Shown here piece after piece: positions 1-64,000 of a DNA stretch of 64,000 nucleotides (the stretch's first letter is position 1; the number at the start of each line of letters is the position of its first letter). This DNA comes from Amoebophrya sp. A120 (lineage: Eukaryota; Protista; Dinoflagellata). The DNA lies in contig CAJINV010000011.1 of the NCBI GenBank assembly GCA_905178155.1, forward strand, positions 2,460,746 to 2,524,745, read 5' to 3'. The notes below the pieces were generated by a model, which made no database searches, was not told the DNA's origin, and was given only the letters and a program-made list of their open reading frames with translations. The position numbers were made by a program, and so were the translations under genes.

Positions 1-118
1 GTGCACGAGCACCCAAATTTATGATTCGTGACGCAAGAGGACCCGCACAGTTGTCATGAACGAAAGTCATCCCAGGAACGTCTTGTGTGTGTCAAGCTTT
101 CTTCATTTACCACGACAG

Positions 119-2647
119 GTTTGATTTTTTCCTGATCATGATGGCTATTCTGGACACCTGGGTGATGGCCATCGTCGGCGGGGGCGGAGGTGGTCTGAAG
201 ATTTTCTCCGTGCTCCGTGTCTTGCGTGCCTTCCGATTAGTCAGGCTGGTCAAGCTGCTGCGTCAGTTCAAAGAGCTGTACCTTTTGGTGAACGGTATGG
301 TGGAAGCCTGTAAAACGCTCGTCTGGGTCGCCTGTCTGCTGCTCATCATCCTGTATTAATTTTTTTGTTTGATGTTTCTCGCTCGATCGTGGTTGCTTTC
401 GATTCGGATCTTCTTGCAGTACTCGTCAGAACCATAAAAGAGCTCTTTCATCTTCAAAAGGTGTTGGGGCTGTTGTGGTTACATGAAATTGATGTCTCAA
501 TAAACATACCCCCATCCCCTAGGTACGTGATCGGCATCATCTTCACGATTTTGATCGGCCAGAACACGGACCCGGCGCTGCGGTACCTCGGTACTTGGAG
601 CAAGGAGGATTACTGGGGATCGGTCCCAAAGTCGATGTACACTCTGTTCCAAGTGACGACGGGGGATTCCTGGGGTAGCAAAGTGGCGAGACCAATTATC
701 AAGGAATACCCGGCCTACACGATCTTTTTCCTGGTTTTCATCTTCCTGATCTCCTTCGGTCTGATGAACATCGTGCTCGGGGTGATTTGCGAGAACGCCA
801 TCTACGCCGCCAGTAAAAACACGGAGAACATGCAGAAGATCGTGCTGCGACACCAGCAACTGGTGATCAACTCCATAACGGCAATATTCGAAGCCGCAGA
901 CACGGACGGGAGTGGCGAGCTATCAAGAGAAGAATTCGACGAGGCGCTTAGCAAGAAGACGGTATAGTACGGGTGGTTCATCGTGTTGATGTTTCTATAT
1001 GCATATGCCTTTCAGGGTCGAAACTCACATGTCGGTAATCTCGAGGCCCGAAAGAAAAAGAAATGTGAGTGTAGTTGCAATAGTACAAAGCACTCTGAGA
1101 TAACAGCGACTTGCATGAAATGCAATATCAAAATCCATCTCAGGTGAAGCAAAAGTTAGAATTAATCGACGTCCCGCCAGAGGACCTCCGCATGCTCTTT
1201 GACCTCCTCGACGCCGACGGCAGCTATCAAATGCAAAAGTGTCTGGGTCCGGAAGGCTGCGAACTTGTGATGCGTGTTGCGCATCCTACAAAAATCTGTA
1301 TTGCATGGCGTGCAAAAGCTGTCCATTTCTGGCCATGCTGAGAGAGCATTTCTCATGCAGAATAGGCATCACCAAGGGGCTGCAGAACCTGTGATGCTAT
1401 GCCCTGCATTGCAGACTTGGCGGAGCTTGGAAAAACTGCAAAACAAAACGCGGAATCTTCCAGACCCAGACATTTTTGCATTTGATAGCAGCGGCGAGAT
1501 CACGATAGACGAGTTCCGAAAAGGCTGTCTGAAACTCCAGGGTACGGCGAAGTCGAAAGAAATGATAAAACTCGCGGTACACGTGTCGACATACAACAGC
1601 AACTTGGACGACATGCAGGACGCTATGGAAGAACAAAACCGAACCTTGAAGAAGATTTACAACAGGTAAAAGTTTATATACCTAGAAATTTTTGGTCGAG
1701 AGTTTGTCATGCATCTTGGTACGAACCGATTCCAGTCGCATTCAGTATAACAGTGTGTCATGGACGAGATGCTCAGGTATTCGTTTTGCAAACATCACCA
1801 AGACTGAAAAATGAAAATGTTAACTTGTTAAACAAAATCAGGCTTTACGACCTGGAGAAGCAGTATTTCCGGCACGATGCCAGCAAGAAGCCAAAGCGAC
1901 ACGAGGAGGAGGAGGCGGAGGCCCGCGTATCAAATGCAAAAATGTCATGGTCTGGAAGAATGCAAACTTGTGATGCGCATTTTACAACCCAGAAAAATCT
2001 CTCATGCACAGGCAGCAAAAGCTGGCCACTTTCTGTCACCAGGATGGGGCATTTGTCATGCGGATTCGGCATTGCGGAAGCTTCTCGAAACCTGTGATGC
2101 TAGAGCTTCCATGGCAGGCCTTCTGTGTCATGCAAAAGCAGCATGACTCTTCCAGACCCAGACATTTTTGCATTTGATACCGTGCGACCAGTGGCAAGCC
2201 CGTGAGCATCCTCGGCGCCGTGGCTGCGGCGGGCAGGCACATTGCACAGAGAAGAGGCGCCATGGAGGACGGAGAAGAGGGGGGCAAGAAGGAAGGCGAG
2301 GGGGCCGAGTACTTTTTACTTTTGCTTTTCTTTCATCAAGCCTAGCAACATGGTATGGTGTTTTTTCAAGTTGTTTGTGTAGACGGCAAATAAACAAAAC
2401 CCACGATAGAAAATATACACACAAATTTTTAGAAGTAGCTCCTAATTACAGGAAAAACGGAATATAATCGAATAACAGCGGCGTCCGCAGGAGTAGCCTG
2501 GACGCGTTGAAGGGTTTCATGGGCCGCGGAAAGACAGTGAACAATCTCGACGAACATTTTGCGGAACAAGACGAGCAAAATAGTGGTGAGGGACCCGACC
2601 CCGCGGCAACCACCGACAAACCACCACCGCCGCCGGGCGGAAGGTAG
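119..2647 (+). CDS. Single-domain voltage-gated Ca/Na-type cation channel with C-terminal EF-hands (5' partial, multi-exon)
   Basis: S4 voltage sensor LRVLRAFRLVRLVKLLRQF, pore LFQVTTGDSWG, S6 FGLMNIVLGVICEN, EF-hands DTDGSGELSREEF and DADGSGEITIDEF (the latter only after removing the 1225-1487 element). GT-AG introns 353-522, 962-1143, 1666-1841, 2309-2478; stop TAG at 2645-2647. Confidence 0.85.
1225..1487. mobile_element. Introner/MITE family A
   Basis: TIR TATCAAATGCAAAA(G/A)TGTCTGGGTC..GGAAG; flanking 5-bp repeat GCAGC/GCAGC; excision restores the EF-hand loop. Confidence 0.93.
1928..2179. mobile_element. Introner/MITE family A
   Basis: Same TIR; direct repeat CCGCG/CCGTG; excision gives EAEARATSGKPV in frame. 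Confidence 0.9.
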
Positions 2648-4046
2648 GTAAAACGCAGTCCGCTGATGGGAAAAATATGCTTCAGCGACAAGTACGAATG
2701 ACTGTACTTCATCCGAAATTAAACACTCACTTAAATTCTTCACTTCAGTTAATATCACTTTCACACACACTTTCACTTAAAAATTGCGTTAATACCAGAA
2801 ATTGAAATCCAAATCCAAGAAGTTAATCGACTCGAGTATAAGCGGATGCAGAGAAAAAGTTGTAGTTCCAAGTGCTGTCCGCGCTCGTGAAGTTCGTTCA
2901 TTGCGCGACAGAGGAGCAGCTTTCGTGCAGCACGAAAATGAAGTGCTGAAACAGTCACACCAGAAACCTGAGTAATCTGTGACTATGTGGACACACACTT
3001 TTGAAACCTGACACTATGAAATTCCTATGGTAAAAACTATTTCTGCGTGAAGTTGCGTGTGCTAGCTTCCTTGTCGTGATCGGCGTGACGACACCCTGTG
3101 GGCTTTGATTTTACACTATGTATCAACTTGTGCTGCAATCTACAACCAGTGTCATGCCTTTACAATTTGATGAAAATGCTAAATTTGACAAATGAATTCG
3201 CGAAATTAATGTTGTAAGTCAGAGTCAGTCGTCGTTGCGGGAGCCGCAAGAACCGGAACCTATTGCACCTAAGCGAAGAAGCTCAACATCGGACATAAGC
3301 AATAACAAACAAAAAGAGCCAGTCCGTGGTAATTCGAATTGATCCTGGAGGTTTGGAACTTTAAAACTGGTGCAGCGGTTTGAATAAGTATGCTTGCAGT
3401 AGAAGAAAATGAACGGCGTCAGCACCACCATTATTTCCGCGGCTAGAGCAAACATAGAGAGGAACAGATAAGAGGTATAGTAGAGAAGTACAACCCGCCA
3501 CTCATTTTTCTAGCGCACGTTCTCCCGTCGAGAATCAATTGGGATTTTCGTCTTGAGTGTTGCTTCTATTCGAGTATGGAATTCCGCTATTCAGTTCAAG
3601 TTTCTCGCAAACGGTCCTCGGTCCGCAGCAGACATGACAGACGATAAACACTTGAACTTTGTTGAAACCAGTACTGGACTTCTCAATCAATTGTACACAA
3701 GAACACTGCACTGGTGTGCTGAAAGTAATAACCTGTAGAACTACTAGTATGAGCACTAGATGACGACGCTGCTATTTTTACCCTCTTGTACACTTGTCCA
3801 AACTACCAAATCGTGGTGTAACCCGTGGTCTGCTGGAGAGGAGTGCGACCTGCTCCGTCCTTATCCGTGAAAATGAACAAACCTCAAAGATGAACTTTGT
3901 CGTGACACCCTGTGATGATGCTTTTTCGTAGTTCTCCGATGAAAGAGCATAGTGAGACAAATTTGAGGAAAAGAAATCCGGAAAAGTCTTTCGAGTACTT
4001 AAATCGAATCACGTCTTTCGGCGTTGAATATCGGCGTGTTTTATTG

Positions 4047-5001
4047 TTGAGAGGAAAAATTAAAGATGTTGTGGTAAAAGGTCATCCTATCCCTATCTGT
4101 AGTTTTGAATCGTTTCAATGGTCCGCTTGCTTCGCTTGTCGGTTTGCAACTCCTAGTTGATGATGGTAGCATCGCTTCAAGTAGAGGCAGGATCGATTTC
4201 TTTCGCTGCTTCGTTCTCTATCCGCTTTTTCAATGCATTTCGTTTCAAAGGAGTAATCATCCGAGGGGGAGTGCTCCACCTCTTGAAAACGCAATATGTC
4301 TGTCTCGTTGGTTTCTCATTCTCTCATATGCTTCCACTCTTTTCCGTTAAACCGCACGGTCAGTCTGAGTCGCCATCTTATTTGTTTTTTCGTATAGCCG
4401 GGTCTAGTTTTTATGTTATGTTGTCTAGTCTTTGATTTCTCACTACCATCATTCTCAATGCCACGTTTTGGGCTAAAGACTGAGTGAACCCACTTCGGTG
4501 GAGCGGATACTACCGAACGAATCGGACTTGTATCAGAATATAGAATAGTATGCGTGGTCGAGCTCTAGTTCATGAAAAAGTCGGCTGCACTCTTAAAGTT
4601 GCGACACGCCAAGCCCCCGATCAGCGATCAGCGATCAGAATTCCAATCCAAAAAACGGTTCTGTTCTTGTTTTTCAAGTTCTTTACAGTCAAGATCTTTG
4701 TCTCCCCCCATCCCATCATGTCTCTTCGTCTTAGCTTTCCCCCAGTACTACTAGAGATTTCTCTTCATTCGTTTCCCCGATAAGCAGAACACGTACAGTC
4801 GAGCTCGTCCACCTAGCTGTTTTGCCCTTGCTTCACGTGAGTAAGTACGTCTTTGCGATTAATATGCACTTGGGCACGTCGCCGCGGCCGTCAGTTGGCA
4901 GTAAAAGTCAACACTGCTAGTAGTTCCACAGCGTGGACTTCGGAAACGCAAACGCACTTGAATTCACAAGATGGAGCGTTACCTCCGCGCCCCGCCTGTG
5001 A
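4047..5001 (+). repeat. Diverged duplicate of the MFS gene upstream region and first codons (partner about 8945-9588)
   Basis: Shared blocks such as AGAACACGTACAGTCGAGCTCGTCCACCTAG, CAGTTGGCAGTAAAAGTCAACA and ATGGAGCG(T/C)TACCTCCGCGCCC. Confidence 0.85.
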
Positions 5002-5982
5002 AGATGGAGCGTTACCTCCTGCCCCTGAAGTGCAGCACCTGTAGTTCCACCATCCACACCCTCCAAAAGATGTTTTCCGAAAAACGACCTCATATCGCCG
5101 CGCTGCGAACTAGAATATCAAAAGACTACAAACGTCGTTAAGTGGTGTCAGAACATAGAACTGCAAAGTAAAACGTTTGTGCTGTCATCCAGCATTCGGT
5201 TTCGCTGTATGAGCATATTCTTACCACCTGGTTGGAATTTTCGGTTTGTTTTTTTTGTTTTTTGTTCTTCGGTTGTGTGTGAGTATTTCGTTCAAGTGCT
5301 GCACCTGGATTCGGTTACGCCTCATAAGTCGTGATAAAGATGAATAAATCGGGACCGGCCTGTGATCGTCTATACGAGCTGGAAAACGACCATGTAAATA
5401 TGTGGAGCCGCCGCGTTTATGTAGCTCTAGCAAAACATCAAAACACACATCAACAAAGCATCCCATAAATACACACATCAAAACACACAAAAGGACCCTT
5501 CTCGCCCGATTGCTTTTTGATGAAACTTTAACTTGTAATATTCTCTTTCAAAAGTCATAATTTTGATACCCCTGAGTGATATAAATAGATGGGAAGTAGA
5601 CCCAAGAAATTGAAAAAAGAAACTGCATCTTTTCAAAGTAGTCGCAAGAACTTACAGATGAACAAGATGTGTCTGGATAGTCTACAACTATAGTTAACGG
5701 TAAGCTGGTCGTGCTCCTTATTCTCGTCGTCATTGTATTTCCAAAGAAAAAATTGAAATTTTGCTGATAACAAGTCCCTTCACTGTACTGCCTGGCTCAG
5801 CCAGCACGAAGACGGCAAATCTTTTGCCGAAAACGCCGCAAGTATCAGCATCATGCTGCGACGAAAGGCAGCTGCGCGCGGGTTGTTGCTGGGATCGTGG
5901 TCCGCTTCTGTTTTCAGGGTGGGTGGCATCGGTATGAAAAGTAGAGTACACAACTTCATCCCCACGTCGTGCCCCCAGTTGC

Positions 5983-8174
5983 ATGTTACTGATGGTTCCT
6001 TTCACAGCAAAAACAAAAGTGCCAGTAATGGTAAAGATGCAGGAGCTCCTGATGTGCTCCGTCGTGCGACAAAAGATCGCGACAAGAGGCACTTATTCTG
6101 TTATTTCGGAATTATTTTCCGGATCGCCCTGCTCCTTTCAAGCGAGCAGAGCCAAGAACAGCGAGAAAAAGTGTGACAATTCGATATTTATGTGCATGAC
6201 GAAGGCTGAGGGGAAGTACAAAGGGAGGAAATTTTTGTGCACTCCGATAGAAGAAGCGGTGGACCACAGCACCAACTCGAACAAGGCACCTCGTCTCGTT
6301 CTTTTTGATCCAAATAAGAAGGGTCGTGATTCTATGGGTGGCAATTCCTGTCCTGTAAGGCGCTCTCAAACTCGTTAAGTACTACACTCTCAACTGTTGT
6401 TACATGAATTGCGATGCAAAACTAGCAAAAGTCGTGCAGGGAGGGAGCCTGATGCGTCGTGTCCCGCATAAATTTGGCACAGATTTACTTGTTCCCATGC
6501 CGTTTAATGGCGCTTCAATAATTTTTTTGTCATGCCAACTGGCGTCTTGATTGTGCGGAGGCTGATCTGGTAACCAAAGCGTGCGCAAGCGCTCGCAAGA
6601 GCGCTTTGCGCGCGGGCTTGCCCGCGCGCAAAGCGCTCTTTGCGAGATGCTCATCCATCGCAAACGCAGCGCGAAGGCTTTGCCGTTACCATATGGGAGG
6701 AACTCGGGGGTATGCAATCACTGGAAAAATCGGGCATTACGAAGTGTGTTTTGCCTTCAGAAAGCGGATCGGGCAGAATTGCTGGGAATTTTCCGGAAAG
6801 CAGCCAAAACAGCAATTGCCAAGCGGGGAAGGGGTAAAAAAGAGCATTTTTGCAGCTCCGCCCAGTCTGAATCTGAAAAAAGAGAATGGCACTTTCGGCT
6901 GGGGCCGATGGTGTGATGCGTTTTATAGCGGAAAATGCGTCGCGTCCGGGCAGCTCCAGCCGCTTTAAAATTGAAAAAAAACGTTGAAAAAATGCAATTT
7001 TTCGCAGCATGCAAGCGGGCGAGAAAATTTACCGATTTTCTCCAGTCCCCGGAAAACGCTTGGAAATTGAAAATGACAACTTTTTCTGAAAAAGCAAAAA
7101 CCGCTTAGAAATTGCCGCTCAAAAGGGGTTCGCAAAATTTTCCGCAGGCCCGTGCCACCGGGATTGGACGAGAAAAAAACAACTGTCAAGCCTGTGGAGG
7201 TGTGTCACACGGGCACGGTTTTCGACCTCTCTGAGGTCGCAAATTGGAACCCTTGCCCCGCTTGGAAAAGCCCGATCTGGGTGGCCCGAAAGGGCAGCCG
7301 GAAATGAACAGAACTGCGTTACTTTTGTAATTTGCGTATTTTTCCGGGCCAGCGTGCCCTCGTGCATAACGTTATGCACGACGGGGCGATGCTCGTTGAA
7401 AAACGCATTCTTTTGCGCGCCCTTGCTTCCTGGTTAGAGGATGAGAGCGCGGCCCGAAGCGGGCTGCAGTGTTGGACCGCGGCCCTTCGCACTGTAGCGG
7501 TAGCCTTCGCACTGTAGCGGTAGCCCCTTCGGATGCGCGGTAGCCTTCGCACTGACTGGGGTGGTTCGCACGCTTTTGGTTACCAATATCGCCCTCCGGG
7601 CGCGACCTTAATAGGTTTTTTTGCACGACAAATTGTGATGCATTAACAGTTGTTGACTACAGTGTAGTAACCTTTGAGACCACTGTCATATCCTGGTTGC
7701 TGGGATTGTAAGTATGATTCTGGATGCGGACCGAAAACGACGTGCAAGGAGCTGTCTCTGCACATGAAGGAATCGAAGACACCGGAGGATTTGGGGATGA
7801 GCCATGACCAGTGGGCGGAATCACTGTGTGAACGGGCCGGCGAAGGCTTACAATACATGCACTACTCCGACACGAAGGTCCTGATCAACGAGAACAACCC
7901 GGATTGGATGTTGAATGACAAGACCCTCGCGGAAAAATGCTGCACGAAGCCGTTTATGGTGCTTATGCATTGCAAAAGCTATGTATCCAATACAACTATC
8001 AGTGATCGCATCTTCTTTGATGTCACAAATTTCGCCAGAAGGGGAAATGAAAGTTAACTTTACAAAAAAGTAGATTTGTCCTGCATGATTAGTACGAATA
8101 CGATACTTTTGCAGTGGATAGTACCCGCCGCCCGATCCACCTCTGCGTCCAGTACCTCCTTTTTGCAAGCATAA
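5983..8174 (+). CDS. Cys-rich hypothetical protein (5' end uncertain) interrupted by two TIR elements
   Basis: ORF 5983-6378 (..MGGNSCP) joins ORF 7674-8057 (PGCWDCKYDSGC..) in frame once 6356-7690 plus one TCCTG is removed; after the 7964-8120 element it continues to TAA at 8172-8174. Confidence 0.55.
6356..7690. mobile_element. Long (1335 bp) non-autonomous TIR element acting as an intron
   Basis: TCCTG direct repeat at 6351-6355 and 7691-7695; degenerate TIRs (TCTCAAA..TACTACACT..CAACTGTT); right tip read on the minus strand, TATGACAGTG, equals the family E tip; no transposase-like ORF. Confidence 0.8.
7964..8120. mobile_element. Introner/MITE family B
   Basis: TATGCATTGCAAAAG ... GATACTTTTGCAGTGGATA; decayed repeat GTGCT/GTACC. 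Confidence 0.75.
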
Positions 8175-9556
8175 ATGAGTTTGCACGGTAACAAGATGAA
8201 CAACTGGAACCGCACTGAAAAAGTTCTTGAACTGCTTGAAAATAAACTTCCTGAATTGCTGCGACGTAGTACAACTAGCAGCCCGGCGCCGACCCAACGT
8301 CATCTACTTCACCAGTGCTCATCTCTCCTCCTTACAATTCAGAGCCACGTACGTCTTTTTCATCATCATTCGCATCATTCAAGATTGAGCGACCACGTAG
8401 TGCTTCTTCATTTTCAACACCTAGGTGAAGATGAGCGTCAACGTACAATACCTTTCTAGTTTCTGAAAAGTTACGTAAAAATCCGTAAAAATCAATGGCG
8501 ATTTGTTGTTCCGTATTAAGATTGTTCAATATAATCAGGAGAGCAGGTTTAATAGCAGTAGACCACGACATCACCGACATCGGCACTGACTCTTTTCGTA
8601 TGAACCTTGTGAATCTTTGTTTTGATGCAGTAAATTAATTATAATTTCATCTTCATTATTATTACAACTAACGAAGTTTGTCGCTTGTTTCAGAAGTCTT
8701 TCTCGATTCTCGTCGCGTTGGTTCTTCTGATGTGGTTGTCCGCCTTCTACACCTCTTAGTGGGGTTGAGGGCTTCAAATATTGAAGCATATCTAGGACTA
8801 CATGTGACGACGACGAGAGAGGTCATCGACAACGAACAAGGCAGCTGATTGCTATAATTTTTGGTGCTATAATCCGTGCAATGGTGTTGTTCAGCAGCCA
8901 AGTTGTCAATGCGCTTAACTTGTTTTGTTATCTAGGGCATGATGTTTTGAGAGAGAAAATGAAAGAACTTCAACGTGTTTTAGAAAAATTACATTTCATC
9001 TGTTTTGAATCGTTTATTTCATGGTCCGTTTTCTTCGCTTTTCGGTGTGCAAATCCTAAATGCTAGCATCGGTTTAGTAGGCAGCAGGCGCTCTTGGTCT
9101 TCGACTGCTTCGTTCTTCGCCGTAATTTTCAGTGCATTTCGTATCAATGCCGAGGGGGAGTGCAGCTTCGCCTCTTGAAAATCTCTCGTTTGTCCTCTCA
9201 CATGCTTGTTCTTCTGCTTTTCTCGTTAAATCACAGGCTTCTGTTCTTGTTTTTGAACCTCATATGAGCCAACAAGATCTCCGTTGTTTGTTCTCCACGA
9301 TACCCCTTCCTCTTTTTCCCCAGTAGATAGTCCCCTTCATTTCTCGTTTTCCCGAGAAGAAAGTAGAACACGTACAGTCGAGCTCGTCCACCTAGTTTCT
9401 TTTGCTCTTCACGTGCGTACTTAAGTACGTCATGGCGATTATGCATGACTCGGGAACGCCGCGGCCGGCAGTTGGCAGTAAAAGTCAACAGTGCTAGATC
9501 CACAGTGCGGAGTTTGAAAAAGCAAGCGCCGCATCCGCACTCGATTTCAACACAAT

Positions 9557-12456
9557 ATGGAGCGCTACCTCCGCGCCCCGCCTGTGACGAAGTCCGGCGG
9601 TGTGAAGGGGCGGTATACCCAAGCGAGCGGCTACGAAATAAGCGATCATCACTCTAAGGAAATAGGACACATAACACCGACGGGAGGAGGGCTAAATGAC
9701 GGCGTTTCCTCCGCGGACACCGCTTCGAATTCCACCTCTTCAACTGCCGCGTCAACCGCTAGCAAGAAGGTATTTTCCGGTGCGGCGCGGAGCCCCGACG
9801 TCGTGTATGGCGCTCGCGGGGCTAATGCTCGCGGTGGGACAACATCAAGCAAAGAAACAAGCGTTACGCAACTCTCCTCCAAGGGAAGTGCGATAGTACA
9901 GTCCGCCGCTTTGATGTCCTCGCGGGACTTGCAGAAGTGGAAGCCGGTTATCGACCCGAAAATCCTGATCATGCTGGTGAACATGGTGGACTCCGCCGAC
10001 ATGTCTCTCATTGCCTCCTGCATGAAGGCGTTCGAGCGAGATTTCGGGTTTCGCCCGAGCGATTTGGGGATCTTGGGTCTCTGTCAGGCCGCGAGCTTTT
10101 CCTTGACCTTACCTATTTGGGGCGCGGCGTTGCCGAAGTACGGGTGTCGGACGCTGTTGTCACTCGCCTGCTGGGTCTGGATGATCACCACTTTCTTAAC
10201 GCCGATGGGACACACGCTCGGTATCTATGTAGTAATGAAGATCAACATCTGTTCTTGTTCACATGATTAATATTTTAGTGTAGAAGTTTGGACGAGGTGG
10301 TCGTTCTTTCAGTGTAGTCCTTCGATCTTGGCAGCTATAGTTTTCTGAGGAAGGGGACCCAGCTGAAAAAAAAAACAACAAAACAGCGATGCAAGCCTGC
10401 CTGCGTATCCTGAACGGCGCGGCGCTGAGCGGGGTGATGCCGGTTTCCCAAGCGGTGCTCGCCGACATTGTGGACGAAGACCAGCGGGGCCAGGCTTTTG
10501 GCTGGGTCGGCGCGTTGCACTCGGTTGCAAAAGTGATTGTCACGTACTACGTCCTGGCGATGGGGGAAAACTGGGCGCAGTGCTTCTACCTGGTTGGTTT
10601 CGCCACCTTCTTGCTAATCATCCTGCTTTACACGCAACTACCCGACTCGTACGGGAAGCAAACGCAGATGGTGGACAGTGTCACCGGGGAACCCATCAGT
10701 TTCGGCGAGCAGGCGATCCGGGCCGCGAAACGAATTTTGCAGATACCCTCCTTCATGGTTTTAGTTGCGCAGGGGGTGGTTGGCGGAACGCCCTGGCAGG
10801 CGATGTCGTTTCTGAACATGTACTGGCTGACCCTCGGGTTCTCCAACACGGAAGCGGCGACCATCGCGGCCGTGATTAATTCCGGCGGGATCCTGGGTTG
10901 CCTGTTGGGCGGCACCATGGGCGATTTTTTTGCCCGGAATGTTTCCTCTGACCGGGGGCGCGTCATGGTTGCGCAGTTGTCGGTATTATTAGGGATTCCC
11001 TGCTGGTGCGCGATGCTGAGCAGCACGCTGGTGGACGGCAGTTCTGTGTTCATGGCCTGCCTGTGTGGCTTTTCCTTCTACCTGCTCGCCACGTGGTGCA
11101 GTTTCGCCGCCAACCGGCCGATCTGCACGGAATTGGTGTCCTCCTCCGCCGACCGGGCGCAGATCGTGGGTTATTGGGAGGAAAAATCCCCCCTCCCCAT
11201 ATCGAAAAGGTATGTTTCCGAAAATTTGTGTTGCTGATTTGTGACCACAGATCAGGTTTGTCTTGTAGGAAGACAAGTGCAGAGGCATCCGCCCAATTGT
11301 GGAAGCGATTTGGCGTGCTGTTGGTCCTAGAGCAGGGTAGCCGTTTGCAATGCTGAACAACTAGACCTGAGCGCTCCAACCTAGGCTGCGGATCTGGCCG
11401 CAGTGCCTTACTGCAAGACAGGTCGGATTTGTGTACGCAAATCAGCATCAGAAATTTTCATTTTGATATCGGGAGGGGGGATTTTTCGTTTTGATATGGG
11501 CTTGTGGGTGCTCATCGAGGGCACGTTTGGTGCTTTGTTCGGTGCTATCAAGTGCAAAAATGTCTGGGTCTGGAAGGATGTAACCTGTGATGCGCATTTC
11601 AGAACACGCAAAAATCTCTCATGCATGGGTAGCAAAAGCTGCCCACTTTCTGTCACCAAAATGGGGGATTTGTCATGCGGGTTCGGCATTGCGGAAGCTT
11701 CTCGAAACCTGTGATGCTAGAGCTTCCATGCCAGACCTTCCGTGTCATGCAGAAACAGCATGACTCTTCCAGACCCAGACATTTTTACATTTGATAGGTG
11801 CGCCGGTTGTTGGGTTTGTGTCGGAGGCGTTTGGCTACCGTTTGTCGAAAGACGTCCTCTATCAAATGCAAATATGTCTGGGTCTGGCAGAATGCAGATT
11901 TCTGTCATGCTGTTTTTGCATGACACAGAAGGTCTGTCATGGATGCTCTAGCATCACAGATTTTGAGAACTTTTCGCAATTCCCAATCCGCATGACAAAT
12001 CCTCCTTTTTGGTGACAGGAAGTTGGCACCTTTTGCTGCCTATGCATGAGAGATTTGTGTGTGTTGTGAAATTAATGCGCGTCACAAATTCGCGTCCTTC
12101 CAGACCCAGACATATTTGCAATGCATATTCTTGCATCCGGCCACAGTGCGACTGCCGCGGAGACGAGCGCGTACAACCAGCAGGAAAAGAAGAACGCGGC
12201 AGCATTATCCTCCGCATTGACAGGATTAGGCGTGATCTGCTGGACCTTGTGCTTACTGATCTGGTCGGTGATGTACCTCACTTTTCCGGCGGATCGCGCG
12301 AACGCGAGGAGGCTAGAGCAGGAAGAGAGGCGGCGGCAGGAGGAGGAGCTGGGCATAGAGGGCGACGAGCTCGGGATGCCATTAGATTTCGACACCGGGA
12401 CGGGAGATGAAGACGCGCACGAAACCAGGCCTCTGGGGGCGGGGAATAGGCACTGA
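9557..12456 (+). CDS. MFS transporter, Spinster-like
   Basis: Motifs LVNMVDSADMSLI, LGILGLCQAASFSLTLPIWG, ADIVDEDQRGQAFG, GGTMGDFFAR; GT-AG intron 10221-10386 plus three non-canonical TIR introns whose removal restores QIVGLWVLIEGTFGALFGAPVVGFVSEAFGYRLSKDVLASG. Confidence 0.85.
11172..11496. mobile_element. Introner/MITE family C
   Basis: TAT...GAAAAATCCCCCCTCCC.ATATC inverted at both ends; repeat TGGGT/TGGGC. Confidence 0.85.
11546..11796. mobile_element. Introner/MITE family A
   Basis: Family A TIR; repeat GGTGC/GGTGC; body very similar to 1928-2179; the only short copy readable as GT-AG (11542-11797). Confidence 0.93.
11860..12127. mobile_element. Introner/MITE family A, reverse orientation
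   Basis: Body is the reverse complement of the neighbouring copy; repeat TCCTC/TTCTT; right tip is of the family B type (TGCAATGCATA). Confidence 0.88.
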
Positions 12457-12883
12457 GAATATATTCTCTGTATCTATAGCAGTTTGAAGATGCTTGGATA
12501 CTACAGTCAGAATTTTCCCAGAGCTTTCATCTCTCAAGCGTCGTTGTGTAAGTATACTCGCTTCTGAAAGAAACGGTCGTTTTCACCGATGAAGCGTGCG
12601 CTTCGTCTGTCGATGAAAATATTTCTAAGAAAAGAATAGAATTTCATATTGTTGCGCGGCCATTTTTCGCAAAAAGCTGCTCACAGCAACGGTGATATCG
12701 AAAAGCCATATGTTATATTGCTTCGCTTTGACACGACTTTTTGAAGGAAGCAGCATTGTGTTCGTTTGTCGCACGACTTTTTTTTGTTCGCTCCGGAACG
12801 ACGTTTTTGCAAGTGAGACACTTCAAATTATTGTTCCCGAAGCGGTTCCGTTTTGACTTTTTCTCTATCGAGATCACGTGATC

Positions 12884-14980
12884 ATGCGCCGGAGCGGAGC
12901 TGGTGCTCCCAGGAGATCTTTCAACTCGGCAACGAGGCTCCTGCTGTCGCATTTGGCAGGAGCACTGCTCCGCGCGGCCTTATTTCCCAGTCCGATTTTC
13001 TTTTCCCTCTCCGCCACTGCCGTCCCAGTTCATCCGCCCACCGGCGCGAGCGACACACAGCACTCCGGCGCGACGAGCTCCACCAGTATTCATGTTATCG
13101 ATCTTAAGGGCGTTTCCGGGAAAAGGTTTTCCGGCGACCGAATCCGGACGAGCAACGTGCCTTTGAATTTTCAGGGCGTCCGGCAATCCGACCTGCGGCA
13201 CGAGCGCGAACACAAGAATTGCGCCAAATGGATCGTGGTCACGAGCATTTTCCCGCCCTCCGACGCGGTGCGAAAGCTGGGCGAGATGACGAAGAAGGGC
13301 TGGTGCTTCGTCGTTGTTGCGGACCAGAACGGGCCAAAAGATTACGACGACGTGGAAGGGGTTGTTTATCTCACCGTGGAGCAGCAGAAGCGATTGCACT
13401 ACCACATTATCGACATCCTCCCATGGCGCCACTTCGGGCGGAAAAACATCGGTTTCCTGTACGCGATCGAGCACGGTGCGCAAGTGATCTACGACACGGA
13501 CGATGATAACAGGATAAAGGAACTAGACATACCCATCTGGGGATCTTCATCTTCGGCAGGGGCTTCGACTGTTGCAACATCACAAACACCAACTACAGAA
13601 TCCTCCTCTAGTACTTTGGGCGCCAAAGAGTACGTCCCGTTGATGACGTACACGCCGGACCCCGCGTCTCGCCGGGGGAATTCCGCGGAGGAGTACTACA
13701 CCAACGTGATTGAAACCTTCCAAAAGACCGGCGGTGCCGCGGGGAGGGTCGTAAACACGTACTTGGACTTCCAGCCGAGCTGCGGTTTAAGGATTTGGCC
13801 GCGCGGATACCCGCTGGACCACATCAACGACGTGCACGATTCGATTCTGATCCCGTATAATTCATCCATGAGCTCGACAAGTAGCTCTTCTCCTGGTCCG
13901 CAAGCTACTCGTGCCGCCGGTAGTACAGCTACAAGAAACAAACCCCCTGCCGTCCAACAGTTCCTCGCGGACGAGGACCCGGATGTGGATGCCATATACC
14001 GGCTGACGGGAAAACTCCCGTGCCGGTTCGAGGAGAAAAATAAGGGGATCGTCGTCCCGAAGGGCAAGTTCACACCCTACAACGCGCAGTGTGTGGTAAA
14101 TCTGCAACCCGCGTTCTGGGCGTTGCTGTTACCGGTGACGTATGCATTGCAAAAATATCGCACTAGTGTGAACTGCATTACAAATTCATGACAGATGGAT
14201 ATGCAATTTGTCATGCGGTTTTACCTTGGAATGGAGATTTGTCATGCATGATTGCGATTACTACGAGTACGAGCACGATACTTTTGCAATGCATATCACG
14301 GTGAACGGTCGCGTGTCCGATATTTGGCGGAGCTACATCGCGCAGAAATTGCTCTGGGATATCGACGAGGTATCTATCAAATGAGAGACAATTTCATCCT
14401 CAAGAACATTGATTTGTCATGCTGGCTGCCCGAAGTATCAACGACAACGACTCTTAGTCGTCCGCATGCAATACAAATCCCGTAAAAAAAAACAGCACGT
14501 CGCGTTCATGCCCGCCCATGTCGTCCACGACCGGGTCTTCCACGATTACCTGAAGGATTTCCAATCCGAATCGGATCTCTACCTCAAATCCGCCGCGCTA
14601 GTGAAATATGCATTGCAAAAGTATCGTACTAGTATAAATTGCATTGCAAATTTTGGCAAGAAGAGAAGTGGAATTTGTAATGCTGTTTTACCTTAGGAAG
14701 AGGATTTGTCATGCATATTAGCAATTAGTGCGAGTGCGATACTTTTGCACAGGATATGAAATTCCTGTCCCAGTGGACGAGCGCCGCGCCGACGCTCGTG
14801 GAACGGATAGAGCAGCTGTGGTCGGAGTTGTACGAGCGAGGTTTCATCGAAGTTACCGATTTAAAACTGGCCCAGGCGTGGATCCGGGATTTGCTCGCGC
14901 TGGGGTACCGTTTTCCGGATTTACAAATCCCGAAGATCCTGTCGCGCGAACACCTCGCGGCGCACCATGCGGAATTGTAG
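12884..14980 (+). CDS. STELLO-like (DUF288) putative glycosyltransferase
   Basis: KWIVVTSIFPPS, RKNIGFLYAIEHGAQVIYDTDDDN, WPRGYPL, QQFLADEDPDVDAIYRLT, LPVTVNGRVSDIWRSY, AWIRDLLALGYRFP; GT-AG intron 14370-14495 and two TIR introns. Confidence 0.88.
14141..14295. mobile_element. Introner/MITE family B
   Basis: TATGCATTGCAAAA.TATCG TIR; repeat TGACG/TCACG; excision restores LPVTVNGRV. Confidence 0.9.
14607..14756. mobile_element. Introner/MITE family B
   Basis: TATGCATTGCAAAAGTATCG ... CGATACTTTTGCACAGGATA; repeat TGAAA/TGAAA; excision gives AALVKFLSQW. Confidence 0.92.
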
Positions 14981-15726
14981 AGTGCTTTTTGTGTAGGTGT
15001 AGCTGAATGGTGAAGACAAATGTGACCATTCCGGCGCATTGCGATTGTGAAGTACGTATCAAAGAAGTTCTTGAAGTTCTTGTTATTTCTGAGATGGACA
15101 TAGGCACGATCTGAACCTTGTTAAGCGCGGGGAGACGCTATTGAACTATTCAGGGTTGACGTAGAATACGCAAGTTTTAGAAAAGGCTCATCCCCATTGC
15201 TGATGAAAATTGTACGATCATGTTCATCCCGAAAAGTCGAAATGCCGCAACGGTCATCGTGGCCGCGCGTCTTCTCAGGATCAAGATTCACGACAGCTAC
15301 GCCACAACACACAAGTGAGCCGCGCTCTGAAATATATAACAAGTGACACAAAGAACAAATGCACGAGCACGTCGTGGCCGCAACGATCAGGTGATTCAAC
15401 GAAGAGGCTGAAAATGAAATGCAAGTGGATACGAAATGATTGCATAGTTCCCCCGATGAACAATTCGAATCTCTTGCTGGATTGGTCTCTTCACCGCAAA
15501 AGGATTGCAGACAGGTGGATCGTTGAACTAAGAGGTGGAAATAGTGGATATTTTTTCTATGGTGGTCTTCATCCGTGGAGACAAGATGGCCAAGGCTTTT
15601 TCTCTGACTGTAACGCATAAACGCGCCGCGATTTCTTATCTAGAAAGACATTCACATTCATTGACGCGTTAGATTATTTTCGTTTCTGCGATAGCCACAC
15701 AAATCCGTTCGAATTCGTCCCACAAC

Positions 15727-18051
15727 ATGTCGCAGCTGTTCCGCCCCTCTGCTCACGATGAAGTCCAAACGGCAGAGAGTTTCGACCTCTCGGCGGTCGC
15801 CGATGCCATCTGCAAGGAGATCTGTACCTTGCGAGACACTTCTCAACACGCGGGTCGTCCGCAGCGACGGTGGCGCATTGGGCTTCAGTTCCCGACGAGA
15901 AAAGGCTCAGTCACCGTGCACCGAGTTTTGATGGACTACATTCTGAATTGCCAGGCAGAAGATGATGAACATGCACAAGAGAGGCAGAGTAGAGATCGTC
16001 TCAGCACGTCCAGCGCAAGAGCACCAGGAGCTCCATCCACAAGAACAGCGTCTTCGTCGAGCCGTTCCCGTTCCACCCCGGAGCATGAGCAAAAACCCTC
16101 TTGTTCACGACAAATAAACAGCAAAGTCACCGAGCATGATTTCCAGCTCTGCATCCTGGGCGACAGTGACTACGGCGCCTGCTGCGTCGACGAGGTCAGC
16201 GCGAAGCATTACAACTGTGATCGAATTGTGCACTTTGGGAAAACATGTCTGAGCCTACCCCAGAGCATTCCGACATTATTTGTCCCAAGAACAACGGGGC
16301 TGAAGCTGAACCGACGGACCGAACCTGCTTTGCTGGAAAGACTGAGGGAACTGCGAGACACACTGAGGGATAGTGTTGAAGGAGGAGCTGCAGTAGACGC
16401 AGACGACGCGGATGCCCCAGATGCTCGTGAAGGTCCAGATGAACTTCACACCAGCTATCGCAAATCGAAACTCGTGCTCGTCTATGACGCTGGGTTTGAG
16501 GAAGAGGACCTGTGCAAGGCACTCCAACCCGATGTGGTCTTCTCCCTCCCTGAGGAAGTCCGAAGTTGGCGGTTTGTGTTGGCGAAAGGCAGTAGGGGGA
16601 CAAGTAGGACGCACCATGGCTTGTACCAGTACAAGGGCCAGTGTGATGAAAAAGAAAATGCTGCTTTTGCTTCTCATCGAGCAGTATCAGGTGGTGAAGC
16701 AACTTTCGGAGCGTCAACTTGCGGCTGTGGTCCGCACGACGGTAGCGACAGGCAGGCGAGCTACACCGGTTCTTCGATTTCTTGTGCGACTGATTCATCT
16801 TCCATGTGGTCACCTGCTGTCTACACGAGGGCGTTGCAAGCGCACGCCACCGGTTTGACCCCACTATGGTCCCGCTGGTTTATCCCGGATAATTCCCCGC
16901 TCGTCTGCGGACGCGTGTTGCAACGGAACCAGGTCGTTGTTGAGAGAGGATTTTCAACTTCTGAGAAAGAAGCCCAATCGCATCCAGATCTTCGACTACA
17001 GGCGTCGATTAAGCGGGGCTCTAATTATTTCCACTACGTCTACGTGGGGAACAGCCAAAGCCAGCTGGACGCGTTGGTTATGCGCTTCGGCTGCGTGCAC
17101 CACGTGAAACTTCTGCAGGCTGTGGACAACAAGCAGCAAGCAACAGTTGAGCAAGTTTTTTCTACCAATTTGATGCAAAAACGCTACAACGTCGGAGTGC
17201 AGGCGATCCGGAACGCCCGGCGTGTTGGGTTACTGTTCGCCACCGCGGATCGCCCATTCTTACAGACATTGGTTCTACATTTAGAGCACCACTTGCACCT
17301 CGCGCAAAAAGCCACCTACCGGGTTTCTATCGGAAAACTGGATGTGGCGAAGCTGTGCAACTTAGAAGAGGTCGATTGCTGGATCGTCCTTGCGTGTCCG
17401 GAGCGGTGCGGCCAGATCCTGGCGAAACAGCAGGAATTTCCGAAGCCCTTCGTCACCCCCTACGAGGCCCAGATCGCGCTCGACCTGCGATCTTGGGAGG
17501 GCGAGTTGGGGTATGTGACGGACCCCAGCGAGTTGGGGGCGGAATTGGATCGGGTTTTTAAAGAATCGGGCGCGAGTGGTGGCCCCGCGAATACGGGTGT
17601 TTTTGGTAGCGACAACGACGGTTCAGCGTCCGAGTACGAGGAAGAGACCGAGGACTTTCCGGAGATGGAGCGAGAAGACATGTCAGCTGTCACAGGCAAT
17701 GACCCCAGAACAACAAGCACGGTGGTAAACGATCATCAGAATTTGAAGACGAACTACGATAGTACAGATGAGAATCGGCCCCCCGGATCGCCAGCAAACA
17801 CTAGAAAACCTCCAAAGTGGAACTCGACCTTGCCGCAAAGTGGAAGAAAAAAACAGGAGGACACAGCATTACGTCGGAGAAAACGAAACTATCATCAAAA
17901 GATGTTGACCACCGGTAACGAGGCGCAGGATGCGCTCTTGTTCGAAAATTCCCGGCGCGCATGGCAGGGCTATGTCGACACACCAGCCGCGCCAGCGGTG
18001 CTCACGAAAGGAATGACTGGGATTGCGTCGAAGTACGAAGGGGAGGAATAA
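15727..18051 (+). CDS. DPH2: Diphthamide biosynthesis protein 2
   Basis: RIGLQFP, ILGDSDYGACCVDEVSAKHYNCDRIVHFGKTCLS, IGKLDVAKLCNLEEVDCWIVLACPE, FPKPFVTPYE, C-terminal RAWQG..GMTGIASKYEGE. Confidence 0.9.
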   Translation: MSQLFRPSAHDEVQTAESFDLSAVADAICKEICTLRDTSQHAGRPQRRWRIGLQFPTRKGSVTVHRVLMDYILNCQAEDDEHAQERQSRDRLSTSSARAPGAPSTRTASSSSRSRSTPEHEQKPSCSRQINSKVTEHDFQLCILGDSDYGACCVDEVSAKHYNCDRIVHFGKTCLSLPQSIPTLFVPRTTGLKLNRRTEPALLERLRELRDTLRDSVEGGAAVDADDADAPDAREGPDELHTSYRKSKLVLVYDAGFEEEDLCKALQPDVVFSLPEEVRSWRFVLAKGSRGTSRTHHGLYQYKGQCDEKENAAFASHRAVSGGEATFGASTCGCGPHDGSDRQASYTGSSISCATDSSSMWSPAVYTRALQAHATGLTPLWSRWFIPDNSPLVCGRVLQRNQVVVERGFSTSEKEAQSHPDLRLQASIKRGSNYFHYVYVGNSQSQLDALVMRFGCVHHVKLLQAVDNKQQATVEQVFSTNLMQKRYNVGVQAIRNARRVGLLFATADRPFLQTLVLHLEHHLHLAQKATYRVSIGKLDVAKLCNLEEVDCWIVLACPERCGQILAKQQEFPKPFVTPYEAQIALDLRSWEGELGYVTDPSELGAELDRVFKESGASGGPANTGVFGSDNDGSASEYEEETEDFPEMEREDMSAVTGNDPRTTSTVVNDHQNLKTNYDSTDENRPPGSPANTRKPPKWNSTLPQSGRKKQEDTALRRRKRNYHQKMLTTGNEAQDALLFENSRRAWQGYVDTPAAPAVLTKGMTGIASKYEGEE

Positions 18052-18796
18052 GTAGTTGTAATTACGAGCTGAAGTACTATAGTTTTTCCAGCTTATTTGC
18101 GATTATGGTCCTTCTCATAAAAGGAAAAGCTTGTCGACTTCTCTGATGATTTCTGCAACATAACCCGCGAATATCTTTCGAACTTGAAGTAGCGACATGG
18201 CATGTACATGAAAAATAAAAAGGTTCTGAAAAATGAAATGCGACAATGTATTGCAGGCTGTAGGATTCTACATCTACCTTGCATGAGATTCATAGCGACG
18301 ATGAGGTTTCTTGCTGTACTTACATAGGCTTCAGCTCTTCCTGATACATTCATGATCTTGCTGAGTTTTTCTGTTCCACTGTAGCCATGAGTATCTTTGT
18401 GAGGGCTGAAGCTCAAGAGTGACCACGGAGAGGCTCTCCTGTTAATGTTCTAGCAGATGTTTTGTTTTGTTGGTTGTTCGTCATTGTTTTCAGCGTCAAC
18501 GGTGTGGTTGGAAGTTACTGCCGCTTCATTACCCTTAATCTCGTCTACGTTTTGCGTAGACAGGCAGGAGAATGAAAATGCCAAAGGCAAAGCAGAGCCC
18601 TCTCATCTGCACCCGCGGCGGTGATCTTGTTCTCCCGACCGCTGGCGCACGGCTACGACGTATGCTGAGAGAAGTCTGTCCCAGGAACGAGTAGAATGCA
18701 CGAAGCTTACTAGACGTAAATCGCTGGCCTCTTTGGCTTTGTACGCTTTGGCAAGAAACCAAATGTGAATATTAGACAAAAAGCTGATAATCCAAG

Positions 18797-19903
18797 ATGA
18801 CCGACCCCATGATGCGTAGTTCCAAGCAAAGCAACTCCGGCGCTGGAGGTGAGATCCCGACCGGACCGGAGAAGCTAGATCACGTTTTCGGGAGCAGTCA
18901 GGGAGATCACCTTACTTCGTCTGTTGCCAGCACGAGGAATAGTAGTTCTGCCGGTTCGGCTTCGTCCTCCTCGTCTTCAACCTCTAATGCGACGACAATT
19001 TCGGCTTCGAGCGCCACGAAAAACTACTATGTCGGGAAACACGGCAGCAACAGCAAGCCCCCAGCCACTCTTGTTCCCCGTCTGCAACTGGGGAGTAAGC
19101 TGCCACTTTCCGCGCAGAAGCCGCACTTTCGTGGCGGGGATGGATCCTCCGTTAGCGCTAGTCGCACCGTTGCGAAGAAAAAGGGCAGCTATCAAGACGC
19201 AACCCCAGCGACAATCTTCGACGAGGATGAACAAATAGATGAAGTCCAAGTTCATGTTGGACCACACGCAGGCGCAAAGGAACAGCTGCAAGAGGAAACC
19301 CACGCAACCTTCCACGGAGCAAGCGGTTCGGACGTCGCCACCGAATTCGACTTGGAAGAGGACGAAATGGCAATGACCAGAGAAGAACTCGCCCGGGACC
19401 TGGGCTTCTCCCCCCGAGCGATTTTCAGCGACTACCGCGAAGAACCGAGCGAAACGAGCAGCTATCACGATCGTACCGAGACGAGAAGTGGTCGTGGTCC
19501 GCCCGTAAGTGCGGGCAAGACGAAATTATCGTCGACGTCAACAAGAACTGGTTCTGGTAGAGGTGCTCGAGGTATATCAAGTAGAATGGCGGCGGGTGAT
19601 TTCTGGAACACGAATCCTGATGTTGTTTTCGAGCAAGCAGATGGCGTTGCAACCGAACTGCAGGACCACCAGCGATTGTACGACGACGAGAAGCAGGAGG
19701 AGACCACCGAGCTACGGATCCGATACGTGGCGTTTTTCGTTCTTCTGCGCGTCGTCCTGTTTATCTTTCTGGAGCACGGCGGTGGTTCTCGGGCGGGGTT
19801 TCGGTGGGCACCGGACAGCGTACAGTTTTTGAAGAGCAGGAGGAGTAGAGCTGTGGGAAATGGAGGAGAAAAGCCTTTGGTTGACCATGGGGGTGCCAGT
19901 TGA
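18797..19903 (+). CDS. Hypothetical Ser-rich protein (3' structure uncertain)
   Basis: 368-aa ORF with composition like neighbouring genes; no recognised domain. Confidence 0.45.
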   Translation: MTDPMMRSSKQSNSGAGGEIPTGPEKLDHVFGSSQGDHLTSSVASTRNSSSAGSASSSSSSTSNATTISASSATKNYYVGKHGSNSKPPATLVPRLQLGSKLPLSAQKPHFRGGDGSSVSASRTVAKKKGSYQDATPATIFDEDEQIDEVQVHVGPHAGAKEQLQEETHATFHGASGSDVATEFDLEEDEMAMTREELARDLGFSPRAIFSDYREEPSETSSYHDRTETRSGRGPPVSAGKTKLSSTSTRTGSGRGARGISSRMAAGDFWNTNPDVVFEQADGVATELQDHQRLYDDEKQEETTELRIRYVAFFVLLRVVLFIFLEHGGGSRAGFRWAPDSVQFLKSRRSRAVGNGGEKPLVDHGGAS

Positions 19904-20618
19904 CGAAATGGAATTGATAGTCTCTGACTTTTCTCCTGGTGCAAAGCATCAGACGTATCATTGGAAAATGTAAACAAGGCATCGTTTGTTCCCTCTGCTG
20001 CAGCGAAAGCGATCATTTTTTCACATCTGTGCGTTGAGCTGTTCTCGAGAACCCTGCAGTGGCAGGTCGAGGTAGACATTGTTGATCTGCGACACCTGCT
20101 ATCCTGATCTTCAGAGCTGATCATTCATATGCGATCGTGAACAGAATGACAAGTTTTTCTTTTTCCAGAGTTGTCAAGTTTTTCTTTTTCCAGTTGCTGT
20201 TTCTTAGAAAGCACTTTGAAGCTGATGAAGCGTCCGCGATTTTCATTGCTATGTTGGTCTCGGACGCAGCTTTACTTTGTCTGATCGATCCGCGCACTTA
20301 TTAGTCTCGCAAATCAATCTGTGTCTGTGCCTCGGAGGCTGCACGAGCAGAAAATACGTGGTAGCGCTTTTTGGTTATGCATCTGGATTTGAAAAAAAAG
20401 CACAATGTTGCGGTGCCTTTCGCTACAAGACAAAATCAATCCATTAACTTGTCGAAATTATAACCTCAGTACAGGTTTGTAGAGCAGACAGAATAAAAAT
20501 TATGCTCGAATGAAAGGAAAAGGAGTTGAGTAGGAGGCCCTTCTTTTTGAATTTAAGTACTTTACTTTGCTTTTCTTTCTTGGTTCTTCGTAGCAATTCA
20601 ATTACAGCTAGGAACAAA

Positions 20619-23415
20619 ATGCCATCTCCACCTAGTGCTTCCACTTCGAAGTCCACAGTTGTACCCACCACGAAAACCGGCGAGAAAGTTGATCCATTCG
20701 CCGCCTTGCCAAGCAATGTTGGGCTGCAAGTAGTGCATTTTCTGGACTTGCGCAGCGCAGACCGGTTCAGCAAGACCAGCGGTGCTTGCCGTCAAATTTT
20801 CGATGGGAGCGTGGAGAGCAGCACCAGTGTCAAATGCCCGGCTCTCTTCGTGTTGAATCTCTTGGACGGGTTTGGAGCCGACCTGGATTTTTTGGGTTGG
20901 TTGGACGTCACCAGTCTGGCGCGACTGCGGGAAGTTTCGATCATGTTCAAAACGTCCGTCGATGCGTATCTAATCTCCGACCGCGTGGTCCCGCTGTCGC
21001 CGCCGCTGCCGCCCGTTGAGGCGAGGGAGGAGCGCAGGAAGATCGCAGACGAGGACTCTCTCAGCCTGCGCCGCACGCGTCCGGTTCTTCACCTGCTCAG
21101 CATGCCGCATTCATCCAAACCTGAGCACGAAGACGCGAGCGTTCGACGGGTAGAACTCTTCAGAAACACCCGGTGCAGGACTGTAGCCGACCTCGATCGC
21201 GCCGGCGCGCCATGGTGCCGCTTCTACTTGTTGCGAGCCGGGTTGGACTGTCGCCAAGAAGCGGTTTGCAGGTTGATGTCGTTCAAAGAGGGAAACGACC
21301 GCTTCGCAGTCAAAAACGACTGGAGTGCGGCCGAAAAATGGATAAACCTGCGGAATAATATTTATCCTTTTTCGCTTGACCGCAGAGAACCTCACAGAAT
21401 AAGTCTGCTGCGCGTGATCCAGAATCCGTTTTATTGTGCATGCGCGATGAAGCTGTCTTGGAACTACAATGACTACCCGCAACCGGCGCCTTTGTCGTGC
21501 TTTTTTGTAGTGCTGTTTCACTACTGTGCGTTGCTCAAATCGAAGCAGGCACAGGAGACCGCGGCTCCTTCGGGTTCGGACGAACGAGGCGAAGAAGTAC
21601 ATAATACAGCAGACCCAGATCAACACAGCAAGCACCTCCTACAGGAGCAGGAGGAACACGATGTCACAATGAAGGAGCAAGAAGCTTCAAGTGGGGATGG
21701 AGGCGAAAAGGTCAATGAGGACGACGACGGCAAGACCAAGACACCAGACGAATCCACCAGCAAGCCCAGCAGCTTCAGCGACCTCGCGACGGACGCCAAC
21801 CTTCAGGCCAAAGACCGGCTCGCCATTCAGCAGAGCTGGAGACAGTCTGGCTTTGCCCTTCTGATGCTCGTCATTGACTTTGCGCGCTACTTCTATCGTG
21901 TGGAGAATGGGCGGCTACCGGAAAGCGAGGTTGATGACGTTGTCCTGACTGAAGTTGGGGATTTTCTTCTGGACGCACTAGAAAAGGGGAAACCAGTTAC
22001 AAGTTTTTGTGCAGACGGCTTCTTTTGGACTACAACCCCAGACCAACGCGTTTTGCAAACGGAAGCACCGACTTGGAGCAAAAGGCAGCGACGGACAGTA
22101 AATTCATCGATGTTCTTTTTCATTTTCATCGCACGGAAGACTACAAAAAGCAATTCTTTTTCATTCGTCCTATTATTTCATCCCCCTTGTTCGTGTACTA
22201 CACGGAGCTTGGTTTCCTTTGATTTTATCAAGCGATGATGACGAACTTTATCCTACACCACAGTTATTGGACCACTGGTTACAGGCAGAGATTGAGTTTG
22301 GTTCGGAAGGGCTTTTTCAGATTCTTAGGCGACAGGAGCAGTTGACGCGCATACTGCCCCTACTCGCAAGCACCCTGTGGAACCAGACCCTTCGGTGGTT
22401 GCTACGGAGAAGCGCGCGGGGCGGCATGACCAGCGATGCACAGTTGTGCTTCCAGTTCCTCAATGTGCTAGATCCCTCCACCGCCAGTCTTGCTTACGAT
22501 TTGAGGGATGAGGGCAGCGACCTGAGCTACAATTACGAGAGCGACAATGAGGCCAGCATGGAGGTCTCTGGTGACGATGAAGATGGAAGCGACGAGGGCG
22601 ATGCGTGTAGCTCAGACGCGCCGGTGGAGTACGTGCTGAAAATTACCAACGAGGCAGTGCTAGCAACAGATTACGCCCATTGGTTTCATTGCCGGGCGAA
22701 AGCGGCGCGTACGGAAAATGACCCTGAAAACCTATTCATGATGCGTAACGAACCCCTGCGTCTGCGACGAGTAAACAATTTTAGCTACATGAAGAAATTC
22801 TCCCTCCGAGTCCGGAAGTACTACGAGCAAACAGAAGAGGACGCAAGGAACTTCTTCAAAAGTGCGGTTTTCTTGGAGTCGCCGCGCGTGCAGCAGTCTG
22901 TAGCCAAGTTTCTGGAAGCCTGCAGACCTGGCTTGGCAGCTTTTGCGGAAAACGAAGACGTGCGCTGGGGCTGTTCTGCTTTAATTCTTTTGCCGTTACT
23001 GGACCTTTTGGTGGAGCTTGCGCCGGTGCTTGGAAAAGGGTGGGCGGCCACGATTTGTGGGTACATGTTTCCGTACGACAAGGAGGAGCTGGGGCGCGAC
23101 GATTCCACACTTCCTCGTTGGCTGAAAGAACCGTGTAAGCGAAGAGTTGCGACCCTGGACGGCCAAAACGAAGTGGACCTGAACTGGATAACGGCAGCGC
23201 TCCATGGGAAGCAAGGTCACCTGTTCGAGCCGGAAGAAACGGAAGAAGACACAAATTCCATTCCCCGCGGTGTGCTGACTTCCCATCAAGCGAAAGAACT
23301 TTGCCGAAAGCGACTAGCGGAGAATCCCTGGCTTCTGGGAGTTATGAAGTTGGACGCTAAAAATGTGCGGCTGCTATTGCGTTATGTAGTAAGCATGTAC
23401 GCGAAAGCGAATTGA
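20619..23415 (+). CDS. F-box-like protein, paralog 1
   Basis: N-terminal PFAALPSNVGLQVVHFLDLRSADRFSKTS; GT-AG intron 22098-22263; colinear similarity to 24275-26776 (FFVVLF.Y.ALLK, DRLAIQ..W..S.F, LA.NPWLL). Confidence 0.65.
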
Positions 23416-24274
23416 AATTGTGCGTGGTACGAAGAGGAATCGAAATGCTCTTCGACGAGGAAAATACATGCAGCTACGACGCACGTGATTGAAGGCGAAC
23501 ATCGCCTTCGCAAGCTTCCGATACAGCTGAAATTGGTCTGTGGTTACCACGTTTGCATTCAAAATCCGTGCTGCAGCTCACGAACCAATTCCAATAGCAG
23601 ATGCGCGCATGAGACTTTGGCTTTCATAATTTCCCGTGCGCCGAAGGTAAAGAGGAGGGGGGCTATAGTTGTGGGAGGCGATTCATCAGACTCGGAATTC
23701 GATTATGATGCAGCTCTAAGCGGCTCTGATAGAGATGAATAAGCTTGGAACTGCGACGCTGATAATGCAAAATGGTACTAGTCAAGATCTGGAAGTGGAT
23801 GTTGTTGTTGGCAGATTATTTTCCTATACCTATTCCCCGATCACGTGTTTACAGTGCAGCAGCACGATCCACCCCATAGCAGATGCTAGGTGCTCAGGCA
23901 CTTGTTGCACGAAACCGCTTTTGTCCCCTCATCATCAGAAACTGTTCGAGACAAGCTCTTTGTTTACGTTCGTTCGAGTTGCAGGTGCTTGCAGCCACGA
24001 TCCATCGATATCCATCAAGACATGCTTCTTGCTAGGATCTCCATTGCCGAAAGCAGTAGCAAGACAAAATATGATCTTGACCTCGAGATCTTTGATCTGC
24101 GCCCTATTTTTGCTGATGTTCAATGTTCTCCTGGCTCTTGGGTTGCTTCGGTTGCATCAAAAAAAGCTGCGTGGTTCCAGAAAAAAAAGCTTAAGGTGAA
24201 TGTAAAAATGTAAATGTTTTGATTGGTCATCGTCATGCCAACAACGTAGTACTCGCACATCAATCTTTATCAAC

Positions 24275-26776
24275 ATGCCGTCTTTCGATTCTCTTCCCGC
24301 CGAAGTTGCGGGTCGAATCTTTGACGGCCTAGATTTGAAGTCGATTGAGGCGCTGCGAAAAACCAGCCGCCAGGGCCGAGATGTCGTGAACGTTGTGGCG
24401 GCGGACCCGCAAACCAGCGTGACCCACAGCCACCTGTTCTTGCTCCATCTCGTGGGCGGGTTCGGAAAAGATTTCTTTCTCGACTTCTTGGATTGCCGCT
24501 CGTTGGCGCGGCTGCAAAGCGTGTCCGCGGTCGTCCGGGGACCAGTGCTTGATTACGTGCTGACCTACCCGGTAAGGCCATGGAAGAACTTGGCACTTCC
24601 CGCCGCAGTGCCGGTAGAAAAACCGGGCTCGGCGCGGTTCGAGCATTATCGCGAGGACCGGAGCTCCGCACACGGACGCACGCACGCGGTCATGGCGTAT
24701 TTCGGGCAGAAGCAAACCTCCGGGGAATGGCGCGGATTTTGTGGGGGCTGCACCTACCTGCATCTCGACGTTGGTGGCAGCGCGGTATGCTTAAACTTCT
24801 TCGCGCGATATGGGCTTTCCTGCTTCGACGGGCCGATCTATGAAAGCCGGATGCATATGCTGGCCTGGCTATGGATGTGCCGGGAGCGACAAGGAGACCT
24901 AGCCTTCGACGAAGACGACCCAGAAATCGCGCCGGAAGGTCGTCCGCGGGTTCGCACGCACGTAGGTGCCGGCCATTGGCGCACACTACAGGCGCTCGTC
25001 GATGATCCGATGGTCTTTGGGCACGCCATGCGGTGGAGCAGATGCAGAGAGATGTCGACTTTTTTCGTGGTGCTTTTTTACTACGCGGCCCTATTGAAAA
25101 TAGAGAAACCACCAGCCGGAGAGCAAGACAGCGCAGCTACAACAGCCCCGCCCCGATCGGATTTGCACTTGAGTGCCGCAGACCGCCTCGCAATACAGGC
25201 TGCCTGGAAGCGATCCGCGTTTGGGATTCTGTTGCTGTTACTCTGCTACGCCCGCTACCGCTTCCGCATTCAAGGAGGGAACCACGGCCAAGGTGGTGTG
25301 ACGCTCGACAAAACCATCTCAGCTGACGTCACTACATTTCTGTCGTCGGCGCTGGACAACGTCCAGACCTTCGTCGATCAGTCCCGACTCTGGAGCAAAG
25401 AGCTGCGGAGAGCGGTATCTTTTTCTCTGCTCGTGGTGTGTTTGTGTTTGTGATTCATGTTTCAGAGCGCATACTTGCATTTGGGAACTCAAGATCTTAA
25501 AAAAGTATCTTCTCCTTCACCAGTACAAAAAATAAAAATTAGCACTATATTATACAATTCTTCGCGGGGAGAGCATCATGGAAGGCGAAGGCACGGTTAC
25601 TCATCATGACAGGTAATCGACTATTGGCTGCGGTGTGAGATGGAGATTACAAGCCAGGGCGGATCTGGAATCTTCGAGGTTCTGCGACAGGAGACGCAGT
25701 TCCACAGACATCTCCCTTTGGTGGCGCATTTGCTGTGGAACGAATCCGTCCGGTACTGGCTCCGGTGGAGTCGCACGCGGGAAGCGGAAACCGATTACCA
25801 AGACCGGGAGGGCGTTTCGCACTGCTTCCAAATACCGCTACTCGTCGACCCGACAACGGCGTCACTCGCGGCAAAGTTTTCGCGTGGCGAGGATCGGGAC
25901 CGTGACGATAGCACTACAGGCGTGTGCGAAATCACAACGCGGATCGCGCTGAGTTCCGTCGAGATTAAAAACTGCGCCGCCCTTGCGCCGGACTACGTCG
26001 CGTGGTTTAAAGCCAGAACGGCGCACCCGGAGAACGACTGGGCGCCCCACAGTGGTGGGCAGTTTACCGACCACCTTCTGGAGGCGCTGGAGTGCCCGGA
26101 CTACGCACATGCGTGGAGTGCGCATGATATTTCCGACTACGCCAGATCCGTACACCGCCGCAGACAGGGCGAGCAGTGTTCTGCAGAGCGGCTTGGCTGT
26201 TTTTCCGAGTCCCCGTTGTACAAGGACAGTGCTGAGGTGCGGGACGCTTTCTGGATTATGGTTGAGTCACACGGGAGGGATTTTTCAGAAGTCTTTACTG
26301 TGCAGAACGGAAATCACACAACTTTCGGCCTGCTGTGCATGTTGCATGTGCTTGCGAAGCTTGGCGGTGACAACCACCGGACGCGAGAAATGCCCGCCAA
26401 GATTTGCGGGTATATTTTTTCGGGGAACCACGAGACGCCTGGTTGGTTGCGACGGTTCGCAGACGCGGGGCACGACGAGGACGAAAACACAGAAGATTTC
26501 TTAATAACGACAACTTTGCTCTCGGGAAAGGGTATACTAGATCATATTCTGGGACCGAACGACCGTGACCACGAGGAGATGCTTATCGGCCCTAACTTCC
26601 CGCCCAACACCATGGAAATTCCCCGGAGCACCTACAAGGCCGTCGCGCGGCTCATCCTCGCAGACAACCCGTGGCTCCTGTCCTGCAAGCCGGACGACTG
26701 GGACCTCACACAGATCGGTCAGGAGTCGATAAGCGACGCCGAGAGCGACGACGAGTTCGGGCTGGCGCAGCGATGA
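24275..26776 (+). CDS. F-box-like protein, paralog 2
   Basis: MPSFDSLPAEVAGRIFDGLDLKSIEALRKTSR; GT-AG intron 25415-25612 at the same position as in paralog 1. Confidence 0.65.
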
Positions 26777-27272
26777 ATAAGATGAGCAAACGAGATTGAT
26801 GATATCTTGAAACTGAAATAACACACGACGATCCCGAGCTGCTTCCGCTGTAGAATACTGCTGGTTTACGCACTATGTTTGCTCCTTGCTTCGAGACGCG
26901 TGGTTGTGTTGTTTTCATCCTTTGTAGAAAACTTAAACTGTGGCGCCGATGACAACTGATGTAGCAATGTTGGAGCAGCAAGAACGTCGAGATAAACCGC
27001 ACTCGCCATCAGCATCATCGTCACTCGTGTTCGCAAAACCTTCTGGAAGTTGCTCCTCCTGGATTTCTTTTCAGGCAGACGGCATTAGAAACAGACGTGC
27101 TAGTGAGCGGCGAGAGCGAGCATGAGTGACAAGACGAAAGCCTTGTAGAAATAAACTTCAGGCAGTAGAAAAAAGCCAAACGAATCCAAAGATGTAGCTG
27201 GAGCTAGCTCTCCTGCAGCTGCTTCTCACTTACGTGCGTCTTTCCCTTTCCCTCCCGGCGTACCATCCAACC

Positions 27273-28886
27273 ATGATCGCCGGCGTCCTCGCGTTCGACC
27301 GCAGTAGCGGATTTTTACGTTTCCACAAGAAGTTTTCCCCGAACTTCGGGCTCCAAGGCGGCACTCCACTGGACCCGGTGCAACTGTGCCTGCAGCTGTT
27401 TGTCTTCCAGACCTACGCGGAGGCGGCGTTGTCGCACTTCGGGATGGTCACAATGCGGGTGGTGGCCGCCTCGAACCTGTGCCTCTGTGTGCTAGGTCCC
27501 GTGGCTGCGGCGCGCGAACGCGTCGTGGAATACTTGCTGGGTACTACGGATAGTTGTGGTGAACAAGACGCAAAGGACGACACGTTTTCCTCTACGCAGA
27601 TGAATGCTGCTGGTACGGAAGGAACGAGTCTTCACTTTGCCAGCAAACCACCCACCTCCGCAGCTGTACGGGAAGTCGATTTGAGTGCGGTCTCGAAGCC
27701 TGCTTCTAATGTTGAAATCGTGCCACTTTGTTCATCTACAACACCTGCGACCTCCTCCGCAGTAGCTGCCCGTCCACCCGTGGAACTGTCGACTGCAGCC
27801 GGGCGGAAAAAATTTGCCCTGCAGGTCAAGACCGCGGTTTTGCGTGTCACATTAGAATCGCTCTTTCGCGCCGAATGTCGCCGGTGCCCGGACGCAAAGT
27901 GGCTTGCGTTTGTGTTTTTCCAACCGGGAACATCAAAGGGGGAGAACGCAGGATTAACATTGTCCTCCGACGAACCCGGGACTCCGGCTGTTCCTTTCCA
28001 CCCTGCCACACCGATGACGCAAGATTCCAATTCGAGTACAACTTTCGCGCGAACAAAGTCCGAGCCGGCTGGTGCGGCTGCTACAAGACCTGCTGCTACA
28101 GAGCAACAAAGACCCGGCAGCATTGAGCTCCTTTCCGCAGTGCTCCCAGAGGAGCCGGTTTCCGGCCGCAGCAAAATCACGACCAACAGCGCAAACAGGA
28201 CGCGGTCGCGAGGGTGGTGTGTGCCGTGCTTGAATCGGACCCGGTCGAGTTCGAACCCGAAAACACGGAACCTTGCCCGTAGCCGTGCGGGTACGGACAT
28301 CGGACTGCTCGCAGTGACGGCGAACAACGCAGTGACGCGAGCGAATGTTGAAGGCGAAAGTGGACCAGCGACGTCTCAACAAGCCGTCAGTGGACAACAT
28401 CAAAACGAGGAGCTGCCCTACCCGCAGAGCACCGCGACGCCAGTCATATCCACCACTCTTGGTGCTGCTCAGCCCCAGAACATGACAGTGTTCTTGCTTC
28501 ACCAGAGCACAACTCCAGAGGAGAACAAACCCGAAGCATCGCAAACAGACCAGATGAAGCTTGTTGCCTCAAATCCGCGGGGCCTCGTCCCCGACCACGC
28601 TTTGGAAAAAATCAAAGAACTGTGTGTTGCTGATGCCGGCGGCGCGAATAAACTGTTAAAGGACAAACAATCGCTAGCTTGGGCGGCTCCAACGGGACCT
28701 CGGTGTAGCTCGGAAGAAGCAGAGAAGCGGGAGACGGACTCGCTGGAGCGCGGTCTATACCGCACAACGTCGTCCGCGGCGCCCGGGATCATGTTGCTGT
28801 CTTCGCATTTTGTGGATTTTTCCTTCGAAAATTTTGTGGACCTGCATCAGTGCTGGTGCAACACATTGTCGAGCGGAAAGGGATAG
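27273..28886 (+). CDS. Hypothetical protein, possible longin-like N-terminus
   Basis: Long ORF; MIAGVLAFDRSSGFLRFHKKF resembles the first strands of longin folds (weak). Confidence 0.5.
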   Translation: MIAGVLAFDRSSGFLRFHKKFSPNFGLQGGTPLDPVQLCLQLFVFQTYAEAALSHFGMVTMRVVAASNLCLCVLGPVAAARERVVEYLLGTTDSCGEQDAKDDTFSSTQMNAAGTEGTSLHFASKPPTSAAVREVDLSAVSKPASNVEIVPLCSSTTPATSSAVAARPPVELSTAAGRKKFALQVKTAVLRVTLESLFRAECRRCPDAKWLAFVFFQPGTSKGENAGLTLSSDEPGTPAVPFHPATPMTQDSNSSTTFARTKSEPAGAAATRPAATEQQRPGSIELLSAVLPEEPVSGRSKITTNSANRTRSRGWCVPCLNRTRSSSNPKTRNLARSRAGTDIGLLAVTANNAVTRANVEGESGPATSQQAVSGQHQNEELPYPQSTATPVISTTLGAAQPQNMTVFLLHQSTTPEENKPEASQTDQMKLVASNPRGLVPDHALEKIKELCVADAGGANKLLKDKQSLAWAAPTGPRCSSEEAEKRETDSLERGLYRTTSSAAPGIMLLSSHFVDFSFENFVDLHQCWCNTLSSGKG

Positions 28887-29502
28887 AAGTCATGTTGGCA
28901 TCAAACAGATTCACTACTTGCTGTCCTTGATACATCGTACACCATACTTTATTTATTGCATCGCCGTGAAACAAAAGTTGAGCTTGAGTACGACAGGCGG
29001 ATCAGGTATAGGAAGAGGTACAAGTACAAGAGGCGCGCCGCAGTCGTGTTGGTATCCATCGTAGTCCAAAAAGGTCCAGCTTGTGTTCCAATCGCATCAG
29101 TAGATTCTTTACGCTACTGGATTCCATTGATTCGCATTCGCTTCGGAATTTCGCAGAGAAAGAGCGTGAAGGAAAGCAGCATCCATCGTGGATGATCGAG
29201 AGAGAACAAGTTCTGTGCACATGGAGGAAAGGAGACTTGCGTCGCGTCGCTGACCTTTGGTTATTGATTTCTCATGTCCGTCGACATTGAGATGAACGCT
29301 GGCGCTCGGTCTTGGCTTTTTTGCGTATAATTCGTTTCTACTGCTACACTCCTTCGATAGTAGCCTCGCTAGGACGCTAATCTGGAACGTGCGTTGCTGG
29401 CTTCTCATCAACGTTGCTTTCGTACATCTTAGCGCCTCCAGGAACGTGAGCATTGCGTTTCACTGTTGTCCGTCTTCGTCACAGGACGAAAAACTACGAA
29501 AA

Positions 29503-32385
29503 ATGCTCCTTCTCCCCCCACCGCTCAACTGGCGGACCTCGCCACTCGAGCCGCCGGAGCATCAACACGAACAGCACCAGCGCGAAACCCTGCAACCAGC
29601 AGCCAACGAGAACTCCTGTTCGCTGAATTTAGACGTTATGGAGGCGGAAGTGGAGGAATATGAGGAGAAATTGACCAGCAGCTACTGCAGCACGCCCGCG
29701 AACGCGTTCCGGCGGAACAAAGTGGATCTGGAGCAGGTGAATGCGTTTCTCCTCGAGGAAAACCAGCGACTGCGGGAACAGCTGGGAGTAGACCGCGACG
29801 GCAAGAATCACGGGTGGAGGTCGAGTGCAGCCTCCTTTGCCAGCGACGTAGTTCATCCTACAGCTACCAGAAGCTGCGCTCGGAGTTTTAGCCGGTCCAG
29901 TTACAACTCGCCACCGTTCTTTTTCGAACGAGAAGAGGAACTAGGGTCTGCGCATGATACGTGCGGTTTACAAGAGCGAATGGAGAAAAGCAATAGTCGC
30001 CTTGTTGCTCCTGTGCCGCCGTCGTATTCTTGCACCGGAGACGGAGACGCCGGTAGTTCTTCCACTTCTGATTACAGCCAAAGCCAAACTTGGAGCGACT
30101 TTGAGGGTTTCGTGGTGTCGATTGGCGGCAGAACGGGGAGGAAACAAGGCTCGGCCGCGGAGGGACTCGGGAAAAACCCGAAAAAACCACGACTGCAGCG
30201 CAAATTTGTACCGAGTAGTAGAGCTGCATCTCCGAACAAGCGGGAGTCATCAGAAAAGAAAGCGCTTTTTCCAGTGCCGAGTAGTAGACAGCAGGTCGTG
30301 GCTCGGGCTCGGGGAAGCCGGGGAAATTATAAACCGACTGCTGCTCCGTCTCCAGCCGTGCACACGACTTCTGAACCAGAACGGGCAGGCAGGGAAGCGA
30401 AAATCCGTGTGAGGAGCAACAAACCGGCACTGATCTTCCGATATGGGGAAAACAGTACGACGACGAAGAAGGTGCTTGATTCTGTCTCGGCGTCCCGCAG
30501 AAGGGCCAGAAATGACAGCTTCGCACAAGATGAAAGCTCTGTAGCAGCTTCGACGCCTGTGGGGGAAGATCCATTTGTGGTTAGACGACGCCTGGATTTC
30601 GGACGCAAAACAGGGGGATTGCCGGCTGAAGATCACGGCGGGGTCATATTGATGGACGAGGGATCATTTGCGAACAGAAGCAGCTCAAGCTCAACATCGT
30701 CACCGGCTTCATCTCCTAAGGAAATTTCCTCACCCGATGAGATGTTTGCCATGTCGCCACGATCCAACTTTTCGCACGACAACATAAGCGGAGGAGACCC
30801 AGACCGACAGCTCGTCGTGATCCAGAAAACCGTCCTAGCACCAGAAGTCAGCACGTCTACGGGCATCGAAATCCGAAGAAAAGCAAAAGGCAAGGGGAGG
30901 ACTGCTAGGGAGCAAACAAACAGCTGGACCGACATCGTGCCCGTAAGTCACTCGGTTGCAAACTCTCGTGCGGCGACGGTGGTAGATTCGCCGCAGGTGG
31001 AAGCAAAAAGTAGTGTAGTACCAACACCAACCCTTCCGGTCTCCGCTTCCCCAGGACCAAGACCTGAAATCGAGGCGACATCAGAAGAGCACCGCCCATT
31101 CCCCAGTTGCAGTCCGTTTCAGGGGCCGGGAGTGACAGGACGAGCCGCGACACCAACGATGGAAAGACCGGCCTTATCTACAACAAGCGCAAACAGAAGC
31201 TTCGTCGTGCACAACAGTGACTATTGGATCAAGCCTGCACCACGACCCTCACCCGGAACCACGGACAAGCTTTCCGCATCCAACAGAATTGACGACGACG
31301 ACTTTCGCAGGGCGTTTGAGCGGGCACAGAATCGACACCAAATTGGTGTTGTGGCCGCGTCGCAATCACAAGCTAGTTCGGCTGCGAGGACGCGCGAAGA
31401 GCTGGCGCACGCTTCAAAGCTCATTATTTTGAAGAAACAGAAGGAGCGCGAGAGCGATTTGGTGCAGCGGAAAGAAGGAGATGTTGGTCCCAGCCAAGGG
31501 CTGGCCAGACCCAGCTTGTCTTCTTCGACCGACGGCGAAATAGCTGAAGTAGCGGCTACAACCCAGCCGAATCAACTTCCGGTCCCGAGCCCGCTGCCGA
31601 TTAGGAGCGCCCCTCCAACGTCTGCGCAACTAACGACCACACAGCGAAAAGTCAACCTGCACCAAATGATGACTACTCGACCACTCACCAGAGGATTAGC
31701 CGCGCACAGTACGAGCGTACTTTCTGGCGCGGGCAAAATGAGAGCAGCGGAACTAGAACTAGAAACGGGTGGAAATTCACTTTCACACACACCTTCCGCA
31801 GAACAGCCCTCTGTTGCCGACAACAAGCACGTGGACAAAATGAATGCAGTCGCACCACCCGGTTTAGATTATCTCCTTCCACGGCACGATGTCGGAGCTG
31901 GAACACAGGCTGCACAATATTCTGCTGCACAAAACGAGAAAACCGCACCTGCCACTTCGCACGGCGCCGCCCTCATGAAGAATATCTCAGCTCTTGTCGA
32001 AGATTTAGAGTACAAGAGCGCCAGCTCTCGGGTGAAAAATTTCGGGGCGAGCAACATCCGACAGCCGATGTTGCCGGACGAGGAAGGCCGGATTGCTGCG
32101 TCCGTTCCGGCGTTGGTTGGACCGTCTTCGGTTTGTTCGGGAAGTAGTGGTGCTTTTTTTGCCGGATCCGGTTCCGGTTTAGGATCATCGTCTAGTTTAT
32201 CTGGATCGTTTCCTTCCTCCGGTATGCCACCAAACAACAGTTTTGAGCCGCGGGATGCCCGGTCGGACGCGCTGCCCGGGCCGAAAAGTTCATATCTGCG
32301 GCAGTACCAGCAAAAAAGTGCGCCCTTAGCGGAGCCAAAACCAGCGGCGTCCCCGGGGCGGAAGATTCCAATGCGGAGTGAGTAG
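29503..32385 (+). CDS. Large low-complexity Ser/Pro/Ala-rich hypothetical protein
   Basis: About 960-codon open frame with a short coiled coil (LEQVNAFLLEENQRLREQL). Confidence 0.6.
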   Translation: MLLLPPPLNWRTSPLEPPEHQHEQHQRETLQPAANENSCSLNLDVMEAEVEEYEEKLTSSYCSTPANAFRRNKVDLEQVNAFLLEENQRLREQLGVDRDGKNHGWRSSAASFASDVVHPTATRSCARSFSRSSYNSPPFFFEREEELGSAHDTCGLQERMEKSNSRLVAPVPPSYSCTGDGDAGSSSTSDYSQSQTWSDFEGFVVSIGGRTGRKQGSAAEGLGKNPKKPRLQRKFVPSSRAASPNKRESSEKKALFPVPSSRQQVVARARGSRGNYKPTAAPSPAVHTTSEPERAGREAKIRVRSNKPALIFRYGENSTTTKKVLDSVSASRRRARNDSFAQDESSVAASTPVGEDPFVVRRRLDFGRKTGGLPAEDHGGVILMDEGSFANRSSSSSTSSPASSPKEISSPDEMFAMSPRSNFSHDNISGGDPDRQLVVIQKTVLAPEVSTSTGIEIRRKAKGKGRTAREQTNSWTDIVPVSHSVANSRAATVVDSPQVEAKSSVVPTPTLPVSASPGPRPEIEATSEEHRPFPSCSPFQGPGVTGRAATPTMERPALSTTSANRSFVVHNSDYWIKPAPRPSPGTTDKLSASNRIDDDDFRRAFERAQNRHQIGVVAASQSQASSAARTREELAHASKLIILKKQKERESDLVQRKEGDVGPSQGLARPSLSSSTDGEIAEVAATTQPNQLPVPSPLPIRSAPPTSAQLTTTQRKVNLHQMMTTRPLTRGLAAHSTSVLSGAGKMRAAELELETGGNSLSHTPSAEQPSVADNKHVDKMNAVAPPGLDYLLPRHDVGAGTQAAQYSAAQNEKTAPATSHGAALMKNISALVEDLEYKSASSRVKNFGASNIRQPMLPDEEGRIAASVPALVGPSSVCSGSSGAFFAGSGSGLGSSSSLSGSFPSSGMPPNNSFEPRDARSDALPGPKSSYLRQYQQKSAPLAEPKPAASPGRKIPMRSE

Positions 32386-33311
32386 TGCTGCGCATCGACG
32401 TCGTGCTTCATCTCGTGTTTCCGGGATGCGAATTGGCGATGTCGTCGAGTAACCACCCTAAATCTAAATGTACACACATTGATATCGATCTCTTCACTCA
32501 TGTTTCGGTTTTGTCATGTTCTGTTTCAAATTCAAACATCATGCACTGCGAATTCCATCGCTTTTGCAAAAACGATGACGTAACTACTGCTCTCTTGTAT
32601 GCCTCTTTTTCTTCTCTCACCTCAGTGAGACTGTAATCTAAATCTTGAGTAAGGGACGCCACGCGAAAGCAGATGAATGTAAAAAATTTGCACGTCGAGA
32701 AAGTGAAGATGTAGCAGAAGAGTGATTTTTAAATGCTCTGCAGCCGCGCTGCGGCATTTGCAGCCACGCTACCAAGAGTCCTATTGATTTGAAAACTTGA
32801 TGGATCAACAGCTGTTGTATCTGATGACCTCACAAATACTGTGCCTGTGATCCCTGGTGGTCTTTGCTATTCTAAATTGCGATCTGAGTTGTAGTTTAGA
32901 ATTCGCAATTCTCAGAAGATCCAAGGAAGCGACGTTGTTGTGAGGCACAGGTGGGTTGAACATATGCAAAAGTTCCTCGAGGATGATCATGAACTTAAAT
33001 CTGGATCAAAATCGGTCAGTAGCCTGCGAGAAACGTGCGTTCATAAATTTGGCTCGTGTGAATGAAATGGATGCCGATGTAGGGCCAAGAGTTCTAAATC
33101 AGATCCAAGTGAAGTTCCGACACGAAAAATTTGGCCCAAAAGCGAACATGATCCACCTTATTTTATTATTTCACGCAACATTTATGTCTGAATCTCTCTC
33201 CGGTTCTCATCAACGCCACATTTTCCAAAACTCTACTCTCAGGGAAACGAGTATTTAACTTCATTGCGAAGTAGTACAACACCTCACAGAAACCTCTCGA
33301 AACAACACAAG

Positions 33312-34862
33312 ATGGCTATCGCTAAGAACAAGGGTCTCGCCAAGGCCGGCAAGAAGGGCAACAAGAAGAAGCAGGCCGATCCCTTCCTGAAAATATCAAC
33401 TGTAAAAATGTCTGGGTCTGGAAGAATCCAACTTGTCATGCTGATTTTAGATTCTAAAAAAATCTGTATTGCATGAGCAGCAAATAGAGTCCAAGTCTTG
33501 CTACACGGAAAGAGCATTTGTCATGCGGTATAGGCATCAGGAAGCTCTCACAAAGTCTGTGATGCTAGGGCATGCATCACAGACATCAGGAGTTATGCAA
33601 AATGTGCATGACAAGCCTGGCAATCTTCCAGACCCAGACATTTTTACATTTGATAGAAAAAGGTCTGGTACAACATCAAGGCTCCGACCTACTTCAACTC
33701 CAAGGCCAACAAGGTCGGCCGTACGTGTGTCACGAAGACTCAGGGTACGAAGATTGAGACCGAGGGCTTGAAGGGCCGCGTGTGCGAGTTCAACATGGCC
33801 GATGTCCAGGACGGGTCCGAGGACGGGCACAAGAAGATCAAGCTGGAGGTCCAGGAGATCCAGGGCAAGAACTGCCTCACCGACTTCCACGGTCTCAGCC
33901 TGACCAGGGATAAGATGTGCCAGATGATCAAGAAGAAGCACTCTTTGATCGAGGCCGTTGCCGACTGCAAGACTCAGGATGGTAAAAGACTTTATATTTA
34001 GATTTGTGAGTAGGGCTGCATTTTCAACGGGCAGAAATTTAGATGCGCATGGTGCGCTATTGCGGAGTGAGTGCGTCGTTTCTACTCATTTTAGTAGTCG
34101 GTGTCATCGTCATGCGTCTTCGGACACAGAGCGAACCTATATGAAAGTGGCTTTGAATAATATTGACCCGTCTTCAAAAAAAATGAAATTTGGTATCAAA
34201 CCCTAAACCACAGGCTACGTCGTTCGCATCTTCGTGATTGCCTTCACCAAGGATGTCAAGGAGCACCAGGTTAAGGTTTTCACCTACGCCCAGTCCGCGC
34301 AGATCAAGAACATCCGTAAGAAGATGGTCCAGACCGTGCAGCAGATCGTTGCCCAGGGACAGCTCAAGGACCTGGTATACTGATTTTTGAATTCACTTTT
34401 TTATCTTCCTTCTTTTTCGGCTTTTGGGGTTTTAGGATTTAGAAGTGCACCTTATCTTGCGGTCATGTTAGAGAGACTTCTTCTGCATCTGAGCGAGCTT
34501 TGCATTTCATGTACGGAGCGACTTCTGCGAGCGACGTTTCGAGCCATAAGTTTTCCATGATGAATGACTGTGCGACGAGGGATGTGTCGTGACAAAATTT
34601 TCTATCGAAGTCACCCTTTCAAATTTCCAAAAAACAGGTCAAGTACCTCGTGATCGACAAGATTGAGGGTGACATCAAGACCGCCACCAACCGCATCTAT
34701 CCCCTGGACCCGGTGCACATCCAGAAGGTGAAGATCGTCAAGAAGCCGAAGTTGGACATCGTCAAGCTGATGGAGATCCACGACTCCAACGATGCTGGTG
34801 ACGAGGGTGTCGCCGTCGACGCCACCGAGCCGGAAGAGGCCAAGAACTTGCTGGCCGCCTAA
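33312..34862 (+). CDS. RPS3A: 40S ribosomal protein eS1 (S3a)
   Basis: [93 protein letters not shown]; GT-AG introns 33982-34213 and 34375-34637; one TIR intron. Confidence 0.97.
33394..33655. mobile_element. Introner/MITE family A in RPS3A
   Basis: Family A TIR; repeat GAAAA/GAAAA; excision restores DPFLKKVWY. Confidence 0.95.
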
Positions 34863-35454
34863 GTTATCCTGGAGCAGTTACGTTTTACCTGTAAAACAAC
34901 TCTCACTGCAATTTAGGATACTTCTTGATGCGATCGTGCTGTTGTTGTGTCTGTATTGGAAGAGGAGAACAAGTCTTTTTTTGGAGGCCAACAAGAGACG
35001 AAATCTTGTCTGCACTTTTTAAACCGCGGAACTTGCTTTTGGAAAGCGAACAGAAGAGGTTGTTGTAAAAATGTGGGGCTATGTAAACTACTTCGATTTT
35101 GAAGAAGAGCTGGTGACGTCCACGTTCTGCCCTTGAGTAGAGGCTGGTGATTGATGTCCCGATATGTGGATGTTCAGGAAGGTTCTTTCTCTTTGGTGCA
35201 TAATTTCCTGGTACAAACTAAAGCGCTTTTCGGTTTTGGTATTCTTCGCGCAGCTTGCGCCTGCTTCGGCATGATGGAATATCGGTCTGCCGGAAAATCT
35301 AAATCATGGTGCCGAAATACAAATAAGTTTGTCTAGCTTCTTAGTGCGTTAATTTCTCTGAGTCACACGACGCCGCCGGAACTCACTTTTATTCTCGGTC
35401 ATTTCGTGCTCACGCTCAGTTTCTAGGAGCGTTTCTGTGGTGCAGGTTTTTACC

Positions 35455-37092
35455 ATGGCCGACGACCGTGAGTTTCTTCGGAACGTTGATGCAACTTTTC
35501 CTGCTACCGTCCATCCCGATCCCGAATGGACGACCAGGACCATTACCAATCGTGATTTCCATCCGATTCCAGCCGCAGAGGCGGCAGACCGCGACCGGTT
35601 ACATGGGGAATTCTACGAGACGCTAGACCTGTTCCGCCGGCGCGCGCGCGCGGGGCAAAGGGGGCCGCAGGACCAGCGGACGAGGAACCGGGACACTGAA
35701 AACCGCGCTCCAGAATTGACACCGGAGCTTCGTGAGGATGAAGGTATTCTTCCAGGAGGTCGCGGTCGCCGAGAGACTGCGGAAGATTACTACCATCTGC
35801 TACGGCGGCAGAGACATGGAATTGACCCGGTCGTGCGGAACCGGACCGAGGGGACTCCCGCTGTCCCGCGTGATGTAACAAGAGATATTGACTTCAATCC
35901 TCGCTTCGGACCGCCGCAACGACGACCGGCGGTTGTATTGCAACCGGCCTTGCGTCGAGAGGGCGAGGACCCCGTTGGTCTGCGCAACATTGACCGTGGG
36001 CACAGGAGACGTTCCCAACAAATCCCCCGACGAGATGTTGATCATCTCACGGTGCAACAGTTGCAATTACTCGAACCTCCAGCGCGGCAAAATTTGCGTG
36101 TAGCTTCGGAGTTGGACCTCGCGTTGGAGCGGCGCCGGGTGGAAGAAGCGTGTCAGGTCGTACGAGGACAAGTTTTCGGACAAAGATGCACCCGACGGGC
36201 GCGAGGGACGCAAGCAGCAGGTGCTGCAGCAGGACCAAACAATCAAAATAATTCGCAACTTTTATCCCGTCCGGCGCGCCCTGCCCGTCGCAGCGCGCTG
36301 CGGCTTGCTGCGAGCGTCGCGGCGATGTTTAGTACTGCAGAACCGGTGGAATCGATGCTGTTTCGGCAAGATCCGGGAACCAAGGAGTGTTTTTTCGTGG
36401 AGTCCATGAACGGAGGACGGGAATTCCAGATTGATTACGAGGTGAACGCGCCGAATGACAACCTTCCGGAAATCCGGTTTTACGTGCAGAAGAAGGAGGA
36501 TTACGACAAATTTTCGCCCTCGGCGATCCAAATGTCGACGGAGGTGGCCTGGAAAACCGAGCTGAACGCTTTTATCGGCGAGTATAGTTAGAATTATGTT
36601 CGTCAACATTGTGTATAGTACTTAGCATCCTCGAATATCATTGCCCAGAACCAGTACCACCAACCTGCGGGGGAATCGATTTGCATGACAAGGAGCAGGT
36701 AAGTGCTACTGTAGGACGAGAAGGCTTATGAAAATCATGAATGCGACTGTATCAGAACCTACGCCGTCTGCTTTGAGAGTCTGAAAGCGTCGGGGGAACA
36801 GTTCGTATCCGTCGACATCACCGAAGGCGACGTGTATTCGGACCTTCCCGCCGCCGCGACGCGGGCACAGAAAACCGCCATGCTGACGGCGGAGCTCGCG
36901 CTGAAGGTGGAGCACGTGCGCGCGCAGCAGGACTTTGCTCTCACCCGGGAGGGATTCCAGCGGAAGATTGTCGCGGATCTCAACTCCCACTGTCTCTGGT
37001 GGACCGCGGTGGAAGCGCTGTGCACCGTCGGGTTTGCCATCATGCAAACGAAAGTGCTAAAAGGCTTCTTCGAAACCAAGGCGTACGTGTAA
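35455..37092 (+). CDS. p24/emp24/gp25L (GOLD domain) cargo receptor; start uncertain
   Basis: PGTKECFFVE, IDYEV, GETYAVCF (after GT-AG intron 36582-36755), coiled coil, TM segment and LKGFFETKAYV tail. Confidence 0.8.
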
Positions 37093-37549
37093 TTATGAGC
37101 GCTCCAGAAATTATTTGATTTATTGGAATCGGACCGCTTGCGAATGTGTTTTGCCTGCTGAACCTTGTCCCAACAACTAGAAGTAGTCGAGAATACAGAA
37201 TCAGGAGCACAAGAAACGTCAACTTGTTTTGCGGGCAACGGCAAAGTTTGCTGCAGGGCAGACCAGCATTCGCCGTCGAAGGTGTTGTAGAAAGGGGGCA
37301 ACGGATGACTATTTGAGTCTTTAGCTTCTTCATTTGAAGTTGAGCAACTGTCCGAATCAGGACCGCTCTCCTTGGGTTCAGGAGCACGGCTCGCGCTCAG
37401 TTGTTTTCGGGCGAGTGCGAGTGAGGTCGCGTCTACTGTTTTCTACATATTCGTGGATCCGTCTCCTTTTGCTTTCTTGTCGTGCGCAGGCAAAATCCAA
37501 TCTTGTTGACTTCTTAATCCAGCGTTGGCACTTACGCCTGCAAATAACA

Positions 37550-40339
37550 ATGATAACGGAAGATGATTCTTCCCCTGCCGACCTGCTTGAACTCGCACAG
37601 AACGCGGCGGCGCTGTTTGCGCGGTGTGGGCGCGATTCCCTGTGCGCGGCCACGCGCGTTGTGGTCGAGCGATTGCAGTTGGTCGCGTCAACATCCATCG
37701 GGACGGTGACTGACTCTTTGCAGAAAAACCGAATATTAACCACGGCCTCTTCTCCATTCAAGATTGACCTGATTCACGCGGAAGGCATTGCGGACGTGCT
37801 TCGATTTCTGCACTTGCTGGGAAATGTTGCGCTTCAGATCCTCCTCGCCGATCAGGACAAGAAGACGCGAATTAACGAGCCGCAAACAGTGCCACAACGA
37901 CTAGATCACTCTGCCCTCCCAGATCTCGCCACGCAGGAATTTTTTCGCGGCGAGCAAAAGCTGCGAGCTGTTGCGGATTTCTTGGAGCTGCAGCATCGTA
38001 GAACATCAAGTTCGGAAATAAGCGGAACAAGTGCAATAGCACAACCACCTGCAAAAACAACCGAAAACCTCCTTGCGGAAGATGCCGCGTTTCTGCAATC
38101 TTTTTTCGCATCCGGCGACGTATTGTGCTTCGTTCAGGCGTCTGGCTTATTTAGCCGGGGGAAGAAAATTGCGAAAGTTTCCGAGATCCAAAGAGCGTTG
38201 CAGAACCGCTACCCAAACTCTGTAGACGACCTCAACAACGCTGTGCCGTTCAACGCAGCAGCAGGGGTGCTCGACCTGTTGCAACTGTTTTGTGCGCGTA
38301 GTGGTGCGGAAGCATTTGGTATTCTTCTGTGTTGAAATTCAAATCTTCCATGATCTTGATCATCTTCTTTTGCAATAAGAAAGCAAAAGGGCCTCATACT
38401 GCTGGGTCACGTGTAAAATATGTCTATGCGATCGATGATCCTTGGAAATACCCACCGATCCGAAACTCCATCTTTCCTTTCGCACGTGATGAGAAAACAT
38501 GCGGCAATTTTTAAGCCTGGACTGAAGTGCTCGCGCTCAGTGTGGTTTAAACATGTAGGGTAAAAGCTGATGGTGCGGAAATAGAAACAGAAAGTAGGAG
38601 TACAGTGATCAGCACTCGACGTGAAATGAAAAATCTGATTCGTTGCCCACTTCAAATTCAAAATTTTTAGTGATCAAGCTTGATAGTAGAATTTGTTCTT
38701 ACCGAGTGTAAAATCTGATCAATTTCTTGCGGTCCTCTCAGGCGACGATTCGGAGATTGACATCGCTACCTTCGCCCTGATCTTCGACACCGCGCGCCAA
38801 ACCTTGTGGGCGTCTGTGGTTAGGAGAGATGAACAGTCTGATCTGGTGTCCTCCCCCGATAGAAGAATTGTGGAGAGCGAGGAAGATCAAGATTCTCTCA
38901 CCGCGGATTTGCAGCGCTACCAACAGATTTTACGATCTGGCGTTCAAGTGTTTTCTCCACCACCGACATGTGTTTGCTTGTCGCATCGGGCGGGAAAAAT
39001 AACCGGACCGCCTGTGGTCGGTATGGGGAACAACCAGAATATCACCGCTCTGAATGGCGACCACGCTACTAGCAGTCATGGCACCAACAGAAAGAGCTCG
39101 GGCCGCGCACTCTGGTATCTGCTCCGTCGTTTTGGAAGTCTAGTAGGAAGGGTGGCGCCGCGGCATGAAAACTCCACTGTAAATGAACAAGTACACGTAC
39201 AAGGTCAAGGCGGACAAGGGCGAGGACCACCTTCTCAGACTGCAGAGCTAGATCGTACTGATCCCGAAGCAAAGTTCAGCTCCATTTTCGTTTTAGACCG
39301 CAACGCGTGGGGATGCGGCCAGGAAGAACTGCAGCGGTGCTTCCGGGATGCTGTTGTTGTGACTGCGGCGAACAACGTCGGCTCCGCCGCGTGCAGCAGC
39401 ACATCAAAGCAAGCTGCCCACTTCCTACAAATCCGGCCACCGGACCCGCCGCTTGCCTACGATTTGGTGGAAGAGATCAACGGGCGCAGTTCCCAGAGGA
39501 CTGCGCTATTTGCGGGAATAGCAAATGCGGACAAAAATAAATCCAAAAAAAGCATCATCCTTCAAGACACCAACGCGGACCGACTCCGCTATATTCTACA
39601 AACCGCACCACACCTGGCGCCGCATTTCAACTCCAAGAATGTTGTGAACATGATAACGGAGGCGGAGGACAAGGCGGTGCATGCCCACATCAAGCTGTGT
39701 CGAACGTTGCTCGACGCGGAAAACGTTTTGTTTGACAAAAGCCAGCGGTTGGTGGAGCTGTATCAGCCGATTCATGATCATTTTTATCGTGCAGGACGAG
39801 AGAAACAGCGGCCATCAACAACTTCCAGTCAGAGAAGACTCTTCCGTTCCGCGCACCGGCTGCCAAACCTGCTGATCCAGCACAAACTCGACCTACGGAC
39901 ACTGGTTGAAGCGACGGGAGAGAAGCTTGGTGATGCCCGAGCCGCAGATCCGCACGGGGAGAACAAAGACTGGGTAGCTTGGCAGGCTGGACAGTTTTTG
40001 CAAGAGGAAAGTTCTGTTTACCCACTGGAAGGACACGGAGATAATCAAAATGATCCTTCGATGCAGTGTGCAACTGCTGTCGGGACAAGGGCCGCTGCGG
40101 AGACCAGCGGGGGCGGTGGTGGCGCAGCGATTGCAGTGAAAAAACACACGGACGCCTGCGAAATCGAAAAGAACGGTACAGGGTTCGTGTATAAACTGTT
40201 TGATAGAAGTTGTGATGCTGATGTCTCTGTAGATGATGATGATGATCATGATGTAGTAGTTGATCCCGTAGTTTCCACCCGCGCGCCCTACTATCCACAG
40301 ATCCTTGAAGCACTGTGCGAGCTTTCCCTTTGCCTGTGA
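37550..40339 (+). CDS. Hypothetical protein (two exons)
   Basis: Two long ORFs joined in frame by GT-AG intron 38319-38741. Confidence 0.55.
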
Positions 40340-40589
40340 CTTGACCTATCAGTGGTATAGCAACTTCATTTGTGGGGCTTTTACATTCATCTGAGCGCTT
40401 TTCTCCGCTCATTTTGATTCCCTGCAATTGGAACAGAAATTTGATGTTTCTTTCTTTCGCCTTCCGTTTCCGCCCTTGCGCTCCTTCAATCGCAATTTCT
40501 GAATGGGTTCAATTGTACCCAGCCACAGATCCTTGAAGCACTGTGCGAGCTTTCCGTTTGCCTGTGACTTGACCTATCAGTGGTATAGC
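40295..40589 (+). repeat. 67-bp direct repeat (40295-40361 and 40523-40589)
   Basis: CCACAGATCCTTGAAGCAC...GGTATAGC twice with one mismatch; the first copy covers the stop codon of the upstream gene. Confidence 0.9.
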
Positions 40590-40890
40590 GAATTTCACCA
40601 TGCGGAGCTTCCTATTTGAACGGTCTCTGCTCCGTTCAAGCGTCTCTCTGTAGGTGGAACATAATTGTTGACTTATTATTTCTATGCGCCTTCCGCCCCT
40701 TGCTGCTTCCTGCGAGGTCCTGTATTTTCCACATGATTTCCCCAGAACTTCTTGGAGTGGGTGCACTATTATTACCTTTACGCACCTGTCTCGACCTAGC
40801 TCTGGCACAGCAACTGATGTAGTACATTGGTCGGAGGTTTTGCCACGCGCATGCGCTCACTCGCATGCTTGCGTTTTATGACCTCCGAAC

Positions 40891-40959
40891 ATGATGACGT
40901 TGACGATCCTCTTTCTTACGCAGGCTATCATGATCCTCAGCGAAACACTACAGATCTGA
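40891..40959 (+). ncRNA. Candidate box C/D snoRNA, target unknown
   Basis: ATGATGA at 40891, CTGA at 40956-40959, immediately upstream of the snoRNA array. Confidence 0.45.
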
Positions 40960-40995
40960 AATTTTTGCAGAAGTCATCAGTTCATCTCGACGAAA

Positions 40996-41794
40996 AGGAT
41001 GATTGGATCACTTGGGACACCTTCTGAACAGCTTTCGCGAACAAGAAGTTTAGTAATGTGAACAACTACGTGACCGCCCCAGTCTGATATTGTCTAGTTT
41101 TCTTTTGCTTTTGCAGCTTTCCGTTTCTTGCGCCTTTCTTGCATGATTGTCTTTGTCAGGATGATTGGATCACTTGGGACACCTTCTGAACTAAGCTTTC
41201 GCAAGCAAAAGGTTTAGTAATGTGAACAACTACGTGACCGCCCCAGTCTGATTTCATTAGTGTTTCTACTTACGGCTGTGGTTATTTTTGTTGTACTTAC
41301 ATTGTTATGCATATGCAGCTGGTTCTTTGTGTATGTGTTTCATCATGATGATTGGATCACTTGGGACACCTTCTGAACTAAGCTTTCGCAAGCAAGAGGT
41401 TTAGTTATGTGAACAACTACGTGACCGCCCCAGTCTGATTTTCTGGTGTTTCTCCTTACAGCTGTGGTTTCCTCTCTACTACTCGTACTCCCATGCGCTC
41501 CTACCAGCTGGCTCTTTGTGTTTCCTCATGATGATTGGATCACTTGGGACACCTTCTGAACTAAGCTTTCGCAAGCAAGAGGTTTAGTTATGTGAACAAC
41601 TACGTGACCGCCCCAGTCTGATTTCATGTATGTATATGTATTCCAGTTTTTACTCTTTAGCATGCGTGTTTTCTTTCCTTCTGATTCTTTGCGTTTCATT
41701 ATGATGATTGGATCACTTGGGACACCTTCTGAACTAAGCTTTCGCAAGCAAGAGGTTTAGTTATGTGAACAACTATGTGACCGCCCCAGTCTGA
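40996..41794 (+). ncRNA. Tandem array of five box C/D snoRNAs (40996-41087, 41158-41251, 41345-41438, 41528-41621, 41701-41794); SNORD31/snR67-like D guide plus SNORD58-region D' guide
   Basis: Each unit has box C (A(T/G)GATGA), CTTGGGACACCTT followed by CTGA (D'), an internal hairpin, and ACCGCCCCAGT followed by CTGA (D). Guides are antisense to conserved LSU rRNA segments GGUGUCCUAAG and CUGGGGCGG. Confidence 0.85.
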
Positions 41795-42274
41795 TAAACT
41801 TTTTCGAGATCGCAAAGAAGCAGATGAGCAAAATAACAGAGCGTGGTCTTTGCGTTGTTGTACGGTTCTACTTCATTTGAAGTGTCGCCCAGCGATTTTT
41901 CATCGTTTTTGATCTTTCCCAGCTCTGCTCGAGAATCCGCGTCCCGTACGAAAGTCGAAGTCCTCGACTCAGTTCCATTCTCCACCTCGCCACGGCATCT
42001 TGACCGACCGAAAATTATCCATTTCTTGCTCCTCCTTGTCTTCGGCAGAGTCTCATCTCTTCGCGCATAGAACTCTCTTCGCTCATCTGCTTTATTTGTG
42101 GAATCCTTCCTGCTTCTTCCTTCGCAACGAGAACACGTACGACCATACGACCTACCTTCAGCGGGATAAGAAAATCTTTTTCCGGATCAACGGCTGCGCC
42201 TCGCTTCGTTCTTAGTGTGAGATGATTTAGCTTCTTCTGAAAAATAAAGCGGATTTGTTATTTTCTCTCTGTCC

Positions 42275-43732
42275 TTGCCTGAAAATCCTTTCCTGACGCG
42301 ACCTTCAGGTTCGGTGGTTTCTTCTGGTGAGTTTCACCCTCCGGACCGAATACAACCAGAAATAACGGGAGCCACTGCGTCTACAGCATCTGCTCCGTCT
42401 CTCCTCGAACACGACGAACCTTCACCTTCCCGTCCACTCTTCCTCTCCACCATTTCTGACCACGCCACCCGGATGCGCATGGCGTTGCAAGCCCGTTTGG
42501 AGCAGATAGAAACCGAGAAGAGTCTTTCCGAGCTACGAAAAAACCACATCTTCCACCGGGAAAATCTTCTTCAACAACAGGCCGCCTTCTGGAAGCAGGA
42601 GCGGCAGGGGCTGCAGATCGAAACGGAGAAGCAAATTGAACACTTGGAGCACAAAGTGCAGCAGTTGGAACGCGTCCGCGAGGAGGTGCGGATCAAGGTG
42701 AGCGAGATCTTTTCCGTGAAGCAGGAATTGCTTCTCGACTGGGGCGTCTGCGTCCGCGATCATGAGGCGGGTAACGGTGGGTTCGGATTTGGGCACGACG
42801 GAGGTCGTGGTGCAGAAGGAGGACCTGGTGGCGCAGGTCTGGCATCAAGTCTTAATTCAACATCCTCGTCCAGGACGGACTCTTCTTCTGAGAATGACAC
42901 CTGCTCAGATGCTAGTTTTGCGGGGAGTGAGAGTGTCAAGGAGCACGAAGACGGAGCGGACCGAGCATCCGCTGCTGCTGCGCAAGTTCCCGCCGAGAAG
43001 ACTACTGGTTCGTTTTCCCCTTCCTCTAGTACAGCTGGCTTGTTGATGAAAAAGGAACAGAACAAAGTCGGTGAGGAGAACCTTCTGAAGCAACCTTCCC
43101 CTGTTTTGGTCCTGTCCGCATCTTCCCCGACTCTGCTCGAAGAGCTCGGGAAGACGAAGATGAACAACAACAGCAGCTCACCTTCTTCGCATAGGCACAA
43201 AAATTATCCCGACGAGAAGAAACTGCAGTTTGTTGATCACGCGCCGACGAGTAGTTTAGATCATGAAACCAACTACAGCTGCAAGAGGACGATGAACTTT
43301 TCAACGACTTCAACAACTGAGGAAAACGATACGCATACGTCGTCCAAAAATTTCAAACCGATCACTACCGTCGCGACCCTCACCGCCGAAGTAGACACCG
43401 AGCTCGCGATTTTGCGCGCGCGGCGCGCATTTCTATTGCAGCGGCAGGAGGACCGAAGGGAGGAACAGGAGGAAAGGGAACGAAAGCAGAGCCGCCTGGC
43501 GAAATTGAGCGACAAGCAACGGGAGAAATTCTACGAAAGGTACCGGCTGAAGAAGAGTGGTGGTGGTACCGTGGGCGACGACGAAAAGGCTATCGGGGAG
43601 GAGAGACAAGCAGGACCAGTAGCTGGCCCGACTACAACGCGTTCGCTTGATACAACGACCAATACTCTCTTACATGGTGGCGCTTCAGGTGCTGCAAAAG
43701 CACAGAGGAACCGATCTCGCACTAGAAAATGA
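42275..43732 (+). CDS. Hypothetical coiled-coil protein (start uncertain)
   Basis: 485-codon ORF with two Glu/Gln/Arg-rich coiled-coil segments. Confidence 0.55.
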   Translation: MPENPFLTRPSGSVVSSGEFHPPDRIQPEITGATASTASAPSLLEHDEPSPSRPLFLSTISDHATRMRMALQARLEQIETEKSLSELRKNHIFHRENLLQQQAAFWKQERQGLQIETEKQIEHLEHKVQQLERVREEVRIKVSEIFSVKQELLLDWGVCVRDHEAGNGGFGFGHDGGRGAEGGPGGAGLASSLNSTSSSRTDSSSENDTCSDASFAGSESVKEHEDGADRASAAAAQVPAEKTTGSFSPSSSTAGLLMKKEQNKVGEENLLKQPSPVLVLSASSPTLLEELGKTKMNNNSSSPSSHRHKNYPDEKKLQFVDHAPTSSLDHETNYSCKRTMNFSTTSTTEENDTHTSSKNFKPITTVATLTAEVDTELAILRARRAFLLQRQEDRREEQEERERKQSRLAKLSDKQREKFYERYRLKKSGGGTVGDDEKAIGEERQAGPVAGPTTTRSLDTTTNTLLHGGASGAAKAQRNRSRTRK

Positions 43733-45258
43733 GTAAGTATGTAAGAATTGAAGTTAAAAAAATTGTGAATGGCGTTGTGTACGGTAGTACGTGCGCAAAG
43801 CACACGACTGAGAGAAGATAGCGGAGTGGTCCGCTGTTGTGATGAGACGTCAACAAAGAGCAGAGCCTGACTGAACGGATTTCACTACCGCCAGTTTTGC
43901 TTTGATGTTCTGATCGTCAAGGCTGGCTAACATTTTACGTCGGGCCTCCGTTTGTGTTCCGCTCCAACGGTTGTAGACCCGTTCACGTTCTGATCCCGAG
44001 CGAGTTGTAAATCGATTAGGTAGATGAAGTGGAAGTGCAGTATTGCCTTCACCGTGCTTGAGGCGAGCTCCTCCTCTTTTTGTGTCTGACAACCTGACAT
44101 CTGAAAAAAACGCAAATTCAGGTTCCCACTCCATTTAATCATGTCCGCTTCCCATAAACATAATTTTTCCCCACATGCATTTGTATCTCCAAAAAGATCA
44201 ATCGCTCGAGTAAAAACCGCACGGGCTTTTCGAGCTCGAACATGGTCATGAATATTGTACGTAGTTTGTTTTTGCAGCATGCTTACTATGTAGGCCGTGC
44301 GGCAAGTTTTGAAATGCATTTTCAGCTGTATACAGACACAGAGATCTCTTTTCCAGCCCCGAGAAAATTTTGACAATTTTGATCGCATGAAAATATCTGC
44401 CACTATTATCTTGTGCGAACGCCGTATTCCACGAAGCAAATCGAGATGCTCATACTTTCTTAAATCGAGCGTAGTGTAGATGAAGCTCCGTTGTTCTCGT
44501 CCCGCGCAATTACATCGCTGGAGGAGCCTCGCTCTTTGTACAATAAACACGAACACCTTCATCTCCTTGATCGAGACCTAAGAAAGCGTTAAAAAGAGAA
44601 AGTGTATACGGACAAAAAAAAAATGAGCTGGTCCTGGTTGTACTTTGATGAAATGTATGGAAAACGAAAACGTGAACGTCGCTCGTACTTTCGATGAGCT
44701 CGCACTCGCTTTTTCGACAAAGGCAAAACCGGTTCGAAGATCATTTTCTTGATTTGCTCTTCGCTTTTTGCTCGTGCGTGCGACGAGCTTCCGGAATAAC
44801 GGACCATTGCGTTATTTGCAATTTTTCCTTTTCTGCTCAATCAATATCAACCAACTAAAATAGCAACAGAGACAAGCAAATAATTAGATGTGGTAGCTTT
44901 TTTTGAAATCACGAGAACTTGCGTTTCATCAATGTTTCACACGACCTGATGCGGTAAGTGGTCTAGTGCTACAGAACAATGTCTTGCTTAACACGGCGAC
45001 AGCAGCACGGCATAAATGTAAACCGCGCCAGCACATCAACTACCGCACACCAACATACTTTTCTGCGAACACAAGATCGTTCTTGAGCGCAAGAATTTTC
45101 TCCCAGGAAGCGACATCATTTTTTACGCGTTTTGGTTTTTCTTCAAAATACACAACGACTGGTGGATCTTCCTGACAAGAAGTAGAAGGACCACGTGTGC
45201 TGGAAAAAAGCAAGGTTTAAAAATCCTTACAACTACTTCTTCATAGAAGAACATCACC

Positions 45259-48200
45259 ATGACCGCGAACCATCCAGCGACCGGCAAGGAGGGGGTGGGG
45301 AATTTCCCCGCGCTCCTGAACGAGAAGTTCCGCTTGCAGTCCTACGACGGCGGGGCGTACAAGTCGAAGGGGAACTACAATTTGAAGAATGTTTTAACTC
45401 CCACCCTCGAGCCCTTCCACAGCAGCGGGCAAGGCGGGAAACTCACCGCGGTGTTCAAGTCGACGAACGATTGCACGTTTACGCATCTTATGAACTGCAA
45501 ATATGTCTGGGTCTGGAAGAGTGGAACTTGTAATGCCGTCTACGGATTCTAAAGATATCTGTGTTGCATGAGCAGCAAGAAGAGTCCAGCTCTTGGCACG
45601 CGGAGAGGGCATTTCTCATGCGTGATAAGCATCAAGAAGCTCTCAAAAAATCTGTGATGCTAGGACCTGCATCACTGACCTCGTGGGTCATGCAAAATGT
45701 GCATGACAAACCCCGACTCTTCCAGACCCAGATATATTTGCACTCGATAGATCTGTTCTTCTCCACAAACCTGACGAAATGCAACGACGCGCTGAAGTAT
45801 CCTGAGTAAAAACGTACCCACACCATAGTTGTCATGCAAATCTGCATGCTTAAAATGTTTCTCATGCGGAGCCCCATGAGAAGCATTTTCTAATGGTGTT
45901 TTGAAATTTGTCATGCTCCAATTAGCATGAGAGACTAGATCTGTAGTGCTGCTGAACTAGCTCAAACAGCACTACACTACGCGTCCAGATTTGTCATGCG
46001 AAACAGCCAAAGCTTGTGGATTTGTCTAGCCGATTCCCCATCTTGACTATGGGGTGGGTACGTTTTTACATAGGATATGAAGGCCGGCTTGTTCTGGGTT
46101 TTGTCCGACCAGCCGGACGTGAGCAAATACGCCAAGTTTGATAACTGCGATTTAGCGGAGTTGAAGGAGAAGTTCGGTATGCTGCCCCAGGAAAGAATTT
46201 ATGAGAAGGAGGACTTGTTTTTGTCGAAGAAGAAAAACACCGCGACCTCCAAAGCCGCGGCTGTTTCTGCAAAAGCCAGCGGGGCCACAGCTGCAACATC
46301 ATCTTCGAGTAGTGCAATAGCCTCAAGTGGAACATCAACTGTTGTTCCCGGTGCGGTGAGCAAGAGCAGTAGCGTTTCCACCGCACTGCCGGCACTAGGT
46401 GCTGGGGGAGCAGCTGCAGCAGCATCTTCATCCTCGTCGCAACCAGGTTCTGGAACTACAGCAGCAGGCGGCGCAAGTGCTAGCAGTTCAACTACAGGTA
46501 CTACCAGTAACAAACCGCAACTGGTGGTACCGAAAATCGGTTTTTCCGTTGCGCTATCAAGTGTAAAAGTGTCTGGGTCTGGAAGATTGCCAGGTTTGTC
46601 ATGCATATTTTGCATAACCCATGATGCCTGTAATGCATGGCCGAGCATGACAGATTTTTAGATGACCTTCTGAATCTGATGCGTATTCCGCATGAGAAAT
46701 GCCCACTCCGCGTAGCACAAACTGAACTCCTCTTGCTGGTCCTGCAATACAGATTTTTCTACCTTCCAAAGACAGCATCACAAGTTGCAACCTTCCAGAC
46801 CCAGACATTTTTACGTGGGCAGAAGTTCATCGCACCCATTTTGCATGTTGCGCAAGTGATAGTATAAGTAGTAGTACTCAGTACCACCGGTGGACGTCAT
46901 AACATGCTTTTAGTCTCTCTCTACATATTATATCCACGTTGTTCTCTTCTCTTTTCTTTCTTCAAAATGTTAAAGTCGTTCTCTTCCCTGTGCTGTACCA
47001 TGGTCTTGCTTCCAGACAAAACACCAGACATTTTTACATTTGATATGCGCCCTTCGGGTCGTTTTCAGCAGCGTCCTCAGCAGGCGCTGGTGCTGCTGCT
47101 GCGCCCTCCTCCTCCTCGTCCGCGCCGCAAGCAGGAGGTGTAGAAGGTGATGGGGGGAAGAAAAAGAAAGACGCGGATCATAATATAATACTCACCAGAA
47201 GGAAATTGTAGCAGATACTTCGCGAATTTAAGCAGATCCAAAAGTTGCCGCTTTTTATTTTTTTGGCATTGCGAGGACGAAGGTCAAGCCTTGACCGTCA
47301 AGGTAGCAGGTCCAGGTGGCACTCCCCATGACAGCCATCTGGCTGCATGCTGGAGAAGCTTACCGCTGAATCCGCTTGCGCGGGAGTTACGCACTTGCTT
47401 GGGCCGATAGGGATAGAGAGGGCGACTGAGAAGGGCGGTCGGCCCCTGCAGCCAACAAAATTTCTGTGCGCCCGGTATTGCTGCCCCAGTTGCCCTCTGG
47501 CCTGCTTCTAGTATTTTTGTTGGAGCAGGCGCATTTTTTAGACTCAACATGATGGTGCTCAGTCTTCATTTTTGCGCTATGCAGCCTCACCTCGTGCGCC
47601 TGCGTTGCCTTGTCCTTGTTTTACGATGTGGCGTCGCATTTTCAGTCTTTACGGCACATTCGTAGAGGCACACGCGGCCGCTCGGAAGCAAAGCAGCCCG
47701 CCGCGACGTTTTTACTCGCGCGCGCCAAAGGTTTCGGCGCAGGGGTGTTGCGCGTCTCATAGGGTGGCCGGGAATAAAAAAAACAGCTGGCCACCGTGCG
47801 GAGCCACTGCACGAGCCGCGGCGCCACTTCGCGAAAACATTAAAAGCGAACAAAAACAAATGTTCCGCGCGCAGGTCGCGCAAAGCGAACAATTCTCAAA
47901 GCCAAGAAGTTGGGCCCTCCGTGTGGAGGGTTGAGTGAGAATGTCGTGCTTCGTTGGACAGGAAATTTCGGCTTCTTCTTGCGCCGCTAGCGGCCCACAA
48001 AGAAGCCGGCCCCTCCGCCCGGAGGGGGCGGTTTCTTTAGGACCCGGAAGCACCAAAAGCGCCGACTTTCGTTGTTTTCTGGGTAAAAGGTAGTGGTCCG
48101 GCTATCAAACAAACCGCCCCCTCCGCGCGGAGGGGCCTGTTTCTTTCTGGGCCGCCAGCGGCGGAAGAAGAAACCGAAAATAAGAAATCGACCCCTCCGC

Positions 48201-51200
48201 GCGGAGGGGTCGAATTCTTATTTTCGGAACGGCGCGCGCCGAAGAATTTTTTTGTTGTTGCATCCAGCACTGGCCTCGGAAACAAGTCGTGGGCCACGCC
48301 TCCGCGCGGAGGCGAGGATTTCTTGTTTTCCCAGTGCGGAGCAAGAGCAACGACAACGGCGGGCCATTCCTGAGGAGGTGGGCGCCGCGGTTGTCTGGTT
48401 CCTTCCTTATGGGGCATAGTGCGCGCGCAATGGCGCCGTGTGGCTGCGCTCCTTAAGGCGCATGTAGCGTGGTGCGTGCGTTGTTACGGGCCTTTTGTCC
48501 GAGGGTAGCGCCTGTCGTGCAGGCGCCGCTGCATGGGATTCCGCTCCTGATCTCGGTGGCGACTCGCGAGGGGCTAAGGGTATGAGCATGCATGGGACAC
48601 CGGCGCCACGACAAAGCCAACCAACGGGCCGGGTCTTTGTTTGAGGCGCGCCACGTTTCGCCCTACCTTTTTTCGTTGTGTTGTTTCTGGAAAATCAAAA
48701 CTCATAGTCATGCGGCAACTTTTTGCGCCCGGCGGTGTAGGGGCCGACCTTCGTTGGAGTGAACTCTGCAGTAGTGGCGCCCGGCTTTCTTACAAACTGC
48801 CGGACGCCTTGTGCGATCGATCGGCGACGCACGACTCTCCCCTGCCCTCGCCAAGGCAGCCGCAGTTTCTCTGGCGCCGGGCAATCTGCTTAAATTATTG
48901 AAGTATCTGCTTCTACTACCTGATACACAGTAGACACGACGAGGACCAAAGGGAAAGCGGAAGTAGAGGACCAGCAGACGCCCGCGAAAGACGCTGTGAT
49001 GGGAGATGGGGGAAACATCGACAGCAAAGTTGATGACGAGGAGAAGAAGGAGGAGGCGGAACTAGTTATGCCTTGGACGGTCGTTAGCATACAGAAGGGT
49101 GAATTTGCAGTGAATTTGTATTGCATGACTTGCATTTACTTCAAAAGAGAAGTGCGCTGCGTAAAGGGCTGGGCACGAGCCCAAGCAGCTCACGCAGCGT
49201 GAAGGGCTGCTCGGTGCCAGGTGGCACTTGCAGCACCGAAAGAAGTAGTGGTAGGTCTTGCTGGGGCCCGCCGGACTGTGTAGTGCATATGTAACCAAAG
49301 AGTGTGGGTCGTGGGGCTCTTGTTCATCTGCGCGTCTGCCTCAGAAGTTCCTCTCCGGAATGGTCGGGAGGGAGGGCGACGCCTGAACACAGGGGCACTA
49401 GTTCAACACGTGCGCTCTCACGAGTTGTGGTTGTGGCTTGGAATTGGATATCTGGGAGTAGCCTCGGGTGGAAAGGAAGGCACGACTCGGCTACGGGCAC
49501 TAGCTTGCTTGGCCTGGTGTGCTCGGCTTACAACTCCCCAGGCGTGTTTTTGCCCCCGGAGCAAGTCTTTTTCGAGGTGGCTCTCAGGTCAAGAATTCTC
49601 TTGGTGAATTTTGAGGCTTTTTGTTTTTGCGACACTTTTTTGAAGCCCCCAAACCCGGAGTTTCTCACGCGCTAGCGAATTTTGAAAAGGAGCCGGAGGC
49701 CAAAATTCACCGGCGCCCTTTTCAAAATTCACCCCAAAATTCACCGGGCGCCCATTTTCGACCGTGATAAGCAAACTTTAGCGCAGAAAAGTGCTCAAAA
49801 AAGTGCACAGATAGGCCATGAGAAGGAACGCAAAGGGGGAAAAAGCGTAGTCCTCTGCTGCCCTAAGCCCGCCTGTATTCTGCTGAAAATGCCGCAAGAT
49901 TTCACGCGCCTGCCGGGAAAATGCGTCAAAGCTCTCGGCCGGGTCCTTTCGTCCTTGCCTGCCTTCTTGCTTAGTTGTATGCGCTTCGCAGCCTTTATTT
50001 CTGGCGTCTTTGCCGCGGCTGCTGCAGTGCTCTTCTGCGAGAACCCGGAGGCGCAAAAACCTGCCCAAAGAACGGCGCCCGGGCCATGTCCTCTGGCTGC
50101 CCACTGCACAAAAGCCCGCGGCTGCTGCGCGGTGCAGGGCCTTCTACTTCCCAGAACAGGGCCAAGAGGGACAATGTCCCGGCGGGCTCATCTGCAATTT
50201 GGCATGCAAAATTCACTACAAATTCACCACTTCTCATGCTAACGGGTGTTAAAGCTCTAGCATCGACAGCAAGGTTGATGACGAGGAGAAGAAGGAGGAG
50301 GCGGAACTCGAAGGAAATAACGAAGATGAGGACAAAAATCAAGGCACATATCACATGTAAAAATGTCTGGGTCTGGAAGATTCTGAGACTTGTCATGCAT
50401 GTTTTGCCTGGGCCATGATGTCTGTGATGCATGCCCTAGCATCACAGATTTTTTGAGGGCTTCGCGATGCCTATATCGCATGACAAATGCCCTCTCCGCG
50501 TAGCAAAAATTACACTCCCTTTGCTGCTCATGCAATACAGATTTTTTTGGAATCCAAATGCAGCATCACAAGTTGCATTCTTCCAGACCCAGACACTTTT
50601 ACATTTGATAGCACAACATCAACGACAACAAATTTCCTCGACCAGGTGCAGCTGAAGCTGGAGGGGCCGTACTATTTCGAGACCGACAAGGACACCAAAG
50701 AGGTGGAGATTGAACTCTCTCCCTGGATCGAGGGGAAGTACGTGTTGGTGAAATTTATGGACTCCTGGTCAGACAAGAAGGAAAATTTCGATCTGGCCGT
50801 CATGGGATTGCTCGGGTTCCCGGGGAAGCAGAAGAAGAAAGAAAAGAAGCAAGAGGATTTATTCGGGCCCATCTGGCACCGGCAATACAGAAAACCCATC
50901 GTGCACCCATGCGTATTGAAAATGTTTTTTTTCTTTCTAATAGTAATAAAAATGATTTTCAATTTTTTGTGACGATGAGTTCTGCACGCGTTAGAAATTC
51001 AGAGCTTTCATTTCGCTATTTCGTTTGCTAACTAAGTGAACGAAGCGCTTTGTAATATGTGAACCTGTTGTACCACCTGTGCATGTGCTGGCGGTACTTC
51101 TTCCAACAAAAGCAAAACGAAATAAGTATATGATTTATGACTGTTGCCGAACTACATCATCCTCACCCAATGAAAACTACAGCTTCTCCGTTCCATGTAT

Positions 51201-54200
51201 TCCTCATCGGGTTGGGTGTGTGACGGTCGCGACTTTCCGGGTGGTTGCCGGTCTAGGCAGACGGATTTCAACCAAACTTCCGTCTACACCATGACCTTCC
51301 GCAGCTCTAGCACCGGGGTGGATTTGTGTGAAAAATGCGTGCGCGACCCGTGCATGGGGCAAGTCACGAAGGAAATCGCCAAGCAGGACGTCGAAGCCCT
51401 CGTAATCGGGTGCCACGACCGCGGTGATTTCTCCCCATCTGACGTCCACGTGGCCAAGCTCGCGTCGGTGCGGATTTGCACGGCCGTCCGACGGAACTGG
51501 CGGTATGTTTTACCTTTTTACTTAGAAGCGGGACTCTTGGAGGCGATGCAGCACGTGATGGCGAAAATTGACGACATTGTCATGTCTTTGGACGAAGGGA
51601 ACTTCCGGCTAGTGTCAGCATCTGCCAGCTCGGCAGCGGAGAAGGCGCGCCGACAGCCCAAACCGGCGTCGAATAACAACAGTTCAGAGGAAAACGGGAA
51701 CAACGGAAATAGCGCCAATCCGAACAAATCCTCGTCCTCGTCCCGAAAAGGTGGGTCGTCCAGTCTGGAGTGCCACAAGCGGATTCTGCGGCAGTGCATG
51801 CACAGTCTGATGACGGATATCAGTCACTGCGTGTTTTTCGGATACCGGGGGGATTTACATCCAGGCGACCAAGTGTACTACAAGGTGGATACAGCGACCA
51901 GTGTCGGAACAGCAGTAGACCAAGGTAGTTCATCGACATCAAGCAATAAAACTTGGTACCAGGGAAAGTTCATCAACTTCTCGGACGACGGGGAATACGC
52001 GATCGTGGAGGGCCCACCAGATCCAAGTGTCACTGCCACGAAGAGTGGGGAAACCAATAAATCGTCGAATAGTGGTTCTCCGAAGAACGAAAATGCGCTG
52101 TCAAAACTCTCGTCCCTATTCCGGTCCGCATTACCAGGAGGTGGTGGCAGTGCGGTCGCTGCTCAACCCTCCGCGGAGAGCGAGAGCTTGAAAAAAGCGT
52201 TGGAACTGCAGCACCCGGCAAGACCGGTGGAGCACAGGGTGAACCCGATGTACTGCTGGCGGAAATCGACCATTGTGCCGCCGAGCGACGGACCGCCATT
52301 GAGTGCCCCGATGTCGGCGCGGAGCGGGAAAACGGACATTATGAAAACTTTGGAACTGGCGGATGAGGTAGAATAAGAATGGATTTTTTCTTGTCTGTGA
52401 CTTATTTCTAGCATTAGCAACCTTGTGTGATAGATATTACGAGACGTGCTTGGGTTTTGTTGTTCTTGCGAGGGCCTGTTCGTAGAGGTAGATGAGGTTA
52501 TTGACCAGTACAACAAGCTAGTGGATACTTTCTTCAGTTGTTTCGAATTATTGTCGTCTCGAAAAATTCCATCAGGTTTGCCGCGGTCCGGACTGTGATC
52601 TCTCCAAAGTCCAGTCCCTCGTGAAGCTCTCGGACACGATGTGCACGAACGGACAGGGCTGCACGCTCTTGTTCCTCGTATCAAATGTAAAAATGTCTGG
52701 GTCTGGAAGAATGCAACTTGTGATGCTGAATTTGGATTCCAAAAAAATCTGTATTGCATGAGCAGCAAAGGGAATGCAATTTTTGCTACGTGGAGAGGGC
52801 ATTTGTCATGCGGAATAGGCATCGCGAAACCCTCAAAAAATCTGTGATGCTAGGGCATGCATCACAGACATCATGGCCAATGCACAACATGCATGACAAA
52901 TCTCAGAATCTTCCAGACGCAGACCCAGACATTTTTACATTTCATACCTCGCGGTGTTGCACAACTGTCCCAACAACATCCTGAAATGCCTCATCGAAGA
53001 AGGCGGTGCCAGCGTCGAGGTCGGCGGGCTCCGCAGCGGCATCTCGCTTTTCGAACTCGCGCAGGGCAATGGGTATGATTTGGAGGGGCTGAAGCTGCTG
53101 GACTCTGCGGAGCGAAGAACGAATAATCACCCGTTTATGCAGGAAAACCCTCTCACCGGGGAGAAGACGCTGCCCGAGTCGTTCTTTTTGAAAAAGGCAT
53201 CGGGTATTGAGGGAGACGGCGCAGCTGTCGGGAAGAACGAAGTTTTGTGGGGCAGTTCGGACGACGAATCCCTTTCCGATCGCGGCAGCAAGGGGTTCGA
53301 GGAAAAAGACTCTGACGAAGACGAGGACGAGCTGAATCCGGAGCAAAATCTGTCGAAGATTTTCGCGGAGGGGGGAACGAAAAAGCGACGGTTAAACGCG
53401 AGCCCGGATGGCGAGAATGCCAATCGTGATTCGGGAAAAAACAATAACAAAGACGACGATACAAAGCGAAAGAAGAAGAAGCAGAAGAAGTCGAAGTCCA
53501 AAGAGCGGAAGGAAAGCCTCAAAAAGGAGAAAAAGAGCAAGAAAGCTTTAAACAGTAAACCCAGTACGGAAGACATCATCGACGTTGAAGAACAGAAAAA
53601 TTCCTTAGAAGGTGGCGCTACTTCTACTTCCAACAAGTCGTGGCACTTTCTGTCCGTCAACGGCTTCCGGGAGAAATTCGGCGCGAAATTGCTGCCGTTA
53701 ATCCACCAGGTGATTACCGCGTATCCGGTCATGCAGGGAAACTTCGCGCCTTGCCAACAGAAGGAAAGCAGCATGATGGGCAGCATGACGCAGATCATCC
53801 AGGCGGCGGAGAAACTTTTATCCGCGACAGACAACACCTGGGCGGGTACGGTGGGCCCAAGATTAGCGGCTAGTTCCTTGCAGTCTCCGTACACCACGGA
53901 CGGGCCTTCGGCAAAGCAGATGCTCCAGGTGATAGACCAGTTGCCGATTGAGGGGTTGTACGCGCTGGAACCGATGGTGAAAAACCCCGCGCTGATCTAC
54001 GACATATTGTACAGTTCTCGCCCGGCGTATCAAGCGTTCACGAAAATCCTGCAAGCGATTGTGACAACGGATTCCCTGGAAATCGCTTATCACGGGTGCC
54101 AGTTTTTGAATCTAATCGCGTCTTATCGGAATTTTCTCGTGTACAAAATGGACGACACTTCTTGCACGGAGCCGAAAACGCCAACCGCGAAAAAGATCCC

Positions 54201-57200
54201 GGACAATGTATTCCCCCGGCTGATCAAATCCCACGGGGGTTTGAAATGGGCGGAGCGGATCGTGGAGGCGAAACTGCCGCTGACCCCGGCCACGAAGAAA
54301 ACCAAGGAGGCGAGCAGCGCGCTTGCGACCAGCAACACCGGTCGTGTGAACCCGTCAGGGGGGGATCACGGCGTCAGTGCTGGAGTTTCGTCCTCATCTT
54401 CGAGTCTTGGTGCTTCTCAGCCGAACATCGAGGCGGCGAGCCTGCTCGGGTTCTACCGCCACACCGACCTCGGGAAGAAGGACACGCTGCCGAAACTGCG
54501 AGCGGAGGCGGAAAAATTGATCTCGCTTTTGACAGGCACAGGCAGTAATAACGACACGGCGGCAATAAATACCTCAGAAACTACGGTGAGCACGACGACT
54601 GCTGGAGCGGCAACATCTTCTAGCACTACTTTCGGCGCTGCTACTGAAGCGAGTTCGACGAAGAACGTTTCGAATCTGGTCTCCATCACGACGACGTCCG
54701 CGCAGGAATCTTTTTCTTCCGCGTCCTCCTGCGGCGGAGGCGGTGGCACGAACAGTGAGCAGCTGCAAGTCACCGTGTCTCCCTTCTCGAAGATCTCTTC
54801 CCTCTCCCAAGCTTCCGGCCTCGAGATCCGGGAATGCTTGTGCGAGTTGCGGCAACTATTGCACGACACGCGCGCGCGGTCGCTCATCCAGGAGGCCGAT
54901 GCCGCGACGTGTAGTACCAGCTTCGAGCTCGCCTCGGTGTGCGCGATTCCGGGGTCGCTGCTCGAGGTTCTGCAGCAGTGCGAGCGGAATTTGTTGCTGT
55001 TCCACGAGGTTTTTCAGGATATTGAAGATTTCAAACGATTAACCTCGTTTTTGCACGAGGTGATCGATCTGGGCGAGACCTTTCCGGTCTGGAAGCACAA
55101 GGTGGACCGAGGGTTGCGGGCGTTGACGGACATGTACCCGTTGCGGTTGAACCGTGCGTTGTTTCCTGGAGCAGGTGGTGAAAAAAGCAAAGACGAACAC
55201 GCAAATAAGCGGAATATTAAGTCCACCACGCCGATCGCGACAGCTTTGTCCAACAAGGAGGAGAAGCAGAAAGCGTCGGCCTTGGTCCCGCAGAACCCTT
55301 TGATGTACCTGCCGGACAGCCTGCGGACGCAGGATTTCTTTGTCACGGTGGAGCCACTGGTCACCGTGCAGGAGTTATCTCACTACCTGCAGCAAATTAC
55401 ACCAATCACGGACGAAAGCTACTTGAGGTACTGCTTCGATTTAGTTGGGTCCGTGATCCGGGTGCGGAACGACCGGGAGTATCTGGTGACGGAGTTCACC
55501 GTGTTCCCGGGAGAGATCCACCTACCCATGCACACACTGAAACCTTTACCAGTGGTGAAGGAGTCCACCGCGTTTTCGCATCTAGTCCCGAAATCACCGC
55601 TACAGTCGCCGGCGGAGTCGAAAACCGCGAACAACGGCAATAACGACGACGAAACGCCAGTGCAGATGGTCTTGAACTTGCGCCAGTACGAGGTTCTGTC
55701 GTTACCGGAGAACAAGGCTTTCACTTTAGAGAAGACGAAATTTCTGTCCCTGCTGATGGTGCTGAAAGTCTCCCTTTCCCCTCGCGACTACACCGACGCG
55801 CTGATGCACCTGGTCGACGGCGTGGATTTAGCAGCGGTGAAGGAAGAGAAAACCCTGGTTCGCATGGGCGACTTTGGGTCCGCAGCCAACAGTCCGGTGG
55901 ACGCAAAGCGGGACGATATCCTCGCGAAATCGGCCGTCGCGGACGCGCTCGTCGTGAGTACTAACCTGGGTTCGCCGAAACCAAAAACGATTGTCGCCGG
56001 AGGACAAGGGAACAAGAAGACCTTCCCGGTCAACGAGCACCAGATTGAGGTGTTGAAACGACTGCAAGATGCCTTACTCGGCGGGTCCGCGAGTGGGAAA
56101 GCCGCGGAGACGGATTCGCTGGCTTCTCTAAGGACGTGTTTGATTGAAGAGCTGGACAACTGCCGGGTGTACCTGGAGCAGCGTTGCGCGGGCAGCTCGG
56201 GTTTGTTGGGAGCTGCGGGTGCAGGTGCGGAGAAGAAGAAGATCACGAACCAGCAGGTGGACCCAGCGCAAAAATGCCACACGGTCTTCATCGTGCACAC
56301 GGGCGGCGCGGACGTCCCGTTCGACATGATCTGGGGCATGCTCAGGGACGACATTATCAACGCCGTTCGGGAGCTGTGCCCGCGTTCCAGTCTGCAGTCG
56401 GAAGAAACGCTTCAGGCTGGCATTACGGCGAACGGCATGGGGCCGCTGGCGAAGTGTTTGACCATGGCGGAGGCCGAGCGACTGGCGGCGCGGGTGGGAA
56501 ACTGCCTGCAGACCGCCGTGCAAGTCGATCACGACGAGTTTGCGAAAATCAAGGAGAAGGAGGAGCAGCTGCAGCAGCAGGCGCTCTCCCTGGCGGCCAA
56601 GCGGGGCTCGTTAAACTCTGCGACCGCGGCCCATCTGTCCGCCGGCCTGCGGGTGCAGTTCGCGTCGAAGCCGCTGTCCGGTTCTGGCAGTGGTGCCGGC
56701 AGCTCCGCGTCCTCCTCCGCGAACAAAAACAAGGACCCCTACGACAGCAAGGGTGTGATCTTGGCAAGGTCCACGAATCTGCTCGGGCATGACGAGGCGG
56801 CGGCGTCGCAGGCGTTGTTGGGTGGAAATAAATCCATTGCATCACCGGGGTCGGAAATCACGTTCGACATCCTGGACGACTCCGGAGTGTTGTTTGAGTG
56901 TTTGCCGAAGGCCCGCGTGAAGATCAGCAAGTCGGATCTGGAGAAACTGAACCGGTCCGCCTCCTCTACCAGCGTCAGCGCCCAGGACATGCGAGTGTCC
57001 GGGCTGGGACCCATCATGCGCCTCCGCGACCGCATGCGGTCCGCCTTTCCGTCCGGGCTAGCGGGCGAGAGCGAGGTGTCGAGGGACCCACCCGCCAGTC
57101 GGGGACTGTTTGGGGGCGCCGCGTCGGAGTCGAAAGGTATAGAGCATGTAGTAAGTTTGATAGTGCCAGCAAGCTCGCTTTTTAGTTAACGAGTTTCTGG

Positions 57201-60200
57201 TTCCTTTCACGGTCGCATTCGATTATAGACACGATCACGAGCAATAGTTTGCTAATCTTCCACTGCGTAATAGCAATAGAAGCCGGGCCGTCGTAGAAGT
57301 GGAGTTTTTGAATCGTAGGCATCGTAAAAAAAGTGTAAGAAAGTTTTTGGCTTTGTTGAACCTTCCCATTGATTCGGTAAACCTGAACGTATCTTCTTCT
57401 CCCAGGTGCCGGCAAGTTAGGGGACGACCCGTCTTACCGACGACCCGGGCACCAGGTCCGCAGCAGTGGCAAAGGACCTGAATCATCTTCCGCGGAGAAG
57501 GGAAGTGGTGCTTCTGCCTTCGGGAGCGGCAAGGGATGGTTCGTGAACAGCTCTGCCGGGCCGGTTTACATCGAGGAAAAGGGCGGCAAGAAGGGCAAGA
57601 AAGTGGGCATCTTTAAGGGGTCTTCTGCCGATTTCTGGAGCAGCCTGGGCGTCGTCGACGGTGGGAAGGGGAAGGGCAAAGGCGATGCTAGTGGTAGTAC
57701 GGGGAAGGGTCGTTCTCCGAGTCTTGCTCGTGCGGGTTCGAGCCGCGGCGCGGGGCGAGGCCCGATCGACGCCATGTTCCAGGCGGCCATTGACGCGAGC
57801 GGAGAAAACGATCCTGCATCGAGGTCGATCTTCGGGTTCGGAGGTGCATCAGCAGCTTCAGCCGCGGCAAACCAACCGCCTGCCCTCAGCGCTCTGTCGG
57901 GTAGTTCCAGCGCCCCGGCAGCAGCGGCTGGCGCGGCAGCCGCTGCCGCTCCGAGCGGAGGAGAACAAATGTTGAACAATGTTTCAGCAGCAATCGCCGC
58001 ACAGCAAGAGAATTCCTCCGCTTCTTCCGCCGCCAACGAGATCAGCAGTTTCGCGGAGGAGAGCGTGCGACCCGACCGCGCGGGGGAATCTTCCGCTGCG
58101 GCCAGCGACAACAACGGGGGAGAGCAGCAAAACCAGAATAACCCCTCTGGTGACAGCAACCCTATGAACATTCCCCCCGCCCCGGAAGCCCCGGCACCGC
58201 CACCCCCAGATCATGATCGCCCCGCTGCGCCGTTTCCTGCCGCTGCAGTGGATCTAGTTAACATGCAAGACGACAGCCCGCGCCAGCGACGGGGATCAGT
58301 TGGTAACGACAGCGAGCGCGACCCTCTCCTCGAGGGCCTACCGCAAGGCGGAGATTCCGTCCCGTTTGAGGAAGAAGAGGAGGAAGTGTCCATTATTCTA
58401 AGTACAAACGTCCCCACCCCAGGGTTGTCATGCAAATCTGCATGCTTAAAATGTTTCTCATGCGCCGGAGCCCCATGAGAAGCATTTTCTAGTCGTGTTT
58501 TGGAGTTTGTCATGCTCCAATCAGCATGATATGCTAGATCTGTCATGCTGCTGAACTACCTCAAACAGCACTACACTACGGGCCCAAACTTGTCATGCAA
58601 AACAGCCAAAGCTTGTGGATTTGTCTAGCCGATTCCCCATCTTGACTACGGGGTGGCGACGTTTTTACAAATGATATCCATCTCCGCGTCCGGGGAACGA
58701 CCGGAAAACGAGAATTTGGACGGGGACATAAACCGATCTGGAGCTGTATGCATTGCAACAGTATCGTACTACTAAGTAGTTTAAATTGCATTACAAATTA
58801 GCCCAGCATTACAAATTGAATTTGTAATGCTGATTCACCTTGGGAAAGAGATTTGTCATGCATAAACGCAATTACTACTAGTACGATACTTTTGCACAGG
58901 ATAAGCTGCTGGCGCGTCGAGCAACAATCCGAACAACGACGACTGGATGGAAGACAGCCAGTACGACGACGGCGTATGACAGTGCACAACTCCCCCTCCC
59001 CCTCATTTGTATAGCATGAACGGCAAGCCAACTGTCAGCAAGAATACAGGTTTTGCATCACAAATTTGCACAGGAGTGTAGTGCTATTTGGGCTGCCAAA
59101 ATTTGTCATGCAAAAAGTGCCAAGAGGCAAAGGGTAGATTTGGTATTTTGCATTACAAATGAGAGGGATGGGGGGTTGTACACTCTCATACGGCGAGGAC
59201 GATTTTTACTACGGTGTGGACGACCACGACGACCACGACAGCGAAGGAGACGAGCCCTATCCTGTGCAAAAGCATCATACTAGTATGAATTGCATTACAA
59301 ATTGGGTTTGCATTACAAATTGGATTTGTAATGCGGATCTGCCTTAAGATGAAAATTTGTAATGCATGACTGCAATTACAACGATACTTTTGCATTGCAT
59401 AAGCCCAGTTCCGGCGGAATCTTAGAGTCCTTCCTCGGCGGGGGCGCGGGGGGAGCTGCGTCTTCTTCCGCTGCTGTTGAGTCGGGTTCGCAGGCGGCCG
59501 CGGCATTGTCCGGCGTGGATATCAGCGGCCGGAGCCGGGATCGACTTTTGGAACAATTGGTTATGATGGAAGAAATGTTCGCCGGCGGAAGGTCAAGCAG
59601 GTACTGGTTTACGTGGTTTGGTGTTGGGATTGGTATATGATTCGTCCTGGTTGTTCTGGTCGTAAATGACAAACCAACTACTAGTACGGTCTTCCTCTTC
59701 TAGGATCAAGGTCGTCCATAGGTGGATGTAGAAGCGCACTTACTACTCAGAAGTGATTATTCCCATGATTCGGAAAATAAATCGTTCTTTCTTCATGAAG
59801 CACAAATCATAAAAACCAAATCCCAGGTCGGGCGCCGGCGGTGTTTCATCCGGCAACTCACGCTCCGCTGCTCGCGGTCTGAGCGGCAGCATTTTCAGTC
59901 TTTTGTCGGGCGGCGCGGGGGGCCGCGGAGGCGGTGGCTTCGACGACGATTTGCTGGTGTCAATGGGCGGCGGACATAGTTCAGACCGCCACCGCTCCAG
60001 TGCACAAGCCGTGGAGAGCCTGAAGCGCGTGGGCGAGTTCCCGCTGAAAGCGTCGCTGCCCGGTTTCACCAGGACCGCCGAGGTGAACGACCCACGGTCG
60101 ACGCTGGAGCACCCGGTCTCCGAGCGGGTTACGCAGGCAGAACTGGAGTCGCAACTCGAATACTTGTTGCCCGAGCAGGACAATGTCAATGGCGATAATC

Positions 60201-62707
60201 AGCACAACTCGGTACTTGCCATCGAATCCGGCATGCACGCGGAGGCGCAGGCGACGCAGCGGACGCAGGCCAACACGAGCGGGAACAACAGCATCGTGGA
60301 GCACGACTTGCTGAACGCCTTGGATGCGGAGTTCCGGGAGGTTAGAGCGACCTTTCGGTTGTTGGAGAAAACTACTCCTACAGATAGTTGTACTACTAGC
60401 AGCCACAACTCCGACGGTACTATCAAGCAGGTAGACACTTTCACCCCGGTCTGCAACCTGGAGGCCTACCCGCTCCGGTGGAACTTGTTCAAGCTGTTCC
60501 AGCGGCTCGCGGACATCCAGCACTGCGCCAGTTTCATGTCGACCGCGGAAGCGATGAAATTCCCCGCGCGGGTGAACGGCTTGCGCCGCGTCCCGCTGTC
60601 CGACTGGGCGCTGGAGTTCTGCATGGACGTCCAGGTCCCCGATTTGAGCGGCGTCCCGCGGTTGCACGGCTCGATGTTGAACTGTAGTGGGAGTGAGGAG
60701 TTGCGTTCCATGGCGGAGCAACTGATGCAGGACTTGCAAAGCGACTCCGAGCAGAAACAGCAGCACCCGTCGAAGAAAAGACGATTAAAGACCATCGACG
60801 AGGAGAACCGGGAAGATTTGTTGACCAACCAGGCCGTCGCGAGAGATCTCTATTCGACGGAAGCGTCGCTCTTCGGCCCGGAGAAAAACCACCCGTTTTT
60901 ACTATCAACTTTCTGCAGCAACAGTGAATCCGTGTTGGACTGCTTGGAACTCCTGTCCGTGCTGAAAAATTCCTATTTGAAAAGACACTACGCACCCCTG
61001 CAAGGCGACAACAGCAGCACCAGCGAGGACTTGATGATGCAATTTTCCGGGCAGCAGTTGATCCCCGGCGCGCCCACCGCGGTGGAGCAGGAACTAACGA
61101 ACGCGAGGGCGTTGAAGCACAACTCGCACAAATTCTGGATCAACCAGAAATTGGACCGGAAGTTGCGCGCTCAACTAGACGATCCGTTGTCCATCATCAC
61201 GGGGGCCTTGCCCTGGTGGGTACAAACGCTCGCACGGATTTGCCCGTTTCTCTTTTCCATCACGACGAGGAAGCTCCTTCTAAAATACACCGCTTTCGGC
61301 CAGGCCTACGGGATCCACTGGATCCAGGAGAACAAACTGGGGCCGTTCTTGAAGCGCCGGCAGACGCTGCAGACGGAACTGAACGCCGCGGCCATGGATC
61401 CGCGAAAAACGCAGATTTTGTCCCAAGAACTCTCGAACGTGGAGGAGCACATCATACGGAACAACCACTGGGTCGGTTCCTTGCAGGCGGCGCTCACGAA
61501 AATCGAGAAAAACGACCAGATCATCAAGATCGCGTCGATGGCGTTGCAAAGACTCCAAGTGTTCCCGTCGTGTTGTCGCACCATGGAGGTGCAGTTTGAG
61601 AACGAGACCGGTTTCGGCCACGCGGTGACGCAGTCGTTCTACGTGGAATTAGCCAACCGGTTGATCGAGCGGGAAGCGAACAGAATTACCCCAATGTGGG
61701 TCGAGGATGATGGGTCGTTGCGGGAAAACAACCTGCACGTGGGACAGATGTGTCGATCCGGCCTTTTAATCCGTCCACTGAAGGAAGTTCCGGCCAAGGT
61801 ATTGCAGCAGTTCGAGTTCTTCGGGAGGCTGGTCGGGAAAGCGCTAAGGGAGGGGTTTATCGTGCCCGTGCCCTTGTCCGAGGAATTTTTCGCTTTGGTC
61901 CGGGACATGGACGTGTCCAGTAGCTCCCTGCCCAGGCCGGGGACCGGGTACGACGGGGAGTTCGTCGGGTTGATGGCCGAGTACGTGCGAGACATCACGA
62001 CGCGAACCAGGTCAGCGCGAAACGCGGAAGAAAAATTGGAGATCATGAAGCAGGAGGCCTTGCGGAAAGATTTCCGGGAAAGGTACTTGCGGTCCAAAGA
62101 CATGGACAACTCACCAAGCAAGGCGCTAGCGGACCAACCATGCAGCTTCGCAGGTATAAGGAGTTTTTTGGTTTTACAGAATGACTTTTCAGAAGATGTT
62201 CGGTTTTCGTTTTTTTTGAATTAGAGTTAAACTACAGCGTCGACGAATTTTTACGATGGATCGTTCTGAAGCGCTTTGGTGGATGATACTTTCTTTTCCC
62301 TAGACGTGCTTTCGTTCTTGTCATGCCCATGCGGGAAAGGTGGGATCTCTTCGTTCTACATTGATGGTGTTTAGCAATACATCCTGAAACAACGTCGACA
62401 GATTACTGCTCCGACCTGGGCGCTTGTTTTCTCGAGACTGGTTTCAACGGTACCGAATTGATGGAGGATGGCGAGAACGTCGAGATCACCTTCGAGAACG
62501 TGGAGTCCTTCGTGCAGCAAGCCACGGACTTTTGGTTCAAGCGCGGCGTGGAGAAGCAGGTGAAGGCCTTCCAGAAGGGGTTCAACGACATCATGCCCCT
62601 GCAGTCACTGCAGTGCCTCTCACCCAAGGAGTTGATGGACATGATCTGCGGCGAAGATCAGATCGAGTGGGACCTCACCAGCCTGCAGGCGCACCTGCAT
62701 CCCAGTG
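45259..62707 (+). CDS. Very large HECT E3 ubiquitin ligase, UPL3/TRIP12/Ufd4-like (3' partial)
   Basis: WINQKLDRKLRAQLDDPL..GALPWWVQTLARICPFLFSITTR, MEVQFENETGFGHAVTQSFY, FEFFGRLVGKAL, GVEKQVKAFQKGFNDIMPL..LSPKELMDMICGE; also a ZZ-like Cys motif (WVCDG..DLCEKC) and an ankyrin-like repeat. GT-AG introns 50913-51182, 52368-52575, 57137-57405, 59601-59826, 62154-62401 plus at least 11 TIR insertions. Confidence 0.85.
45489..45749. mobile_element. Introner/MITE family A
   Basis: TATGAACTGCAAATATGTCTGGGTCTGGAAGAG TIR; repeat CATCT/GATCT. Confidence 0.9.
45798..46077. mobile_element. Introner/MITE family D
   Basis: TATCCT..GTAAAAACGTACCCAC.CCATAG TIR; repeat TGAAG/TGAAG; body near-identical to 58394-58676. 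Confidence 0.92.
46555..47045. mobile_element. Introner family A, reverse orientation, with doubled right end
   Basis: Repeat TGCGC/TGCGC; truncated internal right TIR near 46792-46813 and a second complete-tipped TIR at about 47009-47045. Confidence 0.85.
47189..48932. mobile_element. Long (about 1.74 kb) TIR element within the HECT gene
   Basis: AGCAGATACTTC...AATTTAAGCAGAT at 47210-47237 inverted at 48884-48911; TACT..AGTA tips; GC-rich palindromic interior; no clear 5-bp TSD. Confidence 0.72.
49063..50259. mobile_element. Long (about 1.2 kb) TIR element flanked by a 48-bp exonic direct repeat
   Basis: CGTTAGCAT..AGAAG.GGTGAATTTG.AGTGAATTT inverted at both ends; repeat at 49016-49063 and 50261-50308. 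Confidence 0.8.
50349..50610. mobile_element. Introner/MITE family A, reverse orientation
   Basis: Repeat GCACA/GCACA; near-identical reverse complement of 52679-52946. Confidence 0.93.
52679..52946. mobile_element. Introner/MITE family A
   Basis: Repeat CCTCG/CCTCG; excision restores ankyrin-like GCTLLFLAVLHNC. Confidence 0.93.
58394..58676. mobile_element. Introner/MITE family D
   Basis: Repeat TCCAT/TCCAT; homologous to 45798-46077. Confidence 0.9.
58747..58903. mobile_element. Introner/MITE family B
   Basis: TATGCATTGCAACAGTATCGTACTA ... TAGTACGATACTTTTGCACAGGATA; repeat AGCTG/AGCTG. Confidence 0.92.
58975..59190. mobile_element. Introner/MITE family E
   Basis: TATGA.AGTG.ACAAC.CCCC.TCCC.CTCATTTGTA TIR; repeat CGGCG/CGGCG; excision gives YDDGEDDFYY. 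Confidence 0.9.
59258..59401. mobile_element. Introner/MITE family B, reverse orientation
   Basis: Starts TATCCTGTGCAAAAG and ends CTTTTGCATTGCATA; repeat AGCCC/AGCCC. Confidence 0.9.
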
Positions 62708-64000
62708 GTACAAAGATACTATGATTGAAATTTAGGTCTTTTTCTTCGCACTTCTATCTTGCAACTGGTAAAATCAGAATCATGTTCAAACCATTTGGTT
62801 ACATTTTACAAACGGATTCGTCCAATTCGATTGGGATAGCGACTTTTCCAAAACTTTTGCTTTGACTTTTGGCAAAATCACTATTCTGATCGTCGGCAAT
62901 CCATGCTTTGCGAAAATTATTTGGACCGTGCTGCCTGTTGCTGGTAAGTCCGCACTTTGGGAGTGGCAGAGCATGAAAGGGCGGCACCTCTTCGCCGTGG
63001 CGTGTGCCCGCCAGCTGCCTGCCATTTTGATCGACGCCTCCAAGCAGGCTGCGGAAAATGCCACCCGCCGCGCATCGGACGGGCAGCGCCTCCGTGGTCG
63101 GTTGTTCGCGATTATTCGCAAGCGCTGTGGGGCCCTGTGCGCATTTTGTGCACCTTTTGAAGTAGTGCGTGGGCGCTGGCCTTTGGCCTTTCAGTATTCG
63201 CCCGTATGTTGATCGCCGCCTTGCGCTTCGGAAATGCCGAGGCGCGTCGGCCCTCTTCGCCCTGAGCGCCTTTTAAGTAAGCAATGGCACTGGCTGCCAG
63301 GGCCCGAATGGGCGCGCCGCCCCGCCGCGGTGTCTTGGATGGCACGCCGGCCGCGCGCTGTCCTACCTTTAGCCCCTTACTTTCTGGCCCGCCGCTTTCC
63401 CATTCTTACATTTACAAAACAGAGGCCGTCGCGCCCAGGCAGTAGTCTGTATCCTGCCCGCCCTTCCGCGGTTACGCGACGCGACCGAAGCGCGCGCCAA
63501 AGGCGCCCCCCTTTTGCAACCAACGGGCAGAGGCGGCTCCCCCGCTCGTCTCGTTAGCGGTGGCAGAAGTGTCAAGAGCCTGCGGTCGGGGGGCCACCCC
63601 GATGGCCGGCGCGTGATATGGGCCTATGGCGCGCTGTGGTGGCGCCACCTGTCTTCTGTTGCCCGTCTATTCTGCTTCGCCTGTTTGAACGAGAGAAGCA
63701 GAGAGGCAGCATACCATGCGGTCCGACGTCGGACCGCATGGTATGGCGTGCGATGGTGGGCCGACCTCTCGCGGCAGGCCGTTGGTGCGTGCGCCATCGC
63801 GATGTGTGGCCGACCTCTCCCGGTTGGGTGGGCTTCCTCGGTGGGGTGTTCTTTGGTTCAGGAAATGGCTAACGCAACTCCCCCGGGTGGCCCGGCCCAC
63901 AAGCGAGCCGGCGGGCGGGGGCCCCGTGGCCCCTCTGGTATGTTGCCCTCCAGCACGAGCCTGCGTGCCTGGGTGGTTTGCCTTCTCTTGTAAGATGTAG
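62708..64000. other. Long intron or probable further long element inside the HECT domain (right end outside the window)
   Basis: The HECT frame stops before the catalytic C-lobe; the following DNA is GC-rich, non-coding and palindrome-containing like the other long inserts. Confidence 0.5.

Follow-up and report, generated by a model that had tools for sequence, protein, structure and literature searches.

We show that 18 short inverted-repeat elements, which interrupt coding exons in a 64,000-nucleotide stretch of the dinoflagellate Amoebophrya sp. A120 (the window; contig CAJINV010000011.1, positions 2,460,746 to 2,524,745), have the anatomy of transposon-derived introns with non-GT-AG ends and are missing from RNA-derived contigs at seven sites, and that mismatches between the copies of their target duplications allow the splice junction to be placed. 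The junctions so placed point to a likely fixed register for the cut, N^TAT…ATA-N4^ (carets mark the cuts), at one offset from the transposon tips. We propose, with a probability of about 0.5, that these tips guide a relaxed U2-type spliceosome in removing the elements, with one fixed register as its prediction. The intron class itself is already published as the introner elements of Amoebophrya A120 (Farhat et al. 2021; PMC7789003); what is new relative to that class is that mismatched target duplications place the junction and thereby let existing RNA data reveal the cut.

Elements were recognized by TAT…ATA ends and arms matching at at least 14 of 20 positions. This returned 18 elements on the + strand, spanning 1225-59401, as against a mean of 0.3 and a maximum of 2 in 50 block shuffles. 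Family A comprises nine of them: element 1 (1225..1487; repeat GCAGC/GCAGC; in the EF-hand region of an ion-channel gene), 2 (1928..2179; CCGCG/CCGTG, mismatched at position 4), 5 (11546..11796; GGTGC), 6 (11860..12127; reverse orientation; TCCTC/TTCTT), 9 (33394..33655; GAAAA; in the gene for ribosomal protein eS1), 10 (45489..45749; CATCT/GATCT; in the 5' part of a HECT ligase gene), 12 (46555..47045; TGCGC; a copy enlarged by about 230 nt, with the right end present a second time in short form), 13 (50349..50610; reverse; GCACA) and 14 (52679..52946; CCTCG). Family B contains elements 7 (14141..14295; TGACG/TCACG; in a STELLO-like gene), 8 (14607..14756; TGAAA; between STELLO-profile exons), 16 (58747..58903; AGCTG) and 18 (59258..59401; AGCCC), together with element 3 (7964..8120; GTGCT/GTACC), which was placed there through its end sequences only and was not grouped by BLAST. 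Elements 11 (45798..46077; TGAAG) and 15 (58394..58676; TCCAT) form family C, element 4 (11172..11496; TGGGT/TGGGC; in an MFS gene) family D, and element 17 (58975..59190; CGGCG) family E.

A prior sequence-only reading of the window had described 18 elements in five families with TAT/ATA tips, terminal inverted repeats (TIRs) and a 5-bp direct repeat. All of this is borne out except the uniformity of the repeat, which is exact in only 12 of the 18, agrees at 4/5 positions in elements 2, 4, 7 and 10, and at 3/5 in elements 3 and 6. All 36 element ends start with TAT, on which they were selected, and A occupies arm positions 11, 12 and 13 in 34, 35 and 33 of the 36, respectively. End-to-end stems are predicted for 18/18 elements, with 10-20 of the first 20 positions paired. 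Absent from the prior reading are at least one long member (6356..7690, + strand; 1335 nt; repeat TCCTG/TCCTG), with a degenerate left arm beginning TAA, a right end of ATA and an open frame, and a pair of long inserts, located at 47184-48925 and 49064-50260.

Every element lies in coding sequence and none between genes, as had been claimed (18/18, where our own approximate gene models put the coding fraction at roughly 0.64; P ~3e-4). When an element and one repeat are removed, the + strand frame is open on both sides in 18/18 cases; when it is kept, there is at least one stop in every frame, again in 18/18, eS1 included. Pfam backs the host labels Ion_trans/EF-hand, MFS, STELLO, Ribosomal_S3Ae and HECT, with the STELLO and EF-hand pieces scoring under the curated cut-offs; positions 22-56 and 58-112 of the STELLO profile fall on the two exons flanking element 8. 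Of the motifs said in the prior reading to be restored by removal, the EF-hand, STELLO and eS1 have this Pfam backing for their labels, and the ankyrin label was not recovered by Pfam on the two flanking exons. In the HECT region, the alignment with the ortholog P0001 runs gap-free across elements 10 and 11 after their removal, and removal of element 14 likewise leaves a protein collinear with P0001. The nearest protein found is an Amoebophrya A25 ortholog at 41% identity. Mismatches flanking the elements favor third codon positions (p=8e-4).

About 300 related elements were compared. Among the related loci, the direct repeat is exact over 5 bp in 244/319 and extends to 6-9 bp in 0/319. When the tips are located by the internal core rather than by TAT, T1, A2 and T3 are present in 262, 264 and 258 of 264, respectively. 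Between the arms of single elements, positions 4, 5 and 7 disagree in 111, 103 and 153 of 230 cases, respectively, which suggests that the tip is read as sequence and not as a stem alone. Both orientations occur (50:35 in family A, 15:17 in family B), GT-AG is possible at any register in only 13/189 related elements, and the target repeats of these loci show no enrichment of GT/AG splice signals; G at repeat position 5, for example, occurs 64 times of 186 against 55 expected. With their TIRs, target duplications of fixed length, many copies and no coding capacity, these are non-autonomous TIR DNA transposons or MITEs. The longest stop-free stretches in six long copies measure 85-150 aa. Pfam searches for a transposase, within the ~0.47 Mb examined, gave no match in 37 window ORFs, in one ORF of a 1104-nt element, or in four ORFs inward of unpaired tips. 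The hAT superfamily has a subgroup with 5-bp duplications. Summed contig depth over the elements is ~4,300-155,000 versus 24-37 on unique DNA, a figure that is not a copy number. The sole match of a viral scan, L001, was rejected as a chance match in AT-rich coding DNA.

Runs X3-X6 were treated as RNA-derived because they lack GT-AG introns and have poly(A) ends; all come from one sample and consist of assembled contigs with minor variants dropped. Compared with elements 1-8, these contigs lack the element plus one repeat at seven of the eight; at element 3, whose mismatched repeat could fix position 3, no RNA contig from this sample bridges the site. The joint at element 2 (1926->2184) has one ambiguous base and recurs in 4/4 of the runs, and the contig bearing it also drops two GT-AG introns and terminates in poly(A). 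At elements 1 and 4-8, removal rests on the coordinates of contig pieces and on exact length sums: 465 nt between 960 and 2479 for element 1; an X3 piece ending at 11166, with a 104-nt gap that fits removal of elements 4-6; pieces in both X3 and X6 whose first letter is 12130, nothing else preceding it, for element 6; and pieces stopping at 14137 in X3 and X6, with a 178-nt gap, for element 7. The long member is skipped through a joint at 6350->7691 with five ambiguous bases, in one X5 contig with a short side of 25 nt. The claim that these are transposon-derived non-GT-AG introns removed from transcripts is thus supported at seven sites. The raw RNA run X10, of the same species label, placed 98 reads, nearly all on one 32-nt element end and none over any host gene; it has no bearing on expression here. 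In DNA the elements are retained: in 1-15200, 10 borders between flank and element are spanned by DNA-like X1 contigs, at the single-copy depth of 24-33 and with no differences. As to the check on DNA-level excision proposed in the sequence-only reading, no empty site appeared among the X1 joints listed, and rare ones may exist. IES-like elimination from the bulk of genomic DNA is contradicted by these contigs over 1-15200.

Since mismatches within the 5-bp repeats make the placement of the junction readable, we defined k as the number of repeat positions taken from the left copy, with six possible registers. Element 2, from its mismatch at position 4 and the joint given above, requires k>=4; element 6 requires 2<=k<=4, element 7 k>=2 and, indirectly, element 4 k<=4. 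No single one of these junctions is pinned to one k, and the four share only k=4; the chance of four junctions mutually fitting some single register is 35%. We infer k=4 for all elements, so that each intron would take in one base ahead of the left TAT and four beyond the right ATA; that of element 1 would run 1224-1491. At this register introns start N-TAT, with TAT at +2 to +4 in 18/18, and the first base is G in six, C in five, T in four and A in three; the long member starts GTAAGG, having lost TAT and kept +2T and +3A. As had been noted, sliding the boundary through the repeat yields GT-AG only in element 5 (11542-11797, k=1); GT/GC-AG termini thus occur in 1/18 at any register and in 0/18 at k=4. 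The repeat of element 5 is perfect and hence uninformative, and use of its GT-AG is disfavored only if the register is fixed. An excess in intron phase is compatible with k=1 and k=4 alike and was therefore not counted toward the register. A DNA-only test for AT-bias asymmetry between the repeat copies gave no consistent direction at 7-15 mismatches per position, and a stop-codon test of the register had zero informative cases.

The GT-AG introns of the window serve as a yardstick. Their 16 donors (six RNA-backed and 10 predictions picked by eye) read GTA in 16/16 and GTAT in 10/16, with G at +5 in 0/16. The register k=4 puts TA at +2/+3, as in all of these donors, with +1 unmatched. Relative to the canonical U2-type intron, therefore, the elements lack GT/GC-AG termini and at k=4 carry the donor consensus at +2 to +4. 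An A at -7 is found at 12/17 GT-AG acceptors versus a local frequency of 0.43 (p=0.02, uncorrected), a weak positional hint of the branch adenosine.

We posit that a DNA transposase making a 5-nt staggered cut would have inserted these non-autonomous copies, with their 5-bp target duplications, into coding exons. The 5' site N^TAT would then be read like the GTA(T) donors of this genome, with G+1 dispensable; the paired arms may draw the ends together, and the ATA tip would set the distance to the 3' site, with the first A of this tip (-7) as the candidate branch point. With one motif at both ends, an element inserted into any 5-bp target, whichever way round, would give a spliceable intron, and this would explain the invasion of exons. 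The independence of removal from orientation and from GT/AG in the target repeat indicates that the element ends direct it. This part of the earlier inference holds; its complement, that U1/U2-type signals are not involved, goes beyond the evidence: at the register favored by the RNA, N^TAT matches the genome's own donors at +2 to +4, making a modified spliceosome at least as likely. The skipping, in one contig, of the long member that lacks TAT and retains +2T and +3A further supports the spliceosomal reading. A120 is reported to possess U2, U4, U5 and U6 and 83/89 spliceosomal proteins, with U1 not found (PMC7789003). Several observations sit uneasily with a spliceosome: the donor would be partly buried in the predicted stem, conservation of TAT may serve the transposase alone, and at k=4 the first base is arbitrary and an AG end occurs in 1/18. 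The spliceosome normally requires G+1 and AG.

The alternative that survives best, which we hold as tentative, is a separate non-spliceosomal route, wherein an endonuclease or tip-binding protein would cut on both sides of the terminal hairpin, 1 nt ahead of it and 4 nt beyond it, for a ligase then to join the exons, as has been proposed for euglenid nonconventional introns. To our knowledge, no enzyme is known for such removal. The arbitrary first and last dinucleotides, the occurrence of both orientations and the stems predicted in all 18 elements are in its favor, as are the Euglena introns, whose ends lie at fixed distances from a paired motif (PMC12501133) and which leave as circles (PMC11282704). 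Conversely, the supported register, one of six possible, matches the genome's own donors at +2 to +4; the long member, which starts GTA and has a decayed left arm, is skipped nonetheless (one contig); and positions 4-7 of the terminal stem are frequently imperfect. It is rather doubtful that this dinoflagellate removes thousands of transposon-born introns through an additional mRNA splicing pathway, independent of the spliceosome, that measures 1 nt from the TAT tip and 4 nt from the ATA tip; were this so, any 5-bp target in either orientation would give a scar-free intron, and transposition and splicing would depend on one tip motif.

It appears improbable that the spliceosome removes the elements at a floating junction, with whichever repeat position suits a given element being used, and GT-AG where possible (element 5). 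It would make the fit at k=4 a chance event, for which the 35% leaves room; Polarella introners use several frames (bioRxiv 2020.10.14.339549), and the figure legends of Farhat et al. (PMC7789003) give a variable position, 1-5 nt from the repeats. However, aligner ambiguity in perfect repeats would by inference itself mimic such variable borders, and the rarity of possible GT-AG (13/189) among targets without splice-signal enrichment speaks against it. So do the repeat mismatches, of which 31/52 are at third codon positions, near the 0.54 expected with one copy free to drift and well below the share expected if both copies were coding. Very improbable, finally, is a skipped form arising by reverse-transcriptase template switching or DNA-level excision with no splicing in vivo: short direct repeats around strong hairpins are a known signature of template switching, but position 4 of the element 2 product has the base of the left copy, and a switch would by inference rest on 1 nt of homology with a 3-nt perfect match at hand. 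Moreover, retained elements put stops in every frame, the protein is collinear with its ortholog, flanking mismatches favor third codon positions, and flank and element are continuous in DNA-like contigs of single-copy depth.

Should N^TAT…ATA-N4^ prove to be the fixed register, only one predicted donor, one candidate branch A and one 3' distance would be left to consider, and the outcome would be either a spliceosome that can do without both G+1 and AG or a splicing route of another kind. Tens of thousands of introns could then be annotated correctly, and the scar-free invasion of exons by transposons at any site would be explained.

The elements do not differ in kind from the published A120 introners, a likeness judged by anatomy. 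Farhat et al. (PMC7789003) described RNA-supported non-GT-AG introns of ~250 nt in repeated families without an internal transposase, with TIRs of TAT, seven looser bases and at least three A, and direct repeats of 3-5 nt (5-bp in the legend of their Fig. S19), in agreement with the precedent of introners with inverted and direct repeats cited in the sequence-only reading. They left the exact exon/intron border undetermined and found splice sites variable relative to the hairpin. A table in Gozashti et al. 2025 (PMC12130899) gives TIR families of ~150, 215, 255, 280 and 305-350 nt of unknown superfamily. Beyond these accounts lie the candidate fixed register, the match to GTA donors, the orientation independence and the lack of a target signal. 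The introns of Fritillaria borealis (Henriet et al. 2019; PMC11282704, bioRxiv 2025.08.15.670264) are similarly MITE-derived and non-GT-AG, with inverted repeats and target duplications, and are reported to be removed by a changed U2-type spliceosome; their ends are mostly AG-AC or AG-AT, whereas the terminal dinucleotides here are arbitrary. Euglenid nonconventional introns (PMC12501133, PMC11282704) share fixed spacers from a paired motif, a suspected MITE origin and junction repeats, and excised circles are reported for Euglena (PMC11282704). In Euglena, however, the motif is CAG/CTG, its spacers are N3 and N5-6, and the first exon base is a purine; this motif and spacing are absent from the element ends of the window, which have TAT/ATA with 1- and 4-nt spacers. 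The introners of Polarella, Symbiodinium, Aureococcus and Micromonas (bioRxiv 2020.10.14.339549; PMC11282704) likewise derive from DNA transposons, duplicate their targets and show an excess of phase 0, but they take G(T/C/A) and AG either from the element or from the target and thus have constrained targets, while the targets here show no such constraint.

Scans for inverted ends with flanking repeats and for TAT…ATA termini recovered 18 elements of 144-491 nt between positions 1225 and 59401 (elements 1-18, left to right); 50 block shuffles gave a mean of 0.3 and a maximum of 2 under the same criteria. These fall into five families (A-E, element 3 being assigned from its ends only), in agreement with the sequence-only reading. 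The 5-bp direct repeat claimed for each element is present, but it is exact in only 12, with one mismatch in four and two mismatches in two. Taking out an element plus one repeat leaves the + strand frame open in 18/18 cases, and all three frames contain stops in every case when the element stays. Pfam supports as hosts an ion channel with an EF-hand, an MFS transporter, a STELLO-like protein, eS1 and a HECT ligase, with EF-hand and STELLO scores below the curated cut-offs; of the labels given earlier, EF-hand, STELLO and eS1 are supported in this way, and the ankyrin label was not recovered by Pfam. Element 5 is confirmed as the only one of the 18 with a possible GT-AG reading. All gene models found in the window lie on the + strand, as expected from the co-oriented gene blocks of dinoflagellates. 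The elements are real members of a class that is already known, having been published: the accessible parts of Farhat 2021 (PMC7789003) describe RNA-validated non-canonical introns in Amoebophrya A120, with inverted repeats of TAT, seven looser bases and at least three A, and direct repeats of 3-5 nt (5 bp in the legend of Fig. S19). In 22 of the 58 A120 rows of Gozashti 2025 (PMC12130899), A120 TIR families are given with superfamily unknown, and their sizes match those of the window elements.

Six of 12 runs were compared with the window over the stretches 1-15200 and 1500-8800; X3-X6, which we presume to be RNA, derive from one sample. Contigs of X3 and X6 skip elements of the first stretch with exact length sums. 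They leave 465 nt between 960 and 2479 (elements 1 and 2 and three GT-AG introns out; X3 and X6), 104 nt between 11166 and 12130 (elements 4-6 out; X3 only) and 178 nt between 14137 and 14757 (elements 7 and 8 and one GT-AG intron out; X3 and X6), all being the predicted lengths, that of 104 nt as the leftmost-placement sum. We thus show removal at seven of the eight elements in 1-15200, as had been proposed for an element plus one repeat; the exception, element 3, is bridged by no contig. In the second stretch, the joint 1926->2184 occurs in X3, X4, X5 and X6, in contigs that also drop two GT-AG introns and, in X3, carry a poly(A) end. In the DNA-like run X1, contigs cross from flank into element without differences at a depth of 24-33, and the summed X1 depth of element-bearing bins is 4,300-155,000; with regard to the check for empty sites suggested earlier, these DNA-like contigs retain the elements. 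Further to the right, the A25 ortholog P0001 (41% identity) is gap-free over the predicted junctions of elements 10, 11 and 14, the flanks of elements 12, 13 and 15-18 being too diverged from it for junction comparison. An artefact of template switching, or one at the DNA level, fits these data worse and is very improbable; at element 2 a template switch would rest on one base of homology.

Mismatched repeats allow the cut to be placed, with k denoting how many bases of the left repeat remain in the mRNA. Contigs retain the left-copy base at the position 4 mismatch of element 2 (k>=4). Pieces without other letters, in two runs, give 2<=k<=4 for element 6 (mismatches at positions 2 and 5) and k>=2 for element 7 (position 2), and element 4 (position 5) indirectly gives k<=4. 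The only shared register compatible with all four is k=4, under which the intron runs from the last left-repeat base through the element to the fourth right-repeat base. We therefore regard k=4 as a candidate fixed register within the repeat, where the junctions had been anticipated. Its fixity is not proven, because some single register would accommodate four random junctions with a chance of 35% (9% for the exact pattern seen here); a junction that floats within the repeat fits worse and appears improbable. The border 'remains unknown' in the available portions of Farhat 2021, and the literature searched, mostly non-subscription, holds no statement of the cut register, though figures 3 and S19-S25 of that paper may bear on it.

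The genome's own introns were examined through 16 GT-AG introns placed in the window, six RNA-backed and ten predicted by eye and frame-checked (e.g., 353-522, 962-1143 and 1666-1841). Their donors are GTA in 16/16 and GTAT in 10/16, with G at +5 in none, and their acceptors are an A-rich CAG without a pyrimidine tract, a make-up that fits the absence of U1 from A120 reported in the consulted part of Farhat 2021. At k=4 the elements start with N-TAT in 18/18 cases and end in AG in 1/18. The donor match supports k=4 independently of the repeat mismatches. Under k=4 the terminal ATA has its first A at -7, and 12 of 17 GT-AG acceptors have A there against a local background of 0.43 (p=0.02, uncorrected for positions examined), a weak likeness.

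Metagenome contigs scanned with the family A tip gave at least 183 matching stretches. The analysed set comprises 179 loci among the matches listed (~408 kb unique; L002-L180), and the 76 loci shown have one contig prefix in common. Among these matches, related elements have best identities of 81-97% to window elements, and unique window DNA was not found in the 179 loci. The matches listed yielded 319 end pairs (six being chance pairs in the chance match L001), with an exact 5-bp repeat in 244 and repeats of 6-9 bp in none. After dropping nested pairs, pairs below 3/5 and L001, 300 remained. With the element taken out, 244 of these appear coding, and the strand is clear for 230; on the window elements the caller was correct in 16/18 cases. 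Orientations are 50:35 in family A, 15:17 in B, 7:9 in C and 3:5 in D (89/230 without family assignment), the composition of the repeat departs from the phase-adjusted background at none of its five positions (p 0.14-0.64, n=186), and GT-AG is available at some register in 13/189. Hence, removal is independent of element orientation and target sequence. Of 52 repeat mismatches, 31 hit a third codon position, against a baseline of 0.37 (p=8e-4) and near the 0.54 expected if one repeat copy drifts freely. AT bias between the two repeat copies, with 7-15 mismatches per position, has no consistent direction that would indicate the register. A codon boundary lies at the k=4 position (equivalently k=1) in 122/230 (53%, p=1e-9) but in only 6/18 window elements, and no target-sequence bias able to explain the excess was found in L002-L180.

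Insertion would be the work of a DNA transposase, to which we assign no superfamily, producing the 5-bp duplication. Pfam detected no transposase among 37 ORFs of the window, nor among five from long or unpaired elements, and none was found in A120 according to the accessible text of Farhat 2021. In 264 tips identified without selecting on positions 1-3, these three positions hardly vary, and at each of positions 4, 5 and 7 the two arms disagree in about half of the 230 elements. Thus, the tip looks to be read as sequence; transposase action alone could cause its conservation. A few tip variants are common to several families and unevenly paired within an element, which suggests tip exchange; element 6, of family A, bears a family-B-type tip.

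For removal, we favor a relaxed U2-type spliceosome (probability about 0.5), which would read N|TAT as it does its own GTA(T) donors and measure the acceptor from the ATA tip, assisted by the predicted end-to-end stem. The earlier proposal that the ends, rather than U1/U2 signals, direct removal survives as to independence from orientation and target, but not as to its exclusion of the spliceosome. A free +1 and free last two bases are normally not tolerated by the spliceosome, and these count against it here; the main rival, a Euglena-like cut-and-ligate route, is a serious if somewhat less probable contender. What we add to the published class is a register that may be fixed and that matches the donors of this genome, by which the mechanism becomes accessible to specific tests. 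Comparisons also drew on parts of PMC11453091, PMC12005148, bioRxiv 2025.08.15.670264, bioRxiv 2020.10.14.339549, PMC12501133 and PMC11282704, and on Henriet 2019 and Guminska 2021 via citing texts.

Several inserts are longer or atypical. The 1335-nt member at 6356-7690 has the same kind of 5-bp repeat and a decayed left arm; its first bases at k=4 are GTAAGG, and one contig, with a short side of 25 nt, skips it. Nested within it is a repeat, also present elsewhere, whose end is at 7613; the X1 depth is 700-1200, and loose RNA ends occur at 7613-7614. A 1742-nt TAT…ATA element at 47184-48925, in the HECT gene linker, has arms that are degenerate and offset, and its flanking repeat matches at 3/5 positions; the frame shifts if both sides are cut at k=4 and is kept with a k=4 donor and the adjacent CAG acceptor, so that its junction may be such a hybrid. 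The 1.2-kb insert at 49064-50260 has inverted arms with CTAG ends and is flanked by a 48-nt direct repeat (49016-49063 and 50261-50308, 47/48 identical), a duplication whose length sets it apart from the 5-bp class; removal with one repeat leaves the frame intact. Among the metagenome loci, L027:505-1608 is a 1104-nt TAT…ATA element that belongs to another family and has an exact 5-bp repeat; its 238-aa ORF has no Pfam match. Elsewhere in the window, apparently non-coding DNA at 40996-41795 holds five spaced copies of a ~90-nt unit, the non-coding segments 4102-5004 and 9002-9590 are 72-76% identical, and adjacent F-box-like genes at 20514-23415 and 24206-26776 are alike in layout.

Follow-up and report, generated by a model that had tools for sequence, protein, structure and literature searches.

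The host gene and its 1,340-nt intron

The window analysed here is a stretch of 64,000 nucleotides from Amoebophrya sp. A120 (contig CAJINV010000011.1). Between positions 5853 and 8174 it holds a gene on the forward (+) strand whose middle intron is non-canonical, 1,340 nt long and bordered by an exact 5-bp repeat. The features of the gene are as follows.

5853..8174, + strand: host gene, with a predicted cysteine-rich product of 165 aa ending FLQA; exons ..5931, 6254-6354, 7695-7962 and 8125..
5932..6253, + strand: neighbouring intron 1, an old introner, which is GT-AG if the preferred register is used; contigs have loose ends at 5931 and 6253
6351..6355, + strand: TCCTG, left copy of the 5-bp target site duplication (TSD), by sequence match
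6355..7694, + strand: non-canonical intron of 1,340 nt; six equivalent registers, GT..CT being probably the one used
7691..7695, + strand: TCCTG, right copy of the 5-bp TSD, by sequence match
7963..8124, + strand: neighbouring intron 3, a 157-bp introner plus 5 nt, TT..AC in the preferred register; joint 7961→8124 (both=1)

The true N terminus of the host protein is likely to lie at 5853, and no Pfam match was found for the NCBI A120 gene model P0001. A single database protein, named as Amoebophrya sp. A120, corresponds to exon 3 (7692-7961), at 100%. Intron 5932-6253 was skipped by contigs of runs X3, X4 and X6, yet it is read through in the NCBI models P0001 and P0002.

Removal of the 1,340-nt intron was seen in contigs of X3, X6, X4 and X9, which carry the joint 6350→7691 with 1,340 nt skipped and five letters that fit either side. 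The joined contig had a depth of 392 in X3, two such contigs were obtained from X4, and the side length in X9 was 63. X9 is recorded as RNA (a metatranscriptome from another study), and X3, X4 and X6 are RNA by guess only. The DNA-like run X1 covered all 30 bins, kept the insert and had no 6350→7691 joined form, and its contigs 6230-6389 and 6360-6590 span both sides of the left junction with zero differences. Run X10 gave three pieces only and no join, and X7 did not extend over the exons. The 6350→7691 join is already part of P0001. A120 introners are described in passages of Farhat (2021, PMC7789003) and Gozashti (2025, PMC12130899) as having TA..TA ends, inverted repeats that start TAT, a direct repeat of 3-5 nt over the exon/intron border, and non-canonical splice sites. 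Two marks of an A120 introner were found here, namely removal from the mRNA and a direct repeat over the exon/intron border (TCCTG, 5 nt). The 1,340-nt stretch is a real, spliced, non-canonical intron of this known introner type.

A sequence-only reading of this DNA had noted the exact TCCTG repeats, predicted an in-frame join of the flanking coding sequence across a non-canonical junction, and concluded that a kilobase insert is tolerated. All of this agrees with the contigs, recorded RNA included, and with the gene model. The two flanking ORFs that it had linked are indeed joined across TCCTG, but the upstream ORF is for the most part (5938-6253) intronic, and so is the end of the downstream one (after 7962), because introns 5932-6253 and 7963-8124 occupy them.

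The joint allows six registers on the + strand, TC..TA, CC..AT, CT..TC, TG..CC, GT..CT and TA..TG, with no GT-AG among them. A GA-AG reading on the minus strand (6353-7692) was rejected, since the + strand carries the spliced ORF, intron 1 with its GT-AG borders, and P0001. Because both neighbouring introns have decayed TSDs, the register could be narrowed to two positions: these introns, each consisting of an element plus 5 nt, can start only 1 or 2 nt before the element TA. The 1-nt register yields GT..AG for intron 1, TT..AC for intron 3 and GT..CT for the 1,340-nt intron. We infer that the cut is likely to fall 1 nt ahead of the left TA and 4 nt past the right TA, giving GT..CT.

Anatomy of the intron and of its inner element

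The interior of the intron resolved into two arms of a host introner and a multicopy element between them, with the following parts.

6356..6565, no strand assigned: left part of the host TA..TA introner; degenerate terminal inverted repeat (TIR) at about 6356-6440; common introner motif at 6526
6566..7611, + strand: nested non-coding multicopy element of 1,046 bp resembling Helitron2/HLE2; TGA^TA site without TSD; the shared AT lets the ends shift by 1 nt
6568..6585, + strand: 5' asymmetric subterminal inverted repeat (ATIR), 2 nt from the 5' end; 21 bp and perfect in copies L001 and L003
6592..6646, no strand assigned: strong 5' hairpin with a 21-bp perfect core; differs between copies
7360..7381, no strand assigned: 22-bp palindrome in the inner element
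7484..7554, + strand: 20-nt tandem array of 3.5 copies in the inner element, by repeat analysis
7567..7585, + strand: 3' ATIR, 26 nt from the 3' end
7590..7602, + strand: short 3' hairpin with a 5-bp GC stem, 9 nt from the 3' end; invariant in 7/7 copies
7612..7690, no strand assigned: right arm of the host introner, with TIR; common motif at 7623; 10-nt tip identical to that of element 58975-59190

Minus the insert, the host introner measures 289 bp (6356-6565 plus 7612-7690) and has a 5-bp TSD. Alignment of its ends scored 48.5, a value reached by none of 1000 shuffles (maximum 47), although the TIR is degenerate: the right tip reads TAT and the left one TAA, whereas a relative, seen as a loose end of X7 at 6383, has TAT as its left tip. 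The host introner is repeated in the genome, as an empty copy and as the relative with another flank, and it shows a distant likeness to element 58975-59190 (score 115.5; maximum 98.5 in 200 shuffles). The whole 64-kb window is rich in TA..TA elements with 5-bp direct repeats, since 16 of the 25 rows of a TIR scan scored at least 34, with lengths of 144-491 bp; that scan left out the 6356-7690 element itself, whose tips match in fewer than 7 of 14 bases.

Several features of the window were recorded alongside. The motif TTTGT[CA][AG]TGC, picked after it had been sighted, has 33 sites in the window compared with 0.28 in mononucleotide shuffles (for example at 2052, 6526, 7623, 14207, 33517, 45990 and 59102). 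Twenty-eight of the 33 lie inside 19 catalogued introners (5,829 bp in all), 15 of which contain it; the sites are found in either orientation and in more than one family, and four of the six JACKZZ01 copies of the inner element have the motif too. It may be a common binding site of the mobilising protein. A 491-bp member of a 250-270-bp family, with an exact TSD, lies at 46555-47045 and is possibly another nested or doubled introner. At 40996-41790 a tandem series comprises five units at spacings of 162-187 nt, each unit being about 110 nt long, starting ATGATT after purine-TG and ending CTGA. The series is likely to be a box C/D snoRNA array; the units had no Rfam match at gathering score.

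A scan for the 3' end of the inner element gave eight loci, six of which are family copies on JACKZZ01 contigs; L002 and L007 were dropped, having only a 19-nt pattern in common with it. Three full-length copies elsewhere measure 1,466, 1,334 and 1,045 bp. TGA stands ahead of the 5' end in all four full copies and TA follows the 3' end in 7/7, and a TSD is absent at all four. The copies sit in varied flanks without the introner arms, and none of the three full copies elsewhere lies within a detectable introner (TIR element), so that the idea that the inner element targets introners found no support. The same borders were visible in the runs. In X1, which contributed 301 contigs over 1.6 kb, the summed depth was 28-136 over 6362-6523 compared with 140-9000 over 6524-7657, depth not being equal to copy number, and eight contigs whose flanks differ (agreement 0.43) join at 6563. 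At the other end, contigs depart at 7613-7614 (four in X3, two in X4 at 7613, and also in X6).

A copy of the host introner that lacks exactly this insert was also found. The joint 6566→7624 was present in X1 at a depth of 31.4 and again in X3, and the empty site, which is one contig sequence, reads TGATA. Removal in two steps, with the inner element leaving first, was rejected, since the X3 joint has the extra letters of the X1 contig and equals the empty DNA copy. In the empty-copy contig the variants stop at 7672, and this piece appears to extend to about 7703, into exon 3. Because it seems to reach exon 3, the insert-free copy is likely to lie in a paralogous gene, a placement that depends on this contig end. 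A paralogous gene, P0002, does exist, its indels matching variant contigs at 5869, 6126 and 6163; of the spliced contigs of X4, one equals the window (depth 343.9) and the other has five differences (342.5). The intron is thus very probably a composite, a 289-bp TA..TA introner that holds a separate 1,046-bp element.

The structures within the insert vary between copies. The 21-bp stem (6597-6617/6620-6640) had a z score of −7.2, with 0/200 shuffles as stable, and this strong 5' hairpin occurs in one of four copies, a stem of no more than 3-5 bp being common to all four; other copies skip it wholly or partly (joints 6583-6656, 6584-6621 and 6586-6631). Longer counterparts of the palindrome at 7360-7381 (z −2.8, 1/200 shuffles) were seen in L001, L003 and L005, about as far from the 3' end. 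The short 3' hairpin is weak alone (z −1.75, 10/200 shuffles). No Pfam match at E≤1 was obtained for seven tested ORFs of at least 100 aa within 6356-7690, a further ORF in the 7119-7433 region having been tested in one frame only, and the window had no Rfam match.

These results bear on the rest of the sequence-only reading, which had described a cargo-carrying introner with internal hairpins. Its degenerate TIRs, perfect stem, palindrome, tandem units and lack of a transposase-like ORF were all borne out. The right tip that it equated with a short family E, here taken to be 58975-59190, is identical over 10 nt and over no more than these. The hairpins exist; together with the tandem units, they belong to the nested element and not to the interior of the introner, and what had been called cargo is a second mobile element that probably entered later.

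Some observations on the inner family stand apart from this. Host flank 6557-6566 is complementary at 8/10 positions to 7588-7597 in the 3' subterminal part of the insert, which lengthens a predicted stem; this complementarity is absent from the three other full copies and is likely to be chance. Many internally deleted forms appear as joints (e.g. 6581-7534) in X1, X3, X4, X6 and X7, their sides often shorter than 30 letters, which suggests short derivatives of about 100 bp. In L004 an inner-family copy has its 3' end exactly where a 1.6-kb element (639-2278 in the reverse orientation), whose inverted repeats measure 78 bp, starts. Next to a 5'-truncated inner copy, L005 (3543-5018, − strand) carries a (CAT)n tail preceded by a 492-aa ORF that contains zinc-finger-like motifs; ORF and tail look like a LINE 3' end. 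L005 was rejected as an autonomous copy, as the inner copy is truncated and the ORF beside it has no Pfam match.

Class and origin of the inner element

Given the composite structure, the inner element is probably of the Helitron2 type; its anatomy matches that of Helitron2/HLE2, a fit drawn from sequence features. Helitron2 is defined, in the part of Bao and Jurka (2013, PMC3627910) concerned, by a 5' ATIR that lies 0-2 bp from its end and by a 3' ATIR that stands upstream of a hairpin, 20-30 bp from the other end. The spacings of 2 and 26 nt in the window copy, L001 and L003 fall within this definition, a hairpin with a weak stem stands just past the 3' ATIR, and neither the four full copies nor the empty site has a TSD. 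Further points of likeness to non-autonomous Helitron2/HLE2 elements, as far as they are covered in the sections on these elements, are the 5' T, the palindromic core in the subterminal repeat, the internal tandem repeats and the variable non-coding interior (PMC3627910; PMC4067079, where HINE/DINE-1 elements are described with internal tandem repeats and no TSD). The element differs in repeats that lie at or above the upper end of published lengths (18 bp in the window and 21 bp in L001 and L003, compared with 8-15 bp in PMC3627910 and 11-18 elsewhere), in an inconstant 5' hairpin, and in its target, TGA^TA, which is not T-rich, whereas HLE2 elements usually insert at T^T (excerpt of PMC11417382). 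TGATA agrees with the TNATA of a fungal subgroup: in the portion of PMC5148889 dealing with FoHeli1/2 of Fusarium and with Chaetomium, insertion is between TNAT and A according to the text, and between TNAT and T according to a figure legend. These fungal elements also share the ATIRs and the TC start, and the Chaetomium Helitron2 is without a 5' hairpin formed by the 5' ATIR. In comparison with the same source, the 3' end here is TTCA and not ATTTT, the repeats are 18-21 bp and not 12 bp, the N of the target is G in 4/4 copies, and the host is an alveolate. Assignment to Helitron1/HLE1 was rejected, as the end is TTCA/TTAA and not CTRR and ATIRs are present, although the 5' TC (in 3/4) and A^T fit.

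A RepHel partner was not found among 26 window ORFs. A Helitron2-like RepHel is reported from Symbiodinium in a passage of PMC8788227. A query with the RepHel of L030, whose subgroup is uncertain, gave 76 matches in a word-limited search, none named Amoebophrya and most without an organism name, and the inner element's 3' end had 0 matches in viral and prokaryote collections. Helitron RepHel ORFs (PF14214, in L030 also PF05970) were seen at L030 3093-8120 and L040 2264-3919, on contigs filed as giant-virus MAGs; these are either host contamination or virus-borne Helitrons.

We consider it reasonably probable that the 1,340-nt intron arose from a TIR introner into which a non-autonomous Helitron2-type rolling-circle element later inserted at TGA^TA without target duplication, our confidence in this whole reading being the product of that in the composite and that in the type. 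The same nested composite could have been built by another enzyme, with the inner element moved by a recombinase or a Y1-HUH route (Crypton-, IS607- or IS200/IS605-like), crossover at the shared AT core of TGATA and the inverted repeats as putative binding sites. The missing TSD, the fixed pentamer target, the AT common to both ends and target, and the RepHel searches given above all speak for such a route; according to part of PMC3627910, YR and SR elements make no TSDs, but they are also without TIRs, whereas the inner element has asymmetric repeats of 18-21 bp, Helitron2 spacing and a 3' hairpin. On balance we regard it as unlikely. Because a RepHel is unreported for A120, we also put forward a reading to which we give somewhat less credence still, that a non-RepHel enzyme moves the inner family, which would be a eukaryotic transposon without TSD and specific for TGA^TA, and that splicing reads only the paired introner ends, so that insertions into coding regions would cost nothing.

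Two other accounts deny the nesting. If the long form came first and moved whole, deletion at AT microhomology would have produced the short host copy; one empty copy gives no direction, and the junction does have 2 nt of microhomology. Such a deletion, however, must have excised exactly a unit that is found free in other flanks, the remaining 289 bp falls within the length range of the 16 strong TA..TA elements, and the full copies elsewhere lie outside detectable introners, which makes this account very improbable. The sequence-only reading had supposed a deletion derivative of the autonomous parent of the introner, with the interior left over from that parent. A120 does have longer TA..TA introners that show transposase-like homology, such as family 38 (about 810 bp, 5-bp TSD, TA termini) in the family descriptions of PMC12130899. 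The interior described here, however, has its own ends and its own set of copies in many unrelated flanks without the arms, shows no coding trace and is exactly absent from the empty host copy; arms and interior travel apart, and we give this supposition hardly any weight.

Splicing of the composite and its meaning

In the favoured reading, a TA..TA introner would have entered the exon and duplicated TCCTG, the gene would then have been duplicated, and the inner element, mobilised in trans by a RepHel, would have entered one of the two gene copies. The host arms would still pair and the inner element would close via its own inverted repeats, holding the splice sites near each other regardless of the interior. 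The predicted fold of 6345-7700 contains 45 expected outer-arm pairs and 19 pairs between the inner repeats. Forty-eight outer pairs were predicted whether the insert was present or removed, and again when it was shuffled (10 of 12 runs), compared with 0-44 pairs in 12 shuffles of the right arm, and the arms were unpaired over their outermost 8-11 nt. The persistence of the outer pairs without the insert and in most insert shuffles suggests that the insert is likely to be looped out, with the splice sites no more than some 25 nt from the base of the stem, as modelled for a long RNA with few controls. The nonconventional introns of Euglena, in the part of PMC12501133 that treats them, are likewise non-GT-AG, with ends that are believed to pair a fixed distance away from the border of the exon; they differ in a CAG/CTG motif and in coming from an unrelated lineage, and the comparison is one of analogy. 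How Amoebophrya splices without GT-AG, and apparently without U1, is presented as an open question in PMC7789003 (in the passage on splicing).

Kilobase introners were already known for A120, with families of about 0.6-1.2 kb, some of them near 1.1-1.2 kb, listed in a portion of the Gozashti (2025) dataset (58 families; PMC12130899). The 6356-7690 introner differs from A120 introners in owing its length to a nested second element and in its left tip, TAA and not TAT, and its 1,340 nt lie outside the 40-1000 nt to which the intron analysis of Farhat (2021) was confined, as given in a section of PMC7789003. None of the 18 'helitron' places in supplement file 8 of PMC12130899 falls in an Amoebophrya row, the text and supplement text of PMC7789003 contain no mention of Helitron, and Amoebophrya is unnamed in the HELIANO supplement. 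The novelty lies in a likely HLE2 family from Syndiniales and in two paralogs, of which one carries the insert and the other probably lacks it. Going by the literature on Helitron in Amoebophrya and dinoflagellates, the inner family would probably rank as the first element of Helitron2 type to be recorded in Syndiniales. The 1,340-nt intron is no lead to the introner's transposase, and it warns that a long introner in A120 can turn out to be a nested composite, which tells little about that missing enzyme. The paralog pair, likely holding versions of about 294 nt and 1,340 nt of one intron with the same joint, offers a natural test of whether the intron is defined by its ends rather than by how long it is or what lies inside it.
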